From Candidatus Gastranaerophilales bacterium (GTDB lineage Bacteria > Cyanobacteriota > Vampirovibrionia > Gastranaerophilales > Gastranaerophilaceae): a stretch of 64,000 bases of DNA. The notes below the pieces were generated by a model. It did not search any database. It saw only the letters and a program-made list of their open reading frames with translations, and had not been told where the DNA came from. Below are positions 1 through 64,000 of the stretch, in pieces (positions within the stretch are counted from its first letter, which is position 1; each line of letters begins with the position of its first letter). The translations under genes were made by a program, and so were the position numbers. The DNA lies in assembly GCA_944323155.1 (NCBI GenBank), contig CALURL010000006.1, forward strand, positions 21,159-85,158. The letters are read 5' to 3'.

Positions 1-568
1 GCAAATGTACATTTCTTCTTGTAAATGGTTTCAATTTAGGATAACCGTCAAAGCCGCCAATAGCAACTGGAACAATATCAGCTTTTGCATTTTTTGCAAT
101 AACAATAAAACCTTTTTTAAGCTCACCTAACTTAGATCCATAAGGTCTTATACCACCTTGCGGGAAAACTCCCAAAGACCAGCTTGTAGATAATATATCA
201 CGAACTGTTTTAAAAGTCGCAATTTCGGGTTTATTTCTATCAACAGCAAAAGCGCCCAAACGTTTTACAAGCCATTCAAACTTATCACCTTTTTCAAAAA
301 GTTCTTTTTTTGCCATATAAGCAATTGGACGTCCGCAAGCCATAGTAACCATAGGAGGATCAAAATGAGAAACATGGTTTGCTGTATATATAAATTTTCC
401 ACTTTTAGCTTTAGTCGGCAAATTTTCTCTGCCAGTAATTGTATAATTGTAGAAAATTTTCATAAACGGAATTACAACAACATACAAAAAACACATATAA
501 AACATTGTTCTAAATATGTTATATTCTGAAGGATATCTTCTATTGTAATTTCTTTGTTTCTTAGTCAT
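1..568 (-). CDS. PlsC-type lysophospholipid acyltransferase, C-terminal end cut by window edge
   Basis: Not in ORF track because there is no stop in the window. My reverse translation from ATG 568..566 (GGAG about 6 nt upstream) gives MTKKQRNYNRRYPSEYNIF...TANHVSHFDPP...VFPQGG. These are the NHxxxxD and FPxG acyltransferase blocks. Paralog of the next gene. Confidence 0.75.
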   Translation of the reverse strand, partial: MTKKQRNYNRRYPSEYNIFRTMFYMCFLYVVVIPFMKIFYNYTITGRENLPTKAKSGKFIYTANHVSHFDPPMVTMACGRPIAYMAKKELFEKGDKFEWLVKRLGAFAVDRNKPEIATFKTVRDILSTSWSLGVFPQGGIRPYGSKLGELKKGFIVIAKNAKADIVPVAIGGFDGYPKLKPFTRRNVHL

Positions 569-570
569 TC

Positions 571-1257
571 TTAACTCCTAGTTTTTTCGCCATCCTTGGA
601 TACATCATTTGGAATATATTTAAATCCAGTAAGTTCTTGAATTGCAGCAATCCATTTTTCAACAACTTCATCAGGATTATCACTATATGGAATTGGTTTT
701 CCGATTTTAACTACAATTTTACCAGAAAAAGGTAAGTGTTTAGCCTCCTGAGTACCTGTAATTCCAATAGGCAAAACTGCGCATTTCGTAATTTTAGCAA
801 GTCCTGCAAAGCCTTTTGTAACGCCGGTAATAGTTCCAGGAACACCTCTTGTTCCTTGAGGGAAAATTCCGAACACCCATTTACTTTTTTTAATTTCAAG
901 AACAGTTTTAATGGTAGAAGGTCCTAAGCTTTCTCTATTAACAGCAAAAGTTCCCAGCCAATCAATCCACCACCTGATAAACGGAATATCAAACAACTCT
1001 TTTTTAGCCATAAAAGAGACCCTACGGGGTAAAATTGCAGCAATCATAGGTGGATCAAGGGTAGAAAGATGATTTGGACAAACAATATATTCATTATCCT
1101 TTGGAACATTTTCCAATCCTTCAACCTTAAGTCTATATACGACTTTCAAACGAATCATATAAAATATTTTACAAATAATAAGTTGGAATATTGTTCTCCA
1201 AATATTAAATTCAGAGGCATTTCTTTTTGTATAATTTTTGTCTTTATCCCAAAACAT
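571..1257 (-). CDS. 1-acyl-sn-glycerol-3-phosphate acyltransferase family protein (PlsC-like)
   Basis: 228-aa ORF with NHLSTLDPP (NHxxxxD) and FPQGTR acyltransferase motifs. Confidence 0.85.
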   Translation of the reverse strand: MFWDKDKNYTKRNASEFNIWRTIFQLIICKIFYMIRLKVVYRLKVEGLENVPKDNEYIVCPNHLSTLDPPMIAAILPRRVSFMAKKELFDIPFIRWWIDWLGTFAVNRESLGPSTIKTVLEIKKSKWVFGIFPQGTRGVPGTITGVTKGFAGLAKITKCAVLPIGITGTQEAKHLPFSGKIVVKIGKPIPYSDNPDEVVEKWIAAIQELTGFKYIPNDVSKDGEKTRS

Positions 1258-1390
1258 TTATAATAATCCTCTTAAAGAAATAGTATACTGTTTACTAAAA
1301 TTATACCTATAAGAAAGAAATATGACAAGTATTGAAATATAAAATAACAGCCTCTCTACCATCCTCTCATCCAAAACTAGTTGAATGGTG

Positions 1391-1442
1391 AAAGTTTGGT
1401 ATACCTGCAAAGCTGTAGGTTTTAGTTTTCCACCCCAACAAA
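1391..1442 (+). repeat. Degenerate REP-like hairpin unit (..CTGTAGGTTTTAGTTTTCCACCCCAACAA)
   Basis: Shares the AAAGTTT..GGT..CTGTAGGTT...CCCAACAA layout with units at 1536-1564, 1785-1837, 3895-3930, 53978-54033 and 56024-56064. Confidence 0.6.
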
Positions 1443-1483
1443 AAACATATCCTCTAGCCACATTGGGGAGAGAGTTAGAGAGA

Positions 1484-1564
1484 GGGGTGCTACGCACGTA
1501 GAAACTTGTGCCAATATTTGAGAGACTTAAAAAAATTGTAAGTTGGGGTTTCTACCCCAACAAG
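1484..1564 (+). repeat. Composite intergenic repeat, copy 1
   Basis: GGGGTGCTACGCACGTAG (CTACG/CGTAG palindrome), then ..CAATATTTGAGAGACTTAAA.., then hairpin TTGGGGTTTCTACCCCAACAAG. Aligns by eye with copies at 1681, 1741 and 3895 (inverted). Confidence 0.8.
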
Positions 1565-1680
1565 TAAACTTGTTCCCTCTCCTAGGGAGAGCGGATTGCG
1601 AGCAGAGGGCGAAACGGCGGCGCGCAGGCGACGGCGTTGCAGCCCCGTTTAACGCGAGCAACCAAGCAGGGATAGGGTGA
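1565..1680. other. GC-rich ~115-bp island embedded between repeat copies, function unknown
   Basis: CTCTCCTAGGGAGAG palindrome followed by GCGGATTGCGAGCAGAGGGCGAAACGGCGGCGCGCAGGCGACGGCGTTGCAGCCCCGTTTAACGCGAGC. Composition differs sharply from the surrounding AT-rich DNA. AAACGG..CCGTTT can pair. Confidence 0.4.
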
Positions 1681-1740
1681 GGGGTGCTACGCACGTAGGA
1701 ACCTGTATCAATATTCGAGAGACTTTAAAGTTTTTGGTCA
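1681..1740 (+). repeat. Composite intergenic repeat, copy 2 (lacks terminal hairpin)
   Basis: GGGGTGCTACGCACGTAGGAACCTGTATCAATATTCGAGAGACTTTAAAGTTTTTGGTCA, directly abutting copy 3. Confidence 0.8.
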
Positions 1741-1837
1741 GGGGTGCTACGCACGTAGGTAACTTTACCAATCTTCGAAAAACTTTAAAGTTTTTGGTGA
1801 AAATATAACTGTAGGTTGGGCATACCTGCCCAACAAG
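1741..1837 (+). repeat. Composite intergenic repeat, copy 3 (full length); left arm of inverted repeat around the giant pilin-like gene
   Basis: GGGGTGCTACGCACGTAGG...ACTTTAAAGTTTTTGGTGAAAATATAACTGTAGGTTGGGCATACCTGCCCAACAAG. The reverse complement of 3895-3991 aligns over the whole length at roughly 80 percent identity by eye. Confidence 0.85.
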
Positions 1838-1839
1838 AT

Positions 1840-1866
1840 AAAAAAAGAGCCCGATTTATCAGGCTC
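1840..1866 (-). terminator. Rho-independent terminator of the giant pilin-like gene
   Basis: Minus strand reads GAGCCTGATAAATCGGGCTC followed by TTTTTTT, 35 nt after the stop at 1902. Confidence 0.7.
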
Positions 1867-2639
1867 AGTAATGTTAACCAATTTAAATGTTTGTTTTGGA
1901 GTTACATTTTAATTGGTCGGATTGGTACAAGACGACAATCTGCATCTTGTACTTTACATTTGTCATCGATGGTCATGCCACCGCAGTATGCACTGGTTTG
2001 GATATAACCACTCTTACAAGCGGCTTCACGGAAACTTGTACTCTTTAATAACCATTTGACTACACGGGCTTGGCCGCTGTAATCGTCATACTGAAGACTT
2101 ACCTCCAAGTCACTCTTACTGTTGCCGCCGCGTTCACTACCGTCTTCCGGGAAACCTGGAACGACGGTACCAGATAAGGTTAAGTAGAACGGAAAAACAT
2201 CTTCATAAAGAATACTATCACCGGCGTTGCCGTTGACGTCAACATAAACAATATAACCGCCTTCGTCCATGGTGACACATTTACCGTCAGCCAAGAACAT
2301 TCCTGCTGGACAATAGCAGCCGCAATCAGGATAATCTGTCATATTACCGCCTGAGTCGACACATTGGCTTATGGCGTCTGCATTACAGGTTTTACGTCTA
2401 CATGTGTTTGCGCCGGTGCTTTCGTAGGGCTCTTCACATTTGCACAAGCAGCCTTCTAAGTATGTACTCATCGTGCCATGGCTGGAAACACAAGCATTGA
2501 CAACATCGGTCGCACAGGTTAACTCTACACACTTACTGCCGTCACTGGCATAACCTGCAGGACAGTTGGTACATTTACAATCTGGATATGAAGTCATAGT
2601 CCCGCCACTTGAAGTACAGGTACTTATCGCGCCTGAATC

Positions 2640-2960
2640 ACAAGTTTTCATTGTACAACTGCCATTAACTAAGTTATAAAGACTTGAACAGGAATTGCAA
2701 CGGCCGGTACATTTATCGCAATTAGTACAGCCTGCACTGCAGGATTTATTACAAGCTACACAAGAGGAGCCAGACAACTGGTAACCGCTCGAACAGCTAC
2801 TACAACGACCGGTACAACGGTCACAATTGCACAACCTGCACTACAGGAGGTATTGCATAGCTGGCAACTGCTGCCGACTAACTTATAACCACTAGAACAA
2901 GAACGGCACTGACCAGTACATTTATCACAGTCGCTGCAGCCACTGCCGCAACTGCCGTGC
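2640..2960 (-). repeat. Three tandem ~105-111-nt coding repeats (furin/VSP-like Cys-rich units)
   Basis: Peptide units GSCGSGCSDCDKCTGQCRSCSSGYKLVGSSCQLCNTSCSAGC / ANCDRCTGRCSSCSSGYQLSGSSCVACNKSCSAGC / TNCDKCTGRCNSCSSLYNLVNGSC, read across the frame breaks. Confidence 0.75.
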
Positions 2961-3775
2961 AGGGTTGGCATTCTTCACCTCTATGTGCAGCACCTAAACT
3001 AACTGCTTTGTAGCCACTCGGGCAAGAACATGAACAATATGGAAAACCGCCCAGAGGGTAGCCTCCTGGATTATTAAATGTGCCACCCGAATTTTGACAT
3101 CTATTTCGATTACCTACAGAACAGTTAACAAGAGCAAACGCAGGTGGCGTAAGATTATTCATAATACCTGTCAGAAAACCACTAAACCTTTGTAGAATAC
3201 TCGCGAACTTAAAGCCGGAGACATAACCTGTTTTCATATTGCCCTTCAACTGAGGTATTTCTACATAGTCATTTTTTACATTATAAAGCTTCATGCCGTT
3301 ACGAAAAACTATATCTGGTTGTACACCCGAAAAGTCTCCTGATGCAACAGCTTGAGATATGGCTGATTTGTTGTTGCCGCTACAATTTGAAGAGACTGTA
3401 TTCACAGACTCTTCGACGGCCTCACAGAAATCATTGCCATTGGTAGGCAAAGTTACTGAGATTGATACACAATCACAAACACTTTTATCGAATGCGTAAC
3501 CATCGGGACATTGTTTTTCTGTGCTACACGTGCCTTCTTTGTGCTCGGTGTCCTGTTTCTTAATTGAATATGAATTGCCGATTAAATTCGCAGAGACACT
3601 GTTTAAGGTGTCGTAGGCGGCAAAATATGTATAAGTGACAACTTTGTCTAACTTCGTGCGGGTGATTTTTATACAAACTCCGGCGACTACAGCTATAATC
3701 AACATGACGATGATTACCTCGGACAACGTAAATCCGAACGACCGCCGAAGTCCTTGGGAGACTAAGGAATTATCG

Positions 3776-3786
3776 CCCCCCCCCCC
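3776..3786 (-). repeat. G11 homopolymer (coding strand) at codon 10 of the giant pilin-like gene; in frame
   Basis: Counted 5+6 C on the plus strand. Coding strand is ATG+27 nt+G11 = ...LLS GGGG D. With G10 the frame would hit TAG (GCG ATA ATT CCT TAG). Confidence 0.9.
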
Positions 3787-3851
3787 GCTTAACAAGCGTA
3801 AGATTCTTTTCATCTTTTTTACCTCTCTATATTCTGTGTAACTCCAATTTT

Positions 3852-3880
3852 ATTATATTAGATTTTTTGAACTTATGCAA
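3852..3880 (-). promoter_or_regulatory. Sigma-70-type promoter TTGCAT-N17-TATAAT for the giant pilin-like gene
   Basis: Minus strand: TTGCAT (3880..3875), 17-nt spacer, TATAAT (3857..3852), ~39 nt upstream of ATG 3813, with AGAGAGG as RBS. Lies inside the inverted-repeat bracket. Confidence 0.55.
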
Positions 3881-3894
3881 CCCGTAAATTTTTA

Positions 3895-3991
3895 TTGTTG
3901 GGCAGGTATGCACAAACTACAGTTATATTCTTACCAAAACCTTTAAAGTCCCACGAATATTGACACAAGTCTCTACGTGCGTAGCACAGGG
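3895..3991 (-). repeat. Composite intergenic repeat, copy 4 (inverted); right arm of the bracket
   Basis: TTGTTGGGCAGGTATGCACAAACTACAGTTATATTCTTACCAAAACCTTTAAAGTCCCACGAATATTGACACAAGTCTCTACGTGCGTAGCACAGGG is the reverse complement of the unit at 1741-1837. Confidence 0.85.
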
Positions 3992-4079
3992 ATATGAGTT
4001 ACACAATATCAAATTTGATTGCATAATACAAGTTTTTTGTATAATATATTTATAAAAGATTATATTAAGGAGAGAACAG

Positions 4080-6353
4080 ATGCAAACAATGAAACATTCT
4101 GAAAATCAGCTGGAAAATGAATTATTTAAAAGTGTTTATGACAAAACTCCCGATTACATTAAAGAATTAAACCTTATGGATTTCTCCAACAAAGGAGAGT
4201 TCACATTTACATTAAAAAAAGAACATTTGTATCCGTATGACAAAAATTCAAATCCTGAAGGACTCAATTTAAAAGATTGGTTTGCAAATTACGCAAAAGA
4301 GGCAAAAGTTTCCACAGCAGGGATTAGAGGGCCTCAAAATATTTTATTTCCGCAAGATACAAGATTTCCGATAAATCTTGTAGGAATAGTTCTTGCGACT
4401 TTAGCAAAAGCTCTAGTGGCAAAAGAAAAATACCCGAATAAAGAAATTCTAAAAGTTGCAGGAAGAGAAGTTCGTTATAATTCTGCGCTGTTTCTTGATG
4501 CAATAGCAAGAATTCAAGCGGCAAACGGTATTAAAACTCTTGTACCTAAAGAAAGAAAAACTATTCCAATCTGGCTTGCATCATTTTTAGCGTTCAAACT
4601 TGATTTACTTGGCGGTGAATATATTACATCAAGTCACGGTATTTCTGTAAAAAATGCTACAAAAGATTTGAATTCTCAAGGCAGCCAGTATCTGCCAGAG
4701 GAATCTCTTGAATTTGTTAATAAAATTCAAGAAATTTTTGACATGACAGAAAAAAATGGTTCTTACGAGATTAAAATCGCAGCACAAGATAATCCGCTTA
4801 TAGATGAAAAAATTATGGATAAATTAAATGACGGCGTGGATTTATACGTTGAATACCTGAAATCCGGCGTTGCTCAAAAAATTAATCTTGATTTAATCAA
4901 GCAGATTAAAGACAAAATTGTTATTGAAAATGTCGGAGGCTCTGCATACAGAACGCTTAGCAGAGTGTTGAAAAAACTTGAAATTTCCGATAAATTTACA
5001 TGGTTTAACACAGAAGAAGATCCGTTTTTCCATTCAATAGGGAAGTATGACCATACACCGGCCGGAGAAAAAGCATTCTACGATTATTCTGTTGATGCGA
5101 CAGTTATTGCAAAGAAAAAAGACGGCGAAAAATTCTTCCCTGTTATTGAAACAATGAACTATCAAGAAAAATTAAAAAATATGCCTGTTGGAACAGCAGT
5201 TTTAATAACAGACCCTGACCATGACAGATTAACAATTACACAAACCGAATATGCATGTACAATTCCAGAACTCGAAAGAGCAGGAATTGATTATATTAAA
5301 ATCAATGATGACGTAATTCTAACAATTTTCACAGCTAATCAAGCTTTCCTAATGCTTATGGATTTCTGGGCTAAACAATTAAAGGCTCAAGGATTATGGG
5401 GAAATCATCCGCGATTTATGATTAAAACAACAGCCTCAGCTCTTTCTTGGGATGAATGGGCAAAAAAACAAGGGGTTAAAGTTGTTAATGTTCCTGTCGG
5501 CTTCAAAGAAATTGCTAACATCATGAAAAAAGTTGAGTTGAAATTGAAAAATTCCCCTGACAAGGAAGTTATCATTGAAGATGTATTCGGCAATGAAATT
5601 AACCTCGGCATAAATCCTAGATTACTTTTCGGTGGCGAAGAATCCGGCGGAATGATTATGGGTACAGAAGATCTCATTGAATCGCTTGCAGGAAGAAAAG
5701 CAATTGCGATGAGAGAAAAAAGCGCTACAGAAGCAATTATTGTTGCCTCTGCACTTATATCAAAGCTACAAAAAGAACAGGTTTCTTTATCTGAATATCT
5801 TCAATCAGTCTTTGATGAAAATGATATTATCGGACGCTTTGATACCCGTGTTGATATCGCTTACTACAACGAATCAGAGCCTGATATCAACAAACTTAAA
5901 CAAGCTAAAATTGAAGGGGAAAAGAAACGTACTAAGAACGATTTATTTTATCTTTCAATGGCAATGGGCGTAAAAGAAGGAATTATGACACTTGATGATG
6001 TTATAGAAATCCTTAATGACAGTTTCAAAAGTCTTATATTCGATCATCTTACAAACATAAAATTTGTCGGAGATGGAACATATTTGGAATTTACTGATAA
6101 ATACATTGAAATTCGTCCTTCAGGAACAGATGCCAAAACTAAAGCATATGGCGGCGGAAGCGACAAATCAATTATTGAGACATACGCCGGTGCTATGGGT
6201 AACTACTCCGGTGAAAGAACAGAGTTACATAAAAAATTTATCTCAGATGAATTTTACGAGCAAACTAAAGATAAAGCAATGGATTATTATCTGGAATTTG
6301 TCGATAAAGACGCAAATAATGAACCATTTACAATTCCAGAATACAAATTCTAA
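4080..6353 (+). CDS. Alpha-D-phosphohexomutase superfamily protein (divergent, long phosphoglucomutase/phosphomannomutase-like)
   Basis: 757 aa. TSSHG (active-site Ser loop, like TASHNP), GGEESGG (sugar-binding loop) and RPSGTDAKTK (RxSGTEP phosphate-binding loop). Confidence 0.6.
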   Translation: MQTMKHSENQLENELFKSVYDKTPDYIKELNLMDFSNKGEFTFTLKKEHLYPYDKNSNPEGLNLKDWFANYAKEAKVSTAGIRGPQNILFPQDTRFPINLVGIVLATLAKALVAKEKYPNKEILKVAGREVRYNSALFLDAIARIQAANGIKTLVPKERKTIPIWLASFLAFKLDLLGGEYITSSHGISVKNATKDLNSQGSQYLPEESLEFVNKIQEIFDMTEKNGSYEIKIAAQDNPLIDEKIMDKLNDGVDLYVEYLKSGVAQKINLDLIKQIKDKIVIENVGGSAYRTLSRVLKKLEISDKFTWFNTEEDPFFHSIGKYDHTPAGEKAFYDYSVDATVIAKKKDGEKFFPVIETMNYQEKLKNMPVGTAVLITDPDHDRLTITQTEYACTIPELERAGIDYIKINDDVILTIFTANQAFLMLMDFWAKQLKAQGLWGNHPRFMIKTTASALSWDEWAKKQGVKVVNVPVGFKEIANIMKKVELKLKNSPDKEVIIEDVFGNEINLGINPRLLFGGEESGGMIMGTEDLIESLAGRKAIAMREKSATEAIIVASALISKLQKEQVSLSEYLQSVFDENDIIGRFDTRVDIAYYNESEPDINKLKQAKIEGEKKRTKNDLFYLSMAMGVKEGIMTLDDVIEILNDSFKSLIFDHLTNIKFVGDGTYLEFTDKYIEIRPSGTDAKTKAYGGGSDKSIIETYAGAMGNYSGERTELHKKFISDEFYEQTKDKAMDYYLEFVDKDANNEPFTIPEYKF

Positions 6354-6361
6354 AATAAAAC

Positions 6362-6397
6362 AACCGCCTTGAAGAAACCTCAAGGCGGTTTAATTTT
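6362..6397. terminator. Bidirectional hairpin terminator between convergent genes
   Basis: AACCGCCTTGA-AGAAACC-TCAAGGCGGTT (11-bp stem), followed by TAATTTT and preceded by an A-rich run. Confidence 0.75.
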
Positions 6398-7159
6398 AAA
6401 ACCAAGGATAATCATCTTTTATCTGCCAGCCGTCATAGAATATCAAACCGGTACAGTAATTAGCATACTCTTTAGTAGGTTTTCCTGAGCAATAATCCAG
6501 AAGCTGAGATCTTTGTAACCCCAAACCTCCATATGGCTCTAATCCAGTTTTTTTGTATTGAAAAGTAAAGTATTTTGAGCCGCAACAAGCTTGTTGGGAA
6601 TTAACGTCCTTCTGGCAGCTATCAACATCTTTTGCGTAAGGATAAAAATACATATCAAAGACTGTTTTGGAATTGGTCGCAGCAAAACGAATTCCAAAAC
6701 CGCTTCCGTCAACAAGCTTAACCCAAACAGTATAATCATGCACCATTCTTTCAACAGAAAGAACATTCATATGCTTTCGTAAATAGGTATTGAACCACTC
6801 CTCAGTAGCTGATTCCTGAGTCAAATCCGGATCAGGCCAATTTTCAACTTCACCATATTCAACTTCTGCTAATTTTACAGCCTGTGAAAAAGTTGAATAG
6901 AATTTTTTTAACCTTGTCTCAGCAACACCTTTTTTGTGATTAGCAACCATAGAAGGAATAGTTAAGGCTGCGACAATGCCGATTATTCCTAAAGTAATTA
7001 AGACCTCTGCTAGAGTAAAGGCGGGTTTTATTTTAGATACCTTTGTTGAATTGCAAGAAATGCATTGTCTTTCAAAAAATTTTAAAGTTCCACAAACATT
7101 GGCGCAGGTATCTAGGCGCTTGCCCCCCCCCCAACTGCTCTTCTAAATCTATTTTTCAT
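6396..7159 (-). CDS. Prepilin-type N-terminal cleavage/methylation domain protein, phase-variable leader; currently out of frame at G10
   Basis: Track ORF 6396..6950 continues upstream in frame as KPA|FTLAEVLITLGIIGIVAALTIPS with no ATG/GTG/TTG. ATG at 7159 (AAGGAGG RBS) is 209 nt upstream (209 mod 3 = 2) and reads MKNRFRRAV+G10 then GCA AGC GCC TAG. One extra G fuses it in frame with no stops (checked codon by codon). C-terminus is GWQIKDDYPWF. Confidence 0.8.
7123..7132 (-). repeat. G10 homopolymer at codon 10 of pilin-like gene (off frame)
   Basis: 8+2 C counted on the plus strand. Confidence 0.9.
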
Positions 7160-7177
7160 AAAACCTCCTTTTATATA

Positions 7178-7206
7178 AATATATCAAATTTTCAAAAGAT
7201 TCGCAA
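7178..7206 (-). promoter_or_regulatory. Candidate promoter TTGCGA-N17-TATATT for pilin-like gene 6396..7159
   Basis: Minus strand: TTGCGA (7206..7201), 17-nt spacer, TATATT (7183..7178), just after the sulP stop. Confidence 0.4.
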
Positions 7207-7209
7207 GCA

Positions 7210-8835
7210 TTATATTCCGCTATTTTTAAACTTTTTCTTCAATAAATTTTTGGCATAATCTATAGCTTGAATTTCTGAGAAAAACACCTTTCCCTCACCG
7301 ATTTGCGAAGTAATATTGTGTTTTTGCAACTGATTGAATATTGTATTATTTTTTATAACTAAAAGTAATTTTATATGCTGCGATTTCAACCGAAATATTA
7401 TGTCTTCTAAAGCAAAAATTGCAGAAATATCAAGTAAGTCCTCACTATCGTAATTGAGTATAAGAAACTTTGTGCCAAGCATTTCATCGAATTTTGAAAT
7501 CAATTGTGTTGCAGAGCCAAAGAAAAATTGACCGTCAATATGCGCAATACGTATTTTGTGCCTAAAATCTCTTTCAACTTCTTTTTCCAGATTCGCAATA
7601 TCGCTGTCATATACTGTTTTATGAATAATTTTTGCTTTATCAGCCACACGTTTAGCATATAACAAAGCAGCCAGAGTAATTCCCGCCCCGACAGCAAATA
7701 TGAGGTTATAAAATACAGTCAGAAAGAAAACAGTAAATAATACATATAAATCGTCCTTTGGCGCAAATTTTATAACTTTTAAGAGTTTTGTATCAATTAT
7801 GTCGTAACCAATTTTAATTAATATTGCAGCAAGAACGGTAAACGGAATTTGGCCGACAAATCCAGAAAGCTTTGACAATAAAATTAATAGAATTGCAGGC
7901 GTAACAATAGCCGCGAATTTCGTTGTAGCACCTGCATTAATCGCTGCAACACTTCTCATTGTAGCAGCAGTACCCGGAAGCGAACCTGTTATGGCGCAAA
8001 AAAGATTCCCAAGCCCTTGAGATGCCAGCAAAACTTTTGGATTATGCCTTGTTTTTGTCAATGCATCTGAAACCAAACCAGTTAACATGCTTTCAGAAGA
8101 AAGAACTATTGCAATAGTCAAAGACATTGGCAAAAACTTAACCATTTGAGAAATATCTACAGATTTAAACATTAAAGTCGGGAAAGAAAATGTTACATTA
8201 CAAATTCTATCTACCGGAAGATTTAGTTTTATTGAAATCAAAGTTCCGACAACAAGCCCAATTATCTGCGATGGAATAACTTTATTTATACTTTTCGGCG
8301 TGAAAAATACTATAATTAAAGTCATAAGCCCAAGTATAAAAGATTCAGGCTGGATAGCATGCAAATTTGCAATAAAAGAATTTATGCTCAAAACAGAGGA
8401 TGAATAAGCCTTATACCCAATAAGCGGATTAAGCTGCATCAAAATTATTACGAATCCAACACCGTTCATAAAACCGGAAATAACAGGATACGGAACATAT
8501 TTAACCATATCAGGCAAATTAGTCAAAGACGCAGCCAGCTGCAAAATCGCAGCCATTAAAATAATTGTAATAGCAGTATTAATATCATACCCTATAGCAA
8601 TCATAATACTTGCAAGTACAATGGCAACCGGCCCTGTTGCACCGGATATTAAAGGCGTTTTAGGACCTGTTATACCTGCTATAAAAGATAGAATAATAGC
8701 ACCCCAAATTCCTGCGCTTGCACCGAATCCTGTTGCAACACCAAAAGCCAGAGCCTGTGGCAAAGTTACTACAGCAGCATTCAATCCGCCAAGAATATCG
8801 CCAGAAATAGCTTTCAACCGTGAACTAATATCCAT
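7210..8835 (-). CDS. SulP family inorganic anion transporter with C-terminal STAS domain
   Basis: 541 aa. Multi-pass membrane region with typical SulP N-terminus (DILGGLNAAVVTLPQALAFGVATG) and a C-terminal STAS-like region (HIDGQFFFGSA...). Confidence 0.85.
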   Translation of the reverse strand: MDISSRLKAISGDILGGLNAAVVTLPQALAFGVATGFGASAGIWGAIILSFIAGITGPKTPLISGATGPVAIVLASIMIAIGYDINTAITIILMAAILQLAASLTNLPDMVKYVPYPVISGFMNGVGFVIILMQLNPLIGYKAYSSSVLSINSFIANLHAIQPESFILGLMTLIIVFFTPKSINKVIPSQIIGLVVGTLISIKLNLPVDRICNVTFSFPTLMFKSVDISQMVKFLPMSLTIAIVLSSESMLTGLVSDALTKTRHNPKVLLASQGLGNLFCAITGSLPGTAATMRSVAAINAGATTKFAAIVTPAILLILLSKLSGFVGQIPFTVLAAILIKIGYDIIDTKLLKVIKFAPKDDLYVLFTVFFLTVFYNLIFAVGAGITLAALLYAKRVADKAKIIHKTVYDSDIANLEKEVERDFRHKIRIAHIDGQFFFGSATQLISKFDEMLGTKFLILNYDSEDLLDISAIFALEDIIFRLKSQHIKLLLVIKNNTIFNQLQKHNITSQIGEGKVFFSEIQAIDYAKNLLKKKFKNSGI

Positions 8836-8872
8836 AAATGTATTTTATACAAAAAATATGTATTTTCAAATA

Positions 8873-9732
8873 CTAATACGGACTTTCATAATCATCAAAA
8901 GTATATTTTCTATTACAAAAGCTTTGATTACCCTTTACGCATTTTAAATAATCAAGATTTTCTTCCTGTAACACCCACGCAGAACAGCCACTGCCATTCC
9001 ACCAGCCATCTGCTCCAGTATCAGATGCAGGATTACACTGCTTGTAAGTAGAATGAGCTCCTGAACCGCCGCGGGGAATAATCCTGTTTCGTCCAACCTG
9101 AAATGTAAATGTGTCTACTCCCCAGCGATTTGGCCCTCTATTACCGTTTATATCGACATCAATATTAAAACAGTAATTATTACCTGAAAAAATGCCGCAC
9201 ATATTATCTTTTGCAGAACTAGCAGAGATTTGGTGGCCAAAACCGTAGACTATACCGTCTGCTGAAATTAAAGATGCACGGCTTCCGATTTCATCTACAT
9301 TATTATTAAGCAAATCTTTTCTCGCATCTTTTTGAAAACACTTGCCGCTATTGTTTTCATCAGGTGTACACACGCGCACATTTTTGATATATTTACTAAA
9401 CAAAATTGCGACATCATCCCAGGAATCATTTTCTAATGAAGGTAAAGACCAGTCTGATGGTTCGCCATAATCGTTCAGCATCATTGTATAGGCATTCGAT
9501 ATAGTTGAATATGCTTTTTTCAAACGAACAACTGTTTCTTTTTCCCTATGATTGGCAATTAAATTAGGCAATGTCAAAGCTGCGACAATGCCAATTATCC
9601 CTAAAGTAATTAAGACCTCTGCAAGGGTAAAGGCGGATTTTCTCGGTTTGCCAGACTCAATATAAGAGGTAAAATGGCCCTCTACGCGGCGCTTGCCCCC
9701 CCCCCGACAAGCTTTTTAAACAATCTTTTCAT
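8873..9732 (-). CDS. Prepilin-type protein, phase-variable leader; out of frame at G10; start overlaps murG stop
   Basis: ATG 9732 overlaps the murG TGA (ATGA). Reads MKRLFKKLV+G10 then GCA AGC GCC GCG TAG. G11 would give MKRLFKKLVGGGGKRRVEGHFTSYIESGKPRKSA|FTLAEVLITLGIIGIVAALTLPNLIANH..., joining track ORF 8873..9577 (155 nt offset, mod 3 = 2). Contains IDVDINGNRGPNRWGVDTFTF. Confidence 0.8.
9696..9705 (-). repeat. G10 homopolymer at codon 10 of pilin-like gene (off frame)
   Basis: 5+5 C counted on the plus strand. Confidence 0.9.
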
Positions 9733-10937
9733 AACTTTAAATCTCCTTCTTTTACATTCTTTGCATTTTTATCATAACAGAGTTTTCCTGTTCCTGCAAT
9801 AGATTTCAATTGTGCAACTATTTTATCTGTACTATCAAATTTTGCAAGAGATAACGAATTAGCCTGAATTTCTTTCAAGCGTTCTTGTGAATTTATAAGA
9901 GTTTTTAACATATCTAAAAGGCACTGAGGACTAATTTCACTATCTTCTATATAAAGTCCAGCACTTTTTTCTAACATATATTTTGCATTCTTACGCTGAT
10001 GATCAGCTGCAGCATGAGGATATGGAACAAATATTGAAGCAATTCCACAAGCACAAATTTCTGAAATACTCAAAGAGCCTGAACGCGAAACAGCAATATC
10101 ACTAGCTTTCAAAACAGTAACCATATCTTCAAAATAAGGTTTTATTATGATGTTTCTATCACTCTCATAAGACGGATAAAGAGTTAAAAGCTGTTCAATA
10201 ACATATTCAAAATTTTTCTTGCCTGTTTGAAATATTATCTGAACATTATAATCAAGAGATAGAGTTTTTAATATTTCTACAGCAGAGTCATTAATTGAAC
10301 GAGCCCCCTGAGAACCACCCATAACACATAAAGTCAGCTTATTTTCTAAGCCGAGTAACCTTCTAGCCTCTGCTTTTGTTAAAGTTTTAAACCTTTCTCT
10401 AATTGGATTTCCATTAATTACACAATTTTTGTTCTTTATGAATTTTGCAGCACTTTCAAATGCAAGTGAAACATATTTTGCGTTGTCCGAAATATTCCGT
10501 GTTACCAGCCCTGGCTGCGCATCGCAATCATGCATCATATATGGAATTGATTTGATATTTAGTTTAAGAAGGGTATTACAAGCGAATAATATAGGTGCTG
10601 ATACGTAACCGCCAGTTCCAAAGACTGCATCAGGCTTATATTTTAACAAATATCCACAGCATTTTAACCAAGAATAACCTAATTGAAAAGCCCATCTTAT
10701 TAAGTCAAAACTAATTTTTCTAGGCATTCCATGAATATCAACAGGCAGAAATTTGTAACCTTTTTGCTTAACTACATCATATTCCAAATTCTTTGGATTA
10801 CCTATATAATATAATTCTTTAGTACTTTCATCGCTTAATAAAGCATCAGCAACCGCAACTGCAGGATAAATATGTCCGCCGGTTCCTCCGCCTGTTATAA
10901 AATATGTATATTTTTTCTCTGCTGATGACTTAGACAT
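9729..10937 (-). CDS. murG: UDP-N-acetylglucosamine--N-acetylmuramyl-(pentapeptide) pyrophosphoryl-undecaprenol GlcNAc transferase
   Basis: GGGTGGHIYPAVAVA N-terminal motif, GT28 layout, position in the dcw cluster. Confidence 0.9.
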   Translation of the reverse strand: MSKSSAEKKYTYFITGGGTGGHIYPAVAVADALLSDESTKELYYIGNPKNLEYDVVKQKGYKFLPVDIHGMPRKISFDLIRWAFQLGYSWLKCCGYLLKYKPDAVFGTGGYVSAPILFACNTLLKLNIKSIPYMMHDCDAQPGLVTRNISDNAKYVSLAFESAAKFIKNKNCVINGNPIRERFKTLTKAEARRLLGLENKLTLCVMGGSQGARSINDSAVEILKTLSLDYNVQIIFQTGKKNFEYVIEQLLTLYPSYESDRNIIIKPYFEDMVTVLKASDIAVSRSGSLSISEICACGIASIFVPYPHAAADHQRKNAKYMLEKSAGLYIEDSEISPQCLLDMLKTLINSQERLKEIQANSLSLAKFDSTDKIVAQLKSIAGTGKLCYDKNAKNVKEGDLKL

Positions 10938-12132
10938 TACCGCGATTCCTTATTTTTTTTATTCGTTTTTTAGATATATTTAAAAGAATTCCAACCATAA
11001 TCAGTGAAACTATTAAAGATGATCCTCCATAACTTATAAATGGCAAAGGAACTCCAGTTGTCGGCAGGAATGAGCTTGCAACACTCATATTCATAAATGC
11101 CTGAAAACCTATAGAAAAAGTAATACCAACAGCCAAGAGTTTTCCATACATATCAGGACATCTAGCGGCAATCAAAAGACCTCTATATATAAATGTAAAA
11201 AATAATCCAATTATCAATATACAACCAACATATCCTAATTCTTCAGCGATAATTGCAAAAATAAAGTCAGTATGACATTCCGGCAAATACGAAAGTTTTT
11301 GAATAGATCCGCCGTAACCAACACCGCTGAAACCTCCAGATGCAAAGGCAATTAAAGATTGAATAATATTATACCCGGCTCCCAATGGATCAAGTTCCGG
11401 GTTCTGCCATGTTTTAATACGCTGCAATTGATAAGGTTTTATAATTGTTGCAGCGGCAACAACAACAGTTGCAACCATTGCACTAACAAACCCTACAAAT
11501 AACTTCATAGAACCGCCGGCAGCCAAATACATTACAATTGTCGTTGTCCCGAGAAGAATTACCATACTTAAATTCGGCTGTATAAATATCAAACCAGCCA
11601 TTATTATTATTGGAATAAATGCCTTAATCCATTTATCTTGATCAAACAGATTTGCGTCATTTCGCATTGCTCCTGCCAAAAGTAAAACAACTGCAGGTTT
11701 AGCAAATTCAGATGGCTGCAATTGAAATCCAGCAATATTTATCCAGCGTTTTGCTCCGTTAACGACAACACCAAGAGGAGTAAAATCTACAAGGAATAAG
11801 GATAATAAAATTCCTATCATTACAATAACATTCCAGCTTGCCAGCTTTTTGTAATCATAATTCATAAAAAATTTCATTGCAAAAAAACCAACAACAAAAC
11901 AAATTACCTGTTTAAACAGGAATTGAGCAGGGTTTCCGCCGTCATCAAGACACTTCGGAGCTGTAGCCGAAAAAATTGCCAAAAAACCTATTATGACAAG
12001 AAAGGCTACCACAATCAACAAAGTTTTATCAGGAGCCGATACGATAATACTTTGAATTGGCTGCTCTTCGTAAGGATTTCTGCCCCCGCGTTCTCTATAC
12101 ATTCTATCTGGCATTGGTCTTTGATAAGACAT
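10930..12132 (-). CDS. ftsW: SEDS family peptidoglycan glycosyltransferase (FtsW/RodA), FtsW by dcw context
   Basis: Multi-pass membrane protein ending ..PFISYGGSSL... Track ORF starts at 12189 but overlaps murD by 86 nt. Internal ATGs at 12132, 12114 and 12102 are more plausible, so the start is uncertain. Confidence 0.85.
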   Translation of the reverse strand: MSYQRPMPDRMYRERGGRNPYEEQPIQSIIVSAPDKTLLIVVAFLVIIGFLAIFSATAPKCLDDGGNPAQFLFKQVICFVVGFFAMKFFMNYDYKKLASWNVIVMIGILLSLFLVDFTPLGVVVNGAKRWINIAGFQLQPSEFAKPAVVLLLAGAMRNDANLFDQDKWIKAFIPIIIMAGLIFIQPNLSMVILLGTTTIVMYLAAGGSMKLFVGFVSAMVATVVVAAATIIKPYQLQRIKTWQNPELDPLGAGYNIIQSLIAFASGGFSGVGYGGSIQKLSYLPECHTDFIFAIIAEELGYVGCILIIGLFFTFIYRGLLIAARCPDMYGKLLAVGITFSIGFQAFMNMSVASSFLPTTGVPLPFISYGGSSLIVSLIMVGILLNISKKRIKKIRNRGNV

Positions 12133-13477
12133 ATTCCTTAAACACCCTTCCTCTTTCTTCGTATCCACTGAACATATCAAAACTTGCACATGCCGGTGAC
12201 AACAATACTACATCTGGTTTCAAACCTATTGCTTTATCAATAGCATCTTCCATTGAATTTTCTCTTATTATATTTTCAAAACCATTTTTTCTTAATTCTT
12301 GTTCAAACCTGTCAGCGGCTTCTCCTATCAGAATAACATCTTTAATATGCTTTTTACAGGCTTGCGCAAATTCTGTCAAATCCGTATTTTTGTCACGTCC
12401 GCCTGCAATTAAAACAACATTTTCATCTATAAAAGAACGAATTGCAACCAGTGAAGCTTCTGGATTTGTTGCTTTTGAATCATTATAAAATGTAATCCCG
12501 TTGAACTGCGCAAAATTTTCTAATCTATGCTCCGGTACTTTAAAAGACATTATAGCTTTTTTAATGTTATCATTACTGATACCCACAAGTTTTGCACAAA
12601 TTACAGAACACATAATATTTTGATAATTATGCTCTCCGATTAGCGGACACTCGTTTAACTCAATAATTTTTTCTTCTTTGCCATTACGTTTAAAATAAAT
12701 TGCGCCATCATTTTCATAACAGCAATTATCCCCGATATCACCGGCAAACATAAACACCGTGCCGTCACAAATCTTTGAAAATTCTAAAAGCTTTTCGTCT
12801 TTTGCATTCAAAATAGAAAAAGCAGGAGCCTGCGGCATTTTAAAAATTCTTGCCTTTGCATTAAAGTAATTTTCTAACCCTTTATGCCAGTCAATATGAT
12901 CAGGAGTAAAGTTTGTCCAAACAGAAATTTGAGGAGTGAATGAAGGGCTGTATTCCAATTGAAAAGAACTGCATTCGCAAACAAAATAATCTATTTCTTC
13001 ATTTAGCAAATCACAAGGCGGCTTACCGTAATTCCCGCAAGGAACAGCTTTATATTCCTCTGATAATATATGAGAAGTCAAAGCAGTTGTTGTTGTTTTT
13101 CCGTTAGTTCCTGTTATTGCAATAAACGGGATTCCTGTTTGTGTGTATGCAAGTTCAATTTCAGAAATCACCTGAATCTTTTCACTCTTTAGTCTTTGCA
13201 TAATTTCACTATTAGGCGGAATTCCAGGGCTTGTAACTGCGATATATGAATCTTTTATAAATTCATCTGAATGTCCGCCAGTTTCAACATTTATACCTAA
13301 AGATTTTAATTCCTTAATTTTTTCAGAATCCTGTTCTTTTGCTTCCCTGCTTTCTGAAAGATAAACATCAGCACCTGCAGAGTTTAAATATTTTGCAGCA
13401 GATATTCCGCTTTTGGATAAACCCAATACAAGAACTTTTTTATCAAAGAGTTTTAAAGACGGACATAATGATTTCAT
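12104..13477 (-). CDS. murD: UDP-N-acetylmuramoylalanine--D-glutamate ligase
   Basis: Mur ligase motifs ITGTNGKTTT, plus N-terminal Rossmann VLGLSKSGISAA; dcw context. Confidence 0.9.
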   Translation of the reverse strand: MKSLCPSLKLFDKKVLVLGLSKSGISAAKYLNSAGADVYLSESREAKEQDSEKIKELKSLGINVETGGHSDEFIKDSYIAVTSPGIPPNSEIMQRLKSEKIQVISEIELAYTQTGIPFIAITGTNGKTTTTALTSHILSEEYKAVPCGNYGKPPCDLLNEEIDYFVCECSSFQLEYSPSFTPQISVWTNFTPDHIDWHKGLENYFNAKARIFKMPQAPAFSILNAKDEKLLEFSKICDGTVFMFAGDIGDNCCYENDGAIYFKRNGKEEKIIELNECPLIGEHNYQNIMCSVICAKLVGISNDNIKKAIMSFKVPEHRLENFAQFNGITFYNDSKATNPEASLVAIRSFIDENVVLIAGGRDKNTDLTEFAQACKKHIKDVILIGEAADRFEQELRKNGFENIIRENSMEDAIDKAIGLKPDVVLLSPACASFDMFSGYEERGRVFKEYVLSKTNAR

Positions 13478-13478
13478 A

Positions 13479-14450
13479 TTACAAAATTCCTTTTATATTT
13501 AATACAACAGCAGTTACGGCTAATATTGCGGATACTACTGCAAAAACAGTAACAATTTTTTTCTCGCACCAGCCGCATAACTCAAAATGATGGTGAATAG
13601 GAGCCATTTTAAAAACTCTCTTTCCTGTAGTTTTAAAACTAGCTACCTGAATAATAACGGAAAGAGTTTCCGCAACAAACACAGCACCAATCACAATAAG
13701 TAAAAATTCAAACTTACCCATAACAGCAAGAGTTCCCAAAAGTCCACCAAGAGCGAGAGAACCGGTATCACCCATAAACACTTCTGCCTTGGGTTTATTA
13801 TACTTTAAGAATCCAAGCAATGCCCCTGCAACTGTTGCAGAAATTATTGCTGCTTCGGCTGTACCATGGATTAAAGCGACAATAGCACAAGCCGCAAATG
13901 CAAAAATTCCTGTTGAAGCTGCAAGCCCGTCTAAACCGTCAGTTAAGTTATAAGCATTTGACGCCCCTGTTATAACAAATACCGCAAAAACAGGATAGAA
14001 CCAGCCCATATGCAAAACAAAATTACCAATATAAACATCTGTGGCAGAAGTATCAGCCATCATCATATATAAAGTCGGCAAAAGTGCGATTGCAATCTGT
14101 CTTAAAAGCTTTCCGCGAGCCGTTAAACCATCGTTGCCTTTTCCTTTAATTTTTATATAATCATCCTGAAATCCGGCAAAAGTATAAAATAATAAAGTTA
14201 GTAATATAATAAAAGCTTCAGTGCTAAGTCTCTGCGCCAATGCAAGCACAATTACAGATGCCATAATAATCGCTAAGATTATAAATACACCACCTGTCGT
14301 CGGAGTTCCCTGTTTTTTAGCATGAGCTTCAGGTGCACAATCCTTAACATATTGCCCTATCATCTTTTTTCTCAAAAAATCTATATAAGGAACGCCAAAC
14401 AAAAGGCATAAAATCATCCCTAACAAAAATGCAACAGCAAGCATTATCAT
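13479..14450 (-). CDS. mraY: Phospho-N-acetylmuramoyl-pentapeptide transferase
   Basis: 323 aa membrane protein with NAYNLTDGLDGLA and MGDTGSLALGG motifs. Confidence 0.92.
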   Translation of the reverse strand: MIMLAVAFLLGMILCLLFGVPYIDFLRKKMIGQYVKDCAPEAHAKKQGTPTTGGVFIILAIIMASVIVLALAQRLSTEAFIILLTLLFYTFAGFQDDYIKIKGKGNDGLTARGKLLRQIAIALLPTLYMMMADTSATDVYIGNFVLHMGWFYPVFAVFVITGASNAYNLTDGLDGLAASTGIFAFAACAIVALIHGTAEAAIISATVAGALLGFLKYNKPKAEVFMGDTGSLALGGLLGTLAVMGKFEFLLIVIGAVFVAETLSVIIQVASFKTTGKRVFKMAPIHHHFELCGWCEKKIVTVFAVVSAILAVTAVVLNIKGIL

Positions 14451-15793
14451 AACGAATTTTCTCCCTTAAGGTTATTTATAATTTCTTCAAACTTCATTGA
14501 ACGAGAAGCCTTTAAGAATATTGTAGTACCGACATCCAGTTTATCAAGAATGTAAAGCGCAACATCTTTATTATTATCAAAATAAACAGTGTTAATTCCT
14601 GATTTTTCTAACTCTTTACCGATTTCAGCCGCGAGATTTCCAACAACAAGAAATTTTACATTATTAATATTTTTAGCTTTTTGAGCCAGATATCTGCCGA
14701 CTTCTCTATGAAATTCAATCTCATCTTTCCCAAGTTCTCCCATATCACCGAGAACAACAACCGGATTTTTATATAATTCCAAAAACGTTGAAACAGAGGC
14801 TTTCATGGATTCAGGATTGGCATTGTAGCTGTCGTTAATAATATTAAAACCTCTAATACATTCACTTTCCCAGCGTTTTTCTATCGGCTTATACGCACCC
14901 AACCCTTTTTTAACTTCTTCATAGCTCATTCCAAGTTTGTAGCCAAGTTCAATTGCGGCAAGAGAATTTTCTATATTATAATCACCTTCAACGTTTAACT
15001 CATATTCTTTATTTTTGTAAACAAAGCGAGAATATGAGCATGATTTTTCTAAAACATTTACATCGCTAAACGAATAAAATATTTTCTCACCGCTATAATT
15101 AACAAACTTTTTAATTCTTTCTGAATTATTAGCAATCAAAGCGCCTTTATTGCTCAATGATTTTGTAACCTCGCATTTAGCAATAGCAATATTATCAAGA
15201 CTTCCAAGGCGCCCGATATGCGCAGAGCCAACATTAGTAATAATCGCATAATCAGGTTTTGAATACTTTGACAAAAGCTCAATTTCACCAAGCCCGCGCA
15301 TCCCCATTTCTACAATCAAAACTTCAGTTTCATCAGGCATTGAAAGAATTGTCTGACAAAGTCCGATTTCATTGTTATGATTTAGAGGAGTCTTGTGGGT
15401 TTTAAATTTTTCAGAAATCACCGAATAAACCATTTCTTTAGTCGTGGTCTTTCCGGAACTTCCGGTAATGGCAACAGTCTTAGGGTTTAGTTTTTCTCTT
15501 GTATAAAGCGCTAGTTCTAAGTATGCTGTCAATGTATTTTTTACTTTAAAAACAAATCTGGCATTTTCAGGGTAATTATCAGTTGTAACAAAACACCCTG
15601 CAGCCCCCTTATCAATAGCCTCCTGACAGAATTTTTCGCCGTCAAAATTAGCACCCTTTAGCGGTAAATAAATATCTCCGCTCTTTATTGTTCTTGTATC
15701 AGTTGAAATGCAATAACCTCCTGCTAAATTAACATCTTCAACTAAACATTCCAGCTTGCAAGCCTTTTTAATCTCATCCAATTTAAACATCAT
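14447..15793 (-). CDS. murF: UDP-N-acetylmuramoyl-tripeptide--D-alanyl-D-alanine ligase
   Basis: Mur ligase P-loop ITGSSGKTTTKEM, DSYNANPESM motif, first gene of the dcw string. Confidence 0.9.
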   Translation of the reverse strand: MMFKLDEIKKACKLECLVEDVNLAGGYCISTDTRTIKSGDIYLPLKGANFDGEKFCQEAIDKGAAGCFVTTDNYPENARFVFKVKNTLTAYLELALYTREKLNPKTVAITGSSGKTTTKEMVYSVISEKFKTHKTPLNHNNEIGLCQTILSMPDETEVLIVEMGMRGLGEIELLSKYSKPDYAIITNVGSAHIGRLGSLDNIAIAKCEVTKSLSNKGALIANNSERIKKFVNYSGEKIFYSFSDVNVLEKSCSYSRFVYKNKEYELNVEGDYNIENSLAAIELGYKLGMSYEEVKKGLGAYKPIEKRWESECIRGFNIINDSYNANPESMKASVSTFLELYKNPVVVLGDMGELGKDEIEFHREVGRYLAQKAKNINNVKFLVVGNLAAEIGKELEKSGINTVYFDNNKDVALYILDKLDVGTTIFLKASRSMKFEEIINNLKGENSL

Positions 15794-15892
15794 TGCTCTA
15801 AATCACACCACCATTTTATATGAAACTATGTCAATAATAATTTTACTGCAAAAAAATACCCTGTAACACAAAGTTAATAAATATTAAAACTA

Positions 15893-15921
15893 CTTGACAT
15901 GCCGATAAGACTGATGAATAA
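15893..15921 (+). promoter_or_regulatory. Candidate promoter TTGACA-N17-AATAAT for rplU-rpmA
   Basis: TTGACA 15893-15898, 17-nt spacer, AATAAT 15916-15921. Leaves a ~100-nt leader containing an ATTCCG...CGGAAT hairpin. Confidence 0.45.
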
Positions 15922-16023
15922 TAGTATCTGTATTAGTATGCGGTAACTCGTTAATAAATTCCGGAAATATCACTAGCTGTTTGGAAATTCGGAATACGAT
16001 ACCCAAAATGAAAGGAAAAAAGA

Positions 16024-16380
16024 ATGTACGCAATAGTAGAAACAGGTGGTAAACAATACCAGGTTGAAGAAGGACGTTACTTAGATGTAGAATTACTTGA
16101 TGCTGAACAAGATGCAAAAGTAGTTTTTGATAAAGTAGTTATGGTTGTAAACGGTAAAAAATCAAAAGTAGGCCAGCCATACGTTTCAGGTGCTTCTGTA
16201 GAAGGTACTGTTATGAAACATGACAAAGCCAAAAAAATTATCGTTTACAAACAAAGACCTAAAAAAGGTTATAGAAAAAAACAAGGTCACAGGCAACAAT
16301 TTACAAGAGTTATGATTTCAAAAATCAGAACATCTGCTCAAAAGAAAGCCGCTGAAACTGCTGAAACTACAGAAGCATAA
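16024..16380 (+). CDS. rplU: 50S ribosomal protein L21
   Basis: [17 protein letters not shown]... is the canonical L21 N-terminus. Confidence 0.95.
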
Positions 16381-16428
16381 GCGCAAAAATAAATTTGTTA
16401 ACAAGAAAATCAACAAGGAGAAATAAAA

Positions 16429-16686
16429 ATGGCACATAAGAAAGGTATGGGATCAACCCGTAACGGACGTGACAGTGAAGCGAAGCGTTTAGGCGTCAAA
16501 AAATTCGGCGGAGAAACTGTTAAAGCCGGAAATATTATTGTTCGCCAGAGAGGTACAAAAATTCACCCGGGCAATAACGTAGGTATCGGTTCTGATGATA
16601 CTTTATTTGCTCTTATTGACGGAGTTGTGAAATTTGAGCCTCACAGACGTGATAGAAAACAAGTTAGCGTTTACGCTGCACAATAG
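16429..16686 (+). CDS. rpmA: 50S ribosomal protein L27
   Basis: [24 protein letters not shown].. is the canonical L27 sequence. Confidence 0.95.
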
Positions 16687-16710
16687 TTTTCACATAAATT
16701 ATAAACAAGA

Positions 16711-16742
16711 AAGACCTGTTTCAAATTAGGAACAGGTCTTTT
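16711..16742 (+). terminator. Rho-independent terminator after rpmA
   Basis: AAGACCTGTT-TCAAATTAGG-AACAGGTCTT followed by TT. Confidence 0.75.
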
Positions 16743-16763
16743 AGTGTTCTTGTGCATTAATTT

Positions 16764-16973
16764 TTAAACTTTAGGAGTTTGAGAATTAATAGCAGCCATT
16801 GCATAACTTGTAGCTGCATCAGCTGCAGCTTTTTCAACAATTTGCGGCGCGATTTCCGGTGTTTGCGTCTGCGGTTGATTTGCAGCAGGCTGCTGTTGAA
16901 CCTGTGCTTGCGGCTGCTGCGGCACTGAAACCGGAATGTTTTGCTGAACTCCTACTGGTGATACTTCTGTCAT
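16764..16973 (-). CDS. Hypothetical small Q/P-rich protein
   Basis: 69-aa ORF with low-complexity QQPQAQVQQQPAANQPQTQTP; weak GAAAGGG RBS. No recognisable domain. Confidence 0.4.
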   Translation of the reverse strand: MTEVSPVGVQQNIPVSVPQQPQAQVQQQPAANQPQTQTPEIAPQIVEKAAADAATSYAMAAINSQTPKV

Positions 16974-17155
16974 AAATTTTTCCCTTTCAACTATACATTA
17001 TTAAATAAAAATTTTTATAATAAGAAATTGACTTTTTATTACAAAAAGCTATAGAATTTTTAACTTTTGTAACAAAGCAAATTAAATTATTAAAGATAAC
17101 TCCCCAAATGACCGATAGAGTATTTGTAATCAGAAGTCTAAGGAGAACTCAATTA

Positions 17156-17311
17156 ATGATAAAAAAGATTGTAACACCTTCGTGTAATATATGCGACAGT
17201 GTGGAATTCATATTAAGAGGAGCAAAGAAACGCCGCAGTATGGCGTTAGCATCAGCAAATATGATTAATTCTGATGCAGGTATTCGGGCAAGACTGCATG
17301 CAGTCAAATAA
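17156..17311 (+). CDS. Hypothetical 51-aa protein (CxxC-containing), or part of a structured RNA
   Basis: AGGAG at 17141-17145, 10 nt before ATG 17156. Encodes MIKKIVTPSCNICDSVEFILRGAKKRRSMALASANMINSDAGIRARLHAVK. Followed by a terminator at 17365. The longer track ORF (17108) has no RBS. Confidence 0.35.
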   Translation: MIKKIVTPSCNICDSVEFILRGAKKRRSMALASANMINSDAGIRARLHAVK

Positions 17312-17364
17312 GTATTTAGTATAGTGCTTATTGTTTAGTAAAGATTAGAGAGTTTATATTAAAA

Positions 17365-17393
17365 AAGGCTGACAAATGTCAGCCTTAATTTTT
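17365..17393 (+). terminator. Rho-independent terminator
   Basis: AAGGCTGAC-AAAT-GTCAGCCTT followed by AATTTTT. Confidence 0.7.
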
Positions 17394-17438
17394 ATTATAT
17401 TTCTTTATTATAACATTACTTTTTACATTTGCAATTAA

Positions 17439-18518
<1,080 letters not shown>

Positions 18519-18522
18519 AATT

Positions 18523-19365
18523 ATGTTTAGCAATGATATAGATTATGAAGTTGTAGTATTTTCAATAGGCGACACAAAAGCCGGAACTAAAATGGGTAAA
18601 TTGCAGCTAAAAAATTTACAAGATGACTCTTTACTCAACTGTATTCTCTGGGAAGAAACCCTAAACCGCTTTGATCATAAAATTTTCAGAACAGGAAATA
18701 TTGTCAGAATAGTAACAGCAACTTTCAATGAAAAATACAACAACTGCCTTGTCTCATCTCTTGAACTTGTAAAAGAAGCTAAAACAGGCTTGAATGAACA
18801 AGAAAGAGAAAAAGTTTACAATGAACTTATTTCATTTATAGACAAAATTCATGATGAAAAATTAAATTCATTTTTAACTAAATTTTTTATGGAGCACAAA
18901 GACAGAATAAAAATTATGCCGGCAGCAAAAGTTATGCACCACAACTATATCGGCGGTTTGATTGTTCATATTCTGGAATGCCTCAAGTTTGCTGAAATCA
19001 ATATGGATTTATCTGATTACAAATTTAACAGAGATAATATTCTTGCAGCCTGTATGCTTCACGACATTGGCAAAATCTTTGAATACACAATTGATCTGGA
19101 AACAGGTTTAATTGATTATGACGAAAATTTCAGAAAAGATTGGATAAGCCATTCACAATACGGATTTTCAATATGTATGACAAACGGCTTTAAAGAAATC
19201 GCAAGAATGATTGCAGCCCATCACGGACGTTCTGATTGGGGAGCAATTATTGACCTTGATGAACGCGATTTGGAACCGGAATTGTATTTTATCCACCTGA
19301 TTGACAATATGTCAGCAAAATTCGGCAAGATAAACGTTCATATTTTAGAAGAAAAAGGAGTTTAG
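18523..19365 (+). CDS. OB-fold plus HD-domain phosphohydrolase (YhaM-like 3'-5' exoribonuclease family)
   Basis: N-terminal OB-like segment, then HHNYIGGLIVHILE ... MLHDIGKI ... AAHHG (HD domain). Confidence 0.6.
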   Translation: MFSNDIDYEVVVFSIGDTKAGTKMGKLQLKNLQDDSLLNCILWEETLNRFDHKIFRTGNIVRIVTATFNEKYNNCLVSSLELVKEAKTGLNEQEREKVYNELISFIDKIHDEKLNSFLTKFFMEHKDRIKIMPAAKVMHHNYIGGLIVHILECLKFAEINMDLSDYKFNRDNILAACMLHDIGKIFEYTIDLETGLIDYDENFRKDWISHSQYGFSICMTNGFKEIARMIAAHHGRSDWGAIIDLDERDLEPELYFIHLIDNMSAKFGKINVHILEEKGV

Positions 19366-19368
19366 GAA

Positions 19369-20043
19369 TTGTCAAGATTAACAGAAAAACATAACCTGCC
19401 TGGCACTCTTGTTTGTGTAGAGGGAATTGACGGTTCAGGAAAGTCCACTCAAATAACACTTTTGCGAGATTGGCTTAAAGCTTCGGGAAAAGATGTTATA
19501 TTTACAGAATGGAATTCCTCAGACTTGATTAGCCAGACTACAAAACTTGCAAAAAAGAAAAATATGCTCTCGCCAAGAACATTTTCTCTATTACATGCAG
19601 TAGATTTTGCAGACAGATTTAAACAGGTTATCGGTCCTGCCTTAAAAGCAGGTTTCATCGTGCTTGCAGACAGATACGCTTATACTGCATTTGCAAGAGA
19701 CGTTGCTAGAGGAGTCGATCCCAATTGGGTTAGAAACGTTTATAGCTTTGCTTATCAACCAGATTTGGCGTTATATTTTGATATTGATCCAAAAACTTCA
19801 ATGGAAAGAATTTGTTCCAATCGCACCCCAAAATTCTATGAAGCCGGTATGGATTTAAAATTAAGCAATGATCCTTATGAAAGTTATATAATCTTTCAAA
19901 GCAGGGTAATTAAAGAATATCAAAAAATGGTCGATGAATTTGGTCTGATTAAACTTAACGCAAATGATTCAATCCACTCAAAACAGATAGAGATCAGACG
20001 TCTTTTAAAAGAAGTTCTAAGTGCAAAGGGTGAAAACATATAA
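19369..20043 (+). CDS. tmk: dTMP kinase family protein (paralog 1)
   Basis: P-loop VEGIDGSGKSTQ, ADRYAYT (DR[YF] motif). TTG start. Confidence 0.7.
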   Translation: MSRLTEKHNLPGTLVCVEGIDGSGKSTQITLLRDWLKASGKDVIFTEWNSSDLISQTTKLAKKKNMLSPRTFSLLHAVDFADRFKQVIGPALKAGFIVLADRYAYTAFARDVARGVDPNWVRNVYSFAYQPDLALYFDIDPKTSMERICSNRTPKFYEAGMDLKLSNDPYESYIIFQSRVIKEYQKMVDEFGLIKLNANDSIHSKQIEIRRLLKEVLSAKGENI

Positions 20044-20070
20044 AATTCCGCAATTTCTAAAGAGGTAATA

Positions 20071-20742
20071 ATGAAAAAATTCAAAAAAAAGCATAAATAT
20101 GAAGGCCTACTTGTAGTAATCGAAGGTACTGACGGTTCAGGAAAATCTACCCAGCTGGAGCTTTTGAAACGTTCATTACAGGCTCAATCATACGGAGTTA
20201 TGGTTTCTGAATGGAAAACATCAAGACTTATTGCAAATGTTATTGACGATGCTAAAGAACGAAATCTTCTTAACGCAACAACCTATAGCCTTTTGTATGC
20301 TGCAGACTTTGTTGACAGGTTAGAAAACCAGATTATACCGGCACTTCAGTCAGGTTTTATAGTGCTATTGGACAGATATTATTACACCGCGCTTGCAAGA
20401 GACGTTGTGAGAGGACAAAATATTGAATGGGTAAAGAATTTATATGAATGCGCGCCTGAGCCTGATTTAATTTTCTATCTTGATATGCCTGTTGATGTTT
20501 TATTAAAAAGGATTATCGGAACAACAGGGCTTAATTATTACGAAAGCGGACGGGATGTCGGATTTTCAACAGATTTTTACAAAAGCTTTGAAATCTATCA
20601 GAATAAATGCCTTGAACAGTACAATAAAATGAAAAAAGAATACAACTTTAAAAGCATTGACGGAACAAAGTCCATTGAAGAAATTCACGAAATTATGCAA
20701 GGTGAAGTTCAAAAAATACTGGATAGCGGCGTGCTTTATTAG
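20071..20742 (+). CDS. dTMP kinase family protein (paralog 2)
   Basis: P-loop IEGTDGSGKSTQ, LDRYYYT. Collinear with the preceding paralog. Confidence 0.7.
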   Translation: MKKFKKKHKYEGLLVVIEGTDGSGKSTQLELLKRSLQAQSYGVMVSEWKTSRLIANVIDDAKERNLLNATTYSLLYAADFVDRLENQIIPALQSGFIVLLDRYYYTALARDVVRGQNIEWVKNLYECAPEPDLIFYLDMPVDVLLKRIIGTTGLNYYESGRDVGFSTDFYKSFEIYQNKCLEQYNKMKKEYNFKSIDGTKSIEEIHEIMQGEVQKILDSGVLY

Positions 20743-20909
20743 TTTGTTCTCCTCACCTGTTCCACTAGCACATAAATATCCGCTTTTAACCAATTGTAAA
20801 CTATTACACACAAAAATTTACGTTATGAAACATTTTGAACTTTTAGGCATGGTTTATGCTAGATTAAGAATATAGAAAAGACAAATACAGTGTTGAAGGA
20901 GATTAGTGA

Positions 20910-21557
20910 ATGTCTGAATACTTGAGCAAAGAAGAGATTAAACAATGGAGAAGCTCATTAGAAAAGATAACTTTAGAGGAATTTGCTGCTAGATTAGGGA
21001 AGAAAATAGAAGAAGCCAAACCAACAAATGATTTGGTGGATATTGTTTTAAAAGGACAACCTGTAGTTTCTACAAGTGAAGACTGGATGCAGACAAGAGC
21101 AGAAAGACTAAGTTCTATTGCAGAACGTGCATATGACAGAGAACGCGAAATTGCTCCGTCTCCATTTTCTATTCATCATATGACGACAGAACATACTGAA
21201 GAAAAAACTATGAAACAGTCTGATAAAAAACAGACTAAGGCAAAAAAATCTAATTCAACAAAAACTTCAACGAAGTCAGAAAAAACAACTCACAAAACAG
21301 TTAAAACTAATGTTACCAATAACGACTTGAGAGAAGAAGTCAGAGTCGTTTTCAAAAAGGCATTGACTGACCGGGAACAAAAAGTTTTTGACCACTTTGC
21401 AGAACACAAAGGTCAAATAGTTTATGCAAAAGACCTTGCAGCATTGCTTGAATTACCTAGAGATTATGTTTATAAATATATTAAAAATCTGAGGGCAAAA
21501 ATCGAAGGCGACAAACTTCAAAATGCCGACAAAGGCGGATTTATTCTAAATGTTTAG
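20910..21557 (+). CDS. Hypothetical protein with K/T-rich linker and C-terminal winged-helix-like segment
   Basis: 215 aa. C-terminal REQKVFDHFAEHKGQIVYAKDLAALLELPRDYVYKYIKNLR looks like a DNA-binding HTH. GGAG RBS. Confidence 0.55.
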   Translation: MSEYLSKEEIKQWRSSLEKITLEEFAARLGKKIEEAKPTNDLVDIVLKGQPVVSTSEDWMQTRAERLSSIAERAYDREREIAPSPFSIHHMTTEHTEEKTMKQSDKKQTKAKKSNSTKTSTKSEKTTHKTVKTNVTNNDLREEVRVVFKKALTDREQKVFDHFAEHKGQIVYAKDLAALLELPRDYVYKYIKNLRAKIEGDKLQNADKGGFILNV

Positions 21558-21561
21558 GAAT

Positions 21562-21592
21562 AAAAAAGAGCTTCAGTTTGAAGCTCTTTTTT
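21562..21592. terminator. Bidirectional terminator between convergent genes
   Basis: AAAAAAGAGCTTCA-GTT-TGAAGCTCTTTTTT. Confidence 0.8.
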
Positions 21593-21595
21593 ATA

Positions 21596-22449
21596 TTAAT
21601 AATTCATTTCCCAGTTGTCATTTAGAATTTTTCCGAAACATCCATCGCCAAGAGGTGATTTTTGACAAAATGATTCAAATCTTTTTTCACGGTTTTCAGA
21701 GATACAATTAGAGGAATTGTCACTACATGTGTTAATTTCTTTATACTCATCAATTGAACCATCTTGATAAAATCTAGCGATAAACATATCTCTTCCACCG
21801 ATATTAGGGCCATTAACTCCGTTAACGTCAATAGTAATCAACCCGCCGTAAAAATTTTCGCTTGTTTCATATACAGCAATAGGAGATACACAAATAGAAG
21901 CGCCACTTGCTATAACAAAACATTTTACACCATCTGAAGTCTCAACATTCGTACTAAAAGTCTTAGTCCCATCAATAGATCTGTATTCATCTGCAAAACA
22001 AGGTCTATATTTGGTACCACAATCATTTACTATTTTAAAATACTGAGTCATAAAATCAGTTGTTTTATCCGAAGATGACAAACCTGCTTCTACTAAGTTT
22101 ATTGCGTTATGATCAGTTTGATATCTTACAAAAGCCTGACTAAATTCACTATAAACTTTATGTAATTGAGTTACATAAGTTTTTCTCTGATGATTTTGCA
22201 TTAAAGTTGGAACAGTCATGGCAGAAACTACACCAATAATTCCTAAAGTTACCAGAACTTCCGCTAGAGTAAATGCACATTTCTTTTTAAAAACTCTTGT
22301 TGGGCTGAAGATAGTATAGACCTTCTCCCCCAAATTGACGATTTGGTATAGATCTAAATTGTTTTTTGAGCAAACATTATCAGCTGCATCACCGTGTGCA
22401 ACTAAGCCTTTGCCCCCCCCCCAACTGTTTCTCTAAATAAATTTTGCAT
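21596..22449 (-). CDS. Prepilin-type protein, phase-variable leader; out of frame at G10
   Basis: ATG 22449 (AAGGAGG RBS, 12 nt after the radical-SAM stop) reads MQNLFRETV+G10 then GCA AAG GCT TAG. G11 would give a 59-aa leader ending ..KKKCA|FTLAEVLVTLGIIGVVSAMTVPTL, joining ORF 21596..22333 (116 nt offset, mod 3 = 2). Contains DVNGVNGPNIGGRDMF and the C-terminus GCFGKILNDNWEMNY. Confidence 0.8.
22413..22422 (-). repeat. G10 homopolymer at codon 10 of pilin-like gene (off frame)
   Basis: 8+2 C counted on the plus strand. Confidence 0.9.
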
Positions 22450-22461
22450 AATACCTCCTTT

Positions 22462-23883
22462 TTATTTTCTTAATAATACATTCATTCCCGCAAAAAAATA
22501 ACTCTTAACTTCTGCAAAAGAACGAATTCTTGATAACATCTTCAATATATAAAAAGGTCTTAAATAAAACCGTCTTATTGCCGATTTATGAAGTTCAAAT
22601 ATTCTATCCTTGCTCAGATAATGCGTATTAACAGCCGGATAATAATATGCATTTGCAAAAGAAGTATCTTTATCAAAAAGATTATGTTCTCTGGCATAGC
22701 TATAAAAAGTAGAACCAGGCAAAGGCGTCGCAGTATAGAAACTGATAAAATCACTATCAAGTTCTATTGCAAATCTGATTGTGTCCTCAACTGTCTCTTC
22801 GCTTTCCCAAGGAAGCCCTATTACAAAGTAGTTGTAAATTCTAATCTTTGCCTTTTTAAAGATTTTAACAGTATTTCTAATATCATCCAGTGTAATTTTT
22901 TTGCCCATTTTATCAAGCATATATTGAGAACCGCTTTCAACGCCAATACTTACCAAGCGGCAGCCTGATTCATACATTTTTTGAGCCATTTCTAAGTCAG
23001 CAGTATCAGCGCGGGTATTAGCAGACCAGGTAATCTTTAAACCAGAATCAATTATAGCCTGACATAATTCAAATACCCATTTTCTATCCAGGTTAAAAAT
23101 ATCAGACCAGAATAAAAAATTTGTAATATTATATTTTTCCACACATTCTTTAATTTCTTCAAGAATATTTTGAACGCTTCTGCGTCTGACTTTTGCACCT
23201 GAAACCGGTGTTGCGAGACAAAAGAAACAGTGAAAAGGACATCCTCTTGAAACTTTAATTGTAGCCTGAACTTTGTTATTATCAGGACGCCTGTAAATTG
23301 AATTATCAACAAGATGACGTGCTGGAAAAGGTATAGAATCCAAATCTTCAATAAAAGGTCTTTGGCCGGTAAATTTAATCAATAAATCATCACGGTAATA
23401 AATACCTAAAACTTTCGGCATTGATTTTCCTTCAAGAATTTCTCTCAAAGTTTCCTCAGCTTCACCGAGAATTCCAATATCCAAATCTTTATGTTCTTCT
23501 AAAATTGCTAAGCCAAAAGTTAAAAATGCAGCTCCTTTAGCTATAGTTTTAATATTAGGACAAATTTGCTTTGCTATTTTAACAGCATCCAAATCATGTT
23601 CCAAAGTCGGAGTAGCAATATTTATCAACAAATAATCAGGTTTAAACTCTTTCAAATCTTTTTCATAGTCGCCGCCCTGGCTGTAATCCATAATTTTAGC
23701 TTCTAATCCTGTTTTTTCGGCAACTGCAGCTAAATACATTAAATCAGTAGGAGGCAAAGGAGGAATAACCAGCAATTCTTTTGTTGGCTGCTGGCATCTG
23801 TCTTCCCTGTTCAAAACCGGAGAAGGAGGGTATATCAATAATATTCTTTTTTTTGAAATATTCTCACTATTCTTATCTTCCAT
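22462..23883 (-). CDS. B12-binding domain-containing radical SAM protein
   Basis: N-terminal cobalamin-binding-like domain, CPFHCFFC (CxxxCxxC) cluster motif, 473 aa. Confidence 0.8.
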   Translation of the reverse strand: MEDKNSENISKKRILLIYPPSPVLNREDRCQQPTKELLVIPPLPPTDLMYLAAVAEKTGLEAKIMDYSQGGDYEKDLKEFKPDYLLINIATPTLEHDLDAVKIAKQICPNIKTIAKGAAFLTFGLAILEEHKDLDIGILGEAEETLREILEGKSMPKVLGIYYRDDLLIKFTGQRPFIEDLDSIPFPARHLVDNSIYRRPDNNKVQATIKVSRGCPFHCFFCLATPVSGAKVRRRSVQNILEEIKECVEKYNITNFLFWSDIFNLDRKWVFELCQAIIDSGLKITWSANTRADTADLEMAQKMYESGCRLVSIGVESGSQYMLDKMGKKITLDDIRNTVKIFKKAKIRIYNYFVIGLPWESEETVEDTIRFAIELDSDFISFYTATPLPGSTFYSYAREHNLFDKDTSFANAYYYPAVNTHYLSKDRIFELHKSAIRRFYLRPFYILKMLSRIRSFAEVKSYFFAGMNVLLRK

Positions 23884-23886
23884 AAG

Positions 23887-25275
23887 TTAAGCCTTTTCTT
23901 TTACCGTCTTTGCAACAATTGCAGCGATTAACAAACAAGCAGCACCCACCAAAAATGCATATTCCCAATGATAATTTATATAGTCAGAACCCATATGGAA
24001 AGCACACTTTGAAATAAACCATGCAACAAGCGTACAAACAAAAACCTGAGGTCCTGCTATAAATATATTAAAAATACCCATTACAGAGCCTTCCGTTCCC
24101 TTTTTAATAAATTGGGAAAGCATTGCAAAAGGTAAAGCACAAATACTTGCCCAGCCAATTCCTGCTAATGCCATCATTACTGCAACAAATTTTATATCTT
24201 TGACAAATGCCATTCCAAGGTAAGCTAAAACCATGGACAGCAAAGAGATTATGTGAACCTTTTTATTGCCAAATTTTGCAGATAAAACACCAATAGGTAT
24301 AGCAACAAGAAAACAAATTAGATTAAAAATAGCAAAACAAATTGAAGAAAAATTAGTTCCGCTGATAACAGCATCATCAAACAACTGTTTTGTAGATTCA
24401 GCCGCAGTTGTCAAATCAGGAACACAATATAAAGTATGAACACAAAACTGTGTAAAGAATATCATTACACACATTGTACCTATCCAGGTAAAAAATTGCA
24501 TTACACATATTTTTGTAACTTCCGGAGAAAGAGCAAAGAAGTTTTTTAAAGCATCCCAGAAAGTATCTTCTTTAATTTCTGCAACAGCGACATCTTTAAC
24601 CATTTCTTTTTTAGTATTATATTCCTTAATAGTTAAACAAGTCCAAATCATACCAAGCGTGAAAGCAAGGGCGGCCATAATAAATTGAGCATTAACAGAC
24701 ATTTGATAATCAAATATAATCTTTAAAAAAGGAGCAGCACCAGCGGCAATAACAGAACCCAACCCTATGGCAAGACTAATATATGAGTTTGCAATAGAAT
24801 ACTGCTCTTCAGGAACAATATCTGGAATTAAAGCTCTATAAGGCCCCTGTGCAACATTGACGCAAGCATCAATTATCCAAATCATTATTGCGGCAATTAA
24901 TAATGCCGTTAAAGCAGGAAGTTGAATTCCAGTAAAATGAGATATAAAATCAGCAACATTTGCAGAATTTGGGAATATCCACAAAGCAACAGAAGCTAAT
25001 AAAGCACCTCCTAAAAGATAAGGTCTCCTTCTTCCTAACGGAGAAACAGTCTTATCGCTTAATGCTCCGACAAGCGGCTGAACAACCATTCCCGTAAAAG
25101 GTCCAGCAAGCCAGATTAAACCATAAATAAACGGAGAAGCTCCTAAACTCTCTGTTACAGGCCCTGACAAAATAATTCTCATCTGCCAGGCAAACTGTAA
25201 GCCAAAAAATCCTAAAGCGAAATTCAAAAACTGGGCTGGTGTAAACTTTTTCAAAACAAAATTATTCTCATCCAT
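23887..25275 (-). CDS. MFS transporter, GPH/sucrose-H+ symporter-like
   Basis: 12-TM-like profile with the RRRPYLLGG motif typical of the glycoside-pentoside-hexuronide / SLC45 family. Confidence 0.7.
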   Translation of the reverse strand: MDENNFVLKKFTPAQFLNFALGFFGLQFAWQMRIILSGPVTESLGASPFIYGLIWLAGPFTGMVVQPLVGALSDKTVSPLGRRRPYLLGGALLASVALWIFPNSANVADFISHFTGIQLPALTALLIAAIMIWIIDACVNVAQGPYRALIPDIVPEEQYSIANSYISLAIGLGSVIAAGAAPFLKIIFDYQMSVNAQFIMAALAFTLGMIWTCLTIKEYNTKKEMVKDVAVAEIKEDTFWDALKNFFALSPEVTKICVMQFFTWIGTMCVMIFFTQFCVHTLYCVPDLTTAAESTKQLFDDAVISGTNFSSICFAIFNLICFLVAIPIGVLSAKFGNKKVHIISLLSMVLAYLGMAFVKDIKFVAVMMALAGIGWASICALPFAMLSQFIKKGTEGSVMGIFNIFIAGPQVFVCTLVAWFISKCAFHMGSDYINYHWEYAFLVGAACLLIAAIVAKTVKEKA

Positions 25276-25370
25276 TAAATCAGTATCTCCCCGAAAATAA
25301 ACTCTTTGTCATTTTACGATACAACGAACAAAAAGCATAGTCAATAAAAACTTGACAAAGCAAAAATAAA

Positions 25371-25395
25371 AAAGAGAGTTTTAACTCTCTTTTTT
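25371..25395 (-). terminator. Rho-independent terminator after pyrG
   Basis: Minus strand: AAAGAGAGTTAAAACTCTCTTT flanked by an A run and a T run, immediately after the stop at 25396. Confidence 0.7.
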
Positions 25396-27060
<1,665 letters not shown>

Positions 27061-27067
27061 TCAAAAG

Positions 27068-27349
27068 TTAGTTAATTTTAGGAACTTTAAAGAATCCGTT
27101 TTCTTCTTCCGGCGCATTTGCCATAAGTTCCTCTTTAGTTTGTTCATAATGAACTTCATCTTCTCTCATTACATTGACAAAATCAATAACCTGACACATA
27201 GGTTTGACATTTGATGTATCAACTTCATTCATCTGATCAACATATTTTAAAACATCACCTAATTGCTTTGTGTATAACTCTTTTTCCTCTTCTGTTAATT
27301 CTAATCTTGCAAGTTTTGCAACATGTTCAACATCTTTAATTGTAATCAT
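27068..27349 (-). CDS. gatC: Asp-tRNA(Asn)/Glu-tRNA(Gln) amidotransferase subunit C
   Basis: 93 aa. ITIKDVEHVAKLARLELTEEEKE... is a typical GatC sequence. Confidence 0.88.
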   Translation of the reverse strand: MITIKDVEHVAKLARLELTEEEKELYTKQLGDVLKYVDQMNEVDTSNVKPMCQVIDFVNVMREDEVHYEQTKEELMANAPEEENGFFKVPKIN

Positions 27350-27484
27350 TATTTCATCACTCCATACAAATATATATCTTATTGTAACATAGAAAATTCG
27401 AATGCAAGAATTTTTATTACAAAAAATAAATTAAATGTAACGATTTTGTTTTTTATAAGCTTTATGTTATACTAAAAAGTAGTA

Positions 27485-28279
27485 TTGGAGAAAATTTTGT
27501 TGGATAGTAAAACAAAAATTGCAGAAGATCTTGACGCCCAGTTAATTGCATACAAAGAATGCAAGGACGAAAAGAAAAAAAGAATGATACATTTAAGTAT
27601 TGTTGAAAATGCAATGTATCTTGTAAAAAAAATTGCAGGAAACATTGCGGCTCAATCAGGTTCGTCTATAGAAGACCTAATACAGGTTGGTTCTATCGGA
27701 CTTATTAAGGCTATTGAATTTTTTAATTCCGACAAAAATGCAAGATTCAAAACTTATGCATCATACTTTATTAGAGGAGAAATAAAACATTACCTCCGGG
27801 ATAAAGCCTCTATAATAAAAGCTCCAAGAGAACTGCAGGAACTCGTTTTCAAAATAAACTCAGCAATAAAAAAGCTGCATGAAAAAGGAATTGAAGATCC
27901 GACAGATGAACAAGTTGCACAGGAAGTTGGAATTACAACCGCAAAAATCCATGAAGTTCTAGAAATAGAACACTGCAAAAGCACACTTTCTCTGGATCAA
28001 TCTTTTACAACTGATGACGACGATTTAACGCTTATTGATAAAATCCCATCTGGAGATTATCAGGAATTTTTAAATTCATATGAAGACAAAATCATGATAG
28101 CTTCTGCAATAAAAAAATTACCTAAGGATTTAAGAGAAATTATTGAACTTAGTTATTATGAGGATTTGAACCAAAGAGAAATTTCGGAAAAAATTCATAT
28201 CTCTCAAATGCAGGTTTCAAGACGTTTGAAAAAAGCATTAAATAGAATGTACGAAATTATAAAATCAGAAGAAAATTAA
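27485..28279 (+). CDS. RNA polymerase sigma factor, group 3 (SigF/SigB-like)
   Basis: Region 2 (FKTYASYFIRGEIKHYLRD) and region 4.2 HTH (NQREISEKIHISQMQVSRRLKKAL). TTG start. Confidence 0.8.
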   Translation: MEKILLDSKTKIAEDLDAQLIAYKECKDEKKKRMIHLSIVENAMYLVKKIAGNIAAQSGSSIEDLIQVGSIGLIKAIEFFNSDKNARFKTYASYFIRGEIKHYLRDKASIIKAPRELQELVFKINSAIKKLHEKGIEDPTDEQVAQEVGITTAKIHEVLEIEHCKSTLSLDQSFTTDDDDLTLIDKIPSGDYQEFLNSYEDKIMIASAIKKLPKDLREIIELSYYEDLNQREISEKIHISQMQVSRRLKKALNRMYEIIKSEEN

Positions 28280-28315
28280 AACAATAAACACATAACATCA
28301 TAAAGGAGACATCAA

Positions 28316-29314
28316 ATGACACTATTTATAACACTTGTAGCATTCGTTTTTATAATAGGGCTTTGTATAGGAAGTTTTTTAAATGTTGTCATACTCAGAA
28401 CCCTATCTGAAGAATCAATTGTTTTTCCAGCGTCAAAATGTCCAAAATGCCAGCATCCGTTAAAATGGTGGCATAATATACCTTTAATATCTTATATTTG
28501 CCTTAAAGGCAAATGTGCTTTTTGTAAAGAACCAATCAGCATACAATATCCTATTGTGGAACTTTTAACAGGAATCATATTCACATTAATATTTTTAAAA
28601 TTCGGCATTTCTGTTGATACAATTGTGGGCTGGATTATTGCAAGTTTACTTATTATTATTGCAGGGACTGATTTTAAAGAAAAAGTTGTTTATGATATTC
28701 ACACACTTTCACTTGTTGGTGTAGGTCTTTTATACGCTGCAATAGTTACAGCTTATGGATTATTTGTTATGCACAATGCAACTGGAGAAATCACATTTAG
28801 CAAAGATTTACTTCTAAACAATCCTTTCACAAACTCAGTTCTTGGCATAATTGCAGGTATTGTTATTATGGAAGTATTTGCGAGATTTGGCTACCTTGTT
28901 CAAAGAGGTGTTAGAATGTTTGAAGTCGGCGATACTTATATTGCTGCAGGTTTGGGAGCATTTCTTGGCTGGAGAACACTAATTATTGCTCTTATATTAT
29001 CAGTTATATTGCAAGTTATATATTTTCTGCCGCTATTTATCAAAGATTTATTTTGTAAAAAAGAATGGAAAACGCTTATTCCATTTGTACTATTTGTAAT
29101 TTATGCCATAACATTTTTCTCACTAGAACATTATGGAATTATAGATATTTCAAACTTTGCATTATACAGTGCATTAACACTATTGCTTGCAGGTCTTGGA
29201 ATTTATACATGTTATAGAATATTTAAAGGTCTAAGAGAAAATCCATCATCTGCAACATGTTTACCGTTCGGACCGGCAATGGTTGTTGCCGCGCTAATTT
29301 TGTTAATTTTATAA
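28316..29314 (+). CDS. pilD: Prepilin peptidase (A24 family, PilD-like)
   Basis: Zn-finger-like CPKCQHPL...CAFCKEPIS, QYPIVELLTG, GTDFKEKVVYD and VGDTYIAAGLGAFLGW aspartyl motifs, multi-pass membrane. Confidence 0.85.
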   Translation: MTLFITLVAFVFIIGLCIGSFLNVVILRTLSEESIVFPASKCPKCQHPLKWWHNIPLISYICLKGKCAFCKEPISIQYPIVELLTGIIFTLIFLKFGISVDTIVGWIIASLLIIIAGTDFKEKVVYDIHTLSLVGVGLLYAAIVTAYGLFVMHNATGEITFSKDLLLNNPFTNSVLGIIAGIVIMEVFARFGYLVQRGVRMFEVGDTYIAAGLGAFLGWRTLIIALILSVILQVIYFLPLFIKDLFCKKEWKTLIPFVLFVIYAITFFSLEHYGIIDISNFALYSALTLLLAGLGIYTCYRIFKGLRENPSSATCLPFGPAMVVAALILLIL

Positions 29315-29333
29315 AATAAAAGGAGGCTTAATT

Positions 29334-29390
29334 ATGTTATTCAAAAATAATTCACGCGTTTGCCCCCCCCCCGACAAGCTAATAAAATAA
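29334..29390 (+). other. Inverted copy of the pilin leader/homopolymer module; reads as an 18-codon mini-ORF on the plus strand
   Basis: AGGAGG 29321-29326, then ATG 29334 ... CGCGTTTG-C10-GACAAGCT. This is the reverse complement of AGCTTGTC-G10-CAAGCGC seen at 9690-9715. Plus-strand ORF is MLFKNNSRVCPPPDKLIK*. Flanked by direct repeats ATAAAATAAA(A)GG at 29311 and 29382. Confidence 0.6.
29363..29372 (+). repeat. C10 homopolymer (tract inverted relative to the adjacent pilin-like gene)
   Basis: 8+2 C counted on the plus strand. Confidence 0.9.
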
Positions 29391-29417
29391 AGGTTTTTGG
29401 GGATATCTATAAAAATA

Positions 29418-29446
29418 TTGACAATTTTAAGAATATACTTCATAAT
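29418..29446 (+). promoter_or_regulatory. Candidate promoter TTGACA-N17-CATAAT upstream of pilin-like gene 5
   Basis: TTGACA 29418-29423, 17-nt spacer, CATAAT 29441-29446. Confidence 0.5.
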
Positions 29447-29471
29447 AGTGATGTGTTACATCTCAAATTAA

Positions 29472-30166
29472 AAAAATAAATTATATATTGAGGAAGATAA
29501 GATTATATCCAAACTTGCTTTCACATTAGCTGAAGTTTTAATTACGCTCGGAATTATAGGGATAGTTGCAGCGTTAACTTTACCGTCAGTTATTACTAAA
29601 TATCAAAAAAAGAGGCGGCCACAAGACTTGAACATGCTTATGCAGTTGTATATCAAGCCATAAAGATGTCAGAAGCAGTTAACGGGCCTATGGAAGACTG
29701 GCAAATCGAAGGTATAAATGATTTAAGCTACGCTGAAATTACTAAAAATTTTGTTGAAAGGTATATAACACCATACCTTACAACTGTCAATAAAAAACAA
29801 TTACCTTCATCTGGTATGCCTTATGACTATTACTATAGAGAAAACGGAAAGCTTGTTAATGCCGGCGGGCATACATATTATAGTATTGCGTTGAATAATG
29901 GAACTTATTTGCATTTTAATGCAGACTACGGACAATCCAATCCAATAAGCTTAAGAATTGATATAAACGGAGAAAAGAAACCTAATATTGCAGGAAGAGA
30001 TACATTTCATCTCTACTTTTTCCCGAAATTTGAATTTGAGGGTAGCAATTTAACAAGAACACAGCTGATAAATGGGTGTAAAAATGGAGTTAATTATGGT
30101 TCTGTACACTGCGGACGAATAATTCAAATGGATGGATGGCAGATAAAAGACGATTACCCTTGGTAG
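29472..30166 (+). pseudogene. Prepilin-type gene lacking a canonical start and frameshifted in an A7 run
   Basis: Open frame from 29472 reads KNKLYIEEDKIISKLA|FTLAEVLITLGIIGIVAALTLPSVITKYQKK with no ATG/GTG/TTG (GAGGAAG RBS-like, then in-frame ATT 29502). The frame is lost at A7 (29605-29611). An A8 would continue EAATRLEHAYAVVYQAIKMSEAVNG into track ORF 29666..30166. Contains LRIDINGEKKPNIAGRDTFHLYF and the C-terminus GWQIKDDYPW. Confidence 0.75.
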
Positions 30167-30175
30167 CCCCTCCCT

Positions 30176-30799
30176 CTACAATGAAAGTATTCGCAAACTT
30201 TCTTTCAAAATATCTTCAGCAGACGCATTATCCGACAAAACAGAGACGGCTTTTGATAATGCGTTTTGTATTTCCTTGCGTTCATAACCCAGTGAAACAA
30301 GAACCATTTGAGCATCTTCAATAGCCTGATTATCCTGTTTTACCTCTGATATAGAAGTTATTTTTATCGGCTCTTTTGTTTGATAATTCATTAATTTATC
30401 TTTCAATTCCAATATAATTTTTTGAGCGAGTTTTGGTCCAACACCTTTAGCTCTGGTTAATTCTTTGTAATTACCTTCAATAACAAAGCCGATAAGTTCT
30501 GATGTTTCAAATTCATCAAGCAGAGTTAAAGCCATTTTTGCCCCGACTCCAGAAACTGAAATCAGGATATTAAATATATCTCTTGCTTCTTTATGCAAAA
30601 ATCCGCACAATGACATTTTATCTTCCCTATGCAAAAGAACAGTATAAATTTTGCCTTCTTGCCCCGGTTCAGGAGCAGAGTTAAAGTCTCTCAATGTTAC
30701 CTCAAGCAGATACCCGATTCCAAAAGTCTCTACGGTAACGTATGTTCCCTTTGAAGTATTTGATTTATTAGTAAAAATACCTTTTATATAATCGTACAT
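30176..30799 (-). CDS. ruvA: Holliday junction branch migration complex subunit RuvA
   Basis: MYDYIKGIF... N-terminus, two HhH motifs (VSGVGAKMAL, AKGVGPKLAQKI), C-terminal domain III. Confidence 0.88.
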   Translation of the reverse strand: MYDYIKGIFTNKSNTSKGTYVTVETFGIGYLLEVTLRDFNSAPEPGQEGKIYTVLLHREDKMSLCGFLHKEARDIFNILISVSGVGAKMALTLLDEFETSELIGFVIEGNYKELTRAKGVGPKLAQKIILELKDKLMNYQTKEPIKITSISEVKQDNQAIEDAQMVLVSLGYERKEIQNALSKAVSVLSDNASAEDILKESLRILSL

Positions 30800-32196
30800 T
30801 AACTCTCCTTTAAAGAACTTCTGATTTCTGCTACAGCACGGTCAAGCTCTTTATTCACACGTAATTCATCCTTAATTTTTTCATAAGAATAAAGCATTGT
30901 TGTGTGTTTTTTATTGAAATATTCTGCAATACATTCAAAACTTTTTTGTGTAAGTTCACGTGCGAGATAAACAGCAACATGACGTGCTGACGAAACCCTT
31001 TGATTTCTGGAAGAACTCAAAAAATCAGCTATAGAAACGCCATAGTGTTCACCTACTGCTTTTGCGACTTTATCAATTGTCAATGCTTTTTTAGAAGCCT
31101 CACAGTTAAGAACTTTTTTTGCAAATTCCAGCGTAATATCTGTATTTTCAATATCTGCGTAAGCACTGACTTTATTAAACGCACCTTCAAGCTCTCTTAC
31201 ATTATTTACAAAATTATTTGCGATATATTCAAACACAGGAAAATCAATTTTCAAACCGGCCTGCTCTGCAAGATTACTCAAAATAGCGACCCTTGTTTCA
31301 AAATCAGGCGGTGTAATATCAACAACAAGTCCCATTTCAAAACGGGTTCTTAACCTGTCTGGAAGAGTCGGAATATCTTTTGGCAGCCTGTCTGATGTTA
31401 TAACAATCTGTTTATTATTGTTGTGCAAACTGTCAAATGTATGGAAAATTTCCTCCATTGTATAAGTTTTACTTTCCAAAAATTGAATATCATCAATTAA
31501 TAAAACATCAACATTTCTATACTTTTGACGGAACTTATCCATTCTGGAATTTCTTTCTCCGCCATGCTGGAGATTTTTAATTAATTCATTAACATACTCT
31601 TCTGTTTTGATATATTTTACACGGAGTTTCGGCTTATTAAAAATAATATAATGGCCGATTGCCTGCATAAGGTGAGTTTTGCCAAGCCCTGAAGCGCCGT
31701 AAATAAAGAGCGGATTATATTTTTTTGCCGGATTTTGAGCAACAGTAAGCGCTGCTGCATGAGCAAAACGGCTATTTTCACCTACAACAAAATTTGAAAA
31801 TTTATATTTTAAATTCAAATTTGCAGATGACTGCATTTGAGCAAGATTGTCAACCATAGAAGAATCATCCGTATCAACTGTAAGAGAGCGTTTTTGTTTT
31901 GCAAACTCCTTTTTCTTCTCTTTTTGATATTTATCAGCAAGTTCAGCATCAAAAGTAATATGATAGCTTACGTCTTTGCCTAATACTTTTTTAAAGGCAT
32001 CAGTAATTTGTTTATTGTAATTGGATTTAACCACCTGTGGCGCAAGAGAATGAACTGTATAAACAGAAAAAACATTTCCGTCATAATCAGCGGCTTCCAA
32101 AGGTTCAAGCCACATTTGATATGCAGGTGTAGGAACTGTATCCCTTAATTCAGCCTTAACTTCACTCCAAAGATTTTTTACTTCCTGTGTTTCCAT
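30799..32196 (-). CDS. dnaA: Chromosomal replication initiator protein DnaA
   Basis: AAA+ Walker A GASGLGKTHL, LLIDDIQF, C-terminal DnaA signature (RNQRVSSARHVAVYLAREL). Stop overlaps the ruvA ATG (TAATG). Confidence 0.93.
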   Translation of the reverse strand: METQEVKNLWSEVKAELRDTVPTPAYQMWLEPLEAADYDGNVFSVYTVHSLAPQVVKSNYNKQITDAFKKVLGKDVSYHITFDAELADKYQKEKKKEFAKQKRSLTVDTDDSSMVDNLAQMQSSANLNLKYKFSNFVVGENSRFAHAAALTVAQNPAKKYNPLFIYGASGLGKTHLMQAIGHYIIFNKPKLRVKYIKTEEYVNELIKNLQHGGERNSRMDKFRQKYRNVDVLLIDDIQFLESKTYTMEEIFHTFDSLHNNNKQIVITSDRLPKDIPTLPDRLRTRFEMGLVVDITPPDFETRVAILSNLAEQAGLKIDFPVFEYIANNFVNNVRELEGAFNKVSAYADIENTDITLEFAKKVLNCEASKKALTIDKVAKAVGEHYGVSIADFLSSSRNQRVSSARHVAVYLARELTQKSFECIAEYFNKKHTTMLYSYEKIKDELRVNKELDRAVAEIRSSLKES

Positions 32197-32241
32197 AAAA
32201 ATATTATAGTATAAAAAGTATAGTTAAAATGTAAATTTTTA

Positions 32242-32994
32242 TTATATTAATAATTTATATAACACCACTGCACAGGACACGCTCAAATTTAAGGATTCTA
32301 CATCAGAAGACATTTCAATTTTTACTTCTTTCGTTGCAAAATCAATTAACTCACCGCTCAAACCGTCAGCTTCACTTCCAAACATAACTACAAGCGGTTC
32401 ACAAACTTTAAAATCCTTCAAATAACAATTTGCTCTCGGTAATGTTGCAATTCTTTCATAACTTTCAAATAAATTTTGCAATACATCAAACTGCTTTATA
32501 TAAACAACAGGAATTTTCCAGAGATTTCCGACAGAAGAACGGACACATTTAGGGTTGTAAATATCCGCGCAGTCCCCGTATAACACAACAGCATCAGCTC
32601 CAAATGCAGTCGAAGTTCTTAATATCGTTCCAAGATTGCCTAAATCTTTAATATTTTCAAGAAGTACAACTTTTTTTGCGTCGGATAAACCAGCCTTATC
32701 ATAATGTTTTTGAACAGCAACGGCCACAGCGTCTGGAGCGCTGTCAGTTGTAGATATTTTTTTTAAAACAGCCTCACATGTCAATATAATTTTATCATTG
32801 TGTATAAAATTATATTGTTCCGCACAATCCTTTAAGACAAAAACATATTCTATTGCAACTCCTGCCGCATAAGCTTCTTCAATACATTTTTTACCTTCAA
32901 GAAGAAATTTATTTTCCCTGTCACGGTATTTTTTTTGTTGAAGTTTGCAGGTTTCTTTAACTAAATCATTATTAACACTGGTAATTTCTTGCAT
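32242..32994 (-). CDS. TrmH/SpoU family RNA 2'-O-methyltransferase
   Basis: SPOUT motifs: DLGNLGTILRTSTAFGA, VMFGSEADGLS, LNLSVSCAVVLY. Confidence 0.8.
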   Translation of the reverse strand: MQEITSVNNDLVKETCKLQQKKYRDRENKFLLEGKKCIEEAYAAGVAIEYVFVLKDCAEQYNFIHNDKIILTCEAVLKKISTTDSAPDAVAVAVQKHYDKAGLSDAKKVVLLENIKDLGNLGTILRTSTAFGADAVVLYGDCADIYNPKCVRSSVGNLWKIPVVYIKQFDVLQNLFESYERIATLPRANCYLKDFKVCEPLVVMFGSEADGLSGELIDFATKEVKIEMSSDVESLNLSVSCAVVLYKLLI

Positions 32995-34592
32995 TACATA
33001 ACCTCAAAATCTTTTAGCCATAATTTTTCCTGCCCGGTAAGCATTGCAAAATCAATCAATTTCTTTTCATAAGACATGTTAACAAAGGAATGAATTTTCC
33101 CATCTTTCATATAGCAGGAATTTTCAAGCCTTACACCGAAATAGTTTTCATTATACAATCCCGGTTCTATCGAAAATACCATATTATCGGTAATCTCAAC
33201 TTTTGCAAGTTCGCTTTTGCTTAAATTCGGCGGATACTCATGTACACTTACGCCAATGCCATGCCCGAGCCCGTGATTAAAAACAAACCCCTCAATATCA
33301 TTCTGAGCATAAATTTGTCTTGCATAATCATCTATTTCATAACCACAAATTTTTGAATTGCTCTTATTCCATGGCAATTGTGTATAATTAAAGGCATTCA
33401 AAAACATTTTTAATACAGTTGTATAAACTTTCTTTTGTAAATCAGACGGCTTGCCTTTCACAAAAACTCTTGTAATATCAGTTGCAAGCCCTCCTTCGTA
33501 ATACGCACCACTATCTATTAAAACAAGACTGCCTTCTTTTATAATTTCGTCCTTAGAACATTTTGAATAGTGTGCAAGGGCAGAATTTTTATCTTTCGCA
33601 ACAATAGATTTAAAACTCAGACTTTTTGCGCCAAACTTTTTATAAAATTCTTCAAGCTTCTGTGCAATATCGTATTCAGAAATATTATCATTATTTTCTA
33701 TATAATCTCTTATTGCAAAAAGCGCCATATCAGTATGCTTAAAAGCATCTTTTAAATGTTCTATTTCAGAATTTGTTTTAACAGCCTTCATCAATTTTAC
33801 CGGGCTGTCATTTATAATTTGAACTTTATCGCCAATAATTTTAAAATCATAACCATTTACACTCGACTTATCAACAAAAATTGTTCCATTATAATTCTTT
33901 ATAAAATTTTCCAATTCATCAAGATGTTTTTCGTCATACAAAAACGCTTTGTCTTTTAACAAAATTGCCTTAGCTTTAATATTACTTGCATAAGGACGAG
34001 AGAAATCTCTTTTATTAAACAGATAAGACACCTCTTCTAGATTAGTTATAAGAATAGCCTCATCATCTTTTAAATCTTTTGAAGCTAACCTGACTTTATC
34101 CTCAACACTCATGCCGGTATATTTTAAAGAAATATCAACAACTTCAGATAATGAAACAATATTTTTATTTTCAATTGGATCATCGTCAAGCAATACAACT
34201 TTAACCTGCTTTTCCTCAAGTTTATTCTGAAATTGTTCAATCCTGCTTTGAGAATTTTTTTGCGTCACAAGAGCAAAAGTAGAATTCTCAGGAATCTTTT
34301 TTATAATCTCATCCATAAAAGTTTGTCCTGTTGCAAGTTTTACAACAGAAACAATATCATGGTCAACTTCCAGATCCGCTTGAATATGGTATCTTCCATC
34401 AACAAAAAGAAAAATACTATCTTTTGAGACAAGTGCGTCACCTGTAGAACCTGAGAAATCGGTTAATAAATAACGGGAATTCTCTTCCAGCGTATTATAT
34501 TCCACCAAAAATTTATTGGTAGAATTTACCAGCATAAAATCAATATTGTTATCTTTCAAAAATTCCCGTATTTTATTAACAGTTTCAATCAT
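32994..34592 (-). CDS. Xaa-Pro aminopeptidase (M24B family)
   Basis: 532 aa. LIDSGAYY.., HGLGHGIGVSVHEYP, SIEPGLY metal-ligand blocks. Confidence 0.85.
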   Translation of the reverse strand: MIETVNKIREFLKDNNIDFMLVNSTNKFLVEYNTLEENSRYLLTDFSGSTGDALVSKDSIFLFVDGRYHIQADLEVDHDIVSVVKLATGQTFMDEIIKKIPENSTFALVTQKNSQSRIEQFQNKLEEKQVKVVLLDDDPIENKNIVSLSEVVDISLKYTGMSVEDKVRLASKDLKDDEAILITNLEEVSYLFNKRDFSRPYASNIKAKAILLKDKAFLYDEKHLDELENFIKNYNGTIFVDKSSVNGYDFKIIGDKVQIINDSPVKLMKAVKTNSEIEHLKDAFKHTDMALFAIRDYIENNDNISEYDIAQKLEEFYKKFGAKSLSFKSIVAKDKNSALAHYSKCSKDEIIKEGSLVLIDSGAYYEGGLATDITRVFVKGKPSDLQKKVYTTVLKMFLNAFNYTQLPWNKSNSKICGYEIDDYARQIYAQNDIEGFVFNHGLGHGIGVSVHEYPPNLSKSELAKVEITDNMVFSIEPGLYNENYFGVRLENSCYMKDGKIHSFVNMSYEKKLIDFAMLTGQEKLWLKDFEVM

Positions 34593-34873
34593 TAGTTTTT
34601 ATCAGTAAGTTGAATTAAGTGCCATCCAAATTGTGTTTGTACAGGTTGAGAAATTTCTCCAACTTCCATTGAAAAACACGCATCTTCAAAAGGTTTAACC
34701 ATCATCCCTTTTGAGAAAAATCCTAAATCACCGCCATTTTGCCCTGACGGACAAAGAGAAACTTCCTCAGCAGCTTCTGCAAAAGATTTTCCTGCTTTTA
34801 TTTCATCATATAATTTTTTTGCTTCATCTTCTGTCTTAACAAGAATATGACTTGCTCTTACTTCATTTGTCAT
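34592..34873 (-). CDS. Parvulin-type peptidyl-prolyl cis-trans isomerase
   Basis: 93 aa. ASHILV..., GGDLGFF, GWHLI are PpiC-type rotamase blocks. Confidence 0.88.
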   Translation of the reverse strand: MTNEVRASHILVKTEDEAKKLYDEIKAGKSFAEAAEEVSLCPSGQNGGDLGFFSKGMMVKPFEDACFSMEVGEISQPVQTQFGWHLIQLTDKN

Positions 34874-35316
34874 TAATTAACTCCTTATTTATTCTACGCA
34901 AATTAAATTACCACAAATTTCAGGAGTTTTCAACAAACTAACCTAAATAAAAAGACCTGTTCTGCGGGAGGCTAAACAAGTCATGCATATCAAACATAGA
35001 GTTTGTATATTGTACATAGTATTCGTATTTATGAAAAATTTATTTAGTTACTTTAAGGAATAAGCTTGCTATATTTTAAACCAAACCGCTCAAAGAAAAA
35101 ACTCTTGTCGCAACCCCGAAAAAAGTGCCTGGATATAACAAGCTTACATATATATGATAACTTTTTTTTAAGCTATTTTCACCACTCCTTAGAATAACTT
35201 TTTTTACAGCATAAGTAGTTTTTAATAACTAATACTTTAGCATTAGATTAGTAAATAAGATAATTTTTTGTTTAACCTATTGCAAAAAATATTTGTTTAT
35301 ATTAAAGTATTGATAT

Positions 35317-35389
35317 GCGGAAGTAACTCAATGGCTAGAGTCCCTGCCTTCCAAGCAGGTTGTTGCGAGTTCGAGTCTCGTCTTCCGCT
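35317..35389 (+). tRNA. tRNA-Gly (anticodon UCC)
   Basis: Hand-folded cloverleaf: acceptor GCGGAAG/CTTCCGC, D stem ACTC/GAGT, anticodon stem CCTGC/GCAGG with loop CTTCCAA, T arm GCGAG-TTCGAGT-CTCGT. 73 nt, no encoded CCA, T-run follows. Confidence 0.92.
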
Positions 35390-35430
35390 TTTTTGGTACC
35401 TATTTTATTGTTGTTTAATACTGAGGGGTT

Positions 35431-36279
35431 ATGATTAACGAAATTACAGAGTTTACTGATAAAATAGAAAGATTATTGGTAGCTTTAAGAATTAAATTCA
35501 TTTTTGAAATAATTGTCATTGTATTAATAGGCTTTGTCTGCTTTACACTGATTGATATATTTGATAAAAAACTAAAAGAAAGATTAGTCTTAAGTAAAAA
35601 TTCCCCGCTAACACGTTTTGTACCAATACTTAGCAACATATTTAAGGGAATAACTGTATTCTTTTTAGTTGCTTCTTTCTTACAAAGTCATGGATATTCA
35701 ATGTCATCATTAATTGCCGGCTTTGGAATCACAGGTTTGGCAGTAGGTTTCGCGGCACAAAAAACTATTGCAAATGTCTTTGGAACACTAGGAATTCTAT
35801 CTGATCATTCGTACCAGCTTGGAGATTATATAAAAGTTAATAATGATGAAGGTACTGTTGAAGAAATCAATATGCGATCTACTAAAATAAGATCGCTTGA
35901 TAATTCTATTATTATTTTACCTAACGACGTGGTATCAGGTACTGTTATAAAAAATGTATCCCAGTCATACAAAAGACGAATATTTGAAGTATTTGGCGTA
36001 ACATATGACACAAGCGATGACAAACTCAAGCGCGCTATACAAATTATCGAAGAAATTGCTAAAAATGATAATCGTATCCACGATGATTATATTGTCTTTG
36101 TAGAAACTCTTGCTGAAAGCTCTATTAATATAAGAGTACAAGCTTATACAAAAACAAATATTTATAATGAATACTTAAGAATACGAAGCGATTTTATTCT
36201 TGAAGTGGTAAAAAAATTCCGTGAAGAAAATATTGAATTTGCATTTCCTTCTCAAACTGTTTATATGGCGAAAGAATGA
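35431..36279 (+). CDS. Small-conductance mechanosensitive channel (MscS family)
   Basis: 282 aa, three N-terminal TM segments, then the conserved GDYIKVNNDEGTVEEINMRSTKIR beta-domain. Confidence 0.85.
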   Translation: MINEITEFTDKIERLLVALRIKFIFEIIVIVLIGFVCFTLIDIFDKKLKERLVLSKNSPLTRFVPILSNIFKGITVFFLVASFLQSHGYSMSSLIAGFGITGLAVGFAAQKTIANVFGTLGILSDHSYQLGDYIKVNNDEGTVEEINMRSTKIRSLDNSIIILPNDVVSGTVIKNVSQSYKRRIFEVFGVTYDTSDDKLKRAIQIIEEIAKNDNRIHDDYIVFVETLAESSINIRVQAYTKTNIYNEYLRIRSDFILEVVKKFREENIEFAFPSQTVYMAKE

Positions 36280-36746
36280 ATATAAAAATTATTGCACTCG
36301 GAAAAATTAAAGAAAAATTTTTGAAAGATGGAATAGACGAATTTCTAAAACGTTTAACGCCATATGCCAGTGTTGAAATCATTGAACTGCCTGCAATTGA
36401 AATTAAAGATGAAAACTTAACTCAAAAAGTTCTTGAGCAGGAAGGTGAAAAAATTCTTTCACATATCAAATCTCAGTCCTATGTTATAACACTGGAAATT
36501 CAAGGAAAAATGTTTTCCTCTGAAGAATTTGCTCAAAAAATCCAAGATTTAACAAATGAAGGAATTAGCGAAGTTGTTTTTGTAATCGGTTCTTCTTGTG
36601 GAATATCAAGAAGTGTATCAAACCGTGCAAATCTAAAAATGAGTATGTCAAAAATGACATTTTTACATCAATTTGCACGGCTTATACTAGTTGAACAAAT
36701 TTATCGCGCTTTCAAAATTATTAAAGGTGAAACTTACCATAAATAA
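36276..36746 (+). CDS. rlmH: 23S rRNA (pseudouridine1915-N3)-methyltransferase RlmH
   Basis: 156 aa SPOUT protein, MNIKIIALGKIKEKF... and ..LILVEQIYRAFKIIKGETYHK are typical RlmH ends. Confidence 0.88.
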   Translation: MNIKIIALGKIKEKFLKDGIDEFLKRLTPYASVEIIELPAIEIKDENLTQKVLEQEGEKILSHIKSQSYVITLEIQGKMFSSEEFAQKIQDLTNEGISEVVFVIGSSCGISRSVSNRANLKMSMSKMTFLHQFARLILVEQIYRAFKIIKGETYHK

Positions 36747-36755
36747 AATATAAAA

Positions 36756-37535
36756 TTATTTTATTTCTTTTTGATACGCCCAGGCTGAATGATTATGAAT
36801 ACTTTCAAACGCTTCACATTCAACTTCGAATTCTCTTACAACAGAGTGATTACGTAATTTAACAACCACATCACGCAAGACATCCTCAACAAACTTTGGA
36901 TTGTCCCACGCACGTTCTGTAACAAACTTTTCATCCTCACGCTTTAACAGAGGATAAACAGGGCAAGATGCGCAAGATTCAACAAGTTCAATCAAATCCT
37001 CCAGCCATATTTGTTCGCTCTCATCATAAGATACTTTTACCTTAATATAAGCACGCTGATTATGAGCGCCATTTTCAGAAATTTCTTTAGAGCACGGGCA
37101 TAAAGTTGTTACAGGCACAACAACTCCGAGAATAAATTTATAATTATCCTCTTCAATACGCCCCTCAAAAGAACATTCATAACTCATTGGAGAACTTAAT
37201 CCCGTAACAGGAGATTTTTTATCTATAAAATATGTAAATTTAAATTCCAGTTCTCCGCTTTGCGCTTCAAGATTTTGTATAATCTTTTCAAGACATCCTT
37301 TAATATCAACACCCAGAAGATTTTTGTGCTGCCATTCAGTAAGAACTTCTACAAAACGGCTCATATGAGTTCCCTTGTAATCCCTTGGCAAAGAAACATT
37401 AACCTTTGCTTTGGCACAGACAACTTGATTAGAATTATTCTTCCGCTGAATAATCAACGGTAATTCTAAATGTTTTATACCGACCTTCTGAATATCAACA
37501 TTTCTGTCGTCTTTAAGATTTTGAATATCTTTCAT
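36756..37535 (-). CDS. folE2: GTP cyclohydrolase I type IB (FolE2/MptA family)
   Basis: 259 aa with KGTHMSRF and CPCSKEIS..GAHNQR motifs. Confidence 0.85.
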   Translation of the reverse strand: MKDIQNLKDDRNVDIQKVGIKHLELPLIIQRKNNSNQVVCAKAKVNVSLPRDYKGTHMSRFVEVLTEWQHKNLLGVDIKGCLEKIIQNLEAQSGELEFKFTYFIDKKSPVTGLSSPMSYECSFEGRIEEDNYKFILGVVVPVTTLCPCSKEISENGAHNQRAYIKVKVSYDESEQIWLEDLIELVESCASCPVYPLLKREDEKFVTERAWDNPKFVEDVLRDVVVKLRNHSVVREFEVECEAFESIHNHSAWAYQKEIK

Positions 37536-37677
37536 AAAAATATCCTTAATATTTCTTAATAAAACAAGACAAAATTAGCAATTTTTTATTACCACTTTAC
37601 TTTATATAAATATAAAGCTCTCTCTTCTTATTTAAACGGATAGGCCTTGAATACCAAGGTCTTTTTTTTGCCTTGAT

Positions 37678-38151
37678 TTACTTTGATTCAGCAGCGTTTG
37701 CTTTATCAAGCATTGATCTTATTCTTAAATATCTGTCTAACTCTTCTTTGAATTTACCAACATTAGCGTACAAACCTTGAGTTAAATGAATTTTATTATC
37801 ATATTTAGCATCAAGTATGTATACAGTTGGGAAACCTTCTATAAGAGCGTCAGCAACAACTTTTTTATATTTAGGATCTTCACAGTTAATCATTACAAAA
37901 TTATATTTATTTTTGTACATAGTGCTCAAAATTTGATAACGCGGCATAAATCTTAAACAAAAACCGCACCAGTCAACATAAAACAAAGCAACAGAAGGTT
38001 TATCAGACTGCATTGCTTCTTCATATGTAATTCCGATTTTATAATCAGAAGGATGTTTCTTTTCAAGCATGCCTGCTATTGCAAAGCCGACTGCAGATGT
38101 AAATAAAAATGCAAATACTAGACACAATGTAACTATTAATTTCTTTTTCAT
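37678..38151 (-). CDS. Secreted or membrane-anchored thioredoxin-fold protein
   Basis: Signal/anchor MKKKLIVTLCLVFAFLFTSAVG, WCGFC redox motif. Confidence 0.8.
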   Translation of the reverse strand: MKKKLIVTLCLVFAFLFTSAVGFAIAGMLEKKHPSDYKIGITYEEAMQSDKPSVALFYVDWCGFCLRFMPRYQILSTMYKNKYNFVMINCEDPKYKKVVADALIEGFPTVYILDAKYDNKIHLTQGLYANVGKFKEELDRYLRIRSMLDKANAAESK

Positions 38152-38398
38152 ATCAATTTCCCCCCTTTATTAATAACAATTATACAACAAATATAAAAAC
38201 TCTCAATCAAATAAAGAGAAAATATTATTTTTAACATTTCGTAACAGAATGTTTAAAAAAGTATATACTATGGTATATACTTAATATATATTATCTCGTT
38301 GTCAATATTAATACACTGAATACCAGCTATTCAGCGTTATTAGCAATTCAAAAACTAAGGAGCAATAATCAGTTTAACTAAGAAGGAGTTTAAAATTT

Positions 38399-39313
38399 AT
38401 GAGTAAGAATTCAGCAATCAAAATGAAAAAAGTAATTGATTTCTCTAACCCCGCAAAAAATGAAGTTATCAGCGGTTCAAACGATAGTATATTATCCAAT
38501 TACATAAGAGAAATAAGTGATTACAAAAATTTATCTCCTAAAGAAGAAAAAGAACTTGCAAAACTTGCTAAAGAAGGAAACTTTGAAGCAAAACAAAAAC
38601 TAATTGAAGCTAATTTAAAACTGGTAGTAACAATTGCAAAAAAAGCAATCCACATGTCAAAAATTCCGATGATAGATTTAATACAGGAAGGCAATTTAGG
38701 ATTAATGGTTGCTGCTGAAAAATTTAACTACAAACTCGGTTATAAATTTGCAACTTATGCAAGCTGGTGGATTAAACAAGCAATGTTTAAGGCTATTTCT
38801 GAACAATCATACAGCATGAAAATTCCTGTATATATCCAAGAAACTCTATCCAAATTCTCAAAAATCAAAAGAGAAATGGAAAGAGAAAACAATTCACCTG
38901 TTACTACAGATGATGTCGCAAAAAAAATGAATATTTCAACAGACAAAATAGACACCTTCCTAAACGCCTATTCAAAAACACTATCAATAGAAAGCTGTCT
39001 TGAAAACCGCGATGGCAAAGATATGTGTATTGCAGATATACTAGAAGACGAAAAAGCATCTGCAACGGAAGAAGTTGAGTTTGAATATTTAAAAAACGAT
39101 ATTAATATGGTAATTTCTACTCTTAAAGAACGTGAACAGGAAGTTGTAAGAATGCGCTACGGACTAGATGATAATGTAAGATATACTTTAGAAGAAATCG
39201 GCAATATTTATGGAGTAACAAAAGAATGCATTCGTCAAACAGAATTAAGAGCTTTAAAGAAAATGCGATTTTCTGTAATTGGTCAAGAAGTTTTATCAAG
39301 CTATATGGAATAG
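38399..39313 (+). CDS. RNA polymerase sigma-70 family factor (RpoD-like, group 1/2 type regions 2-4)
   Basis: LIEANLKLVVTIAKK, IQEGNLGLMVAAEKF, FATYASWWIKQA (region 2.4), RMRYGL...TLEEIGNIYGVTKECIRQTELRALKKM (region 4.2). Confidence 0.85.
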   Translation: MSKNSAIKMKKVIDFSNPAKNEVISGSNDSILSNYIREISDYKNLSPKEEKELAKLAKEGNFEAKQKLIEANLKLVVTIAKKAIHMSKIPMIDLIQEGNLGLMVAAEKFNYKLGYKFATYASWWIKQAMFKAISEQSYSMKIPVYIQETLSKFSKIKREMERENNSPVTTDDVAKKMNISTDKIDTFLNAYSKTLSIESCLENRDGKDMCIADILEDEKASATEEVEFEYLKNDINMVISTLKEREQEVVRMRYGLDDNVRYTLEEIGNIYGVTKECIRQTELRALKKMRFSVIGQEVLSSYME

Positions 39314-39373
39314 GATATAGAAGAAGGTAGGCATTTTAATTCCTCATCGTGTTTATTAAATTAGGATTTTAAA

Positions 39374-39405
39374 AAAGGTCATTAATTTTACTCAATGACC
39401 TTTTT
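39374..39405. terminator. Bidirectional terminator between convergent genes
   Basis: AAAGGTCATT-AATTTTACTC-AATGACCTTT followed by TT and preceded by an A run. Confidence 0.75.
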
Positions 39406-39413
39406 AATTTTAT

Positions 39414-40123
39414 CTAATAATTCATTTCCCAGTTGTCATTTAATATCTTTCCAAAACAACCTGTCCAATAGCTAGGACTCAGGCAATAATCATTATATGC
39501 TTTTTCGCGCTCATCACGTGTTCCCGGGGCAGAAACAACATGATAATCATCAACCATTCCATTATTAAATAAAGATATGATAAAAACATCTCTACCTGCG
39601 ATATTAGGCCCTTTTGCGCCATTAATATCGACATCAAGCGTACATAGTCTGTCACCAGCACCTGTTGTATAGCCATAACCTATTGATACACCACTTGTCA
39701 GAGTTATAAAGGCTGGTCTTGATGAATAAATATTTGTTCCTGATAAGTTACGATATTCAGAATTAGGAGCAAAACACGGTACAGACTCATCCTTACAATC
39801 ACTTGCGATATTAAAATATGTCTTAAAAAAACTATCTAACGCAGCTTGAGAATTCAATCCTGCTTCCCGCATATTTACAGCATTATGATCAGTAATATAC
39901 CTTTGAGCAGCTTGTGACAATTCAGTATAAAATTTATGCAATTGCGTAACATACACTTTACGCTGATGACTTTGCATTAAAGTTGGAACGGTCATCGCAG
40001 AAACCACCCCAATAATACCCAAAGTAACCAGAACCTCTGCTAACGTAAAGCCTCTACGGCGATTGGAAAAGGAGACTAAGCCTGTGCCCCCCCCCCGTGA
40101 AGTGCTCTAATTAATTCTTTCAT
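39414..40123 (-). CDS. Prepilin-type protein, phase-variable leader; out of frame at G10
   Basis: ATG 40123 (AAGGAGAG RBS) reads MKELIRALH+G10 then GCA CAG GCT TAG. G11 would give MKELIRALHGGGGTGLVSFSNRRRG|FTLAEVLVTLGIIGVVSAMTVPTL, joining ORF 39414..40022 (101 nt offset, mod 3 = 2). Contains LDVDINGAKGPNIAGRDVF and the C-terminus GCFGKILNDNWEMNY. Confidence 0.82.
40087..40096 (-). repeat. G10 homopolymer at codon 10 of pilin-like gene (off frame)
   Basis: 4+6 C counted on the plus strand. Confidence 0.9.
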
Positions 40124-40168
40124 ATTCTCTCCTTTCAATTTATTAAAAAATTTATAATTCCAAAAGTT

Positions 40169-40197
40169 ATTCTAGCATTTTTAAATAACTAATGCAA
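40169..40197 (-). promoter_or_regulatory. Candidate promoter TTGCAT-N17-TAGAAT for pilin-like gene 39414..40123
   Basis: Minus strand: TTGCAT (40197..40192), 17-nt spacer, TAGAAT (40174..40169). Same -35 hexamer and spacing as the promoter at 3852-3880. Confidence 0.5.
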
Positions 40198-40228
40198 TAT
40201 TTTTCATATAAATATATGTGTACTTTTT

Positions 40229-40792
40229 GTGAAAAAACATTATTATAAAAATATGCGAAAAATTTTAACTGTAATATTTGCGATACTTTTAGCAACAACA
40301 AATTATGCTCTTGCCGAAGGTGATTTGTGGGATAACTATGGCGATCAAAACGTCTATGGACAAAAACCGGTTAGTGATGAAGAGTTTGAAAAAGCACTTG
40401 AAAGTAAAAAAGGCAAGCAAAAACGAGATAAAAATATTCCAAAAGGTAAAAATATTCAACAAAGCAATGAAACAGAACTGATTAATAAAATGAGTGAAGA
40501 TTTGCCGACACTATTAGTCCCTCTTACTCTGGTTGTTGATGAAAATCAAACTATACCAATCGGATACTATCAAGTTATAGGGAAAAAAGAAAATGGGAAG
40601 CCTCATTTAAAATTTTATCAGGCTCACTATCTTATAGCAGATGTTCCGGCAATAGAAACAAATGATGATTTTAATCAAAACACAATATCTTTTGTAAAAC
40701 TCATACAGACAAGTCCAAAACAAGTAAAAATTTTATTTGGAAGCCTTGATTTTAATGCATTTGCAGTTATTGGTACAGCCGATGAAAATTAA
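40229..40792 (+). CDS. Hypothetical secreted protein
   Basis: 187-aa ORF with signal peptide (MRKILTVIFAILLATTNYALA). No recognisable domain. Confidence 0.6.
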   Translation: MKKHYYKNMRKILTVIFAILLATTNYALAEGDLWDNYGDQNVYGQKPVSDEEFEKALESKKGKQKRDKNIPKGKNIQQSNETELINKMSEDLPTLLVPLTLVVDENQTIPIGYYQVIGKKENGKPHLKFYQAHYLIADVPAIETNDDFNQNTISFVKLIQTSPKQVKILFGSLDFNAFAVIGTADEN

Positions 40793-40923
40793 TTTATTTC
40801 AATAATTTTCGACAAAAATAAGTATTATTTATTTGGGTAGTTACAAATTATAAAAAGTGTGCTAAAATTTTATTGTAAATAAATTATTATGAAGTTTTAG
40901 TATATCAAGAGAGGACTTACCAG

Positions 40924-41427
40924 ATGAATAAATTAAAAATTTTGCTTTTGATCGCAGCAATAACTACAGGCTTAAATGTTTATGCAGTAACTCAGGCTCC
41001 TGTTCATAAACCGTCGATTAACCTTGAAAATCCAATGCAGATTCAAACAAGAAACTGTATAGTAGTAAATCCTCTTGATGTTGTTGCAAAACCGGATTTT
41101 TATCAAAATAAATATGTAAAAATTAAAGCAAAATTTGACAAATTCTCAACCCTCGGGCTTGATTACAAACCGGCTTTTAGAAGTTCTGAAGATTACATAT
41201 CTTTCTTAATTCAAAGACCAGATGTTACAGATCACAATATTCCGCTTTCTGAAATGAAAATTTTCATGAAAAGAACTGAAGCTGAAAAATATATTGACCT
41301 GAATTCCGGCGATGAAATTGAATTTATTGGAAAAGTATTTTCAAAAGCATTGGGCGATGTATGGATTGATGTAGATAATTTCAAAGTTTTATCATCTAAA
41401 CCAAAAGCAGAAGCTGATAAAAAATAA
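40924..41427 (+). CDS. Hypothetical secreted protein
   Basis: 167-aa ORF with signal peptide (MNKLKILLLIAAITTGLNVYA). GAGAGG RBS. Confidence 0.6.
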   Translation: MNKLKILLLIAAITTGLNVYAVTQAPVHKPSINLENPMQIQTRNCIVVNPLDVVAKPDFYQNKYVKIKAKFDKFSTLGLDYKPAFRSSEDYISFLIQRPDVTDHNIPLSEMKIFMKRTEAEKYIDLNSGDEIEFIGKVFSKALGDVWIDVDNFKVLSSKPKAEADKK

Positions 41428-41451
41428 GTTTATAAATAACGGAGTTAAGAA

Positions 41452-43956
41452 ATGAGCGATCAAAAACAAGATATATATTTAACAATACACGGACACTTTT
41501 ATCAACCGCCAAGAGAAAATCCGTGGCTTGAGGCTATTGAACTTCAAGACAGTGCACTTCCTTTCCATGACTGGAATGAACGCATTAATAAAGAATGTTA
41601 TAATCCGAATTCTGTATCAAAAATCGTAGATAGCAGAAACAGAATTCTAGATGTTGTAAATAATTATGCTCATATGAGTTTTAACTTCGGTCCAACATTG
41701 CTTTCGTGGATGGAACAGTTCGCGCCACTAACTTATGAAAGAATAATAAAAGCCGATATTGAGAGTATTGCAGAGCACAATGGCCACGGAAATGCTATTG
41801 CTCAAGTTTATAATCACATCATTATGCCACTTGCAAATGAAAACGACAAACAAACCCAGGTGAAATGGGGAATTAGAGATTTTGAATACCGGTTTGGCAG
41901 AAAACCAGAAGGAATGTGGCTTGCTGAAACAGCAGTTGATGATGATACACTAAGAGTACTTGTCGAAAATGGTATAAAATTCACAATTTTATCACCATAT
42001 CAAGCTTTAAGAATTAAAGAAAAAGGTTCCAAAGATTGGACAGATGTAAGCTGGGGTAATATTGATCCTGCTAGAGCATACAGATATTACATAAAATCAG
42101 CACCCGGAAAATACATAGATCTTTTCTTCTATGACGGAGCAATTTCTAAATCTGTTGCTTTTGATGAATTACTAAAAGACGGTAATAGGTTCATTAAACG
42201 GCTAAAAGAAGGTGTTTCAGACTGCAGAAACTACCCTCAATTAATTAATATTGCAACAGATGGTGAAAGTTATGGACACCACACCAAATTTGGAGATATG
42301 GCGCTTGCGTATGTACTTCAAATACGTGCAAAAGACGAAGGGTTTAAAATTACAAACTATGCAGAATTTTTAGACATGTTCGGCAGCGACACAGAAGTTG
42401 ATATAAAACAAGCATCAAGCTGGAGCTGTTTCCATGGGGTCGGCCGCTGGAAAGAAGATTGCGGCTGTTCAACTGGAGGGCATCCAGGATGGAATCAAAA
42501 ATGGAGAAAACCATTAAGAAATGCGCTTGATTATTTACGTGATGAATTAGCTGGCACCTTTGAAGAACAGGGGAAAAAATATTTTGAAAATCCTTGGGAT
42601 GTAAGAAATAATTATATAGATGCAATTCTTGACAGAAGCAGCATGAATGTAAAAAAATTCCAGCAAGACAACTTTATCCCGAATTTGTCTGATGAAGACA
42701 GGGTAAAAGCAATGGAACTTTTAGAAATGCAGCGTCAACTATTGTTAATGTATACAAGCTGCGGCTGGTTTTTCTCAGAAATTTCAGGCATTGAAACTGT
42801 TCAGATAATGAAATATGCGGCTCGAGCAATGCAGATTGCCGCTAGATATACAAACAAAAATCTTGAAGAAAACTTCTTGAATATACTTGCTGAAGCAAAA
42901 AGCAATTTGCCGGAATACGGTAATGGAAAAGATATATTTGAACGTTTTGTAAAACCTTCCGTAGTTACGGCTAAACAAATAGCCAGCTTATGGGCAATAA
43001 GCTCTCTTTATCAGGATTTTGAAGATGAGGAAAATGTTTATTGCTATACTATAAGAAAACATGCTTATAAAAAGGTTCAAAAAGGCAATTCAACATTTGT
43101 TATAGGCCATATAGAAATTCAATCACGAATAACTATGATAAAATATAACATGATGTTTGCATTAATGCAGTATGCAGGAGGAGATTTCCATTGCGCGATT
43201 AAAGAATACTCTGACGATGCAGAGTTTAACAATATAAAAGTAAGTCTGATCAAAACATTTATGATGAACCCGCTGACAGAAATTATACGTGCACTTGATG
43301 AAGTTTTTGGCAAAGAATATTTCACTCTCAAAGATATATTCATAGAAGAAAGACGTAAAATTCTTCAAGTACTTCTCAAAGGAAAACTCGCTAAATTTGC
43401 AGCGATTTATCAAGATATGTATGATGAAGGCAAAGGCTCAATATATCATCTTCAATCATTAGGCTTAAAAATTCCTGAAGAATTCAAAATTGCCGCAGGA
43501 TATGCATTAAGCAGAAAATTTAATGATATAGTAATGCATTCTGGCGGATTTTTGGATGAAGATTCTATCCAGCAGGCTATGGATGTTAACTTTGAAGCCA
43601 AAAGAATGGATATTAACCTTGATAAAACACCTTCAAATAAAATTTACGGTAAAAAACTTCAACAAAATATCACAAGGCTTGTTCACAGCTTTGAAATTCA
43701 ACAAGCAGACGTTATTCTAGAATTATTTGATCATATAGAAAAACTTGAATTACAAATTGATATTTCAGAAACACAAAATATTTTCTATACAAAAATATTC
43801 CATAGAATAGGTGATATTCTGGAAAATACAACCAATACAAGTTCTAAAAAGAATTCAAATAGAAAATTCATAGAAATGTTACTTGATATTGGCGCAAAAT
43901 TAAATATAAATACAGAATTCTATGAAAAAAAGCTAGATAAATACATACTACAATAA
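41452..43956 (+). CDS. Glycoside hydrolase family 57 protein (alpha-glucan-active)
   Basis: 834 aa. N-terminal HGHFYQPPRENPW, ..WLAETAV.. and ..TDGESYGHH.. are GH57 conserved regions. Confidence 0.85.
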   Translation: MSDQKQDIYLTIHGHFYQPPRENPWLEAIELQDSALPFHDWNERINKECYNPNSVSKIVDSRNRILDVVNNYAHMSFNFGPTLLSWMEQFAPLTYERIIKADIESIAEHNGHGNAIAQVYNHIIMPLANENDKQTQVKWGIRDFEYRFGRKPEGMWLAETAVDDDTLRVLVENGIKFTILSPYQALRIKEKGSKDWTDVSWGNIDPARAYRYYIKSAPGKYIDLFFYDGAISKSVAFDELLKDGNRFIKRLKEGVSDCRNYPQLINIATDGESYGHHTKFGDMALAYVLQIRAKDEGFKITNYAEFLDMFGSDTEVDIKQASSWSCFHGVGRWKEDCGCSTGGHPGWNQKWRKPLRNALDYLRDELAGTFEEQGKKYFENPWDVRNNYIDAILDRSSMNVKKFQQDNFIPNLSDEDRVKAMELLEMQRQLLLMYTSCGWFFSEISGIETVQIMKYAARAMQIAARYTNKNLEENFLNILAEAKSNLPEYGNGKDIFERFVKPSVVTAKQIASLWAISSLYQDFEDEENVYCYTIRKHAYKKVQKGNSTFVIGHIEIQSRITMIKYNMMFALMQYAGGDFHCAIKEYSDDAEFNNIKVSLIKTFMMNPLTEIIRALDEVFGKEYFTLKDIFIEERRKILQVLLKGKLAKFAAIYQDMYDEGKGSIYHLQSLGLKIPEEFKIAAGYALSRKFNDIVMHSGGFLDEDSIQQAMDVNFEAKRMDINLDKTPSNKIYGKKLQQNITRLVHSFEIQQADVILELFDHIEKLELQIDISETQNIFYTKIFHRIGDILENTTNTSSKKNSNRKFIEMLLDIGAKLNINTEFYEKKLDKYILQ

Positions 43957-43989
43957 AATAATTTATAAATACAAATACGGCTTTGAAGA

Positions 43990-44574
43990 CTACCAGTTTT
44001 CAGAGCCGTATTTTTTATAAAAATCAATTGTTCTATGAAGTTTAGCCTCAACAGAAGAAATTTTGTTTAAGATTTTGGGTTCGTCATACTTTGACTTTAA
44101 AAGTTCCAATTCTAACAATTCTTCTTTTGCATGACGTACACGTTCTTTATCTTCTTCGCGCTTTCCAAAAAGCCACCCTTCAAAGCCGCATCCTGGCGGA
44201 ACAATTGCCCATGGTGTACTTGGGAAATGACGACATAAAGCAGGTCTATTTTCATAATTTGAACATTTATTATCATCCTGTAAATATTTACAGCAATAAA
44301 ATGTCATCTCGTCCTCTTTCAAATCAGGGTTATCTGCCTTTAAAAGATTTAAAATATTATCAACGACCCCAGCGTCAACTTCTCTTGCAGCCTCAATAGA
44401 TTCATAAGGAACAAATATAGAAAGAAAATCTTTAGCACCTTCATCTCCTTGAAAAGCCATTCTTTTTAACTTATTGTATGGAGTCGGTGTAGTAACAACT
44501 CTACAGCATTTTCCACACATATGGCAAAGACTTTGAGGACGTGTATTCAGATAACTTTCTTCATAGCTGGTCAT
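43990..44574 (-). CDS. YkgJ family cysteine-cluster protein
   Basis: CHMCGKCCR (CxxCGxCC) and a second Cys cluster CCKYL...C...C. Confidence 0.7.
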   Translation of the reverse strand: MTSYEESYLNTRPQSLCHMCGKCCRVVTTPTPYNKLKRMAFQGDEGAKDFLSIFVPYESIEAAREVDAGVVDNILNLLKADNPDLKEDEMTFYCCKYLQDDNKCSNYENRPALCRHFPSTPWAIVPPGCGFEGWLFGKREEDKERVRHAKEELLELELLKSKYDEPKILNKISSVEAKLHRTIDFYKKYGSENW

Positions 44575-44702
44575 AATTTAATTATAATCACTATAGAAAA
44601 AATTAAAAAAACTTGTTACAATTCTTAAAATATTTCAAAAAATAGCAATATTTTTACAAGAAAAGACTTTATTAATATAAGTGGTAGTAAAGGACTATTT
44701 TC

Positions 44703-45539
44703 ATGCAGAATTCAGTAGGGCAAAATCAAATACAAACGCAAAGTATCAATCCGAAACCTGTTCAAGGAGTTGTTCAAAATCAAGCTGTCCAACAAACACA
44801 AACATCACCAATACAAGCACAAACTCCAATGTATTATTGTCCTCAGCCGGCAATGCAAAGCCAGCAGCCTGCACCGAATTATGCCGGGGTAAATATTCAA
44901 ATATTTAATCCATCTGTTGCAACACCAGGCGGTAGTCCGGTTTACAATGTAAACGCACCTTCATACCAAGCACAGCCGCAAGCAACAGGGCCTCAATGTT
45001 ACCCTTCAAACTACTATACACAACAATTTGTAAATCCAAACGGACAAAATAATATTCCAGCAGGCACAGCAAACACTCAAAATACAAATAATACAAACAC
45101 AAACAATAGCCAGGACAAAAAAACAGAAAAACGTCAGATAGTTCAATTAACAGATGATTATATAAAAAATCTCGAAAATTATCTAAACAGTCAAGATAAA
45201 GAAGTCAGAATGATGGGCGCAAAGGAAGTAATTGCGAGATTACAGGAAGACGACTCACGTAAAGATGACTTAGCCCTAAATGCGTTAATCAATAAGATGT
45301 TACAAGATCCATACACTCCGATAAAAGTTTTAGCCTTAGGAGCATTGGATTCAAGAATAGTAACAGGCGATGATTACACAGTAGGTTTGTTAAAGAATAT
45401 GCAAAATTCAACATCAGGATACGGACAAGACGCTCTTCAAGCAGCAAACATCCTGTTGAAGATGTCAGGACAGACAGCAGAAAAAGAATTTGAAGTAAAA
45501 GATAACTCAAAAGATTCAAAATCCCAGTCAAAAGGTTAG
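44703..45539 (+). CDS. Hypothetical protein: Q/N/P-rich low-complexity N-terminal half, HEAT/armadillo-like C-terminal half
   Basis: 278 aa. QNQIQTQSINPKPVQGVVQNQAVQQTQ.. then repeats like KEVRMMGAKEVIARL / PIKVLALGALDSR. Confidence 0.55.
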   Translation: MQNSVGQNQIQTQSINPKPVQGVVQNQAVQQTQTSPIQAQTPMYYCPQPAMQSQQPAPNYAGVNIQIFNPSVATPGGSPVYNVNAPSYQAQPQATGPQCYPSNYYTQQFVNPNGQNNIPAGTANTQNTNNTNTNNSQDKKTEKRQIVQLTDDYIKNLENYLNSQDKEVRMMGAKEVIARLQEDDSRKDDLALNALINKMLQDPYTPIKVLALGALDSRIVTGDDYTVGLLKNMQNSTSGYGQDALQAANILLKMSGQTAEKEFEVKDNSKDSKSQSKG

Positions 45540-45542
45540 TAT

Positions 45543-46016
45543 ATGAATATTAAATTTTTATCAAATTTAAAATCAAATTATGGATCATATCTGGCAAAAG
45601 GCACAGGTATAGTTGGGCTGGGCTTGATAGCAAGAGATGCACACGTTATAGGAAAAATTCAAGCTGATACATATTCACAGAGCCGAGATGCTGACGCTAT
45701 AGAAAAAAGAGCTAACAATACACTATATCTTTCAAATCCCAGCGTAACAATGAATGAAATGAAAAAGACTGTTTTCAATTGGGAAGTTGAAAACAATTTT
45801 AGAAACTTCTTCAATCAAGGTATTGGCTATTTTAAAGGCATAGGTTCAATGCTGGTAAATAACGTAATACCACTTACACTTAGTTTAACAGCGCTTCTTG
45901 GGAAAGGTATATTGTCAAAAGCCAGCGCAATAGGTCTTGCAGGATATGGAATTTTAAGCTTCTTTAAAGACGGACTTGGAATGGGACATAATGACCCGTT
46001 AAATAAAAACTTCTAA
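45543..46016 (+). CDS. Hypothetical membrane-associated protein
   Basis: 157-aa ORF, 4 nt after the preceding gene, with hydrophobic segments (GTGIVGLGLIA, VIPLTLSLTALLG). Confidence 0.5.
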   Translation: MNIKFLSNLKSNYGSYLAKGTGIVGLGLIARDAHVIGKIQADTYSQSRDADAIEKRANNTLYLSNPSVTMNEMKKTVFNWEVENNFRNFFNQGIGYFKGIGSMLVNNVIPLTLSLTALLGKGILSKASAIGLAGYGILSFFKDGLGMGHNDPLNKNF

Positions 46017-46170
46017 ATAATTTGACTATTCCCAATATTGGTAATTACCCTCATTTAAAGTCACTCTAATATTAGCATAGGTGTACCTATCCACTCATCC
46101 CCATACTGGCACTATAATAATATTTGGAAAAGAATGGCTATTCGTGACGTCCTAGATTAATATCTTAAGG

Positions 46171-47064
46171 CTAATCCAAATAGACGTCTTCCAATAATTT
46201 TATTTCAAACTCGCTTCCTGCTGGGATTGTTATATGCCCGCCTTTAGAAAATATTGCAAAAATGGGTGCTCCAACAATATTAACTCCATATACAACAATT
46301 CCTGCAACAACTGTGAATGGGGTAAGAATAAATGTCCAAGGATTTTGCGCAAGTTTTGTTGTTCCACGCATAGATTTTTTGTAAAAATTCCTTCCAAACT
46401 TAGTTGATGAAATTATACCCTTTGCATATTTTCGTTCACCTTTAATATTATTTACAAAAATCTTTTTGTGATTGGCTTTGGTAATTTTTGCATGAACTGC
46501 ATATGTATGGCCTTTAAAATTCATACTTTCAACCATAAGTACAATCAAACCGCCGTTTCCTGTAGCCTGAGGCGGATGAGAATCTGTTATAACAGCATTA
46601 AATACAGTTCCTTCCGGAATCGTAACATATCTTTGAGTTACAGGTCTAAGCGAAATAAAGCGTAATCTTGCACCTTCTCTTGTTGTGTCAGAAATGGATG
46701 CTGAAGATTTTACACGGAATTTTGTACCCTTTTTTACTCTTATTGAAAGAGACTTATCAAGCTTTGGATTATAAGAAGAATTCGGAAGTTTTTTTACGCC
46801 TATTTGCGGTTTTGCAGGCGGAGTCACAGGAGGAGTTTTGGGGACTGAAGTAGTTTGTCCTGACGCAGGTTTAGAATTGGATGCTGAACTTCCTTGTTCT
46901 GGCTGTTCTGTTTTGGGCAGAGAAGGAAGTTGATCACTTTCTAAGCGTGATGGGTCATAATGTTTTCGAATTTCATCATCAACAGAAGTATCAAGCTCCA
47001 GTGCTAAAACCGGAGCTATTGATACTAATATAGAAATTATTAATGATATAGTTTTTTTTAACAT
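46171..47064 (-). CDS. Hypothetical secreted protein with P/S/T-rich linker and C-terminal hydrophobic segment
   Basis: 297 aa. Signal peptide MLKKTISLIISILVSIAPVLA; no recognisable catalytic motif. Confidence 0.6.
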   Translation of the reverse strand: MLKKTISLIISILVSIAPVLALELDTSVDDEIRKHYDPSRLESDQLPSLPKTEQPEQGSSASNSKPASGQTTSVPKTPPVTPPAKPQIGVKKLPNSSYNPKLDKSLSIRVKKGTKFRVKSSASISDTTREGARLRFISLRPVTQRYVTIPEGTVFNAVITDSHPPQATGNGGLIVLMVESMNFKGHTYAVHAKITKANHKKIFVNNIKGERKYAKGIISSTKFGRNFYKKSMRGTTKLAQNPWTFILTPFTVVAGIVVYGVNIVGAPIFAIFSKGGHITIPAGSEFEIKLLEDVYLD

Positions 47065-47066
47065 TA

Positions 47067-48437
47067 TTATTTTAGCAATTCGTTAATAGCTTTTGCAGCC
47101 TTTTTACCTGCACCCATAGCATTAATAGCGTTAGATTCTCCAACAGGAGCAACGTCACCGCCTGCGTATACTGTTTGAATATTTGTACTGCGGGTTTCTC
47201 CGTCAACTGTAATATAACCGCGTTTGTCTGTTATAATTTCCAAACCTTCGGCTTCAGCGGATTTTTGGATAATCGGATTAGGACCTGTACCTAATGCAAC
47301 AATTACAGTATCAAGATCCATAATTTCTGTTTTACCTGTTGCAACAGGACGTCTTCTGCCGGATTCATCAGGTTCGCCAAGCTCCATTACTTCTAATTCT
47401 ACAGCTTTTACATAACCGTTTTCGCCGATAATTTCTTTTGGTGCGTAAAGGAATTTGAAAACTATACCTTCTTCTTTCGCGTGTCTGATTTCTTCTAAAC
47501 GTGCCGGAAGTTCTTTTTCTGTACGTCTGTAAATAATATAAACTTCTTCAAAACCTACGCGGACAGCAGTTCTAGCAGCATCCATCGCAACATTACCGCC
47601 GCCAAAAATCGCAGCCTTTTTACCAACTCTTAAAGGTGTCGGGCTATCAGGCTGTCCTGCATGCATCAAGTTTACACGGGTTAAAAATTCATTTGCTGAA
47701 AATACTCCGTTTAAGTTTTCACCAGGAACATGAAGCATTTTTGGCAACCCTGCACCAGAACAAATAAATATAGCATCAAAGCCGTCTTCTTTTAATTGTT
47801 TCAATGTAATAGATTTTCCAACAATTACATTAGTATGGAATTTTACTCCCATTGCTTTTAAGTTGTCGATTTCTCTGTCTAAAACAACACGCGGAAGGCG
47901 GAAAGGAGGAATTCCGTATCTTAAAACTCCACCAAGTTCGTGAAGCGCTTCAAATACTTCAACCTCATGTCCTGCTTTTCTCAAATCACAAGCCGCAGTC
48001 ATTCCTGCACAACCTGAACCAACTACTGCAACCTTTTTCCCTGACGGTTTAATTTCAGGCATTTCAGCTTTTGTATTATCGCCAACATATCTTTCAAGAG
48101 CGCCTATTGCAACAGGAAGTCCTTTAATGCCGAGGACACAATTGCCTTCGCATTGTCTTTCCTGCGGGCATACACGGCCGCAAACAGATGGAAGCATACT
48201 AGTTTCTCGAATTATTTCACCTGCTTTAGTCAAATCTCCTTCTTTAATAGCATGAATAAATTGAGGTATTTGAATGTTTACAGGACATCCTTGAACACAT
48301 TTAGGATTTTTACAATTGAGACATCTTGAAGCCTCAAGTTTAACCTGTTCTTCTGTCAAATTACTTTCAACAGGCTCAAAATTATGACGTCTTTCAAATT
48401 TATCCTGTTCTTTTACATGTTGTCTTTCTACAGCCAT
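47067..48437 (-). CDS. gltD: NADPH-dependent glutamate synthase small-chain family oxidoreductase (GltD/GltA-like)
   Basis: 456 aa. N-terminal Fe-S motifs CLNCKNPKCVQGCPV and CGRVCP..C, two dinucleotide folds VAVVGSGCAGMTAA and AAIFGGGNVAMDAA. Confidence 0.8.
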   Translation of the reverse strand: MAVERQHVKEQDKFERRHNFEPVESNLTEEQVKLEASRCLNCKNPKCVQGCPVNIQIPQFIHAIKEGDLTKAGEIIRETSMLPSVCGRVCPQERQCEGNCVLGIKGLPVAIGALERYVGDNTKAEMPEIKPSGKKVAVVGSGCAGMTAACDLRKAGHEVEVFEALHELGGVLRYGIPPFRLPRVVLDREIDNLKAMGVKFHTNVIVGKSITLKQLKEDGFDAIFICSGAGLPKMLHVPGENLNGVFSANEFLTRVNLMHAGQPDSPTPLRVGKKAAIFGGGNVAMDAARTAVRVGFEEVYIIYRRTEKELPARLEEIRHAKEEGIVFKFLYAPKEIIGENGYVKAVELEVMELGEPDESGRRRPVATGKTEIMDLDTVIVALGTGPNPIIQKSAEAEGLEIITDKRGYITVDGETRSTNIQTVYAGGDVAPVGESNAINAMGAGKKAAKAINELLK

Positions 48438-48531
48438 TTTATATCCCCTTCTTATAACTTAAAAACTTTCTTATACTACTATTGTACTTTAAAAAAGCAA
48501 TAGTGCAAGAAATTTATAATACAAATATTGA

Positions 48532-49467
48532 CTAATATTTAAGGGAATTTAAAATTTTTGTATTATGAAGATACTTATTATAATATCTTTTACGGCTTTT
48601 TTGAGAACCAACTTTTGAATATATGAAAAATTTTATATTATCAAACTTCAGTTTAAACATATATTTATAGATATTATATGAATTTTGCATCATAAAATCT
48701 TCATAGAAATCGGATAATCTAGCATATTTCCACCAAATATGCCTCATACTATGCATACAATCAAAACGATTCGGGTTTGCACCGACGAAATGAACAATTA
48801 TAGGATTTTCTATTTTGTCATTAATATTAAGCCAGTATTGTTCACAATAATTGTATTCTCGACCAAGATTTATTTTTCGTTCATCAATCATAATATTTAA
48901 AGTATCTTGATCAGCACATTTTATATTTTTAACATTTTTTCTAACGTAATCGACTGTTTTTTCATAAAAATGTTCTTCACGCCATAATTTTGCATTAATT
49001 AAAATAACGCCAGCATTAAAATATAGTAAGCTTTTCAGGCCTATGCCCCCCCCCCCGGGAAGCGCCACTACTGCAGCATAATTGCTGCCAAGGTCAATAT
49101 TAAACAAATTTTTAAGAGAGCTAAGAACCATTGTATCGGAATCTAAATATAGAATCTTATCAATATCATTACACAATTCTGCAATCTTTATTCTAAACCA
49201 TGTAGCCATTGTAACCCAATTTACAAGAGGAAATCCCTTAAATTCGTCGCGTTCTACTTTTACAAAACGGATATTACAATGTCTGATATTTTTTACAGAG
49301 TTTATTTTTTCTATACTAGCGTCAGACAAGCCCGAATGGATTATAACAAACTCAATTTCATCACTACTGTCAGCATTTTTCAAAACAGAAATCATTGATA
49401 CAGATGTTATACCGGCATAATTCTCATCAGGAGCATATGCAATAGTAATCTTTTCTTTTTTCAACAT
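48532..49467 (-). CDS. Glycosyltransferase family 8 protein carrying an internal in-frame G11 tract
   Basis: 311 aa. IAYAPDENYA.., YLDSDTMVL (DxD), FNAGVILINAKLWRE are GT8 blocks. The tract encodes LPGGGGIGL near codon 137-141. Confidence 0.85.
   Translation of the reverse strand: MLKKEKITIAYAPDENYAGITSVSMISVLKNADSSDEIEFVIIHSGLSDASIEKINSVKNIRHCNIRFVKVERDEFKGFPLVNWVTMATWFRIKIAELCNDIDKILYLDSDTMVLSSLKNLFNIDLGSNYAAVVALPGGGGIGLKSLLYFNAGVILINAKLWREEHFYEKTVDYVRKNVKNIKCADQDTLNIMIDERKINLGREYNYCEQYWLNINDKIENPIIVHFVGANPNRFDCMHSMRHIWWKYARLSDFYEDFMMQNSYNIYKYMFKLKFDNIKFFIYSKVGSQKSRKRYYNKYLHNTKILNSLKY
49046..49056 (-). repeat. G11 homopolymer inside the GT8 gene (in frame)
   Basis: 5+6 C counted on the plus strand, followed by GGG. 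Coding strand is CCC-G11-CAT. Confidence 0.9.
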
Positions 49468-49488
49468 TTTTAATCTCCATACTTACCA

Positions 49489-50271
49489 CTACTTACACAT
49501 ATTTTTAGAATATGAAATTTCATAAATATTACTTAAACATTTCTCCGTATAATCAGAAATTACTTTATCTTTACTTTTACCCTCAATAAACCAATCAGTA
49601 AAATAATTTTCAGTAGGTGCTTTAATAGGTCTGTAATTGATATTTTTATTTAAATCATCTTTATTAAGAAACCCGTCAGAATACGGAGCGTGTAAAACAA
49701 TATATTTAAAATTTCCCTTGCATCTGTTTTTTAAAATATCATATATTTCATTAAGTTCATTTGCACAGACCTTTTCACCCTCTTTTATTGATGAAAAAAA
49801 TATAAGAGGTTTATTGGATTCTAACATGTTATAAAAATTTTTAATCCTTTGAATATAACGTTTTACAAAATGAATTTTGTCACGTTCTTTAAAATTATCA
49901 TGCGGAAAAATTACGCCTAATTTGTCATTAAACCAACAGTTATTTTCTACAGAATATGTAACATTATCAAAAAAATCCTTAAAGTCTGTTTTTAGAAAAT
50001 GCAAAACTGCACTAATAGGGGTTACAGAAAGATCAAACGGAAAAGAGAGTTCTCCATCTTTTTTTCTAAACTTAAAACCATTTTTAGTAAGCAGCATTCT
50101 TGGATAACAACTTGTTCCAAGTGGAATAAATGTATTCTTTTTTGCAAAAGTTTTATCACGGAAATTTAACTTTAAACCGCAAAAAAAATGTGGTATTCTA
50201 AATAGAATTATGGATATTCTTCCAAATTTTTGTTGCAATTCAAACAGTTTCATAACCGAAATTTTCCTCAT
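49489..50271 (-). CDS. Hypothetical protein (possibly DUF1796-like), adjacent to the GT8 gene
   Basis: 260-aa ORF. IPLGTSCYPRMLL..G......SFPFD resembles the N-terminus of the DUF1796 putative papain-like family as recalled from memory only. The true start may be internal. Confidence 0.45.
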   Translation of the reverse strand: MRKISVMKLFELQQKFGRISIILFRIPHFFCGLKLNFRDKTFAKKNTFIPLGTSCYPRMLLTKNGFKFRKKDGELSFPFDLSVTPISAVLHFLKTDFKDFFDNVTYSVENNCWFNDKLGVIFPHDNFKERDKIHFVKRYIQRIKNFYNMLESNKPLIFFSSIKEGEKVCANELNEIYDILKNRCKGNFKYIVLHAPYSDGFLNKDDLNKNINYRPIKAPTENYFTDWFIEGKSKDKVISDYTEKCLSNIYEISYSKNMCK

Positions 50272-50371
50272 TTAATTAATTATAAATAAAATCAAATAAT
50301 AAAAAAATCACCATTTGGCTATTTTTTTCATAAGGCTTGCAAAACTCTCTTGGGCAAAGTATTATTGTCCT

Positions 50372-52738
50372 ATGAATATTAGGGAAAAAAGTCTCAAATC
50401 TTTAGAATTTGATAAAATATTATATAAACTGGCCGACTTTGCAAAAACAAAACAAAGTAAAGAGTTATGCCTTAATCTAAAACCATGGCAGGATTCAAAC
50501 GTTATAAAAAAAGAATTGTATTATACCAGGGAAGCTAAATTTATTTTGGATTTACCGGCAGATATTCCTATTGAATATCTGGCTGATATTACAAAAATAA
50601 AAAACTCTATGACAGCGAGTTACCTTTGTGAAGAGGAATTAATTGATGTCGCTAAAACTTTAAGGACTTCAAGATTAATTAAAAATTTTTTAAATAATAA
50701 TTTAGATGACAATAAACAGCTAAAAACTCTCGCGGGGAATCTTATTTCTGAAAAAGATACAGAAGATAAAATTTTTTCAGTTTTCGATGAAAACCTAAAT
50801 ATTAAACAAGATGCCACTCCAGAGTTAAAAGGTCTCTATGCTGCTCTAAAAGATAATGAAAAAAACTTAAAAACAACAGTTTCAGAACTTCTAAACTCAA
50901 ACGAATTTTCAAAACACTTACAAGAAAATATATACACAACCCGTGATGACAGAATTGTGTTTCAGGTTATGGCATCTTCAAAAAGTAAAGTTCCTGGAAT
51001 TGTCCACGATGTATCTGCGACAAATAAAACTTTCTATATTGAACCACAGCAAATTGTTCCTCTTAACAACAAAATAAGAGAAATTAAGTCAAAAATACAC
51101 GCAGAACTCGTGAGAATTCTTGTTGCTTTAACTTCTATAATAAAAGATAAAATTAACGAAATTGCATTGAGCGAACAGATAATCGCTCAAATCGATTTCC
51201 ATTTTGCAAAAGCTAGATATGCAATAAAAACTGATGCTGTTGAGCCAGAAATTCTTAATGAAAAATTCATTAGTTTTGAAAACATGAAACATCCGCTGCT
51301 TATCGGAAATGTTGAAAATGTTGTTACAAACGACTTTGAAATCGGCAAGGATTATAAATCAATAATTATCACAGGCTCAAATACCGGCGGCAAAACAGTT
51401 ACAATAAAAACAATCGGTTTATTTATACTTATGGCAAAAGCCGGAATGTTTCTGCCCTGCACAATGGCAAAAGTTTATCCATTTAAAGATATATTTGCCG
51501 ATATCGGAGATGACCAGAGTATTTTGCAAAATCTTTCAACTTTTTCATCCCATATGAAAAATATCATTGAAATCTTGAATAACAGCAATCAAGAAACATT
51601 TGTTTTACTAGACGAAATATGTGCAGGCACAGATCCTGTTGAAGGTGCAGTTCTGGCACAGGTAATTCTAGAAAAAATCGCGGAAAAGGGTTGTTTTTCA
51701 ACAATTACAACCCACTACGGAGAACTCAAGGCATTAGAATATTCAAATCCTTATTTTAAAAATGCCTCTGTGGAATTTAATACAGAAACGCTAAAACCAA
51801 CATACAAACTTTTAATTGGAATTCCTGGTTTGAGCAACGCAATTGCAATTTCTGCAAACCTTGGCCTGGAAAAAGATATTGTTGATAAAGCAAAAAATAT
51901 AATAGTTTCCCAAAAAGATCCATCAATCATTGTCGTAGAAAAACTGCAGGAAACTCAGGCAAAACTTACACAAAATCTTGAAGAAACAGAAAAAATTAAA
52001 GAAGAATCAGAAATTCTAAAATCAGAATATGAACAAAATCTTCAAACAATAAAAAAAGATAAAAAGAAAACAGTTAAACATATAAAAGAAAAGTTTTCTC
52101 ATGAAATTCTAAATGCAAAGGATGAAATTAAAGAAATTCTAACCGAATTACGCCGTGAGAAATCCGAAAAAATTGCACGCCGCTCTTACGCAAGACTCGC
52201 ACAAATGGAAAAAGACTTTAACGATGAATTAAGTCAATTCGACGAAAAGCAGGAATACGAACAAATTGACTGGGATAAGATAAAAATCAATGACAAAGTT
52301 ATCCTTAAAGAACTTCATCAAGTAGTTGAAATTCTTTCATTACCTGACAAAAATAAGAATGTATTTGTTCAAATGGGGAATTTTAAAACAAAAATTGCAT
52401 GCGACAAACTTGCTCCATACGATAAAATTTATGAACAAAAAGACAAAATTTACAGACCAAATAATTTAAAAAACTTTGAATTAAAGAAAGCAAGTTTTTC
52501 AAACACACTTGATCTTAGAGGTTATAAAGTTGAAGATGCTTTAGATAGTCTTGAACTTTATTTAGATAAAGCCAGTTTATCAAACGTCTCACCGGTTTAT
52601 ATAATACACGGGCACGGAACAGGTGCGCTAAAAGCAGCTGTTAGAGAATTTTTATCAACATCGCCTTATGTATCAGCTTATAGACCTGGCGAAGACGGTG
52701 AAGGCGGAGACGGCGTAAGCGTTATAGAGATTAAATAA
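50372..52738 (+). CDS. mutS2: Endonuclease MutS2 (MutS domain V plus Smr)
   Basis: Walker A ITGSNTGGKTV, LLDEICAGTDP, C-terminal Smr (LDLRGYKVEDAL...IIHGHGTGALK). ATG 50372 preferred over the TTG 50315 track start. Confidence 0.9.
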   Translation: MNIREKSLKSLEFDKILYKLADFAKTKQSKELCLNLKPWQDSNVIKKELYYTREAKFILDLPADIPIEYLADITKIKNSMTASYLCEEELIDVAKTLRTSRLIKNFLNNNLDDNKQLKTLAGNLISEKDTEDKIFSVFDENLNIKQDATPELKGLYAALKDNEKNLKTTVSELLNSNEFSKHLQENIYTTRDDRIVFQVMASSKSKVPGIVHDVSATNKTFYIEPQQIVPLNNKIREIKSKIHAELVRILVALTSIIKDKINEIALSEQIIAQIDFHFAKARYAIKTDAVEPEILNEKFISFENMKHPLLIGNVENVVTNDFEIGKDYKSIIITGSNTGGKTVTIKTIGLFILMAKAGMFLPCTMAKVYPFKDIFADIGDDQSILQNLSTFSSHMKNIIEILNNSNQETFVLLDEICAGTDPVEGAVLAQVILEKIAEKGCFSTITTHYGELKALEYSNPYFKNASVEFNTETLKPTYKLLIGIPGLSNAIAISANLGLEKDIVDKAKNIIVSQKDPSIIVVEKLQETQAKLTQNLEETEKIKEESEILKSEYEQNLQTIKKDKKKTVKHIKEKFSHEILNAKDEIKEILTELRREKSEKIARRSYARLAQMEKDFNDELSQFDEKQEYEQIDWDKIKINDKVILKELHQVVEILSLPDKNKNVFVQMGNFKTKIACDKLAPYDKIYEQKDKIYRPNNLKNFELKKASFSNTLDLRGYKVEDALDSLELYLDKASLSNVSPVYIIHGHGTGALKAAVREFLSTSPYVSAYRPGEDGEGGDGVSVIEIK

Positions 52739-52808
52739 AAAAATATTTGCTATATAAAAAAAATAATGTTATTATATTTTATGCACTAGATATTATGGAG
52801 CCAAAATT

Positions 52809-53969
52809 ATGGATTTAAATAACATTAGAAACGAATATGAATTAATTGATTTATTTTGTAACCTTGCAGAAATTCCTTCACCTTCGCTAAAGGAGGAAAA
52901 AGTTGCAAACTGGATAAAAACCTATTGTGATAACAATGGAATTCCTTGCGAATTTGACAATTATAATAACGTTTATATAAATATTCCAGCGACAGATGCA
53001 ACCAAACAGCCGCTGTTATTATCATCCCACATGGATGTAATTGGAGACGATAGCCCTGTAAAAACCTATCTTGACGGGGATTTTATCAGAGCACAAGGCA
53101 GAACATTAGGAGCTGATGACAAAGCCGGCGTCGCTAATGCACTTTTACTTGCCAAAGAGCTTGTTAATTCTGACATAAAACACGGCGGATTAGAAATTAT
53201 GCTTACAAGAGACGAAGAATCCGGAATGTCAGGAATTAAACATGTTGAATTTGATAAAATTAATTCCAAATACGTTCTTGTCTGTGACAGTGATTCACTA
53301 GGACAATTAGAAGTAGCAGGTGCCAGCTATACTCTTGTAAATATAAAAGTACATTCATATAAAGGCGGTCATTCAGGGATTGATATTGCAGATGAAACAA
53401 GAGAAAATGCAGCGAAATTAATTGCAGATATAGTCGCAAATCTTCCACAAGGCGTATATTATTCGGAAAATGATGAAGTTATAACTTCCTGCAATATCGG
53501 AGGAATTCACTCTGGAGATATTAATGTTACAAACATAATTAACACTGATGCAGAAGTAAGTTATTCTATACGCAGCTCAAGTCGCAAATATGAAGAAGAG
53601 CTAAAAAATCGTATGATTTTAGAAGTTTACGAGTTTAATCACGAATATAGCGGAGTTGCAGAAGCAAAAATAACATTTGAAGAACACTTACCGCCATTTG
53701 AAAAAGTAGATGATGAATATATTCCTATACTTTTCGAGACAGCAGCGAAAAAAGTTGGAGTAAAACCTGAAATATCTTCATTCCATGCAGGTGCAGAAAC
53801 ACACATTTATGCAAACAAAACAAATTCAAAAGGTGAAAAATTTACACCTTACCTTGTAGGACTTGCTACAGTATGTAATATGCATTCAAAAGAAGAATAT
53901 TTAGACTACAAAACGATATTAAAAGGCCATGAGCTTTTGGTTGAATTTTTCCGTGCTTATAATTCATAA
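52809..53969 (+). CDS. M20 family metallopeptidase (peptidase T-like)
   Basis: SSHMDVIG, GADDKAGVA, TRDEESGMSG metal-binding blocks. Confidence 0.75.
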   Translation: MDLNNIRNEYELIDLFCNLAEIPSPSLKEEKVANWIKTYCDNNGIPCEFDNYNNVYINIPATDATKQPLLLSSHMDVIGDDSPVKTYLDGDFIRAQGRTLGADDKAGVANALLLAKELVNSDIKHGGLEIMLTRDEESGMSGIKHVEFDKINSKYVLVCDSDSLGQLEVAGASYTLVNIKVHSYKGGHSGIDIADETRENAAKLIADIVANLPQGVYYSENDEVITSCNIGGIHSGDINVTNIINTDAEVSYSIRSSSRKYEEELKNRMILEVYEFNHEYSGVAEAKITFEEHLPPFEKVDDEYIPILFETAAKKVGVKPEISSFHAGAETHIYANKTNSKGEKFTPYLVGLATVCNMHSKEEYLDYKTILKGHELLVEFFRAYNS

Positions 53970-53977
53970 GTAGGCTT

Positions 53978-54033
53978 AACTGTAGATTGGGTTTCCACCC
54001 CAACAAAATGTAGTTGTGCATCTCGCCCAACAA
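53978..54033 (+). repeat. Two tandem REP-like hairpin units
   Basis: AACTGTAGATTGGGTTTCCACCCCAACAA + AATGTAGTTGTGCATCTCGCCCAACAA. Same unit and orientation as 1808-1837, located at the 3' side of the 620-aa gene. Confidence 0.7.
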
Positions 54034-54039
54034 TAGAAC

Positions 54040-55902
54040 TTATGAAAATGCTTTGAATGAACGTTCAACGTTTTTGTCTATAACACTTTTAATTGAATCG
54101 TACTCAGTTTGAAGTGCACTGTGTTCTGTGTCTAATTTTTTCAAATCCTGATCGTATTTTTTGTCTTGTTGTTCAATTTCAGTTAAAGCGTTTTGATATT
54201 TAACTTCAGCTTTAGCAATAGCAGCGTCGTTTTGTTCAGAAGAAATATCAGCTACGCTGTTGTATTGAATAGATACCCAATCAACAGTACCGATATTAGG
54301 ATATTCATCAGAGCCGTTTTCTGAGAATGTAACCTGTTCAAGCGAGATAATACCGTGTTCAAGCGCAAATTGTAACCATTCGGCATTATTCATCAAATTG
54401 CTGTCAAGAACTTTGTAACTGTTGCTGTTATCTTGTTTTTCAGTTTCAGAAATACCGCCCATTCTGTACCACAAATTTTTGTACCATTCATATTTAGGGT
54501 CGTTTTCATCTGCTGTCAATTGTGGCGGAAGATTAGCAATAGCGTCAAGAAGAGTTTGTTGTTTCAACTCAACTTCTGCCTTCCAGGCTTTAACACTTTC
54601 TTGAAAAGCAACATACTGCTGTTCCCAGGAATCATGTGCTGGAACAAATTCTGTCATTGCTTCGCTAATAATTTGAGAATTTAAATTAGCTAATTTATTA
54701 TAAAATTCATTCCATTGAGCAACCAACTCAGCTTCAGATTTAGCAGAGCCACCTCCAGATATTGTATACCTGTTACTATCTAATTGTACTGTTGATGTTC
54801 CAACACAACCATTTTTATCAAGATAATTGATAACATCACAGTATAAATCTATTGCATATTGAATCATATCCTGTACACATGCATAATCTCCAGAATAGTC
54901 ATTTAGAGCTTTTCCTAAAGCTTTTGATGTTGAAGTATCAGTGAACTGGTAATTTGTCAAAGATACATATGAAGAAGATGTTCCACTTGCAGTTACCGTT
55001 ATACCGCTGGAACTTGTTATTGTGCCTGAGCCTAACCCATTTCCACCCCATAAAAGAGCAGACAAATTATGTTCCATATGTCCAATACCTTCTGCTGTGT
55101 CAGTTACAGAAGGATGGCATTGCTGCCCATTATAGTCAGTAACTAATTTTGAGAAATCCGGCAAAGTCGGCATAACCGGCTCATCCCCAAAATCCCAAGA
55201 TGGCGGGTTTGATACTGTATCAAGGTAGTCGCCTAATTGACCTTTGATGCTGTAGGTATGACCGTTCAAATACTGATCCATCCAACCAGTACTGCCGTTT
55301 GACATCTGAGATACCCAGTTATTATAACCGGTTGATGTTATATTACCGGAGCCTAAAGTTGGAAGACCGCTGTTATAATTGTTTAACCAAGTATTTGCTG
55401 TACCGTCAAATAAGCCATTTATAACATTATTACCAATATATGTTGCTGCATCATCATCAGTTGTGCAACCTGCCATTATCTGATCATAATTTTCACCAAA
55501 CAAAGTTGTCATTGCTGATGCGTATTCCGGATTATCTGTCAACGGAACATCGTAGCAAGCCAAAAATTCAGCTAATGTGTCGCTGTTTTCATAATTCTGT
55601 CTATCAATATCGCTTACCATTAACTGACCTGATGAGTTAATTAGACCGTATTGTGTTTTTAATTCACTATAATTCATCAATACAGAAGGAGTTAAACTTT
55701 GAGTAGTTTTTGCTCCTGTGCTGTCATAACTTACATAAGTAAGTTCAGATGAATTCAAAGCCTTCATATATTCAGAACTTGCTTCTGATGATTTATCAGC
55801 AAGACGAAGTTTTGAATTTGTAATCAATTGAGAGCGCATTTCATTATCGGTCAATCTGGCCGTAATGCTTAACAATCTCGCTTGTGCTGCTGACATTCCC
55901 AT
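54040..55902 (-). CDS. Hypothetical 620-aa protein: helical N- and C-terminal regions, S/T/G/N-rich core, no signal peptide
   Basis: Long clean ORF. N-terminus is MGMSAAQARLLSITARLTDNEMRSQLITNSKLRLADK. C-terminus is ..KAEVKYQNALTEIEQQDKKYDQDLKKLDTEHSALQTEYDSIKSVIDKN (heptad-like). No motif I can assign. Confidence 0.7.
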   Translation of the reverse strand: MGMSAAQARLLSITARLTDNEMRSQLITNSKLRLADKSSEASSEYMKALNSSELTYVSYDSTGAKTTQSLTPSVLMNYSELKTQYGLINSSGQLMVSDIDRQNYENSDTLAEFLACYDVPLTDNPEYASAMTTLFGENYDQIMAGCTTDDDAATYIGNNVINGLFDGTANTWLNNYNSGLPTLGSGNITSTGYNNWVSQMSNGSTGWMDQYLNGHTYSIKGQLGDYLDTVSNPPSWDFGDEPVMPTLPDFSKLVTDYNGQQCHPSVTDTAEGIGHMEHNLSALLWGGNGLGSGTITSSSGITVTASGTSSSYVSLTNYQFTDTSTSKALGKALNDYSGDYACVQDMIQYAIDLYCDVINYLDKNGCVGTSTVQLDSNRYTISGGGSAKSEAELVAQWNEFYNKLANLNSQIISEAMTEFVPAHDSWEQQYVAFQESVKAWKAEVELKQQTLLDAIANLPPQLTADENDPKYEWYKNLWYRMGGISETEKQDNSNSYKVLDSNLMNNAEWLQFALEHGIISLEQVTFSENGSDEYPNIGTVDWVSIQYNSVADISSEQNDAAIAKAEVKYQNALTEIEQQDKKYDQDLKKLDTEHSALQTEYDSIKSVIDKNVERSFKAFS

Positions 55903-56023
55903 TGTTGTAACAAGTTCCTTTCTTTAGATTAATTCCTTTGATACACATGTATCTACGACAGTTTTTGCCTGAAACTTTAAGAATAAAAAAGATTATGTTA
56001 CAAATGTTAACAATAAGTTTACC

Positions 56024-56064
56024 TTGTTGGGCAGGTATGCCCAACAACAGAACTGTCCCAACAC
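56024..56064. repeat. REP-like perfect hairpin plus half unit
   Basis: TTGTTGGGCA-GGTA-TGCCCAACAA (10-bp perfect stem, 56024-56047), then CAGAACTGTCCCAACAC. Confidence 0.75.
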
Positions 56065-56066
56065 AA

Positions 56067-56093
56067 AACAGACAGCCATTTGGGCTGTCTGTT
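56067..56093 (-). terminator. Rho-independent terminator after the lytic transglycosylase gene
   Basis: Minus strand: AACAGACAGCC-CAAA-TGGCTGTCTGTT followed by TTGTGTT. Confidence 0.65.
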
Positions 56094-56127
56094 AACACAT
56101 TTTGTTTAAACTTTTTACACTGTCTAT

Positions 56128-56784
56128 CTAAATAGCAACTGTTTGAGTTTCCAATTTCAACTCAATTTGTTTTTCATCCAAAACTTCAACATGCAAGTCT
56201 TTTGCATCCTGAACTTTCATATTTGTTTTGTTTGGAACAGGAGCTTTTGCCATAGTGTGTTGAAGTGATTTTGAAGCAGCAACAGCCTGAGCGTGATTAT
56301 TTTTTACTTTAACCACAATAGGATCAGGATTGTGTTTCTGTCTGTTGACATCTGTCATAATTTTAGAAACAAATCTTCTTGTTTCCCCATAAGGAGGTAC
56401 TGCTCTGTAACGTTTAACGTTTCCAGGGCCGGCATTGTAAGCTGCAAGTGCCAATTCAACAGAGCCAAACATATTATACATTTTTTTGTAATACATAATT
56501 CCGCCTCTGATGTTATCATTTAAAGAATACGGATTAAGCCCCATTCTTCTTGCAGTAGAAGGCATTAATTGAAATACGCCGACTGCCCCGTGAGCGCTTC
56601 TTGCTTCATGACGGAAACCTGATTCTGTTCTTGCAATGCTTAACGCAATTGCAGGATCAACCCCTAATTCAAGAGCATGTTTTACTATTGTTGCTTTTAC
56701 AGAATTGACATCGGCAGCGTTCGCCTGAGCCTGTGTGAATACTATACACACCAGTGTAAAAGTTAACAGTAATAGTTTTTTCAA
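56128..56784 (-). CDS. Lytic transglycosylase (SLT domain), secreted
   Basis: Signal peptide, ESGFRHEA catalytic Glu block, GVFQLMPSTA, AAYNAGPGNV. Confidence 0.85.
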   Translation of the reverse strand: MKKLLLLTFTLVCIVFTQAQANAADVNSVKATIVKHALELGVDPAIALSIARTESGFRHEARSAHGAVGVFQLMPSTARRMGLNPYSLNDNIRGGIMYYKKMYNMFGSVELALAAYNAGPGNVKRYRAVPPYGETRRFVSKIMTDVNRQKHNPDPIVVKVKNNHAQAVAASKSLQHTMAKAPVPNKTNMKVQDAKDLHVEVLDEKQIELKLETQTVAI

Positions 56785-57089
56785 AATGTAATCCTCTATG
56801 TTGTAAATTGAAAATTTCCAAAAGCGACACCCTAAATAGTTCTATAAAGGAAGCCATTGCTTCCGGAAATAAAAAAGTTTATATAATTATGATATGACAA
56901 AAATATAAAATTTCAACCCCTAAGCAAAAATTGCAAAAACCAATATTGGCTTATTGCTTGGCACACCAGCTTTTTGAGTGTATTGTAAACAATTATAAAT
57001 TCATCAATTTTTATGATTTTATTACATTATTTTTTTATATTCATGATAAAATTTTTATAGTTATACTAAAAATGAGAGGAAGACTTAAA

Positions 57090-57893
57090 ATGGAAAACAA
57101 AAAATTAGCAACAGTCGGTGTATTTGGCGGGTCTGGATTTTATAAATTTCTTGACGATATAGAAGAAATTAAAGTTGAAACACCGTATGGAATGCCGAGT
57201 GATAATGTATTTTTAGGCACAATTGGCAAACATAAAGTTGCATTTATTCCAAGACATGGAAGAAATCATACAATACTTCCTCACTTAATAAATTACAGAG
57301 CAAACGTTTGGGCAATGAAATCCATCGGATGCGAAAGAGTAATTTCTCCTTGCGCTGCAGGAAGTTTGCAAAAACATGTTAAACCAGGCGATTTTGTAGT
57401 ATGTGATCAGTTTGTAGACTGGACAGACGGAAGAAAAACAACATTCTTTGAAGGACCTATCGTTACTCACCCGTCTGCTGCTGAAACTTACTGTCCGGAA
57501 CTTAGGAAATTAGCAATAGAAACAGGTAAAGAATTAGGTATTACAATACATGAACAAGGAACAGTTGTCGTAATTAACGGCCCAAGATTCTCTACAAAAG
57601 CAGAATCTAAATTCTTTACAAATCAGGGCTGGGAAGTTATAAATATGACCGCTTTCCCTGAAGCTTATCTAGTAAAAGAAATGGACATGTGTCCACTTAA
57701 CATTTCTCTTATTACAGATTATGATGCAGGCCTGGTAGGAGATGTTCCGCCGGTATCACATCATGAAGTAATTCAGGTATTTAATAATAACGTAGCTAAC
57801 CTTAAATCATTGTTATTCAATATGATTGAAAAAATTCCAACAGAAAGAAATAACTGCACTTGCGCAAATACCAAGAAAAATTCTCAATTGTAA
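57090..57893 (+). CDS. mtnP: S-methyl-5'-thioadenosine phosphorylase
   Basis: VGVFGGSGFY, FIPRHGRNH, ..NMT..PE.. blocks of the PNP/MTAP family. ATG 57090 has a GAGAGGAAG RBS; the track ORF start at 56931 looks spurious. Confidence 0.85.
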   Translation: MENKKLATVGVFGGSGFYKFLDDIEEIKVETPYGMPSDNVFLGTIGKHKVAFIPRHGRNHTILPHLINYRANVWAMKSIGCERVISPCAAGSLQKHVKPGDFVVCDQFVDWTDGRKTTFFEGPIVTHPSAAETYCPELRKLAIETGKELGITIHEQGTVVVINGPRFSTKAESKFFTNQGWEVINMTAFPEAYLVKEMDMCPLNISLITDYDAGLVGDVPPVSHHEVIQVFNNNVANLKSLLFNMIEKIPTERNNCTCANTKKNSQL

Positions 57894-57920
57894 AAACGTA
57901 AAGCGGCCTGACGGAGGAAT

Positions 57921-58193
57921 TTGATGAACGGAATAATTTATGGAATAAATAATATATTCAACTTATACTTTTTCTTAATAATTTTAAGGATATTTTTAAG
58001 CTGGATTCCAAGTATCAGGTGGGAAAATAACCCGTGGAGAACTATCCGTTCCGTAACCGACATATATCTGGATTTATTTAGAACAATTATTCCGCCATAC
58101 AAAGGACTTGATTTTTCTCCGATTATTGCACTGCTTGTGTTACAAATCATGCAATATGCAATAGTTTACATATTATTGTTACTTTTCAGGTAA
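57921..58193 (+). CDS. YggT family membrane protein (Ycf19-like)
   Basis: 90 aa, LIILRIFLSWIP... and DFSPIIALLVLQ are typical YGGT repeats. Confidence 0.8.
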   Translation: MMNGIIYGINNIFNLYFFLIILRIFLSWIPSIRWENNPWRTIRSVTDIYLDLFRTIIPPYKGLDFSPIIALLVLQIMQYAIVYILLLLFR

Positions 58194-58236
58194 TAAACTT
58201 GTAAAAAACTTTTCATTAATATATAATTCGTTTGTT

Positions 58237-59577
58237 ATGAAGATTATAATTTACGGCGCAACAGAAATTGGCTGTCTGCTTGCAACAGAATTTTTTGAAG
58301 ACCACGATATAACAATTATTGATAAAGAAGAAAACAGAACTGATGAATGCAACAAATTAGACATAAGTTTTGTTCATGGGAATGCTTCTAATATCGATGT
58401 ATTAAAAAATGCAGATATACTTGATGCAGATATATTTATAGCCTGTACTGCAGTTGACGAAGCAAATATAGTAGCATGCCTTACCGCAAAAAAAATTAGC
58501 GGGATTAGAACAATCTGTTTTGTAAGTAAAGAAGAATACAAAAAAACTTTAAGTTTTTCTAAAGGCGGCGAACATTTTTGTGACTTTTTTATCGACTACA
58601 TTATCTGGCCGGAAGAACTCCTAACTCAGGATATATTCAGAGTTGTGACAGTTGCACATGCTCTTGATGTTGAAAATTTTGCAGATGGCAAAGCAAGATT
58701 ACTTGAATTTAAAATAAAAGAGGGTTCTCCGCTTGCAAACAAAAAAGTTAAAGATTGCAGTTTTCCTAAAGAAACTCTTATAGTCGGCGTCACAAGAAAC
58801 AGTGAATTATTTATCCCGTACGGAGAAACAGAGTTATGCGTGGATGACAAGTTAATCTTTATGGGTACATCACACTCACTCGACATCTTAGCCGGAACAT
58901 TTTTCCACGAAAAAGAATACGTAAAAACAGCCGCAATTATAGGCGGTGGAAATGTCGGTTTAATGCTTGCAAAAAGTCTTGAAGCAATGAAAATTAAAAC
59001 AAAAATTATTGAAACCGACTACGATCGCTGCCAGCTTATTGCAGAAGAATTAAAACATACTCTCGTAATAAACGGTGATGGAACGAATTTACAGCTGCTT
59101 GATGAAGAAGAAATCGGTGCAAGTGATGTTGTAATAAGCGTTACAAATAACGATGAAAGAAATCTTCTATGCTCACTTTTATCAAAACAATTAGGTGTAA
59201 AACGCGTAATCGCACGAGTTGCAAAAGTTATTAATATTCCGCTTTTTGAAAAAGTTGGTATTGATGTTGCGATTTCACCAAAAACATCAGCACTAAATGA
59301 GGTTAAAAACGATCTTGCAGAAAATGATGTTGATATTCTGGCAACAGTGGAACAAGGTCAGGGGGAAGTTCTTGAGATTGCAGTAATATCAGAATTCAAC
59401 AACAAACGTATTATGGATATACATATGCCTGCTCTTGCAGTAATCGGTGTTATACAGAGAAATAACAGCATAGTTATCCCAAAAGGAGATACGACTATTT
59501 ACACAAATGACACTTTAATTATTTTTACAAAAGCAGAATCAGCAAAATCTATTAAGGAATTTTTTAAGGTAAAATAG
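58237..59577 (+). CDS. trkA: Trk system potassium uptake protein TrkA (two RCK/NAD-binding modules)
   Basis: 446 aa. MKIIIYGATEIG and AAIIGGGNVGLMLA Rossmann motifs; adjacent to trkH. Confidence 0.88.
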   Translation: MKIIIYGATEIGCLLATEFFEDHDITIIDKEENRTDECNKLDISFVHGNASNIDVLKNADILDADIFIACTAVDEANIVACLTAKKISGIRTICFVSKEEYKKTLSFSKGGEHFCDFFIDYIIWPEELLTQDIFRVVTVAHALDVENFADGKARLLEFKIKEGSPLANKKVKDCSFPKETLIVGVTRNSELFIPYGETELCVDDKLIFMGTSHSLDILAGTFFHEKEYVKTAAIIGGGNVGLMLAKSLEAMKIKTKIIETDYDRCQLIAEELKHTLVINGDGTNLQLLDEEEIGASDVVISVTNNDERNLLCSLLSKQLGVKRVIARVAKVINIPLFEKVGIDVAISPKTSALNEVKNDLAENDVDILATVEQGQGEVLEIAVISEFNNKRIMDIHMPALAVIGVIQRNNSIVIPKGDTTIYTNDTLIIFTKAESAKSIKEFFKVK

Positions 59578-59578
59578 A

Positions 59579-61048
59579 ATGCGTTTAAATTATCTTGCAA
59601 ATGCAATAGGGTTAATAATGATATATATAGGAATAGTAATTCTTTCACCTATAGCAGTTGCGCTTTATTATAAGGAATATTCATCGGTTGTACCATTTGC
59701 AGCAGCAGCTTTAATCTCAATATTAACAGGATTAGCATTGAGAAAATTTGTAAAAGAAGCCTCACAGGTTGATAGTTTAAACGACATAAAAAAAGCTGAG
59801 GCACTGTTTATTGTAGCAGTTTCATGGATAGTATTCGGAATAATATCAGGCACACCATATTTATTTTATGGAATAAGCCCTGTTGATGCACTTTTTGAAT
59901 CAGTATCCGGTATAACAACAACAGGAGCTACTATTTTAACCAATTTTAATTATCCGCACGCGTTCTTTTTCTGGCGGGGATTAACCCAGTGGCTTGGAGG
60001 TTTAGGAATAATAGTATTGTTTATTGCGATATTACCGCAATTTGCAGTTGCCGGACGCCAGATGTTTTTTGCAGAAACTCCAGGGCCTACTGAAGACAAA
60101 TTCACTCCAAGAATAAGAAATACAGCCTCAGCACTGTGGAAAGTTTACGCAGGAATTACAATAGTACAAATAATTTTACTTGTAATAGCCGGTATGTCAG
60201 TTTTTGACGCGATTTGCAACGCATTTGGAACAATGGCGGCAGGCGGTTTTTCTCCTAACCCGCAAAGTATTATGGGGTATCATTCAAATTATATTACCTG
60301 GATAATTTTAATATTTATGTTCCTTGCAGGGGCAAGTTTTAACCTTCAATATAAGGCTATTGTTCAAAAAAATCCTTTTGTGCTATTTAAAAATGAAGAA
60401 TTCAGAACATATTTATCAGCAGTACTTTTTATGTCCGGTTTAATAGCAGTATCATTAGTCTTAAACCAACATTACAGCATATTTGCAGGTATAACCCACG
60501 CCCTTTATCAGGTAATAAGTATAGCGACATCAACAGGTTCTGCAAGCGTAGATTTTGCACAATGGGATTTCACATCAAAACTTCTTTTATACCTTGTAAT
60601 GTTTATGGGCTCATGCTCTAGTTCTGCAGGCGGCGGGATAAAAATGACAAGATGGATGATTGTTTTTAAATCAATGAAAAGCGAATTAATTAGGATTCTA
60701 CACCCGAATGCAATTATTAATATAAAAATAGACAATAAAACTGTTCCGCCAGAAGTTATAAGACAGATAGTTGTTTATGTATTTTTCTATTTTCTGGTAT
60801 TTGCAATTATTGCAGTATTAATAACATTACTTGAAAAAGATGCGGTAACAGGGCTTGCAAGCTCAATAACGTCTGTCGGAAATATAGGCCCTGGCTTTGG
60901 AAACGCAACAGGTCCAATGGGAAGTTTTGCAGGCATACATGTTTTTTCCAAAATTCTCATGATAATCGGAATGCTTGTCGGACGTTTGGAATTAATACCT
61001 TTCCTTGTAATGTTTCAGAGGGACTTCTGGTCTTTGAAAAGTAATTGA
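59579..61048 (+). CDS. trkH: TrkH family potassium transporter
   Basis: 489 aa multi-pass protein with repeated selectivity-like GxTTTG / STGSA / SAGGG / NIGPGFG motifs. Confidence 0.88.
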   Translation: MRLNYLANAIGLIMIYIGIVILSPIAVALYYKEYSSVVPFAAAALISILTGLALRKFVKEASQVDSLNDIKKAEALFIVAVSWIVFGIISGTPYLFYGISPVDALFESVSGITTTGATILTNFNYPHAFFFWRGLTQWLGGLGIIVLFIAILPQFAVAGRQMFFAETPGPTEDKFTPRIRNTASALWKVYAGITIVQIILLVIAGMSVFDAICNAFGTMAAGGFSPNPQSIMGYHSNYITWIILIFMFLAGASFNLQYKAIVQKNPFVLFKNEEFRTYLSAVLFMSGLIAVSLVLNQHYSIFAGITHALYQVISIATSTGSASVDFAQWDFTSKLLLYLVMFMGSCSSSAGGGIKMTRWMIVFKSMKSELIRILHPNAIINIKIDNKTVPPEVIRQIVVYVFFYFLVFAIIAVLITLLEKDAVTGLASSITSVGNIGPGFGNATGPMGSFAGIHVFSKILMIIGMLVGRLELIPFLVMFQRDFWSLKSN

Positions 61049-61137
61049 AAAATCTAATGTCAATATATGATTAAAATGAACTTTTAATATGATTTAATCG
61101 TTATAATAATATCTGAGATTATGAGGATTAATCATCA

Positions 61138-62595
61138 TTGAACTTACATATTAAAAAAAAATTTATAATATTGACACTTGTAATTACATTAGGTACAAAC
61201 TGCGTATATGCAGTAGAAAACATTAGTGTAGAAAAAAATGCGATTTTAAACATAAAGGATTGTATAGAACTTGCTCTGCATAACAGTCCATCAGTAAAAA
61301 AAGCCAAATATAATTACGGACTTGCAAAAAATAATGTAACAATTTCAAAATCCGCATACTTTCCGACAATAGGTGTTGGAACAGGCTATTATGCGACACA
61401 AAATGCAACAAGCAACAGCCTTATGCGAAACGGGAATATGAATTACTATTCAGCAGAAGCTTCTATCCAACAACTAATTTTCGACTTTGGGAAAACATTT
61501 GCTGATGTAAAAATGAACAAATTTAATATGATTACAGCAATGTATGAATTCGATTATACCGTACTTGAAACAATTTTCGGCGTAAAAACAAATTATTACG
61601 GAGTTCTCGCGGCAAAAGCCAGTGTTGATATTAACAAGGCAAATGTTCAAATTAACGAACGAAATTATCAGAGAACAAAAGCTTACTTTGAAGAAGGCAT
61701 AAAATCCAAAATTGATCTTGTTAATGCCGAAGTAAACTTGAGTGATTCAAAAGTTTCACTTGTTGATGCGCAAAAATCTTATCAGAATGCACTTGTGAAA
61801 TTGAACAACTCAATGTATATTGCATTTGCACCAGAATACGAAATTGAAAATACTGAAACCTTTAATTTTACAACAAATTACGCACCGGTAAACCTTGATA
61901 AAATTTCAGAATCAAAAGATATTAGTGCACCGCCCAAAGATGTAAGCAATGCATTTTTAACATCTGAAGTTCAAAAAATAGATGTTTTACAAGATTATAA
62001 ATTTGAGCCGTTTCCATATACTTTTGAAGAAGCAGTAAAAATCGCTTATAAAAATCGTCCAGATCTTAAGGCTTATGATTCAACACTGAATGCAATGAAA
62101 GAAGCGTTAAAATACACTAAACGTGCTTATCTTCCAGAATTGAGCGCCAGAGGCGGATACGGCTACAGAGATACAAATAACACAAATTCTTTCAATATAT
62201 CATTGAACTTATCAACAAGTCTGAATATTTTAAGCACAAAAAAAGAAATTGATAATGCAAAAATTCAGGTTGATATGGCACAAAACGAAATTGATTTAGC
62301 AAAACAAGATATCTACTTTGCAGTACAAGACGCTTATATTAATATGAAGCAACTGGAAAAACAAATTCCTTTGATAGCAGTTAAAGTAAAACAAACTCTT
62401 GAGAATTTTGAACTTGCAGACGGCCGCTATGCTGTAGGAATAGGCGACTATATCCAATTACAGGATGCAAAAGTTAATTACAATAACGCACAACACGAAT
62501 ACGTGCAAACAGTATATAATTACAATGTCGCCAGAGCAAATCTTGAAAAAGCAATGGCACTCCCTCAAGAAATTACAATGAACGTAGAGGATTAG
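61138..62595 (+). CDS. tolC: TolC family outer membrane efflux protein
   Basis: Signal peptide, two OEP repeats (typical ..AKAS.D.A...L...E.NY....F.EG...). TTG start. Confidence 0.82.
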   Translation: MNLHIKKKFIILTLVITLGTNCVYAVENISVEKNAILNIKDCIELALHNSPSVKKAKYNYGLAKNNVTISKSAYFPTIGVGTGYYATQNATSNSLMRNGNMNYYSAEASIQQLIFDFGKTFADVKMNKFNMITAMYEFDYTVLETIFGVKTNYYGVLAAKASVDINKANVQINERNYQRTKAYFEEGIKSKIDLVNAEVNLSDSKVSLVDAQKSYQNALVKLNNSMYIAFAPEYEIENTETFNFTTNYAPVNLDKISESKDISAPPKDVSNAFLTSEVQKIDVLQDYKFEPFPYTFEEAVKIAYKNRPDLKAYDSTLNAMKEALKYTKRAYLPELSARGGYGYRDTNNTNSFNISLNLSTSLNILSTKKEIDNAKIQVDMAQNEIDLAKQDIYFAVQDAYINMKQLEKQIPLIAVKVKQTLENFELADGRYAVGIGDYIQLQDAKVNYNNAQHEYVQTVYNYNVARANLEKAMALPQEITMNVED

Positions 62596-62599
62596 AAGA

Positions 62600-63757
62600 A
62601 TGAAAATACAAAAAAGATACTTAATACCAGCACTTATAATAATTGCGCTTATAATCGCAATTATTATGACAAAAATTTTAGGCAATAGAGTCAAATACCA
62701 GACCAAAAAGCTTGAACGCTGTACAATTACAGAAGTCGTCGAAGCCTCAGGAACAATTAATCCTGTAAATACCGTAAGTGTAGGTTCAACAGTATCAGGT
62801 CTAATTAAAGAAATCTACGTTGATTATAATGATGTTGTAAAAAAAGGACAAATTTTAGCACAAATTGACCCTGCAAACTTTGAAGCAACAGTTCAACAAA
62901 ATCAAGCACAAATAAACAATGCACAGGCAAACGTTGCAAAACTTCAGGCTGTTGCGGATTACGATAAAAAAATGTATCTAAGATACAAAAATCTTTATGC
63001 CAAAAACTTTGTAGCCAAAAGTGAACTTGATCAAATGTATAGTACATATATGTCAGATGTTGCACAAATAAATGCGGCAAAAGCACAAATTAATCAATAT
63101 CAAGCATCGCTGAAAACAGCATTAACAAACCTTGGCTACACAAAAATTATCGCACCTGTAGACGGAACTGTAATATCAAGAGAAATAGACTTAGGTTCAC
63201 CAGTTGCTGCAAGTTTTCAGGCACCTGAACTATTCACGATTGCGCAAGACCTTACTAAAATGCAAATAGAAGTAAGCGTCTCAGAAGCAGATATCGGACA
63301 GGTTGAAGAAGGACAGGACGTAACATACACCCTTGACGGCTATCCGGATAGCATCTTCACAGGAAAAGTAACTCAGGTAAGACTTTCTCCGACAACAGAA
63401 TCAAATGTTGTAACTTACACTGTAATTGTTGATGTTAATAATGAAGATCTAAAACTTAAACCCGGAATGACCGCAAACGTCTCAATTATAACAGACAAAA
63501 GTGAAAATGTTCTTTGTGCTCCCAATATTGCAATGAAGTTTACACCTGACATAAACGGTCCAAAATACAAAAATCAAGGAATTTGGATTTTACAAAAAGG
63601 TAAACCAAAACGAGTAGAAATAACAACCGGTGCAAACAATGATACTTCAACAGAAATTACATCTGATACAGTAAAAGAAGGCGATGAAGTTATTATCGGC
63701 ATTCGCGGCAAAAATAGCAAAAATCGTACAGGAAGGGCTCCGGTACCAAGGTTATAA
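62600..63757 (+). CDS. macA: Efflux periplasmic adaptor subunit (HlyD/MacA family)
   Basis: N-terminal anchor, GTINPVNTVSVGSTVSGLI lipoyl-like hairpin, coiled-coil Q-rich segment, IIAPVDGTVISRE. Confidence 0.82.
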   Translation: MKIQKRYLIPALIIIALIIAIIMTKILGNRVKYQTKKLERCTITEVVEASGTINPVNTVSVGSTVSGLIKEIYVDYNDVVKKGQILAQIDPANFEATVQQNQAQINNAQANVAKLQAVADYDKKMYLRYKNLYAKNFVAKSELDQMYSTYMSDVAQINAAKAQINQYQASLKTALTNLGYTKIIAPVDGTVISREIDLGSPVAASFQAPELFTIAQDLTKMQIEVSVSEADIGQVEEGQDVTYTLDGYPDSIFTGKVTQVRLSPTTESNVVTYTVIVDVNNEDLKLKPGMTANVSIITDKSENVLCAPNIAMKFTPDINGPKYKNQGIWILQKGKPKRVEITTGANNDTSTEITSDTVKEGDEVIIGIRGKNSKNRTGRAPVPRL

Positions 63758-63760
63758 ATT

Positions 63761-64000
63761 ATGAGTTTAATAGAAGTTAAAGATGCCATAAAAACATATC
63801 AAACAGGCGAGGACAGTTTTAATGCCCTAAACTGTGTTTCACTTTCTGTTGAAAAAGGTGAGTTTGTTGCGATAATGGGCGCTTCAGGTTCCGGCAAGTC
63901 TACATTTATGAATATGCTTGGGACATTGGATAAACCAAATTCCGGCAGCTATCATCTTGATGGCATTGATATGCTTTCACTGGACACAGATAGCCTCGCA
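63761..64000 (+). CDS. macB: ABC transporter ATP-binding protein (MacB/LolD-like), truncated by window edge
   Basis: My translation from ATG 63761 is MSLIEVKDAIKTYQTGEDSFNALNCVSLSVEKGEFVAIMGASGSGKSTFMNMLG.. (Walker A). Confidence 0.85.
   Translation, partial: MSLIEVKDAIKTYQTGEDSFNALNCVSLSVEKGEFVAIMGASGSGKSTFMNMLGTLDKPNSGSYHLDGIDMLSLDTDSLA

Follow-up and report, generated by a model that had tools for sequence, protein, structure and literature searches.

The plsC-PGM locus of a Candidatus Gastranaerophilales bacterium contains a pilin-like gene that is bracketed by two inverted repeats. This arrangement raises the question of whether the repeats are the working ends of a segment that moves or inverts, or whether they are dispersed elements that face each other by chance. 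The original prediction, made for the 64,000-nucleotide stretch of DNA analyzed here (the window), had proposed a mobilisable or invertible cassette or, as a further option, a recombination-prone surface-protein locus. The window was compared with assemblies and loci from related strains and genomes, which are labeled L002 to L142. The features of the locus are listed in Table 1.

Table 1. Features of the plsC-PGM locus, with positions in the window
Feature	Position	Strand	Description
Degenerate H-like hairpin and E-type module	1403..1485	+	Hairpin CTGTAGGTTTTAGTTTTCCACCCCAACAA, then module CCTC/GGGGAGAG ending GGGG; array start, 3′ of plsC
Extra full repeat unit	1484..1569	+	Core GGTGCTACGCACGTAG, C-module, hairpin TTGGGGTTTCTACCCCAA
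GC-rich E-type module	1575..1683	+	CCCTCTCC-TAG-GGAGAG hairpin ... GGGATAGGGTGAGGGG; folding z = -2.5
Tandem half-copy, 60 nt	1682..1740	+	Core and C-module without the hairpin end; E = 2.6e-15
Left arm	1741..1842	+	Core, palindrome AAAACTTTAAAGTTTT and GTAG-headed 8-bp hairpin GTTGGGCA/TGCCCAAC
Intrinsic terminator	1847..1866	-	8-bp stem (5 G-C), loop of 4, T-run; 36 nt past the TAA stop
Cysteine-rich type IV pilin-like gene	1902..3813	-	Pseudogene; 637 aa if repaired; hypervariable centre at about 2613-3213
Poly-G tract (coding strand)	3776..3786	-	Leader codons 10-13
Promoter-like site TTGCAT-N17-TATAAT	3852..3880	-	Followed by RBS GAGAGG and ATG at 3813; common to the L137 paralogue
Right arm	3889..3987	-	Order core, hairpin, promoter, gene; hairpin degraded

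The inverted repeats belong to a family of modular repeats

The inverted repeats, which had been placed at 1741-1837 and 3895-3991 with an identity of about 80%, are real. The arms are 99 nt in length, extend over 1744-1842 and 3889-3987, are 81% complementary (80 of the 99 positions identical) and lie 2046 nt apart, and the arm matches are significant in BLAST and nhmmer searches (E = 1e-19 to 1e-31). The CCCAACAA ends do point inward, as had been claimed. The longest run of identity between the arms is 17 nt, and their divergence amounts to 19%. Each arm consists of the 16-nt palindromic core GGTGCTACGCACGTAG, a C-module of about 45 nt, and a GTAG-headed hairpin. The left arm (E = 3.4e-31 for the arm profile in nhmmer) has a folding z of -4.1, while the right arm (E = 9.2e-28) has a folding z of +0.5 and its hairpin has decayed. 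The head of the GTAG type and the imperfect palindrome are present in the repeats as TGTAG-GTTGGGCATACCTGCCCAAC and TGTAA-GTTGGGGTTTCTACCCCAAC. The arms have no terminal inverted repeats, and their ends GGGGTGCTACG... and ...GCCCAACAAG are mutually unrelated. In the outer flanks of the bracketed unit, no shared duplication of 4 nt or more was found.

The arms are not a unique pair. With a further full copy (1484-1569) and a 60-nt tandem half-copy (1682-1740), four copies of the core are present at the plsC-PGM locus, and the four units run as a repeat family in which the two extra copies are direct repeats. The full copy matches the arm profile in nhmmer with E = 6.9e-21, contains an exact core, and has a folding z of -2.4; the half-copy is missing from L007, L011, and L139. 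The H-like and E-type modules at the array start recur in L006, L007, L013, and L134 in different combinations, and the E-type module at 1575..1683, for which no Rfam match was found, is inverted and located on the opposite side of the gene remnant in L007. The repeats can be separated into C, H, E, and P modules, which occur in differing orders in the window, L005, L006, L007, and L134. The tandem number of the C-module ranges from 1 to 3 (1-2 in the window, 2 in L006, 3 in L122), and the hairpin stems vary between copies by compensatory changes (GGGC/GCCC, GGGG/CCCC, GAGG/CCTC). An Rfam search of 1200-4200 at permissive thresholds resulted in just one sub-threshold match, to a streptococcal sRNA over the terminator, and in no known RNA family.

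A census of the GTAG hairpin in the 64-kb window found 2 strict and about 7 loose copies in three intergenic regions, and 836 kb of related genomes contained 0.04 per kb, with mixed stems. The strict counts are too few for a classical high-copy REP element, and the copy number is far too low for a DNA uptake sequence. The comparison with an XerCD/dif-like site yielded only matches to GGTGC. The sequences GTTGGGC and GCCCAAC fit the GTTRRRY/RYYYAAC pattern of integron attC sites, yet they are located 6 nt apart in one hairpin and not at the ends of the site, and no integrase was seen. G-runs are present in the E modules, and G-quadruplex-driven pilin variation as in Neisseria was also considered. 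Many of the contigs compared end within the plsC-PGM locus, and assemblies tend to break at these repeats.

The bracketed gene is a pseudogene with raised GC content

The pilin-like gene had been described as complete. It is split over three frames (2878-3813, 2756-2971, and 1902-2834) by two 1-nt deletions near 2957 and 2830, which are common to the window, L009, and L003 and absent in L002, L010, and L011; both frameshifts were seen in three independent assemblies. As in type IV pilin-like proteins with a class III signal peptide, the product has a prepilin cleavage and methylation motif of the G/FTL.E type followed by a hydrophobic helix (SFG/FTLSEVIIVMLIIAVVAGV, with the slash at the cleavage site), and it scores 24.6-25.2 bits against Pfam N_methyl PF07963 (cut-off 21.2). 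The geopilin N-terminal domain was also matched weakly. A PDB sequence search with the repaired protein returned nothing except a weak match to a pilin N-terminus, and an exact look-up of the 311-aa N-terminal ORF gave no record. In the profile of the protein family, both ends are conserved and the centre is hypervariable.

The proposed GC enrichment was confirmed, with a GC content of 0.43-0.52 in the gene compared to 0.344±0.025 in the surroundings. The GC3 of the gene is 0.387 versus 0.243±0.028 for 44 other genes (z = 5.1). The promoter-like site (minus strand, 3880 to 3852) is the sole such site in the window; the description of it as near-consensus holds for the -10 hexamer and fails for the -35 hexamer because the latter shares just 3 of its 6 positions with TTGACA. 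An intrinsic terminator was indeed found within the interval that had been claimed for it (1840-1866), running from 1866 to 1847, and it is conserved in all paralogues.

The leader of the gene contains a poly-G tract whose length varies between near-identical strains and sets the reading frame. With 11 residues the gene is in frame, and with 10 a TAG stop follows after 5 codons. The tract has 11 residues in the window and L009, has 10 in L003, L004, and L137, and is interrupted in L002 and L005. In L005, the neighbouring gene has a tract of 11 and forms a full-length ORF with N_methyl and DUF6613 domains. A poly-G tract is also found in a GT8 glycosyltransferase gene of the window (49046-49056). 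To judge from the sequence, slippage of the leader tract probably causes phase variation of the pilin-like gene; such slippage would switch translation, and the window lineage would be at the ON length (G11). The gene is nevertheless broken in this lineage because of the two downstream 1-nt frameshifts, although the tract is at the ON length.

Gene and arms vary independently among near-identical strains

Strain comparison supported the view of a recombination-prone surface-protein locus, as the gene was intact, frameshifted, 5′-deleted, or absent in strains that are otherwise nearly identical. Among strains with 100% identical plsC and PGM proteins, the gap between the two genes measured 2822, 1559, or 790 bp, and the alleles of the pilin-like gene were 82-95% identical compared to 96-99% for the flanks. 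The 5′ end of the gene is deleted in L007, and the whole gene is missing from L006 and L008.

Each arm is present or absent independently of the gene. The left arm is an insertion/deletion polymorphism among strains; in L010, L013, and L014, which do have the gene, exactly this arm is missing, and only TAC is found between GGTGAGGG and AAAAAAAGAGCCCG. The right arm is absent in L139, which is without window positions 3858-3992. At the left-arm site, empty and filled alleles do not differ by a clean insertion: the arm takes the place of TAC, and there is no target-site duplication.

Paralogues of the pilin-like gene are located at five or more other loci, including the rotamase and groES-PPase loci, and the promoter, leader, terminator, and downstream arm are common to homologues at five or more loci in closely related genomes. 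Of the two arms, L134-L139 (rotamase, groES-PPase, and others) have only the downstream one, and L140-L142 have none. At four loci the 3′ end of the gene runs on into this arm without a break, with 83-88% identity through gene, terminator, and arm, and the arm is therefore not a random later insertion. It has moved along with a single gene sub-lineage and might play some part in the movement of the gene. In L134, the outer end of the core is exactly where the homology stops, and the upstream boundary of the homology differs from locus to locus. The samples that yielded L006 and L008, in which the plsC-PGM site is empty, also yielded the contigs L137 and L138, where the gene sits at groES-PPase. 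The same two-arm bracketed unit was not reproduced at the other loci examined. A mobilisable cassette bounded by the arms is not supported in the proposed form by these results, since either arm can be missing, the paralogues have one arm or none, and target-site duplications and terminal inverted repeats are missing.

Three outcomes had been named in advance as telling against the proposed cassette. One fixed orientation and the occurrence of arms at unrelated sites were both observed, while fixed occupancy was not.

The core is conserved across Gastranaerophilales

The core was detected in more than 119 stretches of reference genomes, nearly all of them from Gastranaerophilales or Melainabacteria. 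It is a 6-2-6 palindrome with an asymmetric central CA dinucleotide, and it is conserved at the level of DNA and not of peptide (88 non-synonymous versus 6 synonymous changes). Copies within pilin-like genes, or at most 600 nt upstream of them on the same strand, make up 43%, and 62 of 134 copies are intergenic without a nearby pilin gene, some of them in tandem arrays. Most copies do not adjoin the cysteine-rich pilin-like gene family of the window.

In the leaders of pilin-like genes, the core is part of a 60-nt unit whose length was invariant in 41 of 41 leaders. The presence of modules differs between orthologous leaders of one species, and the prepilin leader of L006 contains a repeat mosaic of about 370 nt. 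An in-frame core insert is also carried by the GH3-like enzyme gene of L033, L035, and L052. A short G-run stands before the core, as it does in the pilin leaders, and the stretch 7122-7066 in the leader of the neighbouring pilin-like gene, right after its G10 tract, is matched by arm positions 8-64 (E = 4.9e-6). Homology of the arm to the 60-nt leader unit of other species beyond the core was not supported, as a profile from which the core had been removed matched genuine FTLAE-coding sites only. In L065, which belongs to another species, inverted core-bearing copies bracket an unrelated gene.

Six core matches were found in viral contigs, five of them in contigs of 58-66% GC; these matches are at chance level, so a phage link was dismissed. 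Shufflon-like switching between inverted cores was also rejected, as each of the two L016 cores is part of a different paralogue and pheS-like and kdsA-like genes lie in the interval. The searchable literature returned nothing on these repeats.

Searches for inversion and for recombinase genes

All 13 independent assemblies that cover a junction have the segment in one orientation, and none has an inverted-junction signature, although these are consensus sequences that would hide low-frequency inversion. With the divergence between the arms and with no invertase found, the suggested inversion of the segment is not supported. Inversion would not alter the expression of this gene because the promoter (3880-3852), the gene, and the terminator are all within the segment. 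A scan of JGI metagenomes for promoter/arm junctions in flipped or empty configurations gave 0 matches; the lineage sits in ENA gut assemblies.

In line with the original statement that the window has no recombinase, lead-level tblastn searches with approximate queries detected no serine or tyrosine recombinase and no Y1 transposase in it. In Hin and XerD searches of the same kind, which have limited sensitivity, the window gave no match, and among about 120 loci XerD-like genes were found just in 2, L017 and L022, a frequency close to chance density. Recombinases and transposases were not enriched near core copies in the 1.17 Mb searched, and no RAYT (Y1 transposase) was detected in that 1.17 Mb by tblastn with approximate query sequences. 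The single RAYT/IS200 transposase match in the window (19471-19752) proved to be a thymidylate-kinase-like P-loop protein.

Interpretation of the bracketed arrangement

The arms are best explained, with a probability of roughly 0.7, as two copies of a modular dispersed repeat that were acquired or retained independently, at a contingency locus that is pilin-like and hypervariable, and this reading includes that the repeat family is specific to Candidatus Gastranaerophilales. Under this explanation, repeat modules would accumulate, tandem-duplicate, and drop out in the DNA flanking pilin-like genes; in related strains they are also found within the leaders, which are cleavable, of genes of this kind. 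The locus would hold an accessory, compositionally foreign pilin-like gene that some strains gain or replace and others truncate or lose, and the inverted geometry would be incidental and not a working part of an inversion switch or a transposon. The turnover of the gene probably occurs by recombination, which could involve pairs of repeat modules or, following DNA uptake, the conserved flanks.

The sharing of the promoter, leader, terminator, and downstream arm at five or more loci would also be expected if these parts move together between sites and strains as a mobile gene cassette, with the arm as a recombination site (integron attC, pdif, or MITE-like) and the upstream arm as a leftover second site. 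The 5-sigma GC3 outlier, the termination of the L134 homology at the outer end of the core, the DNA-level preservation of the 6-2-6 palindrome, and the samples that combine an empty plsC-PGM site (L006, L008) with the gene at groES-PPase (L137, L138) all fit such movement. However, a cassette is unlikely given that two family members have no arm at all, that the gene lacks an adjacent arm in L010, L013, and L014, that target-site duplications are absent and the upstream boundary varies per locus, and that most core copies are located away from this gene family; also, no recombinase or transposase was found in the window, and none is enriched near the cores in the 1.17 Mb searched. In a related and quite unlikely proposal, the core and C-module together would be a mobile or recombinogenic DNA element of Gastranaerophilales that homes to the FTLAE-coding N-terminus, the best-conserved sequence common to the pilin-like paralogues, where the rigid in-frame 60-nt insert would regenerate the prepilin cleavage site; it would also mark the flanks of exchanged genes and could be their swap site. 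An insert of this kind in the leader would cost nothing because it would be removed with the leader after regeneration of the cleavage site. The DNA-level conservation of the core, the constant unit length in 41 of 41 leaders, the module polymorphism of leaders, and the downstream arm at four loci are compatible with this proposal.

The arms could instead be relics, that is, decayed 5′ leader fragments of pilin-like genes left by repeated replacement at a hotspot. The right arm has exactly the geometry of the 43% of cores that are in or up to 600 nt upstream of same-strand pilin-like genes, a G-run precedes the core as it does in leaders, and arm positions 8-64 match the neighbouring leader; but the left arm is turned toward the gene's 3′ end, the core-removed leader-unit profile from other species gives no arm match, and 62 of 134 cores are intergenic with no pilin gene near, some cores being in tandem or in frame in a GH3-like gene. 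The presence or absence of a whole unit at one exact point resembles the gain or loss of an element and not decay, and this origin is improbable. Least probable by far is an invertible segment of 2.2 kb in which the inverted cores would be crossover sites for an invertase encoded elsewhere. The inverted arms and the palindromic core with its asymmetric central CA recall the form of serine-invertase crossover sites, but the single orientation in 13 of 13 assemblies, the arms that have not been homogenised (81% identity), and the loss of the right arm in L139 and of the left arm in L010, L013, and L014 all argue against flipping, and no invertase was detected. With the promoter and the whole gene inside, a flip would be no switch, and the inverted cores of L016 are carried by two different paralogues that have essential genes in the interval.

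Relationship to known repeat systems

BOX elements of Streptococcus pneumoniae are intergenic repeats of modular boxA-boxB(n)-boxC structure. The repeats described here are similar in being mosaics of short hairpin modules with a tandem-variable internal module, a length of about 100 nt, no transposase of their own, and a mainly intergenic position adjoining surface or competence genes. In contrast to BOX, with which they have no sequence relationship, their copy number seems much lower, their modules are also found in frame in coding leaders, and the 16-nt core is conserved order-wide. Correia repeat-enclosed elements are Neisseria MITEs with 26-bp terminal inverted repeats, a TA target duplication, and hundreds of copies. 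The likeness lies in a size of about 100-150 nt, clustering around contingency or pilin-related loci, presence/absence polymorphism among strains, and the ability to pair around genes, whereas the arms here are without terminal inverted repeats and without target duplication.

Palindromic modules that are in frame and stop-free in coding genes (the L006 leader mosaic, the 41 leaders, and the GH3-like gene) are reminiscent of Rickettsia palindromic elements, but the coding insertions here are mostly in a leader peptide removed by cleavage, where they regenerate the cleavage motif, and the copies in the window are intergenic. A GTAG (or GTAA) followed by a GC-rich hairpin, compensatory stem changes, and extragenic clusters in both orientations are shared with the REP/BIME and RAYT system, which differs in having hundreds of REP copies per genome against the low copy number here. 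Invertons (fimS, hin, and Bacteroides invertible promoters) and MITE-flanked composites (IMUs) likewise have a segment bracketed by inverted repeats; here, however, there is one orientation, the promoter and gene are both inside, there is no adjacent recombinase or target duplication, and the bracket is not repeated elsewhere. The 5′ poly-G tract of 10-11 residues in surface-protein genes, with a length that sets the frame, is similar to that of homopolymer contingency genes in Neisseria, Haemophilus, and Campylobacter. The differences are that the host here is an uncultured, non-photosynthetic relative of cyanobacteria and that the tract is located in unusually long prepilin leaders.

Biological implications

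The feature as first proposed is ordinary: a gene happens to have a copy of a dispersed repeat on each side, with the two copies in opposed orientation, and this should not be taken for an invertible or transposable cassette. Of moderate interest is that a cyanobacterial relative from the human gut keeps a set of pilin-like surface genes with poly-G tracts, which suggests phase variation, and that one cysteine-rich pilin-like family is swapped, broken, and lost between otherwise near-identical strains. Should the core prove to act in recombination or regulation, it would account for surface variation of these gut bacteria and would also supply strain-typing markers for metagenomics. If the core and C-module do home to pilin-like leaders, they would represent a system of surface variation, not described before, in a lineage from the human gut.

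The repeat arms and the gene between them

The ~97-bp inverted repeat predicted around the pilin-like gene is real. Its two arms, each 99 nt long and separated by a 2046-nt spacer, are 81% complementary (80/99 bases identical when compared in register), and their CCCAACAA ends face inward, as had been described. The proposed terminator was recovered as an intrinsic terminator, with an 8-bp stem followed by a T-run, 36 nt past the TAA stop. The near-consensus promoter held up in part: TTGCAT-N17-TATAAT is present exactly and is the sole such site in the whole window, but its -35 hexamer fits TTGACA at only 3/6 positions, which is why the site was missed by a consensus scan. The coding region was also correctly described as GC-rich, with a GC3 of 0.387 compared to 0.243±0.028 for the 44 other genes in the window (maximum 0.308; z=5.1), and by this measure the raised GC goes beyond an effect of amino-acid composition.

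Two corrections to the original description apply. The two arms do not stand alone, as a third full copy and a 60-nt tandem half-copy are also present, and the gene is not complete, its coding region being split over three frames by the loss of one base at each of two points, near 2957 and 2830. These deletions are absent from the related contigs L002, L010 and L011 and are common to the window, L009 and L003; because these three are independent assemblies, sequencing error is excluded and the gene is a real pseudogene.

When the two deleted bases were put back, the gene encoded a protein of 637 aa with 59 cysteines, consisting of a long leader with a poly-G tract, the class III signal SFG-FTLSEVIIVMLIIAVVAGV and then CxxC-rich repeats. 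The Pfam N_methyl score of this protein exceeds the gathering cut-off, while the sequence past the N_methyl region matched neither a Pfam family nor any solved structure. Only ~20 homologues were found among 5.8 billion proteins, and 8 of these are full length (61-93% identity). The ends of the family are conserved (74-86% identity) and the centre, residues ~200-400, is hypervariable, with many insertions and deletions (26-58%). The window was placed in Candidatus Gastranaerophilales (Melainabacteria), among human-gut assemblies, by exact matching of the flanking proteins together with a reference-genome scan.

Positions of the repeat and gene features (in the window unless a related contig, L-number, is named)
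Feature	Position	Strand	Remark
Left (downstream) arm	1744-1842
Right (upstream) arm	3889-3987
Third full arm copy	1484-1569
60-nt tandem half-copy	1682-1740
Pilin-like gene	1902-3813	-	frames 2878-3813, 2756-2971, 1902-2834
Hypervariable centre	~2613-3213
Promoter	3880->3852	-
Terminator	1866->1847
Leader poly-G tract	3776-3786		G11
G10 tracts, other pilin-like genes	7123-7132, 9696-9705, 22413-22422, 40087-40096
G10 tract, pilin-like gene fragment	29363-29372
Neighbouring leader matching C-module	7122-7066
Pilin-like gene leader	9731-9620	-	gene starts at 9731
Mosaic in orthologous leader	L006 3320-3700		~370 nt
Paralogue 5' blocks	22079-22273, 39855-40049
Paralogue 3' blocks	6401-6434, 30131-30164
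Glycosyltransferase ORF	48532-49467	-	C11/G11 tract 49046-49056
GC-rich module	1575-1683		~105 nt
Hairpin modules	53975-54035, 56020-56047
Gene between hairpin modules	54040-55902	-
Leader units, examples	L018 170, L070 84
Leader unit, example	L044 630	-
Leader unit, tandem copies	L122 2394-2513
Core in GH3 gene	L033 3162, L035 4912
Core in GH3 gene	L052 2249	-
Core variant	L136 7086-7101
Inverted core-bearing arrays	L065 3437-3636, 4912-5108, 6966-7315
Gene bracketed by arrays	L065 5168-6640

Variation of the locus between strains

Strains whose plsC and PGM proteins are 100% identical to those of the window differ in the size of the plsC-PGM gap, which is 2822 bp in the window, 2811-2821 bp in L005 and L009, 1559 bp in L001/L007, and 790 bp in L006 and L008. 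L007 retains just ~700 bp from the 3' end of the pilin-like gene, the promoter and the 5' two-thirds having been deleted. The gene is absent from L006 and L008, where the gap holds other short hairpin modules and is therefore not a clean empty site. Between strains, the gene alleles are 82-95% identical compared to 96-99% for the flanks.

The arms vary separately from each other. The left-arm site reads ...GGTGAGGG-TAC-AAAAAAAGAGCCCG... in L013 and L014, which lack the left arm, as does L010, and the whole ~97-nt unit occupies exactly the TAC point in L011, L007 and the window. In L139 the gene is present with its locus and orientation unchanged, and window 3858-3992, including the right arm, is missing. 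The 60-nt tandem copy is absent from L007, L011 and L139, and the bracket of L005 is a variant with different spacing.

Homologues of the gene were also found beside a gene for a rotamase (L134/L135), in the interval between groES and the gene for an H+-pyrophosphatase (L137/L138, which share source samples with the 'empty' L006 and L008), at a two-copy locus (L136, the second copy also on L140), and at one further locus, in a genome less closely related (L141/L142). The alignment of contigs L134-L139 to the window is unbroken from the 3' end of the gene across the terminator and on into the downstream arm (83-88% identity), and the downstream arm has travelled with one gene sub-lineage. No core was found upstream of the gene at the L134-L139 loci, only at most a hairpin-module fragment, and in L140, L141 and L142 an arm was found on neither side. 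Since the other loci have the downstream arm alone or none, the symmetric bracket is peculiar to the lineage of the window.

Architecture of the arms

Each arm is built of the 16-nt core GGTGCTACGCACGTAG, which forms the palindrome GCTACG-CA-CGTAGC when C follows, a C-module with the palindrome AAAACTTTAAAGTTTT, and an 8-bp hairpin headed by GTAG. When the arms were folded as single-stranded DNA, the left one did far better than shuffled sequence (z=-4.1) and the right one no better (z=+0.5), owing to the decay of its hairpin. The stems of the hairpin copies carry compensatory changes (GGGC/GCCC, GGGG/CCCC, GAGG/CCTC). Full-length arms were found by profile search only in the species group of the window. 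A classical high-copy REP family was rejected, as the strict GTAG-plus-hairpin module occurs only twice in 64 kb.

Related modules were observed elsewhere. The GTAG-headed hairpin modules of the arms recur (TTGGGTTTCCACCCCAA, TTGGGCAGGTATGCCCAA) on both sides of another gene, whose 620-aa product belongs to no Pfam family. A module beginning CGGATTGCGAGCAGAGGGCGAAACGGCGGCGCGCAGGCGACGGCGTTGCAG, ~65% GC in a 34% GC genome and without an Rfam match, is nested within a CCCTCTCC/GGAGAG hairpin module and recurs in L007, L013 and L139. In L065, from another species, inverted core-bearing arrays of a different repeat subfamily bracket a TPR/glycosyltransferase-like gene; the geometry is that of the window and the gene is unrelated.

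The core and the prepilin leaders

The core is spread across the order, with at least 119 stretches in the reference-genome scan, including the closed MEL.A1 genome, and nearly all of the core matches listed came from Gastranaerophilales or Melainabacteria genomes. In a placement census of 134 exact copies, 45 lay within pilin-like gene leaders and a further 13 preceded such a gene by 120-600 nt on its own strand, in sum 43% compared to the ~2% expected from pilin-like gene density. The remainder were intergenic and not near any pilin gene (62/134) or lay within other ORFs (~14).

Within leaders, the core starts an in-frame 60-nt unit that restores the cleavage motif, giving the layout M..(G/A)FTLAE-GATHV-x10-(A/G)FTLAE-VLITLG.... 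The length of this unit is the same in 41/41 leaders; it is spread across Gastranaerophilales (L015-L133) in up to three tandem copies, and its first FTLAE is frequently decayed. The double motif was present in 62 of the top 120 protein-search matches, with a 15-residue spacing in 56 of these 62. Near-core copies numbered 47 compared to ~6 expected by chance, and their substitutions (88 non-synonymous and 6 synonymous in the GATHV frame) spare the palindromic centre; the core is conserved at the nucleotide level and not as a peptide.

The arm C-module matches the leader of a neighbouring pilin-like gene (E=4.9e-6). Within the species of the window, the L006 orthologue of the gene starting at 9731 holds, between its ATG-poly-G start and KPA-FTLAEV, a mosaic that combines an inverted hairpin module with a P/E module and two tandem C-modules; no stop codon interrupts it, and at G11 it reads in frame from the poly-G start into the mature pilin. 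A core-removed profile of leader units from other species did not match the arms; therefore, shared ancestry is claimed for the core only.

In three species, the core with the C-module also lies in frame within a gene for a GH3 (NagZ-like) enzyme, lengthening the stretch from the conserved SDDM motif to the conserved AG.NM motif by ~12-17 residues. A recurrent core variant, (A/G)GTACTACGTACGTAG, makes the centre a perfect 12-nt palindrome, CTACGTACGTAG, in L049, L096, L104, L105, L106, L109, L115 and L136, which suggests two sub-families and a dimeric binding partner.

Poly-G tracts

The leader tract of the pilin-like gene is G11 and in frame in the window and L009, G10 with a TAG stop five codons on in L003, L004 and L137, and interrupted in L002 and L005. 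In the neighbouring gene, the G11 tract of L005 yields a full N_methyl+DUF6613 protein and G10 a truncated call. Four other pilin-like genes in the window (mature N-terminus FTLAEVL(I/V)TLGIIG; two are DUF6613) have G10 tracts ~8 codons past the ATG, which put them out of frame with an early TAG stop; G11 regains the frame. Judged from sequence, these genes look like a bank of phase-variable pilin-like genes, mostly OFF in the assembly of the window. The differences in tract length, seen between strains and genes and not within one population, are the likely signature of homopolymer slippage, which is known from Neisseria, Haemophilus and Campylobacter.

A gene for a glycosyltransferase of family 8 (Pfam E=8.5e-37) has a similar tract in its interior, a layout that would be classic for a phase-variable surface-glycan gene. 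Paralogous pilin-like genes also have blocks in common at their 5' ends (195 nt, 77% identity) and 3' ends (34 nt, 88%, encoding DGWQIKDDYPW), which may be substrates for inter-paralogue exchange.

Origin of the bracket

The most probable reading (probability about 0.7) is that a modular dispersed repeat is present in two independent copies, the arms, at a contingency locus that is hypervariable, and that their inverted geometry is incidental. Gene content at the locus would change via recombination and replacement and expression would be set by the poly-G tract; in the lineage of the window the gene is dead. A mobile cassette with the core-bearing arm as its site, one form of the mobilisable cassette originally suggested, is unlikely: the spread of the gene over multiple loci, its linkage to the downstream arm and its foreign GC3 agree with it, but target duplications are absent, upstream boundaries vary, some family members lack arms and no recombinase was found in the window.

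The right arm's geometry and the C-module match to the neighbouring leader would also fit relics of pilin-gene 5' ends, an origin made rather improbable by the many core copies far from pilin genes and the clean gain or loss of the whole unit. The other original proposal, an invertible segment, is highly improbable, since orientation is fixed: all 13 independent assemblies covering either junction have the terminator side toward plsC and the start side toward PGM, with no inverted signature. Moreover, the promoter sits within the segment, the arms have diverged (longest identical run 17 nt), and each arm is missing independently.

Compared with known systems, the arm repeat family lacks defining traits of invertons, composite or MITE transposons, and REP-RAYT systems. 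Its behaviour is closest to that of pneumococcal BOX elements, which are modular, with a variable tandem module and no transposase. Its clustering at contingency loci is like that of Correia elements, and its in-frame coding insertions are like those of Rickettsia palindromic elements. No description of the arm or core repeats was found in the searchable literature. The arms themselves are of a known kind, the small dispersed repeats; the more novel part is the leader-resident 60-nt unit together with the order-wide palindromic core.

Follow-up and report, generated by a model that had tools for sequence, protein, structure and literature searches.

A giant pilin-like gene with a hypervariable cysteine-rich insert and a putative poly-G phase gate, probably a recent pseudogene, in a Gastranaerophilales bacterium

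We analysed a 64-kb stretch of DNA from a Candidatus Gastranaerophilales bacterium (the window). Its minus strand carries, at 3813..1902, three overlapping open reading frames: ORF A (3813..2878, 311 aa), ORF B (2971..2756, 71 aa) and ORF C (2834..1902, 310 aa). Each step from one frame to the next is a one-base deficit. The missing bases were placed by aligning the locus with L001, an intact orthologue of 91% identity. One added base between 2958 and 2957 and another between 2831 and 2830 join ORFs A, B and C into a single prepilin of 637 aa, of which 58 residues (9.1%) are cysteines. Both the size and the two sites agree with an earlier note on this DNA, which had described a gene of about 637 codons with one-base deficits near 2955 and 2830.

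According to the L001 alignment, deletion 1 (2957..2958, minus strand) removed a C from a Thr codon (ACC GGC to AC GGC). Reading passes from frame A, which stops at 2878, to frame B, and the repaired translation at this point is CQPCTGSC, as in the orthologues P0001 and P0030. In the same alignment, deletion 2 (2830..2831, minus strand) removed an A from a Ser codon (TGT AGC to TGT GC), passing from frame B, which stops at 2756, to frame C. The two deletions exactly bracket the first CxxC repeat unit, which is readable in frame B only (2957..2831). The sole ATG-reachable product in the window strain is a cut-off 311-aa prepilin that ends in 27 out-of-frame residues, its head domain being left without the conserved C-terminal half.

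All features of the gene lie on the minus strand. A ribosome-binding site, GAGAGG (3822..3827, by direct reading), precedes the ATG (3813-3811) by 8 nt, a layout common to the other four G-tract pilin-like genes. The leader peptide MKRILRLLSGGGGDNSLVSQGLRRSFG (3736..3813) spans 26 codons, the last of which encodes the Gly of the prepilin cleavage site. The mature N-terminus FTLSE and the long hydrophobic/amphipathic helix α1 follow (3562..3735, residues 27-84). The conserved first half of the head domain (3229..3561, residues 85-195) includes DIV(F/L)RNGMKLYNVKND. The insert starts with a hypervariable segment and the first Cys module (2960..3228, residues 196-284/285) and continues with CxxC repeat unit 1, GSCGSGCSDCDKCTGQCRSCSSGYKLVGSSCQLCNTSCSAGC (2831..2957, frame B), and units 2 and 3 (2640..2830, frame C). 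It ends with three C..S.G.M..Y(P)DC.C.C modules (2274..2639, residues 393-514). The conserved second half of the head (1905..2273, residues 515-637) reads GYIVYVDVNG..GDSILYEDVFPF...CRLVPIRPIKM and is closed by the stop codon (1904-1902). Downstream lies a hairpin resembling an intrinsic terminator, GAGCCTGATAAATCGGGCTC, followed by T7 (1840..1866).

The protein bears a class III prepilin signal: in RSFG/FTLSE the leader ends in Gly, and Glu stands at +5. Pfam N_methyl (PF07963; 24.6 bits, cut-off 21.2) and TIGR02532 (18.3 bits, cut-off 16.3) both match at residues 23-46, bearing out the prepilin leader and hydrophobic helix read earlier. They were the only profiles above cut-off when the complete repaired protein and four sub-regions were scanned against Pfam and NCBIfam (E<=10); cEGF (E 0.005) and VSP (E 6.5) remained below it. 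In AF2 models a 47-50-residue N-terminal helix leads into a compact head. A 264-aa family member is modelled as one compact unit (pLDDT 91, pTM 0.85), with the two head halves packed together. Searching PDB sequences with the family profile yielded similarity to pilin N-helices only. Foldseek searches of the PDB gave no match with E below 1.7 for the 264-aa scaffold model (pLDDT 91) and nothing significant for a 597-aa model. No pilus assembly or machinery genes were found in the 64-kb window. From its N-terminal signature we infer that the giant protein may be carried by a type IV filament, where it would probably serve as a minor or tip subunit. By analogy, it may be an adhesin or a variable surface antigen.

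The insert of ~320 aa sits in a loop of the head, between '...EIPQL' and 'GYIVYVDVNG...', and combines CxxC units with SGG/YPDC modules. Two complete 35-aa units follow the pattern CS[DN]CD[KR]CTG.C.SCSSGY.L.GSSC..CN.SCSAG, and a third is diverged. The repeat pattern described earlier is real. Units of this kind are ~35 aa long, built on CxxC and provided with an aromatic GY motif. They share 73% identity over 41 aa (self-tblastn, E 6e-11), and the corresponding 105-nt DNA units (~70% identity) went undetected by Tandem Repeats Finder. Four modules of the form C..S.G.M..Y..C.C.C..(Y/M) are present, one upstream and three downstream of the CxxC units, matching the four C..SGG.M..YPDC.C.CP.GY modules of the earlier note; each of the three downstream ones is predicted as a helix plus hairpin in the AF2 model.

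The same note had likened the CxxC units to furin-type or VSP-type repeats and had proposed profile searches, which did not return these families at significance. Furin-like (PF00757) and GCC2_GCC3 (PF07699) gave no match to the repaired protein at E<=10, and VSP (PF03302) reached E 6.5 (6 bits, cut-off 31.4); N_methyl was above its cut-off. A profile of the repeat unit found zero matches among PDB sequences. The best fold matches, all short of the significance level of E<=1e-3, were R-spondin Fu1-Fu2 (E 0.1-0.3, probability up to 0.75) and a NELL2 EGF domain (E 0.014). A eukaryote-like CxxC protein, P0021, matches the units at a database-wide E of 1.6e-6 and 39-46% identity, and itself scores 22.8 bits against the VSP profile (cut-off 31.4). 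The furin/VSP label is thus weakly supported: the CxxC pattern and the P0021 match speak for it, and the profile and PDB sequence searches do not.

The protein belongs to a family of 591 clusters, 130 to 1165 aa in length, with conserved N- and C-terminal parts. Their common scaffold is pilin-like, ~260 aa long, and carries a variable insert in one loop. The first half of the head is 95-98% identical among alleles (dN/dS 0.02-0.04) and conserved across the family. The second half (profile positions 428-555) is 96-99% identical among alleles; no other module of the family is as well conserved. Over the conserved parts as a whole, dN/dS is 0.01-0.10. Residues 196-284 show 18-68% identity among alleles, against 95-99% in the flanking domains, with dN/dS of 0.35-0.47. 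The CxxC units vary in copy number from 0 to 4 among orthologues. Ancestry is mosaic: the N-domain has a pS of 0.5-0.66, with flanks of 99-100% identity, and the CxxC region a pS of 0.13 against L001. A tblastn search with the repaired protein found no silent cassette or second copy in the window. Two contigs with full-length genes, L002 and L016, come from one sample at equal coverage, indicating that a genome has two or more full-length paralogous loci; such loci may act as donors.

The small pilin-like paralogues share with the giant an N_methyl signal, a poly-G-gated leader and the motif D[IV]NG..G......D.F. One of them (6396-6950) matches DUF6613 at 50.5 bits. Unlike these DUF6613 paralogues of the same genome, neither the giant protein nor its C-terminal part matches the DUF6613 profile (PF20318), and profile-profile alignment (hhalign) aligns the N-helix only. 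Of the VDVNG...F domain that the two had been thought to share, what stands is a short motif of 16 residues.

A homopolymer of 11 guanines (G11; 3776..3786, minus strand) lies in the leader-coding region and begins nine codons past the ATG. The earlier note does not mention this tract. By tract scan and frame translation, it would act as a frame gate: G11 (or G8) is read through, and G10, G12 and G13 bring a stop after 14-17 codons. A G10 version of the giant gene terminates after 16 codons. The window contains seven tracts of G10 or G11, and its next-longest G/C run is 6. Besides the tract of the giant gene, they include those at 7123-7132, 9696-9705, 22413-22422, 40087-40096 and 49046-49056. 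Four smaller pilin-like genes have the same leader design and are all at G10; G11 is the ON length for all five pilin-like genes of the window. A GT8 glycosyltransferase in the window has an internal G11.

At the orthologous site the window and the independent assembly L015 have G11, and L001, L002 and L016 have G10 with a TAG five codons on. In L018 the tract is interrupted by a G-to-T change, GGGGTGGGGG, and P0030 is full length and in the ON frame. Tracts in ~490 kb of related loci plus the window, read like the deletions from assemblies in which bias at long G runs is possible, comprise one G8, three G9, 51 G10, nine G11 and one G12. The OFF length G10 is by far the commonest (51/65, ~78%). 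Other orthologous sites also differ in length: L036 has G11 and L038 G10, L079 has G10 and L080 G9, and a third site has G10 in L052, G9 in L106 and G12 in L097. The leader sequence had no exact match when JGI metagenomes were scanned for it. The gene thus has the features of a contingency gene, namely a homopolymer of at least 8 nt in the 5' coding region that sets the frame, and length polymorphism between strains. Because tract length differs between strains, these data indicate that the giant gene would behave as a slipped-strand, phase-variable contingency locus.

It is possible to read the predominance of G10 in another way, as a conserved site of programmed slippage, either by RNA polymerase or by -1 ribosomal shifting on G GGG GGG. 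Slippage would then set the fraction of full-length prepilin made from each paralogue, and the tract would not be, or not only be, a DNA switch. A homopolymer of 10 nt spans the full RNA-DNA hybrid, which generally permits transcriptional slippage. G10 also dominates in species whose proteins are just ~40% identical, one more G always gives the productive frame, equal to a -1 shift, and the G10 frame meets a stop within 2-5 codons. However, orthologous tracts are polymorphic (G9, G10, G11, G12), the hallmark of slipped-strand mutation, and gene calling gives full-length genes for G11 alleles. In L018 the G-to-T interruption coincides with a decayed gene body, which fits selection on the state of the tract. 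We therefore regard slippage as a rather unlikely account, and DNA phase switching as the preferred one; the two are mutually compatible. The shift direction required at the G10 tracts of the paralogues has a parallel at the deletions, both of which are -1 steps, and frame C stays open up to the conserved C-terminus. Full-length protein might arise if ribosomes shifted frame, or transcription slipped, by a programmed -1 step at both 2958 and 2831, an option that the earlier note had offered as a need for recoding. The sequences at the two sites, CCCTGCA/CGGC and GGTTGT/GCAA, contain neither a homopolymer nor an X XXY YYZ slippery heptamer. Close and distant orthologues have the extra base in one continuous frame, the shift positions are unconserved, and other broken alleles are interrupted at other places. 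Recoding of this gene is hardly credible on these grounds.

The deletions might instead be errors of sequencing or assembly in a truly intact gene, an artefact also considered earlier. They do lie within a tandem-repeat array, and the 90%-identity cluster holds many ORF fragments, some possibly from contig ends. Against this, L015 is an independent ENA assembly, 99.96% identical, that differs from the window over 6.8 kb by two SNPs and one indel elsewhere, yet has both deletions as well as G11. We take the deletions to be real because L015 shares both. The protein of ORF A has been recorded from two contigs, one of 98 kb and one of 23 kb. Over 5.6 kb of synteny with L002, all other indels are intergenic and none is coding. 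Exact matches between units extend over 11 nt at most, too short a stretch to confuse a k-mer assembler, and repeat collapse would cost whole 105-nt units rather than single bases. An artefact is thus very improbable. There is also a slim chance that the 311-aa product is a functional short pilin or membrane protein selected in the lineage of the window. Both deletion-bearing strains have the gate in the ON register, and the 27-residue tail TAVAAVAAATVINVLVSAVLVLVVIS is strongly hydrophobic. A Val/Leu-rich sequence is, however, the trivial outcome of reading Cys-rich (TGY) codons out of frame. The product lacks the half of the head that is best conserved in the family and that, in the model, forms one domain together with the N-terminal half. 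Deletion 2, downstream of deletion 1, leaves the product unchanged, which suggests relaxed constraint.

Of the three options raised in the earlier note, that of a recent pseudogene is best supported, by the lesions shared with L015 and by intact orthologues. The comparison of frames with orthologues that it had suggested shows P0001 (597 aa), P0026, P0035 and the full-length ON-type P0030 (630 aa) to be intact through both sites, and the gene body is whole in 76 of the 78 complete related loci. Relative to these orthologues, the frame disruption is reproducible and comes without a recoding signal, as in a pseudogene. The evidence favours two independent 1-bp deletions, which would make the window allele a recent, lineage-specific pseudogene. 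Frame C is open over 310 codons and free of further lesions. This is expected for recent inactivation, and it may also be compatible with residual use. The locus has decayed elsewhere: L018 combines the interrupted tract with an internal frameshift, and L023 and L025 have a deletion allele with a 146-aa remnant.

All four copies of a repeat element in the 64-kb window sit at the giant-pilin locus. The upstream copy, with the core GTGCTACGCACGTAG (3889..3987), is inverted relative to the three downstream copies (1471..1842; 1471-1532, 1668-1729 and 1728-1842), and forms with the copy at 1728-1842 an inverted pair of 99 nt that is 81% complementary. The upstream copy is missing in the syntenic contig L002. 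An inverton, in which these 99-nt inverted repeats flanking the gene would switch its direction, was considered and rejected. Because the gene has the same orientation in every assembly seen and L002 lacks the upstream copy, we treat the repeats as mobile REP/MITE-like elements.

Modular pilins are widespread, examples being Streptococcus sanguinis PilB and PilC, ETEC CofB and GspK of the T2SS (PMC8179133). A pilin with a large insert is therefore less unusual than the earlier note had proposed; the module itself and its point of insertion are undescribed. As in modular type IV pilins, a class III signal and α1 module bears a bulky extra module that is presumed to be displayed on the filament. 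As in GspK, the extra domain is set inside the head, not appended. In contrast to these proteins, the module is a Cys-rich array of CxxC units and SGG/YPDC modules with no Pfam signature, the head-loop insert is hypervariable both in its sequence and in copy number, the head is unmatched by solved structures, and the host is an uncultured Melainabacteria lineage.

The gate resembles that of Neisseria pilC, which has a G tract in the region encoding the signal peptide (PMC5354566), and the poly-G contingency loci of the lgt glycosyltransferases (PMC2192423). In both bacteria a G tract in a leader would set the frame of a pilus-associated surface protein, and its length varies between strains; the GT8 gene of the window, with its internal G11, is likewise a glycosyltransferase gene with a G tract. 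Unlike in Neisseria, the tract here lies within the prepilin genes themselves, many paralogues have one cassette (RBS, ATG, 9-10 codons, G10/11), and OFF dominates.

With their CxxC pairs and a GY.L motif at the centre, the ~35-aa units recall FU repeats, Giardia VSPs and R-spondin Fu1-Fu2. Like the VSPs, the giant would be a variable Cys-rich protein at the predicted surface of a gut anaerobe. Unlike the VSP, Furin-like and GCC2_GCC3 families, its units have no significant profile or PDB sequence match, and the resemblance may reflect either homology or convergence. Conserved N- and C-terminal parts under strong purifying selection, with a divergent, mosaic centre within otherwise near-identical genomes, are also found in flagellin and Neisseria PilE. 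The silent donor cassettes of PilE are not seen in the giant-pilin window. Our searches of the literature found nothing relevant on pilins, phase variation, homopolymeric tracts or DUF6613 in Melainabacteria or Gastranaerophilales.

Taken together, we consider it likely that the locus encodes a giant pilin-like protein of the type IV class, gated by a poly-G phase switch, and that the allele of the window is a recently broken pseudogene. The scaffold of ~260 aa would consist of a class III signal, a long α1 and a compact head formed from the N- and C-terminal conserved halves, and one head loop would carry the hypervariable CxxC and SGG/YPDC insert of ~320 aa. Translation would be gated by the tract, with G11 giving the full prepilin and G10 a stop after 16 codons. 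In the window lineage the gate would be ON (G11), with two 1-bp deletions breaking the frame inside the CxxC array.

More tentatively, these genes of human-gut Gastranaerophilales may form part of a surface-variation system undescribed for the phylum. Dispersed pilin-like genes would share one leader cassette and stand mostly one step from ON, and the giant pilins would carry a VSP-like CxxC array shuffled between alleles and paralogous loci. We hold this combined proposal to be possible, with the odds somewhat against it. In a sharper variant, programmed slippage at the conserved G10 may determine the stoichiometry of many minor pilins.

Common inhabitants of human guts, the Gastranaerophilales are related to cyanobacteria but are neither photosynthetic nor cultured, and to our knowledge almost nothing is known of their surface biology. 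Our analysis suggests that they have large modular pilins whose putatively displayed module is a Cys-rich array with a eukaryote-like pattern. This module and whole alleles are exchanged and diversify far faster than the surrounding genome. Poly-G gating, a strategy known chiefly in Neisseria, Campylobacter and Haemophilus, would apply to the giant and to many smaller pilin-like genes, and the giant gene has been lost repeatedly. For annotation there is a warning: because the tract is mostly in the OFF register, gene callers choose as start either an internal Met (MLIIAVV...) or a spurious TTG codon upstream. Tract lengths and allele types provide concrete markers that can be read in existing metagenomes. 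Modular Cys-rich pilins, fast diversification, poly-G gating and repeated loss together suggest that a surface antigen borne on filaments is under strong pressure from host or phage, which would lie behind its variability, switching and recurrent loss. If true, the system would be a bacterial functional counterpart of Giardia VSP-type antigenic variation, on type IV filaments.

The giant pilin gene extends over 3813-1902 on the minus strand and consists of three overlapping ORFs, each in its own frame: ORF A (3813..2878, 311 aa), ORF B (2971..2756, 71 aa) and ORF C (2834..1902, 310 aa). Every step between them is a one-base deficit. Their conceptual fusion yields a 637-aa protein with 58 cysteines, which begins with a prepilin signal (MKRILRLLSGGGGDNSLVSQGLRRSFG/FTLSEVIIVMLIIAVV) and is recognized by Pfam N_methyl (24.6 bits, cut-off 21.2) and TIGR02532 (18.3, cut-off 16.3). 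It contains two complete CxxC units of 35 aa and a diverged third, with a unit-to-unit identity of 73%, as well as four C..S.G.M..Y..C.C.C modules. The giant cysteine-rich prepilin described in an earlier note is confirmed down to the positions of the two frame steps, and its repeats and modules are present in the repaired translation. DNA alignment with the closest orthologue, contig L001, places a missing C between 2958 and 2957 (ACC GGC to AC GGC) and a missing A between 2831 and 2830 (TGT AGC to TGT GC). Neither site contains a homopolymer or a slippery heptamer.

The earlier note had offered recoding, an assembly artefact or a recent pseudogene as explanations. A search of 5.8 billion proteins returned intact orthologues of 546-649 aa, every one from human-gut metagenome assemblies, which in alignment read CQPCTGSCGSGC and SAGCSNCDRC uninterrupted across both deletion sites. 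This continuity, together with the absence of slippery sequence, leaves recoding unsupported. The exact ORF A product is recorded on two contigs, one 98 kb and the other 23 kb long. The latter, L015, comes from a different ENA assembly; aligned with window 1..6813 it shows 99.956% identity, with both deletions and a G11 tract as in the window, and with three differences at other positions. Contig L002 is syntenic with the window over 5.6 kb at 96.5% identity, and all indels between the two are intergenic. The repeat units have at most 11 identical bases in common, so that k-mer assemblers would not be confused. An artefact is likewise unsupported on these grounds. Collapse of the repeats was rejected as a source of the deletions, since it would take out whole units and not single bases. 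We conclude that both deletions are genuine mutations, apparently fixed in one lineage or at any rate frequent there. The reproducible deletions and the intact orthologues favor the remaining option, and the window allele is best read as a recent pseudogene. The only product predicted from its ATG is a truncated prepilin of 311 aa whose last 27 residues form an out-of-frame tail; the full giant pilin would not be made in this strain.

Nine codons past the ATG, at 3786-3776, the gene contains a run of 11 G (G11). At this length the frame continues into the prepilin (ON), and with G10, G12 or G13 it meets a stop after 14-17 codons (OFF). The orthologous tract is G11 in L015, in the ON frame in the full-length orthologue P0030 and GGGGTGGGGG in contig L018. 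It is G10 in contigs L001, L002 and L016, with a TAG five codons further, which is why gene callers start these genes at an internal MLIIAVV or a spurious upstream TTG.

The window contains seven G10/G11 tracts, the next-longest G/C run being 6. Four of them (7123-7132, 9696-9705, 22413-22422 and 40087-40096, minus strand) lie in small pilin-like genes and are G10 (OFF), with a stop after 15-16 codons; G11 would yield full prepilins of 236-286 aa. These genes carry N_methyl, one matches DUF6613, and their leader cassette of RBS, ATG, nine codons and G tract is that of the giant pilin. L002 shows the opposite pattern to the window, with its giant pilin at G10 and the tract orthologous to 9696 at G11 (ON). 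An in-frame G11 (49046-49056, minus strand) is located at about codon 137 of ORF 48532-49467, encoding a GT8 glycosyltransferase (Glyco_transf_8, 127 bits). This gene, comparable to the Neisseria lgt genes, likely represents a second class of phase-variable gene. The orphan G10 at 29363-29372 has flanks similar to the pilin leader cassette (..AGCTTGTC-G10-CAAACGCG..), with neither an ATG nor a downstream ORF, and is probably the remnant of a lost pilin-like gene.

Across the window plus some 430 kb of related loci, we counted one G8, three G9, 51 G10, nine G11 and one G12 tract, and the length at orthologous sites differs from sample to sample. Judged from sequence, such polymorphism is characteristic of slipped-strand phase variation. 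The poly-G gate of the pilin-like genes has its closest precedent in Neisseria pilC, where a G tract lies in the part encoding the signal peptide (PMC5354566). Because G10 predominates so strongly, programmed slippage may contribute at these tracts, or an assembler bias may lie behind the G10 excess.

A family profile search of 1.84 billion cluster representatives identified 591 clusters, 182 of them at E<=1e-30, that range in length from 130 to 1165 aa. Two segments are conserved, one N-terminal (profile positions 5-280) and one C-terminal (~128 aa, positions 428-555), and the middle region is variable or missing. The model of P0121, a 264-aa member representing the minimal scaffold (pLDDT 91, pTM 0.85), shows a 50-residue N-terminal helix and a single compact head built by both conserved parts. 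The head has no detectable similarity to PDB structures, solved pilins included. The giant pilin is this scaffold with a ~320-aa insert in the loop that separates '...EIPQL' from 'GYIVYVDVNG...'. Along the insert follow the variable segment, module 1, the CxxC units and three further modules, in this order; in a 597-aa model (pLDDT 72) it appears as small beta-hairpins and short helices strung one after another. As for the VDVNG...F domain said to be common to the small paralogues, a 16-residue motif stands and the rest does not: in profile-profile comparison with the DUF6613-type paralogues of the window, the N-terminal helix alone aligns. Related loci from species-representative genomes all belong to Candidatus Gastranaerophilales / Melainabacteria MAGs, and the window is chromosomal, with dnaA, mur and other housekeeping genes. 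Of the 78 complete loci of the wider family, 76 have an intact gene body, which argues that the family is functional and constrained. A distant orthologue in another Gastranaerophilales MAG (L010:3968-5725) has two in-frame stops, one frame kept throughout and a G10 leader tract, and may be a pseudogene or a case of unusual read-through.

The proposed 'furin/VSP-type' nature of the repeats holds as a weak resemblance. The Furin-like and GCC2_GCC3 profiles do not match the giant pilin even at E<=10, those of VSP (E 6.5) and cEGF (E 0.005) remain below cut-off, and a profile of the CxxC units found nothing relevant among PDB sequences. The top fold matches, namely the NELL2 EGF repeats (E 0.014), the R-spondin furin-like repeats (E about 0.1, probability up to 0.75) and TNFR, are not significant. 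The sole significant outside match (database-wide E 1.6e-6) is P0021, a 1008-aa protein with 51 CxxC motifs from a metagenome contig with 32% GC (L026:207-5080). Its units are 39-46% identical to those of the pilin, and its best Pfam match is VSP (22.8 bits, below the cut-off of 31.4). In P0021 a long non-repetitive region comes after the Cys-rich repeats, and the second ORF of the contig ends in a hydrophobic, transmembrane-like stretch, an arrangement that we read as eukaryote-like. P0021 is either a possible source of the bacterial repeat or convergent with it. The furin/VSP likeness is real in pattern and probably in fold class, with family membership not established; convergence in low-complexity Cys/Ser-rich sequence is a possible explanation.

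Alleles from the same or closely related species are 95-98% identical to the window protein in the conserved N part of the head and 96-99% in the C part, compared to 18-68% at residues 196-284, 30-98% in the CxxC region and 80-98% in the modules (residues 397-514). The CxxC unit count ranges from 0 to 4. For the variable segment dN/dS is 0.35-0.47, compared to 0.01-0.10 for the conserved parts. Despite its 95-98% protein identity, the N part (window 3705-3229) shows a pS of 0.52-0.66 against L001, L002 and L016, near saturation. L001 matches the window at 99-100% identity in its flanks, yet its N-part synonymous divergence is very high; its CxxC region is nearly identical (pS 0.13, pN 0). The gene is thus a mosaic of differently descended segments within near-identical genomes, a pattern that speaks for allelic replacement or gene conversion. 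The N-part pattern suggests ancient alleles or paralogue-derived cassettes swapped into such genomes. A plausible donor is the second full-length paralogue on L016, at another locus adjoining GGDEF and rotamase genes, found in one sample and at equal coverage with the PGM-linked copy L002. A 2.6-kb contig (L024:1-2610) runs from PGM-side upstream intergenic sequence through a 146-aa pilin remnant into second-locus downstream genes (a 134-aa ORF and a holin-like gene); it is either an assembly chimera or a product of recombination between these two paralogous loci.

In the 90%-identity cluster to which the giant pilin belongs, intact alleles (P0001, P0026, P0030 and P0035) occur alongside the doubly frameshifted window allele, the L018 allele (six contigs), locked OFF by an interrupted tract and bearing a different internal frameshift, and the deletion allele of L023/L025. 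In the latter, window 3989..2447 is replaced by ~340 bp of repeat elements, leaving a 146-aa remnant. The locus is often sacrificed, while the family is kept. All four copies of a 60-100 nt repeat element (core GTGCTACGCACGTAG) in the 64-kb window flank the gene (1471-1532, 1668-1729, 1728-1842 and 3889-3987), the outer pair forming a 99-nt inverted repeat with 81% complementarity. The upstream copy is missing from L002, and similar elements are present at the L023 junction. Inverted gene orientation between the elements was not seen in any assembly compared.

The anatomy, frame logic, polymorphism and decay of the gene are direct observations of this analysis. If modular pilins (PMC8179133) and contingency loci are taken as a guide, a G tract in register would allow a prepilin to be made and processed at G/FTLSE. 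The alpha-1 helix would then insert the protein into a type IV filament, most likely as a tip or minor subunit, where the Cys-rich array may be exposed and act as adhesin or antigen. Selection for switching, diversification of the insert and loss could come from host immunity or phages. The broken gene itself is ordinary; it is the family behind it that is worth following up. While the underlying kinds are already known, what is new is a family of poly-G-gated, hypervariable, Cys-rich modular pilins of gut Melainabacteria.

What the first reader, a model, noticed from the sequence alone, without database searches (positions are those of the whole stretch)
1902..40123. Every frame break in the window is a one-base deficit, and all are confined to the pilin-like family
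There are seven breaks: four G10 tracts, two non-homopolymer sites in the giant gene, and the A7 run at 29605-29611. Each places the downstream segment in the -1 frame, so each would be repaired by adding one base. All six pilin-like genes are affected, while none of the ~55 other CDS is broken although many contain A7-A8 runs. Possible explanations are (i) population-level phase variation captured mostly in the off state, (ii) rescue by transcriptional slippage or -1 ribosomal frameshifting, as reported for long homopolymers in some endosymbionts, (iii) family-specific decay, or (iv) sequencing deletion bias at G runs.
Basis: inference. Interest (0 to 1): 0.65.

Follow-up and report, generated by a model that had tools for sequence, protein, structure and literature searches.

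The report
Poly-G on/off switches on pilin-like genes
An uncultured gut bacterium (Gastranaerophilales, a non-photosynthetic relative of cyanobacteria) carries a run of 10-11 G or C bases near the start of each pilin-like surface-protein gene; this is the slippage-prone on/off switch well known from Campylobacter and Neisseria, apparently not yet reported in this group, and most copies are caught switched off.

Summary
In detail: all seven breaks exist and each lacks one base. They are two different things.

**Switches.** Four breaks (five counting an overlooked C10 at 29363-29372) are homopolymer tracts. Each sits 8-9 codons after a ribosome-binding site and ATG, in the leader of a prepilin-like gene. 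G11 gives the full protein; G10 stops 3-4 codons later. Orthologous tracts in other metagenomes read G9, G10 or G11. Similar tracts sit ahead of about 40% of related genes across Gastranaerophilales species. The mature regions evolve at dN/dS 0.05-0.23. This is classical simple-sequence-repeat phase variation, mostly caught OFF.

**Ordinary frameshifts.** Three breaks are plain single-base deletions: two in the giant gene and the A7 run. Intact orthologues show the missing base. The giant-gene deletions recur in an independent sample.

**Corrections.**
- The switches are not confined to pilins. A GT8 glycosyltransferase (G11, ON here) is G10 or G12 in other assemblies.
- One leader A-run in the sixth gene carries a surplus base.
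- In other species 8 of 28 OFF tracts are one base too long.

Sequencing deletion bias is therefore unlikely as the general cause. The mechanism is known; the lineage and gene family appear new.

The parts
3776..3786 (-). G11 tract in the leader of the giant pilin-like gene. It is in frame (ON) here.
   Evidence: The orthologous tract is G10 in L013, L015, L016 and L017.
1902..3813 (-). Giant prepilin-like gene (637 aa when repaired) with Cys-rich ~35 aa repeats. It carries two single-base deletions, near 2957 and near 2830.
   Evidence: Intact orthologues P0121-P0127 and L015 read straight through both sites. The same deletions occur in L001 and L013. Pfam N_methyl scores above its cut-off.
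7123..7132 (-). G10 leader tract (OFF; ON = G11) of pilin-like gene 6396-7159.
   Evidence: DUF6613 match. The orthologue is G11 in L004.
9696..9705 (-). G10 leader tract (OFF; ON = G11) of pilin-like gene 8873-9732.
   Evidence: The orthologue is G11 in L006. dN/dS of the mature region is 0.05-0.15.
22413..22422 (-). G10 leader tract (OFF; ON = G11) of pilin-like gene 21596-22449.
   Evidence: N_methyl match. The orthologue is G11 in L006.
40087..40096 (-). G10 leader tract (OFF; ON = G11) of pilin-like gene 39414-40123.
   Evidence: It is G10 in L018 and L019 as well.
29335..30166 (+). Sixth pilin-like gene, multiply disrupted. It has a sense-strand C10 tract at 29363-29372 (needs C11), a leader A-run at 29470-29476 (A7, one base too many) and the A7 run at 29605-29611 (one base too few).
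   Evidence: The tract is C11 in L023 and L026. The leader run is A6 in L018, L020 and L025. The body run is A8 in L019 and L024 and ACAAAAAA in L021.
28316..29314 (+). Prepilin peptidase (A24 family), immediately upstream of the sixth pilin-like gene.
   Evidence: The 332 aa orthologues in L018-L023 carry PF06750 and PF01478. Translation.
49046..49056 (-). G11 tract inside the GT8 glycosyltransferase gene 48532-49467. It is in frame (ON) here.
   Evidence: Other assemblies read G10 (141 aa product), G12 (150 aa) or G11 (311 aa).

Best explanation
The window comes from a Candidatus Gastranaerophilales (Melainabacteria) gut population. Its prepilin-like (N_methyl + DUF6613) genes each begin with a small cassette: a ribosome-binding site, an ATG, 8-9 codons, then a G or C homopolymer of about 10 bases. 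A variable, loosely constrained leader follows, then the prepilin cleavage/methylation motif (A/G|FTLAEV).

Slipped-strand mispairing during replication changes the tract by one base. Only one length class (G11/C11 in this species) joins the start codon to the pilin domain. G10 terminates after 3-4 more codons. Each gene is therefore a stochastic, reversible ON/OFF switch, and a GT8 glycosyltransferase is switched in the same way. A consensus assembly shows the majority allele, which is OFF for nearly every copy.

The dominant one-base-short state fits the deletion-biased G11->G10 toggling measured in Campylobacter jejuni. Selection against ON cells probably adds to it.

The other three breaks (two in the giant gene, and the A7 run) are ordinary single-base deletions shared by several assemblies, so they are inherited lesions. 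Genes that are usually OFF are shielded from purifying selection, which would let such lesions accumulate.

Shown: anatomy, frames, between-sample length variation, spread across the clade, purifying selection. Inferred: the slippage mechanism, reversibility, within-population mixtures, the shielding argument.
For: - **Non-random tracts.** There are seven G/C runs of 10 or more bases and none of 6-9 in 64 kb of 34% GC sequence. GGG makes up only 11% of Gly codons.
- **Frames.** All four G10 genes become full-length at G11.
- **Variation at orthologous tracts** across independent metagenomes. In my deduplicated tally, about 50 read G/C10, 8 read G/C11 and 1 reads G9. Nearly identical strains differ: the giant-gene tract is G11 in the window and G10 in L013. 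GT8 reads G10 in 8 loci and G11 in 3, and a 150 aa product matching G12 exists.
- **Spread across the clade.** Of 79 pilin-like loci from Gastranaerophilales species representatives, 32 have a tract of 8 or more bases upstream. In all 30 with an SD-start, the frame is open to the pilin domain in exactly one length class. Two are ON, 20 are one short and 8 are one long.
- **Length tracks frame.** Genes with ON = 10 avoid G10 (1 of 8), against 16 of 22 at length 10 for the other classes (Fisher p = 0.009).
- **Purifying selection.** dN/dS of the mature regions is 0.05-0.23.
- **Pilin context.** A prepilin peptidase lies in the window. The AF2 model (pLDDT 83) has a 53-residue N-terminal helix plus a beta domain.
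- **Mutation bias precedent.** In C. jejuni, G11->G10 runs at 38.8e-4 and G10->G11 at 3.7e-4 per division (PMC3401435).
- **Non-tract breaks.** Intact orthologues and shared lesions are shown.
Against: - No read-level data, so heterogeneity within one population is not shown. No sample yielded both alleles.
- Consensus calls at G10/G11 from short reads carry some uncertainty. One low-coverage contig (L002) is garbled at the tract.
- The OFF fraction is so high (2 of 30 ON across species) that some expression from OFF alleles by slippage cannot be excluded.
- Leaders of 25-59 aa are long for prepilins.
- The globular domain has no significant structural match to solved pilins.
Confidence: 0.8

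Rival explanations
1. Sequencing or assembly artefact. The true tracts are G11/C11 and one base is systematically lost in homopolymer runs, so the genes are in fact intact.
For: Every OFF tract in this species is exactly one base short of ON. A 3x-coverage contig (L002) is visibly corrupted at the tract. All data are consensus metagenome assemblies.
Against: - The same kinds of assemblies also report G11, G12, G13, C11, C12 and G9.
- Two samples of the same study series (contig prefix ONAT22-1, or BRZ) give different lengths at one locus.
- In other species 8 of 28 OFF tracts are one base too long.
- Tract length depends on the gene's ON frame (Fisher p = 0.009). A length-driven error would not do that.
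- The two non-homopolymer deletions recur in an independent sample.
Confidence: 0.07
2. Programmed rescue. The G10 alleles are the working state, and RNA-polymerase slippage or -1 ribosomal frameshifting on the G run supplies a steady low dose of full-length protein.
For: A G10 run is a perfect slippery sequence. OFF alleles dominate (28 of 30 across species), yet the genes are under purifying selection. A stop codon follows 3-4 codons after each tract.
Against: - The direction needed is not constant: 20 loci need +1 and 8 need -1.
- In-frame alleles do occur.
- The 70 nt downstream of the five tracts fold no better than shuffles (z from -0.9 to +0.7).
- No Rfam element is present.
- The tract lengths themselves vary in the DNA.
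Confidence: 0.1
3. Family-wide pseudogene decay. The pilin-like genes are dying relics and the tract frameshifts are simply lesions.
For: Two of the six genes do carry ordinary frameshifts. The sixth gene is disrupted in all ten assemblies examined. Gene presence varies between strains.
Against: - dN/dS of the mature regions is 0.05-0.23.
- The leader frames stay open for 15-157 codons in the one ON class in 30 of 30 loci.
- Pure G/C runs are kept across species in an AT-rich genome.
- ON alleles exist.
Confidence: 0.05

Closest known systems
Poly-G/C contingency loci of Campylobacter jejuni (about 29 tracts per genome, modal G9-G10)
   Same: A mononucleotide G/C tract sits inside the reading frame of surface-structure genes, including glycosyltransferases. 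Single-base changes switch the gene ON or OFF. The genome is low in GC. Tract length is biased by mutation, with G11->G10 much faster than G10->G11 (PMC3401435).
   Different: Here most of the tracts seen (six of seven in this window) sit in the leaders of one paralogous prepilin-like family, at a fixed distance from the start codon. The host is an uncultured Melainabacteria lineage. The consensus is OFF far more often than chance would give. No switching rates have been measured.
Neisseria pilC (poly-G in the signal-peptide coding region) and opa genes (CTCTT repeats in the leader). This comparison rests on my own knowledge.
   Same: The repeat lies in the signal or leader peptide coding region, so frame alone decides whether a pilus-associated or surface protein is made. 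In the opa family, many copies each switch independently and most are OFF at any one time.
   Different: The proteins are unrelated: these are class III signal-peptide prepilin-like DUF6613 proteins, not PilC adhesin or Opa beta-barrels. The repeat is a homopolymer rather than a pentamer. The leaders are long and loosely constrained (25-59 aa).
Transcriptional slippage rescue of poly-A frameshifts in insect endosymbionts (Buchnera, Blochmannia). This comparison rests on my own knowledge.
   Same: Long homopolymers within genes leave the DNA sequence out of frame.
   Different: In the endosymbionts the tracts are poly-A in housekeeping genes, the DNA length is stable and rescue happens at the RNA level. 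Here the tracts are G/C, the DNA length varies between samples, in-frame alleles exist and the direction of shift needed is not constant.

Membership tests
Simple-sequence-repeat phase-variable (contingency) locus | A hypermutable repeat tract lies within the coding region or promoter. | tested here: met
   G/C10-11 tracts sit 8-9 codons after the ATG in six genes and inside the GT8 gene.
Simple-sequence-repeat phase-variable (contingency) locus | A change of one repeat unit toggles between a full-length and a truncated product. | tested here: met
   In silico, G10 gives 15-16 aa and G11 gives 236-286 aa. For GT8, G10 gives 141 aa, G11 311 aa and G12 150 aa.
Simple-sequence-repeat phase-variable (contingency) locus | Tract length is polymorphic at orthologous sites among closely related strains. 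| tested here: met
   G9, G10, G11 and G12 are seen at orthologous tracts in independent samples. Strains 99.8% identical differ at the giant-gene tract and the GT8 tract.
Simple-sequence-repeat phase-variable (contingency) locus | Switching is high-frequency and reversible within a clonal population. | not testable with these tools
   This needs per-read spectra or a culture. No sample gave both alleles in consensus contigs.
Type IV pilin / pseudopilin (class III signal peptide protein) | N-terminal cleavage/methylation motif (G/A|F-T-L-x-E) followed by a hydrophobic helix. | tested here: met
   Pfam PF07963 scores above its cut-off in two genes. The motif is present in all six. The AF2 model has a helix over residues 4-56.
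Type IV pilin / pseudopilin (class III signal peptide protein) | A cognate prepilin peptidase is encoded. | tested here: met
   The gene at 28316-29314; its orthologues carry PF06750 and PF01478.
Type IV pilin / pseudopilin (class III signal peptide protein) | The globular domain has the pilin fold. | tested here: inconclusive
   The best Foldseek hit is gonococcal pilin 1AY2, but at E = 0.41 and TM 0.24-0.35. Only the overall helix-plus-sheet layout agrees.
Type IV pilin / pseudopilin (class III signal peptide protein) | A short, positively charged leader (about 5-30 aa). | tested here: not met
   ON-frame leaders are 25, 26, 33, 46 and 59 aa in the window and 15-157 aa in relatives.
Programmed -1 ribosomal frameshift site | A slippery heptamer plus a conserved downstream stimulatory structure, with a constant direction of shift. 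| tested here: not met
   The G run is slippery. Downstream folding is no better than shuffles, with z from -0.9 to +0.7. Homologues need +1 (20 loci) or -1 (8 loci).

The most novel reading that the evidence does not exclude
The tracts may be held one base away from ON by selection, not only by mutation bias. The gut population would then carry a large, default-silent library of prepilin-like surface proteins. Expression would come either from rare ON cells or from a metered trickle through RNA-polymerase or ribosome slippage on the G10 run. That would be a dosage device rather than a simple binary switch, and the first contingency system described in the cyanobacterial sister lineage.
Probability: 0.12. 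Interest if true: 0.75.

Novelty: new member of a known kind. Interest (0 to 1): 0.5.

Why it matters
Gastranaerophilales are uncultured, so almost nothing is known about how they deal with host immunity or phage. The results have four practical consequences.

- **A hidden repertoire.** These bacteria carry many independently switching surface-protein genes, and at least one switching glycosyltransferase. They probably vary their surface much as Campylobacter and Neisseria do.
- **Annotation.** Gene callers currently truncate these genes, or extend them through non-coding leaders. The many odd N-termini among the thousands of database homologues reflect this.
- **MAG quality checks.** These frameshifts should not be "corrected" or scored as assembly errors.
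- **A usable read-out.** ON/OFF states could be read directly from metagenomic reads, giving a population-level record of selection on a commensal's surface.

Tried and rejected
- **Inverted cassette.** I considered whether the C10 tract at 29363 was an inverted G-type cassette, because the flanks (GCTTG...CAAGC) look palindromic. I rejected this. C-type leaders (M..ALRI-TTG-C10-GAAAAG) are a separate, widespread class with their own SD and ATG on the sense strand.
- **Frameshift-stimulating RNA structure.** I looked downstream of five tracts and found none. Rfam found only a tRNA.
- **Pilin fold.** A Foldseek search of the AF2 model against the PDB gave no significant hit.
- **Both alleles in one sample.** I looked for the ON and OFF GT8 alleles in the same sample and found none.
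- **Literature.** Searches for Gastranaerophilales or Melainabacteria with phase variation, homopolymer or pilin returned nothing relevant. The library holds open-access papers only.
- **L002.** This 3x-coverage contig has a garbled G12...G14 duplication at the tract, which I treated as an artefact.
- **L001 and L116.** They come from one sample and are nearly identical to the window (3 differences in 20.9 kb), so I did not count them as independent.
- **P0123.** This gene call makes G10 look ON by using an upstream TTG that runs through the SD region. I judged it a gene-caller artefact.


Full report
**What is in the sequence.** The window has about 34% GC. It holds exactly seven C runs of 10-11 bases on the + strand. 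There are no C7-C9 runs and no G run longer than 5.
- Six tracts lie in genes read on the minus strand, so they are poly-G in the mRNA. Five of these sit 8-9 codons after a strong SD and an ATG, at the head of an ORF that later carries the prepilin motif A/G|FTLAEV. They are at 3776-3786 (G11) and at 7123-7132, 9696-9705, 22413-22422 and 40087-40096 (all G10).
- With G10, translation stops after 15-16 codons. With G11, each gene gives a 236-286 aa protein.
- The sixth minus-strand tract (49046-49056, G11) lies in the middle of a GT8 glycosyltransferase and is in frame.
- The seventh tract (29363-29372) is a sense-strand C10. It follows an SD and ATG at 29335, just downstream of a prepilin peptidase, and heads the only plus-strand pilin-like gene.
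- A motif scan finds exactly six prepilin-like ORFs, and all six are disrupted.

**The three non-tract breaks.** The repaired giant gene (3813->1902) encodes a 637 aa prepilin-like protein with Cys-rich repeats.
- Database orthologues P0121-P0127 read straight through both break sites.
- The DNA of one orthologue (L015) shows that the window lacks a C near 2957 and an A near 2830.
- The same two deletions occur in L013, from a different sample with 18 SNPs over 11.6 kb. They are therefore real and inherited.
- The A7 run at 29605-29611 is A8 or ACAAAAAA in three assemblies and A7 in six others besides the window.
- The same gene also needs C11, and its leader A-run at 29470-29476 has one base too many. 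It is broken in all ten assemblies examined. This is ordinary decay.

**Related sequences.** The source is Candidatus Gastranaerophilales. I fetched loci from other metagenomes through exact matches to flanking proteins.
- The tracts are conserved in position. They read mostly G/C10, sometimes G/C11 and once G9, and the ON length is always 11.
- Strains 99.8% identical differ at the giant-gene tract (G11 against G10). At the GT8 tract, 3 loci read G11 and 8 read G10, and a G12 product also exists.
- The family is large, with more than 6,700 homologues. Many database N-termini contain GGG(G) or start at internal codons. This is what gene callers produce from OFF alleles.

**Survey across species.** I examined 79 pilin-like loci from Gastranaerophilales species representatives.
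- 32 carry a G or C tract of 8 or more bases upstream.
- In all 30 that have an SD-start, the frame from that start to the pilin domain is open in exactly one tract-length class, across 15-157 codons.
- Two are ON, 20 are one base short and 8 are one base long.
- The ON fraction is far below one third (p = 0.0014).
- Tract length depends on the frame. Genes whose ON length is 10 avoid G10 (Fisher p = 0.009).
- The mature regions evolve at dN/dS 0.05-0.23.
- GGG is a rare Gly codon here, at 11%, so the pure run is maintained at the nucleotide level.

**Mechanism.** This is the anatomy of translational phase variation by slipped-strand mispairing, as known from Campylobacter, Neisseria and Haemophilus.
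- In C. jejuni, G11->G10 deletions are about ten times faster than G10->G11 insertions (PMC3401435). That alone predicts roughly 90% G10 when ON is G11, close to what is seen here.
- The dependence of length on frame suggests that selection against ON cells adds to the bias.
- The uniform one-base deficit in this window thus has a simple origin: ON = 11, a modal length of 10, and three unrelated deletions (three alike has a chance of about 1 in 8 or better).
- Genes that are usually silent are shielded from selection. This plausibly explains why ordinary frameshifts accumulate in this family only; that step is inference.

**Rivals.**
- Sequencing deletion bias is contradicted by three results: longer and shorter tracts are recovered, some OFF alleles are one base too long, and the non-homopolymer deletions recur in an independent sample.
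- Programmed frameshifting has no conserved stimulatory structure and no constant direction. Some leaky expression from a G10 run cannot be excluded.
- Family-wide decay is contradicted by the low dN/dS and the open leaders.

**Pilin identity.** The N_methyl motif, a long N-terminal helix in a confident AF2 model and a neighbouring prepilin peptidase all support a type IV pilin-like nature. Two features are atypical: the globular DUF6613 domain has no significant match in the PDB, and the leaders are long.

**Novelty.** No paper in the searchable library links Gastranaerophilales or Melainabacteria with phase variation or homopolymer tracts. The mechanism is well known; the lineage and the gene family appear to be new.

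Noticed in passing
window 1483-1518, 1680-1795, 3936-3987: Copies of a ~60 nt intergenic repeat with core CTACGTGCGTAGCAC and a palindromic AAAACTTTAAAGTTTT flank the giant pilin-like gene on both sides; there are four exact cores against 0.33 expected. Translations of the same element (ATHVGTC.N.RETLK) appear inside the over-extended N-termini of database homologues P0002, P0003, P0007 and P0008. A weak partial match lies in the leader of gene 6396-7159 (7075-7089).
   Followed up: partly
window 3776-49056 (all seven tracts): All seven tracts are poly-C on the + strand whatever the gene's orientation: six genes on the minus strand use poly-G and the one plus-strand gene uses poly-C. GC skew is negative across the window. 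This may reflect a replication-strand preference, or chance.
   Followed up: no
window 25276-25395, compared with L003 19104-19799 and L019 15523-16218: Several strains carry an extra 231-233 aa C-tract pilin-like gene between the MFS transporter and CTP synthase that this window lacks. L006 has a further tract-bearing gene near 11734. The family therefore varies by gene presence and absence as well as by switching.
   Followed up: partly
L002 5326-5418: A 3x-coverage contig shows G12, then 67 nt of G-rich junk, then G14 where other assemblies have a single G10. This looks like a short-read artefact at the tract.
   Followed up: partly
window 50315-52738: MutS2 (MutS_V + Smr) is encoded here. 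Whether the genome has the mismatch-repair proteins MutS1 and MutL, whose absence goes with poly-G instability in Campylobacter and Helicobacter, could not be checked.
   Followed up: no
window 30176-32196: dnaA (30799-32196) sits directly upstream of ruvA on the minus strand, yet cumulative GC skew shows no turning point in the window.
   Followed up: no
L016 10001-10068, L017 8330-8397: In a related strain the G10 allele of the giant gene is in frame with an upstream TTG that reads through the SD region (gene call P0123, 606 aa). This is probably a gene-caller artefact, but it could allow some expression of the OFF allele.
   Followed up: partly
L001 21125-21134 (just beyond the window start): Another SD-ATG-(MKYLSKHVH)-G10 cassette lies about 190 bp outside the window's left edge, so the tract density continues beyond the window.
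   Followed up: no

Follow-up and report, generated by a model that had tools for sequence, protein, structure and literature searches.

A poly-G tract holds a type IV pilin-like gene of a Gastranaerophilales bacterium out of frame, probably as a phase switch at rest

Gastranaerophilales are common, uncultured members of the human gut. Here we analyse a 64,000-nucleotide (nt) stretch of a Candidatus Gastranaerophilales genome (hereafter referred to as the window) and describe a prepilin-type gene (locus 1) that a tract of ten guanines (G10) sets one base out of frame with its start codon, and that is probably a poly-G phase switch resting in the off state. Locus 1 is one of 74 places in the genome at which such a tract sits between a Shine–Dalgarno (SD) sequence with its ATG and a prepilin body of the FTLAE type. 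These individually gated pilin-like genes take up about 4% of the genome length and suggest that this commensal has a large surface repertoire, displayed stochastically, of a size that is otherwise a topic for pathogens. Locus 1 is off in all sampled strains yet selected intact, and this contrast, together with a conserved stop codon in the off frame, raises the question of whether G10 is silent or read at a low level. The type of switch is familiar; for Gastranaerophilales or Melainabacteria, we found no report of poly-G tracts or phase variation in the literature. Our analysis shows further that the leader is interchangeable and of repeat origin, and adds a strict G10 combined with purifying selection, the conserved off-frame stop, intact mismatch repair, genome-specific preferred tract lengths and an upstream open reading frame (ORF) layout in another genus.

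Anatomy of locus 1

On the minus strand of the window, the SD sequence of locus 1 is followed by ATG (7159–7157), 24 nt, the G10 tract, GCA AGC GCC and a TAG codon (Table 1). Translation confirms the off state proposed in a preliminary description of the window, in which the frame of ATG 7159, continued through 27 nt and G10, terminates at this TAG. The pilin frame, which opens at 7142 and runs for 248 codons to a stop at 6398–6396, lies one base off the frame of ATG 7159 and reads ..GGGKRLDTCANVCGTLKFFERQCISCNSTKVSKIKPA↓FTLAEVLITLGIIGIVAALTIP.., with the cleavage motif KPA↓FTLAEV (arrows mark the predicted cleavage site). The earliest ATG, GTG or TTG in the pilin frame is the ATG at 6950, 3′ of the codons for the hydrophobic helix; it comes too late to contradict the earlier statement that no alternative start lies between the tract and the cleavage motif. 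The proposed dependence of the pilin body on the tract likewise holds for canonical initiation, in which SD–ATG 7159 needs one more G. Tract length thus sets the reading frame, as at contingency loci: G10 leaves the pilin body out of frame, and G11 joins it to the ATG and yields a predicted product of 254 amino acids (aa) with a 47-aa leader that contains four cysteines.

Table 1 Features of locus 1 and the predicted prepilin peptidase gene in the window
Feature	Position	Strand	Basis or remark
Shine–Dalgarno sequence AAGGAGG	7164–7170	−	Direct reading; same SD–ATG layout before about 65 sister tracts
Off-state short ORF, MKNRFRRAVGGGASA then stop, 15 residues, ends in TAG	7112–7159	−	Translation
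G10 tract, leader codons 10–13; in frame if G11	7123–7132	−	G10 also in 12 other metagenome assemblies
TAG closing the G10 frame, overlapping the pilin-frame codons CTA-GAT	7112–7114	−	NTA in 38/38 Leu/Val cases
Remaining leader in the pilin frame (G-KRLDTCANVCGTLKFFERQCISCNSTKVSKIKPA)	7020–7124	−	Translation; 21-aa alternative in L024 and L028
Leader segment from a dispersed repeat of about 60 nt (..CGTAGATACCTGCGCCAATGTT..CTTTAAA..), encoding DTCANVCGTLKFF	7073–7114	−	blastn, six-frame search, MAFFT
Predicted mature pilin-like protein, 207 aa: FTLAEV hydrophobic helix and DUF6613 head	6399–7019	−	Profile matches, AF2 model, pN/pS
Promoter-like site TTGCGA, 17 nt, TG-TATATT	7178–7206	−	Consensus scan, 9/12 matches
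Intrinsic terminator	6362–6390	−	13-bp stem with 7 GC pairs, then T run
Prepilin peptidase PilD/A24, predicted to remove the leader	28316–29314	+	Pfam A24_N_bact 5.4e-35, Peptidase_A24 1.3e-7

The gene is followed by a strong terminator, the other strand of which can be read as a terminator for the convergent gene of the phosphoglucomutase family. At its other end, the candidate promoter claimed for it was present in our scan, but such sites are no commoner in this AT-rich stretch than in shuffled sequences (5 against 3.3 expected, no excess). The window has seven runs of at least eight G against 0.09 expected from shuffles, far beyond chance. A GT8 glycosyltransferase gene in the same window bears an in-frame G11 tract.

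By its sequence, locus 1 belongs to the type IV pilin-like (prepilin-type) genes, as the preliminary description had it. Its protein scores 21.4 bits against TIGR02532, the prepilin cleavage/methylation domain (cut-off 16.3), and 19 bits against Pfam N_methyl, slightly below the cut-off of 21.2, which four sister genes pass; the head matches DUF6613 (5.8e-13). An AF2 model built with 47 homologues (pLDDT 87, pTM 0.78) predicts a helix at residues 37–89 followed by six strands, an arrangement of helix and β-sheet that would fit the pilin 'lollipop', and places leader residues 1–20 below pLDDT 50. A Foldseek search of this model against the PDB returned nothing significant (best E 0.28), and PDB matches in a sequence profile search were limited to the N-terminal helix of pilins and pseudopilins.

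The assignment of a PilD homologue in the window is borne out by matches to both peptidase families (Table 1). The genome has five T2SSE-family matches above cut-off, including a 672-aa PilB-like frame, and contains ATPases of the PilB and PilT types, so that a prepilin peptidase and an assembly ATPase co-occur with locus 1, as expected of a type IV pilin.

A family of tracts and its variation between strains

The genome to which the window belongs (1.79 Mb, 34 contigs, 33.6% GC) has a bimodal distribution of G/C run lengths: there are 212 runs of 5, 10 of 6, 1 of 7, 2 of 8 and 3 of 9, and then an upper mode of 74 runs of 10, 11 of 11, 2 of 12 and 1 of 14. Among the 74 tract-linked prepilin-type genes, the tract starts 27 nt from the ATG in 50 and 30 nt in 10, a C tract takes the place of the G tract in nine, and residue −1 of the cleavage site is Ala (41) or Gly (33). 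The consensus is in frame (the G11-type on state) in 10 of the 74. Missing mismatch repair is ruled out as the cause of the tracts, because MutS and MutL are both intact in the genome. Campylobacter is not known to have MutS/MutL mismatch repair, and its tracts vary broadly in length. The genome of Campylobacter jejuni resembles the present one in its low GC content, in otherwise avoiding G/C runs and in its dozens of G8–G13 tracts in genes for surface structures (PMC6321876); it differs from the Gastranaerophilales genome, in which the repair genes are intact and the lengths peak sharply at 10.

We infer from this organization how the switch would operate. Many genes here carry a module of SD, ATG, eight codons, G tract and an early stop in the G10 frame. 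With G10, ribosomes would end at the TAG after a 15-residue peptide, and no pilin would be made as a result. The gain of one G by slipped-strand mispairing in replication would join the ATG to the 254-aa precursor; PilD would then cut off the 47-aa leader at A↓FTLAEV, and the cleaved product would be passed to the type IV pilus machinery. With 74 genes and 10 in frame, each cell would show a small, changeable subset of a pilin/adhesin repertoire.

Comparable arrangements are known from other bacteria. Neisseria pilC1 and pilC2 reportedly have a poly-G tract in the region coding for the signal peptide, as described by Jonsson et al. in 1991. Like locus 1, pilC (discussed in PMC5953494) is a pilus-associated gene with a G tract in its leader-coding part and frameshift on/off control, in an organism that has mismatch repair; unlike it, pilC encodes a Sec-exported tip adhesin, exists in two copies and varies widely in tract length between isolates, whereas the tract of locus 1 sits in a prepilin leader and is invariant between strains. 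The Neisseria opa genes likewise form a multigene family of surface proteins with a repeat in the leader peptide of each copy and changing subsets expressed, but the repeat is a CTCTT pentamer, the products are outer-membrane proteins and there are about 11 copies, against 74 here (PMC3745409). In Bifidobacterium breve, pilin precursors have a G tract where the signal-peptide part meets the body, and slippage during replication switches them (PMC9187656). [quoted passage not shown]

Because gene calls could bias a survey of tract lengths, strains were sampled through exact matches to the adjoining SulP, supplemented by the 184-aa off-state call of locus 1 and a 98%-identical variant. All relatives of this SulP belong to Candidatus Gastranaerophilales metagenome-assembled genomes from gut samples; a record look-up for the 388-aa protein of the neighbouring gene (C1:5350–6516) found none. 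Several sister loci differ in length between strains. The giant pilin gene has G10 in L021 and G11 in L022 and the window; locus 2 has G10 in five other samples and G11 in three; and C1:215350, which is on here with G11, has G10 in eight, G9 in one and an interrupted tract (TGGTGGGCGG) in one. These differences (G9/G10/G11) occur within the same flanking sequence, and such variation between strains indicates that slipped-strand, replication-level length change is real in the family. Heritable switching thus exists and is in use, given that the in-frame G11 consensus, found at 10 of 74 loci, depends on the strain.

Locus 1 itself had G10 in 12 of 12 other samples (13/13 with the window), as had locus 3 in 6/6 other assemblies and locus 4 in 5/5. 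No length difference was seen at locus 1 at the consensus level in the 13 assemblies, which include alleles 12% apart at synonymous sites. An invariant G10, which the preliminary description had named as counting against its reading, is thus what locus 1 shows at strain consensus and in sister species, a level that does not bear on minority cells. Since sister loci do vary, the label 'phase-variable' draws its support from the family and is not borne out for locus 1 on its own. It is very improbable that a true G11 was miscounted as G10 in sequencing or assembly. Illumina reads cope badly with G runs (PMC9187656), and two contigs do break off within the tract of locus 4, but in all 12 other samples the contigs (NODE_, k87_, scaffold and Logan), which came from several assemblers, agree on G10 at locus 1, and those contigs read G11 or G9 at other tracts.

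Among species representatives, locus 1 has no close orthologue by sequence (the best match, from another genus, is 47% identical), and we therefore used synteny after sulP. The gene just after sulP also has G10 in two sister species (L081 and L083, with SulP 83–84% identical), and five relatives at a greater distance share this length. Six of the seven have the prepilin frame one base behind a frame that stops 2–3 codons past the tract; the flank of L083 stops short of the cleavage motif. A search of 5.8 billion protein clusters returned no in-frame G11 form of locus 1, its matches being just 184-aa off-state calls and a 73%-identical relative.

Selection on the body and the reading of the G10 state

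The 621-nt mature region of locus 1 is intact in all nine full-length alleles, with pN/pS of 0.04–0.26 relative to the window allele and pS of up to 0.12. Purifying selection acts on the protein even though no consensus is in frame, and over this allele divergence the tract stayed at, or came back to, G10. This constraint bears on a further alternative, in which locus 1 never makes protein from its own start and is a silent copy, either a decaying gene or a recombination donor like Neisseria pilS. A silent copy would account for the out-of-frame state in every assembly, and in two assemblies from other samples (L024 and L028) the leader has been swapped for a segment like that of locus 2, which indicates recombination between family members. 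Against it, locus 1 retains an SD, ATG, promoter-like site and terminator of its own, the nine alleles remain intact under the pN/pS values above and both leader alleles are in frame at G11. We regard a silent copy as improbable.

Selection also appears to act on the off frame. We compared stop codons in the 61 G-tract genes in which the tract starts a multiple of three bases past the ATG. The G10 frame closes 1–7 codons past the tract (at codon 3 in 37 genes and codon 4 in 14), with TAG in 52 of the 61, whereas the G9 frame closes at a median of 10 codons (range 0–37) with an ordinary mix of stop codons. Where the pilin-frame codon lying over the G10-frame stop encodes Leu or Val, it is TTA, CTA or GTA in 38 of 38 cases, against a genome-wide NTA usage of 39% for Leu and 31% for Val. 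The first base varies and T-A-G is kept, which points to selection on the stop itself. The G10-frame stop thus looks selected, with the qualification that these genes are paralogous and so not independent. Such selection would mean that ribosomes read the G10 message frequently enough to make a prompt stop worthwhile.

Exact tracts of G9 to G12 were also counted across 40 genera of the family (Table 2). Tract-rich genomes mostly peak at a single length of 9, 10, 11 or 12, with G022 spread over G11 and G12. In the two genomes with frames checked, G000 and G023, the peak is the joining length minus one base.

Table 2 Exact G-tract counts in tract-rich genomes of the family
Genome	G9	G10	G11	G12
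G000 (the window's genome)	3	73	11	2
G018	11	93	9	0
G028	17	58	6	4
G001 (same genus)	2	18	5	5
G027	36	2	0	0
G023	2	2	37	7
G019	2	1	5	25
G022	4	3	19	27

These counts speak against a simple phase switch, in that lengths in the window's genome peak at in-frame minus one (73 G10 against 3 G9 and 2 G12), a sharpness beyond what free slippage alone predicts. Intact MutS and MutL, the fixed G10 at loci 1, 3 and 4 and the lack of an in-frame form of locus 1 among the protein clusters count on the same side. The phase-switch reading leaves this peak, the invariance of G10 at locus 1 and the selected off-frame stop unexplained. All three could follow if mutation is biased towards deletions and 'on' cells are selected against in the niche that was sampled; a design for low-level decoding of G10 could likewise yield them.

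Under the second of these explanations, G10 would be a maintained working state, decoded by RNA polymerase slippage on C10 or by a −1 slip of the ribosome on GGG GGG GGG G. Every cell would make a little of each pilin-like protein, the early TAG would dispose of the unshifted product and G11 alleles would be occasional up-mutations. The conservation of G10, seen in 13 strains, sister species and different genera and also at loci 3 and 4, is in keeping with such a state, as are the sharply peaked lengths lying one base short in both genomes with frames checked, an early stop that survives synonymous variation and a body kept under purifying selection in spite of its frame. An out-of-frame length conserved among orthologues (13 strains, two sister species and five distant relatives) is, moreover, a feature of recoded genes. 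Opposed to this are the G11 consensus at 10 of 74 loci, which differs between strains, and the same peak being expected from deletion bias with selection against 'on' cells. The RNA offers little to stimulate a shift: the predicted mRNA fold of 7165–7020 has an ordinary energy relative to shuffles (z = +0.39) and Rfam gave no match, and the lack of unusual structure at the tract counts against a structured frameshift signal. RNA polymerase, besides, slips far less where the run is G/C than where it is A/T. Programmed transcriptional slippage and −1 frameshifting, as in dnaX and IS elements, share a conserved homopolymer, frames one base apart and an early zero-frame stop, but known cases are on A/T runs or on heptamers with a stimulatory structure (PMC1088944), unlike the present family, in which no such structure was found and in-frame DNA alleles also exist. 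We consider a working G10 state unlikely, though less so than the silent copy; it and the phase switch, which we continue to favour for its fit with the anatomy, the in-frame alleles that vary by strain and the close precedents, are not mutually exclusive.

A different layout was found in G023, which belongs to another genus. All 23 tracts inspected there are G11, and 22 of them lie 29 nt past an ATG; for the exception the scan gave no ATG, and a GTG stands at that place. Behind the 22 ATGs, the frame closes after 16–17 codons as a separate upstream ORF. The pilin gene, about 145 nt downstream, has its own GGAGG–ATG and a short classical leader, MKKRNA↓FTLAE, and in 21 of 23 cases the small ORF and the pilin gene are separated by a conserved, terminator-like hairpin, GCCGTGCC-N6-8-CACGG, with a T run. 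With G12, the small ORF would mostly end about 10 nt before the hairpin. This layout suggests a tract-governed, phase-variable attenuator, in which tract length would set how far ribosomes run and whether the terminator forms. More speculatively, the SD–ATG–(G)n–early-stop unit could be a portable decoding device beyond a mutable tract, fused here to prepilin leaders, with low-level slippage and a selected TAG, and serving in G023 as a phase-variable attenuator; we hold this wider view only tentatively and think it doubtful.

Origin of the cysteine-rich leader

The preliminary description had singled out the 47-aa, four-cysteine leader of locus 1 as a special feature, and this is not upheld. 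On-state leaders predicted for the 74 genes span 22–195 aa (median 27) and reach at least 47 aa in 23, which makes a leader of this length unexceptional, and its cysteine stretch is repeat-derived and replaceable. The repeat has the consensus ..GCTACGCACGTAGATACCTG[CT]NCCAAT[AG]TTCGAG.GACTTTAAAG.. and is found in about 30 genomic copies. The locus 1 leader looks like a derivative of the leader type of C4:120334 and C5:36072, less about 24 nt between two TAGA words. One of its cysteines is the conserved TGC of the repeat, and a second stands at the position of an Arg in other copies.

The cysteine content is not conserved among relatives of locus 1. In L024 and L028, a cysteine-free leader of 21 aa, resembling that of locus 2, precedes a body about 96% identical to that of the window, with the upstream region and tract equal save for one base. 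One leader cysteine is present in P0002, the closest full-length homologue (73% identity), and one in the different leader of the gene at the same position in the sister species L081; both lack the cysteine-bearing stretch of locus 1. Across the family, longer leaders contain more cysteines (r = 0.80).

If the long cytoplasmic leader held a functional module that binds metal or forms disulfides, the spacing of the four cysteines (C-x3-C ... C-x2-C), which is like that of a zinc knuckle, would suit it. Such a module is scarcely credible when the same body stands behind a cysteine-free leader in two assemblies, homologues keep a single cysteine, the repeat supplies one of the four and other copies read Arg at a second, the count tracks length and residues 1–20 are modelled at low confidence. 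A zinc-ribbon leader was rejected on the same grounds, its cysteines being unconserved and repeat-derived. The middle of the leader is best seen, from these comparisons, as repeat-derived filler, a disposable spacer of which only the frame is kept and which would be discarded on the predicted cleavage. Because the 39-nt length difference of the L024/L028 leader is divisible by three, G11 remains the joining length. Elsewhere in the genome, certain copies of the repeat stand in tandem within other leaders, where they are translated as ATHVDTCANVRxTLK, and others are non-coding with stops, for example near positions 1483 and 1680 of the window.

Genome-specific tract lengths

Tract lengths were counted across the family (genomes G000 to G065), and most of the tract-rich genomes showed a single preferred length. 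The peak lies at 9 in G027 and G021, at 10 in the genome of the window (G000) and in G001, G018, G028 and G006, at 11 in G023, which belongs to another genus, and at 12 in G019 and G030; G022 has no single peak and is spread across G11 and G12. The preferred length of both G000 and G023 falls one base below the joining length (in G000, the tract length that places the start ATG in frame with the pilin body). Possible origins of these peaks are a mutational equilibrium, gene conversion between 5′ modules, or function. Contigs end inside a poly-G tract in L064 and L069, two sequences from other assemblies, and at position 1 of contig C17 of the window's genome, as would be expected if tract length is mixed within the population or if Illumina reads drop out at runs of G.

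Leader exchange and a dispersed repeat

Comparison of two sequences from other assemblies, L024 and L028, with two window segments revealed that, in both, locus 1 has exchanged its leader segment for one nearly matching that of the sister gene, locus 2, located 2.5 kb away. Thus, family members recombine within the species. In L080, an allele of the gene at C1:215350 from one assembly, the tract is interrupted (TGGTGGGCGG) at unchanged length, the off-frame TAG is gone and a GTG is present in the pilin frame; this may be a locked allele or, at 5x coverage, a product of sequencing-read errors.

A dispersed repeat of about 60 nt (GGTGCTACGCACGTAGATACCTG.NCAATATTCGAGAGACTTTAAAG) occupies about 30 genomic sites, singly or in tandem. 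Within prepilin leaders it is in frame and translated as ATHVDTCANVRETLK, with up to three tandem copies in the 195-residue leader at C2:139373, and its intergenic copies contain stops.

Features of the window and compared alleles
Feature	Position	Strand
Dispersed repeat	7073-7114
Dispersed repeat	about 1483
Dispersed repeat	about 1680
Leader-swap comparison, window	7020-7122 and 9600-9695
Leader-swap comparison, swapped segment	L024:4204-4300
Interrupted tract	L080:2846-2856
C tract of the module adjoining pilD	29363-29372	+
dnaA	30799-32196
GT8 glycosyltransferase	48532-49467
In-frame G11 tract of GT8 gene	49046-49056

Other module layouts and tract orientation

In G023 (L035 to L054), the poly-G module is a stand-alone upstream ORF of 16–17 codons, with an ATG, 29 nt and G11 in 22 of the 23 copies. 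On the 3′ side of the small ORF, 21 of the 23 have a conserved hairpin (GCCGTGCC-N6-8-CACGG) and a T run. The pilin gene comes next; it carries a GGAGG-ATG of its own, and its leader is short (MKKRNA|FTLAE). In most copies, G12 is predicted to end the small ORF about 10 nt upstream of the hairpin. On sequence grounds, the arrangement looks like a transcription attenuator under tract control.

A second module class, used by nine genes of the window's genome, carries a C tract: a Shine–Dalgarno sequence, ATG, 29 nt and C10 (MLFKNNSRVCPPPDKLIK*). The copy adjoining pilD, with nothing but short open frames after it, is possibly degenerate.

The GT8 glycosyltransferase gene contains the only window tract outside the pilin-like genes and C-tract modules. 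For all seven window tracts, which lie on both sides of dnaA, the G run is on the minus strand; tract orientation therefore does not flip at dnaA.
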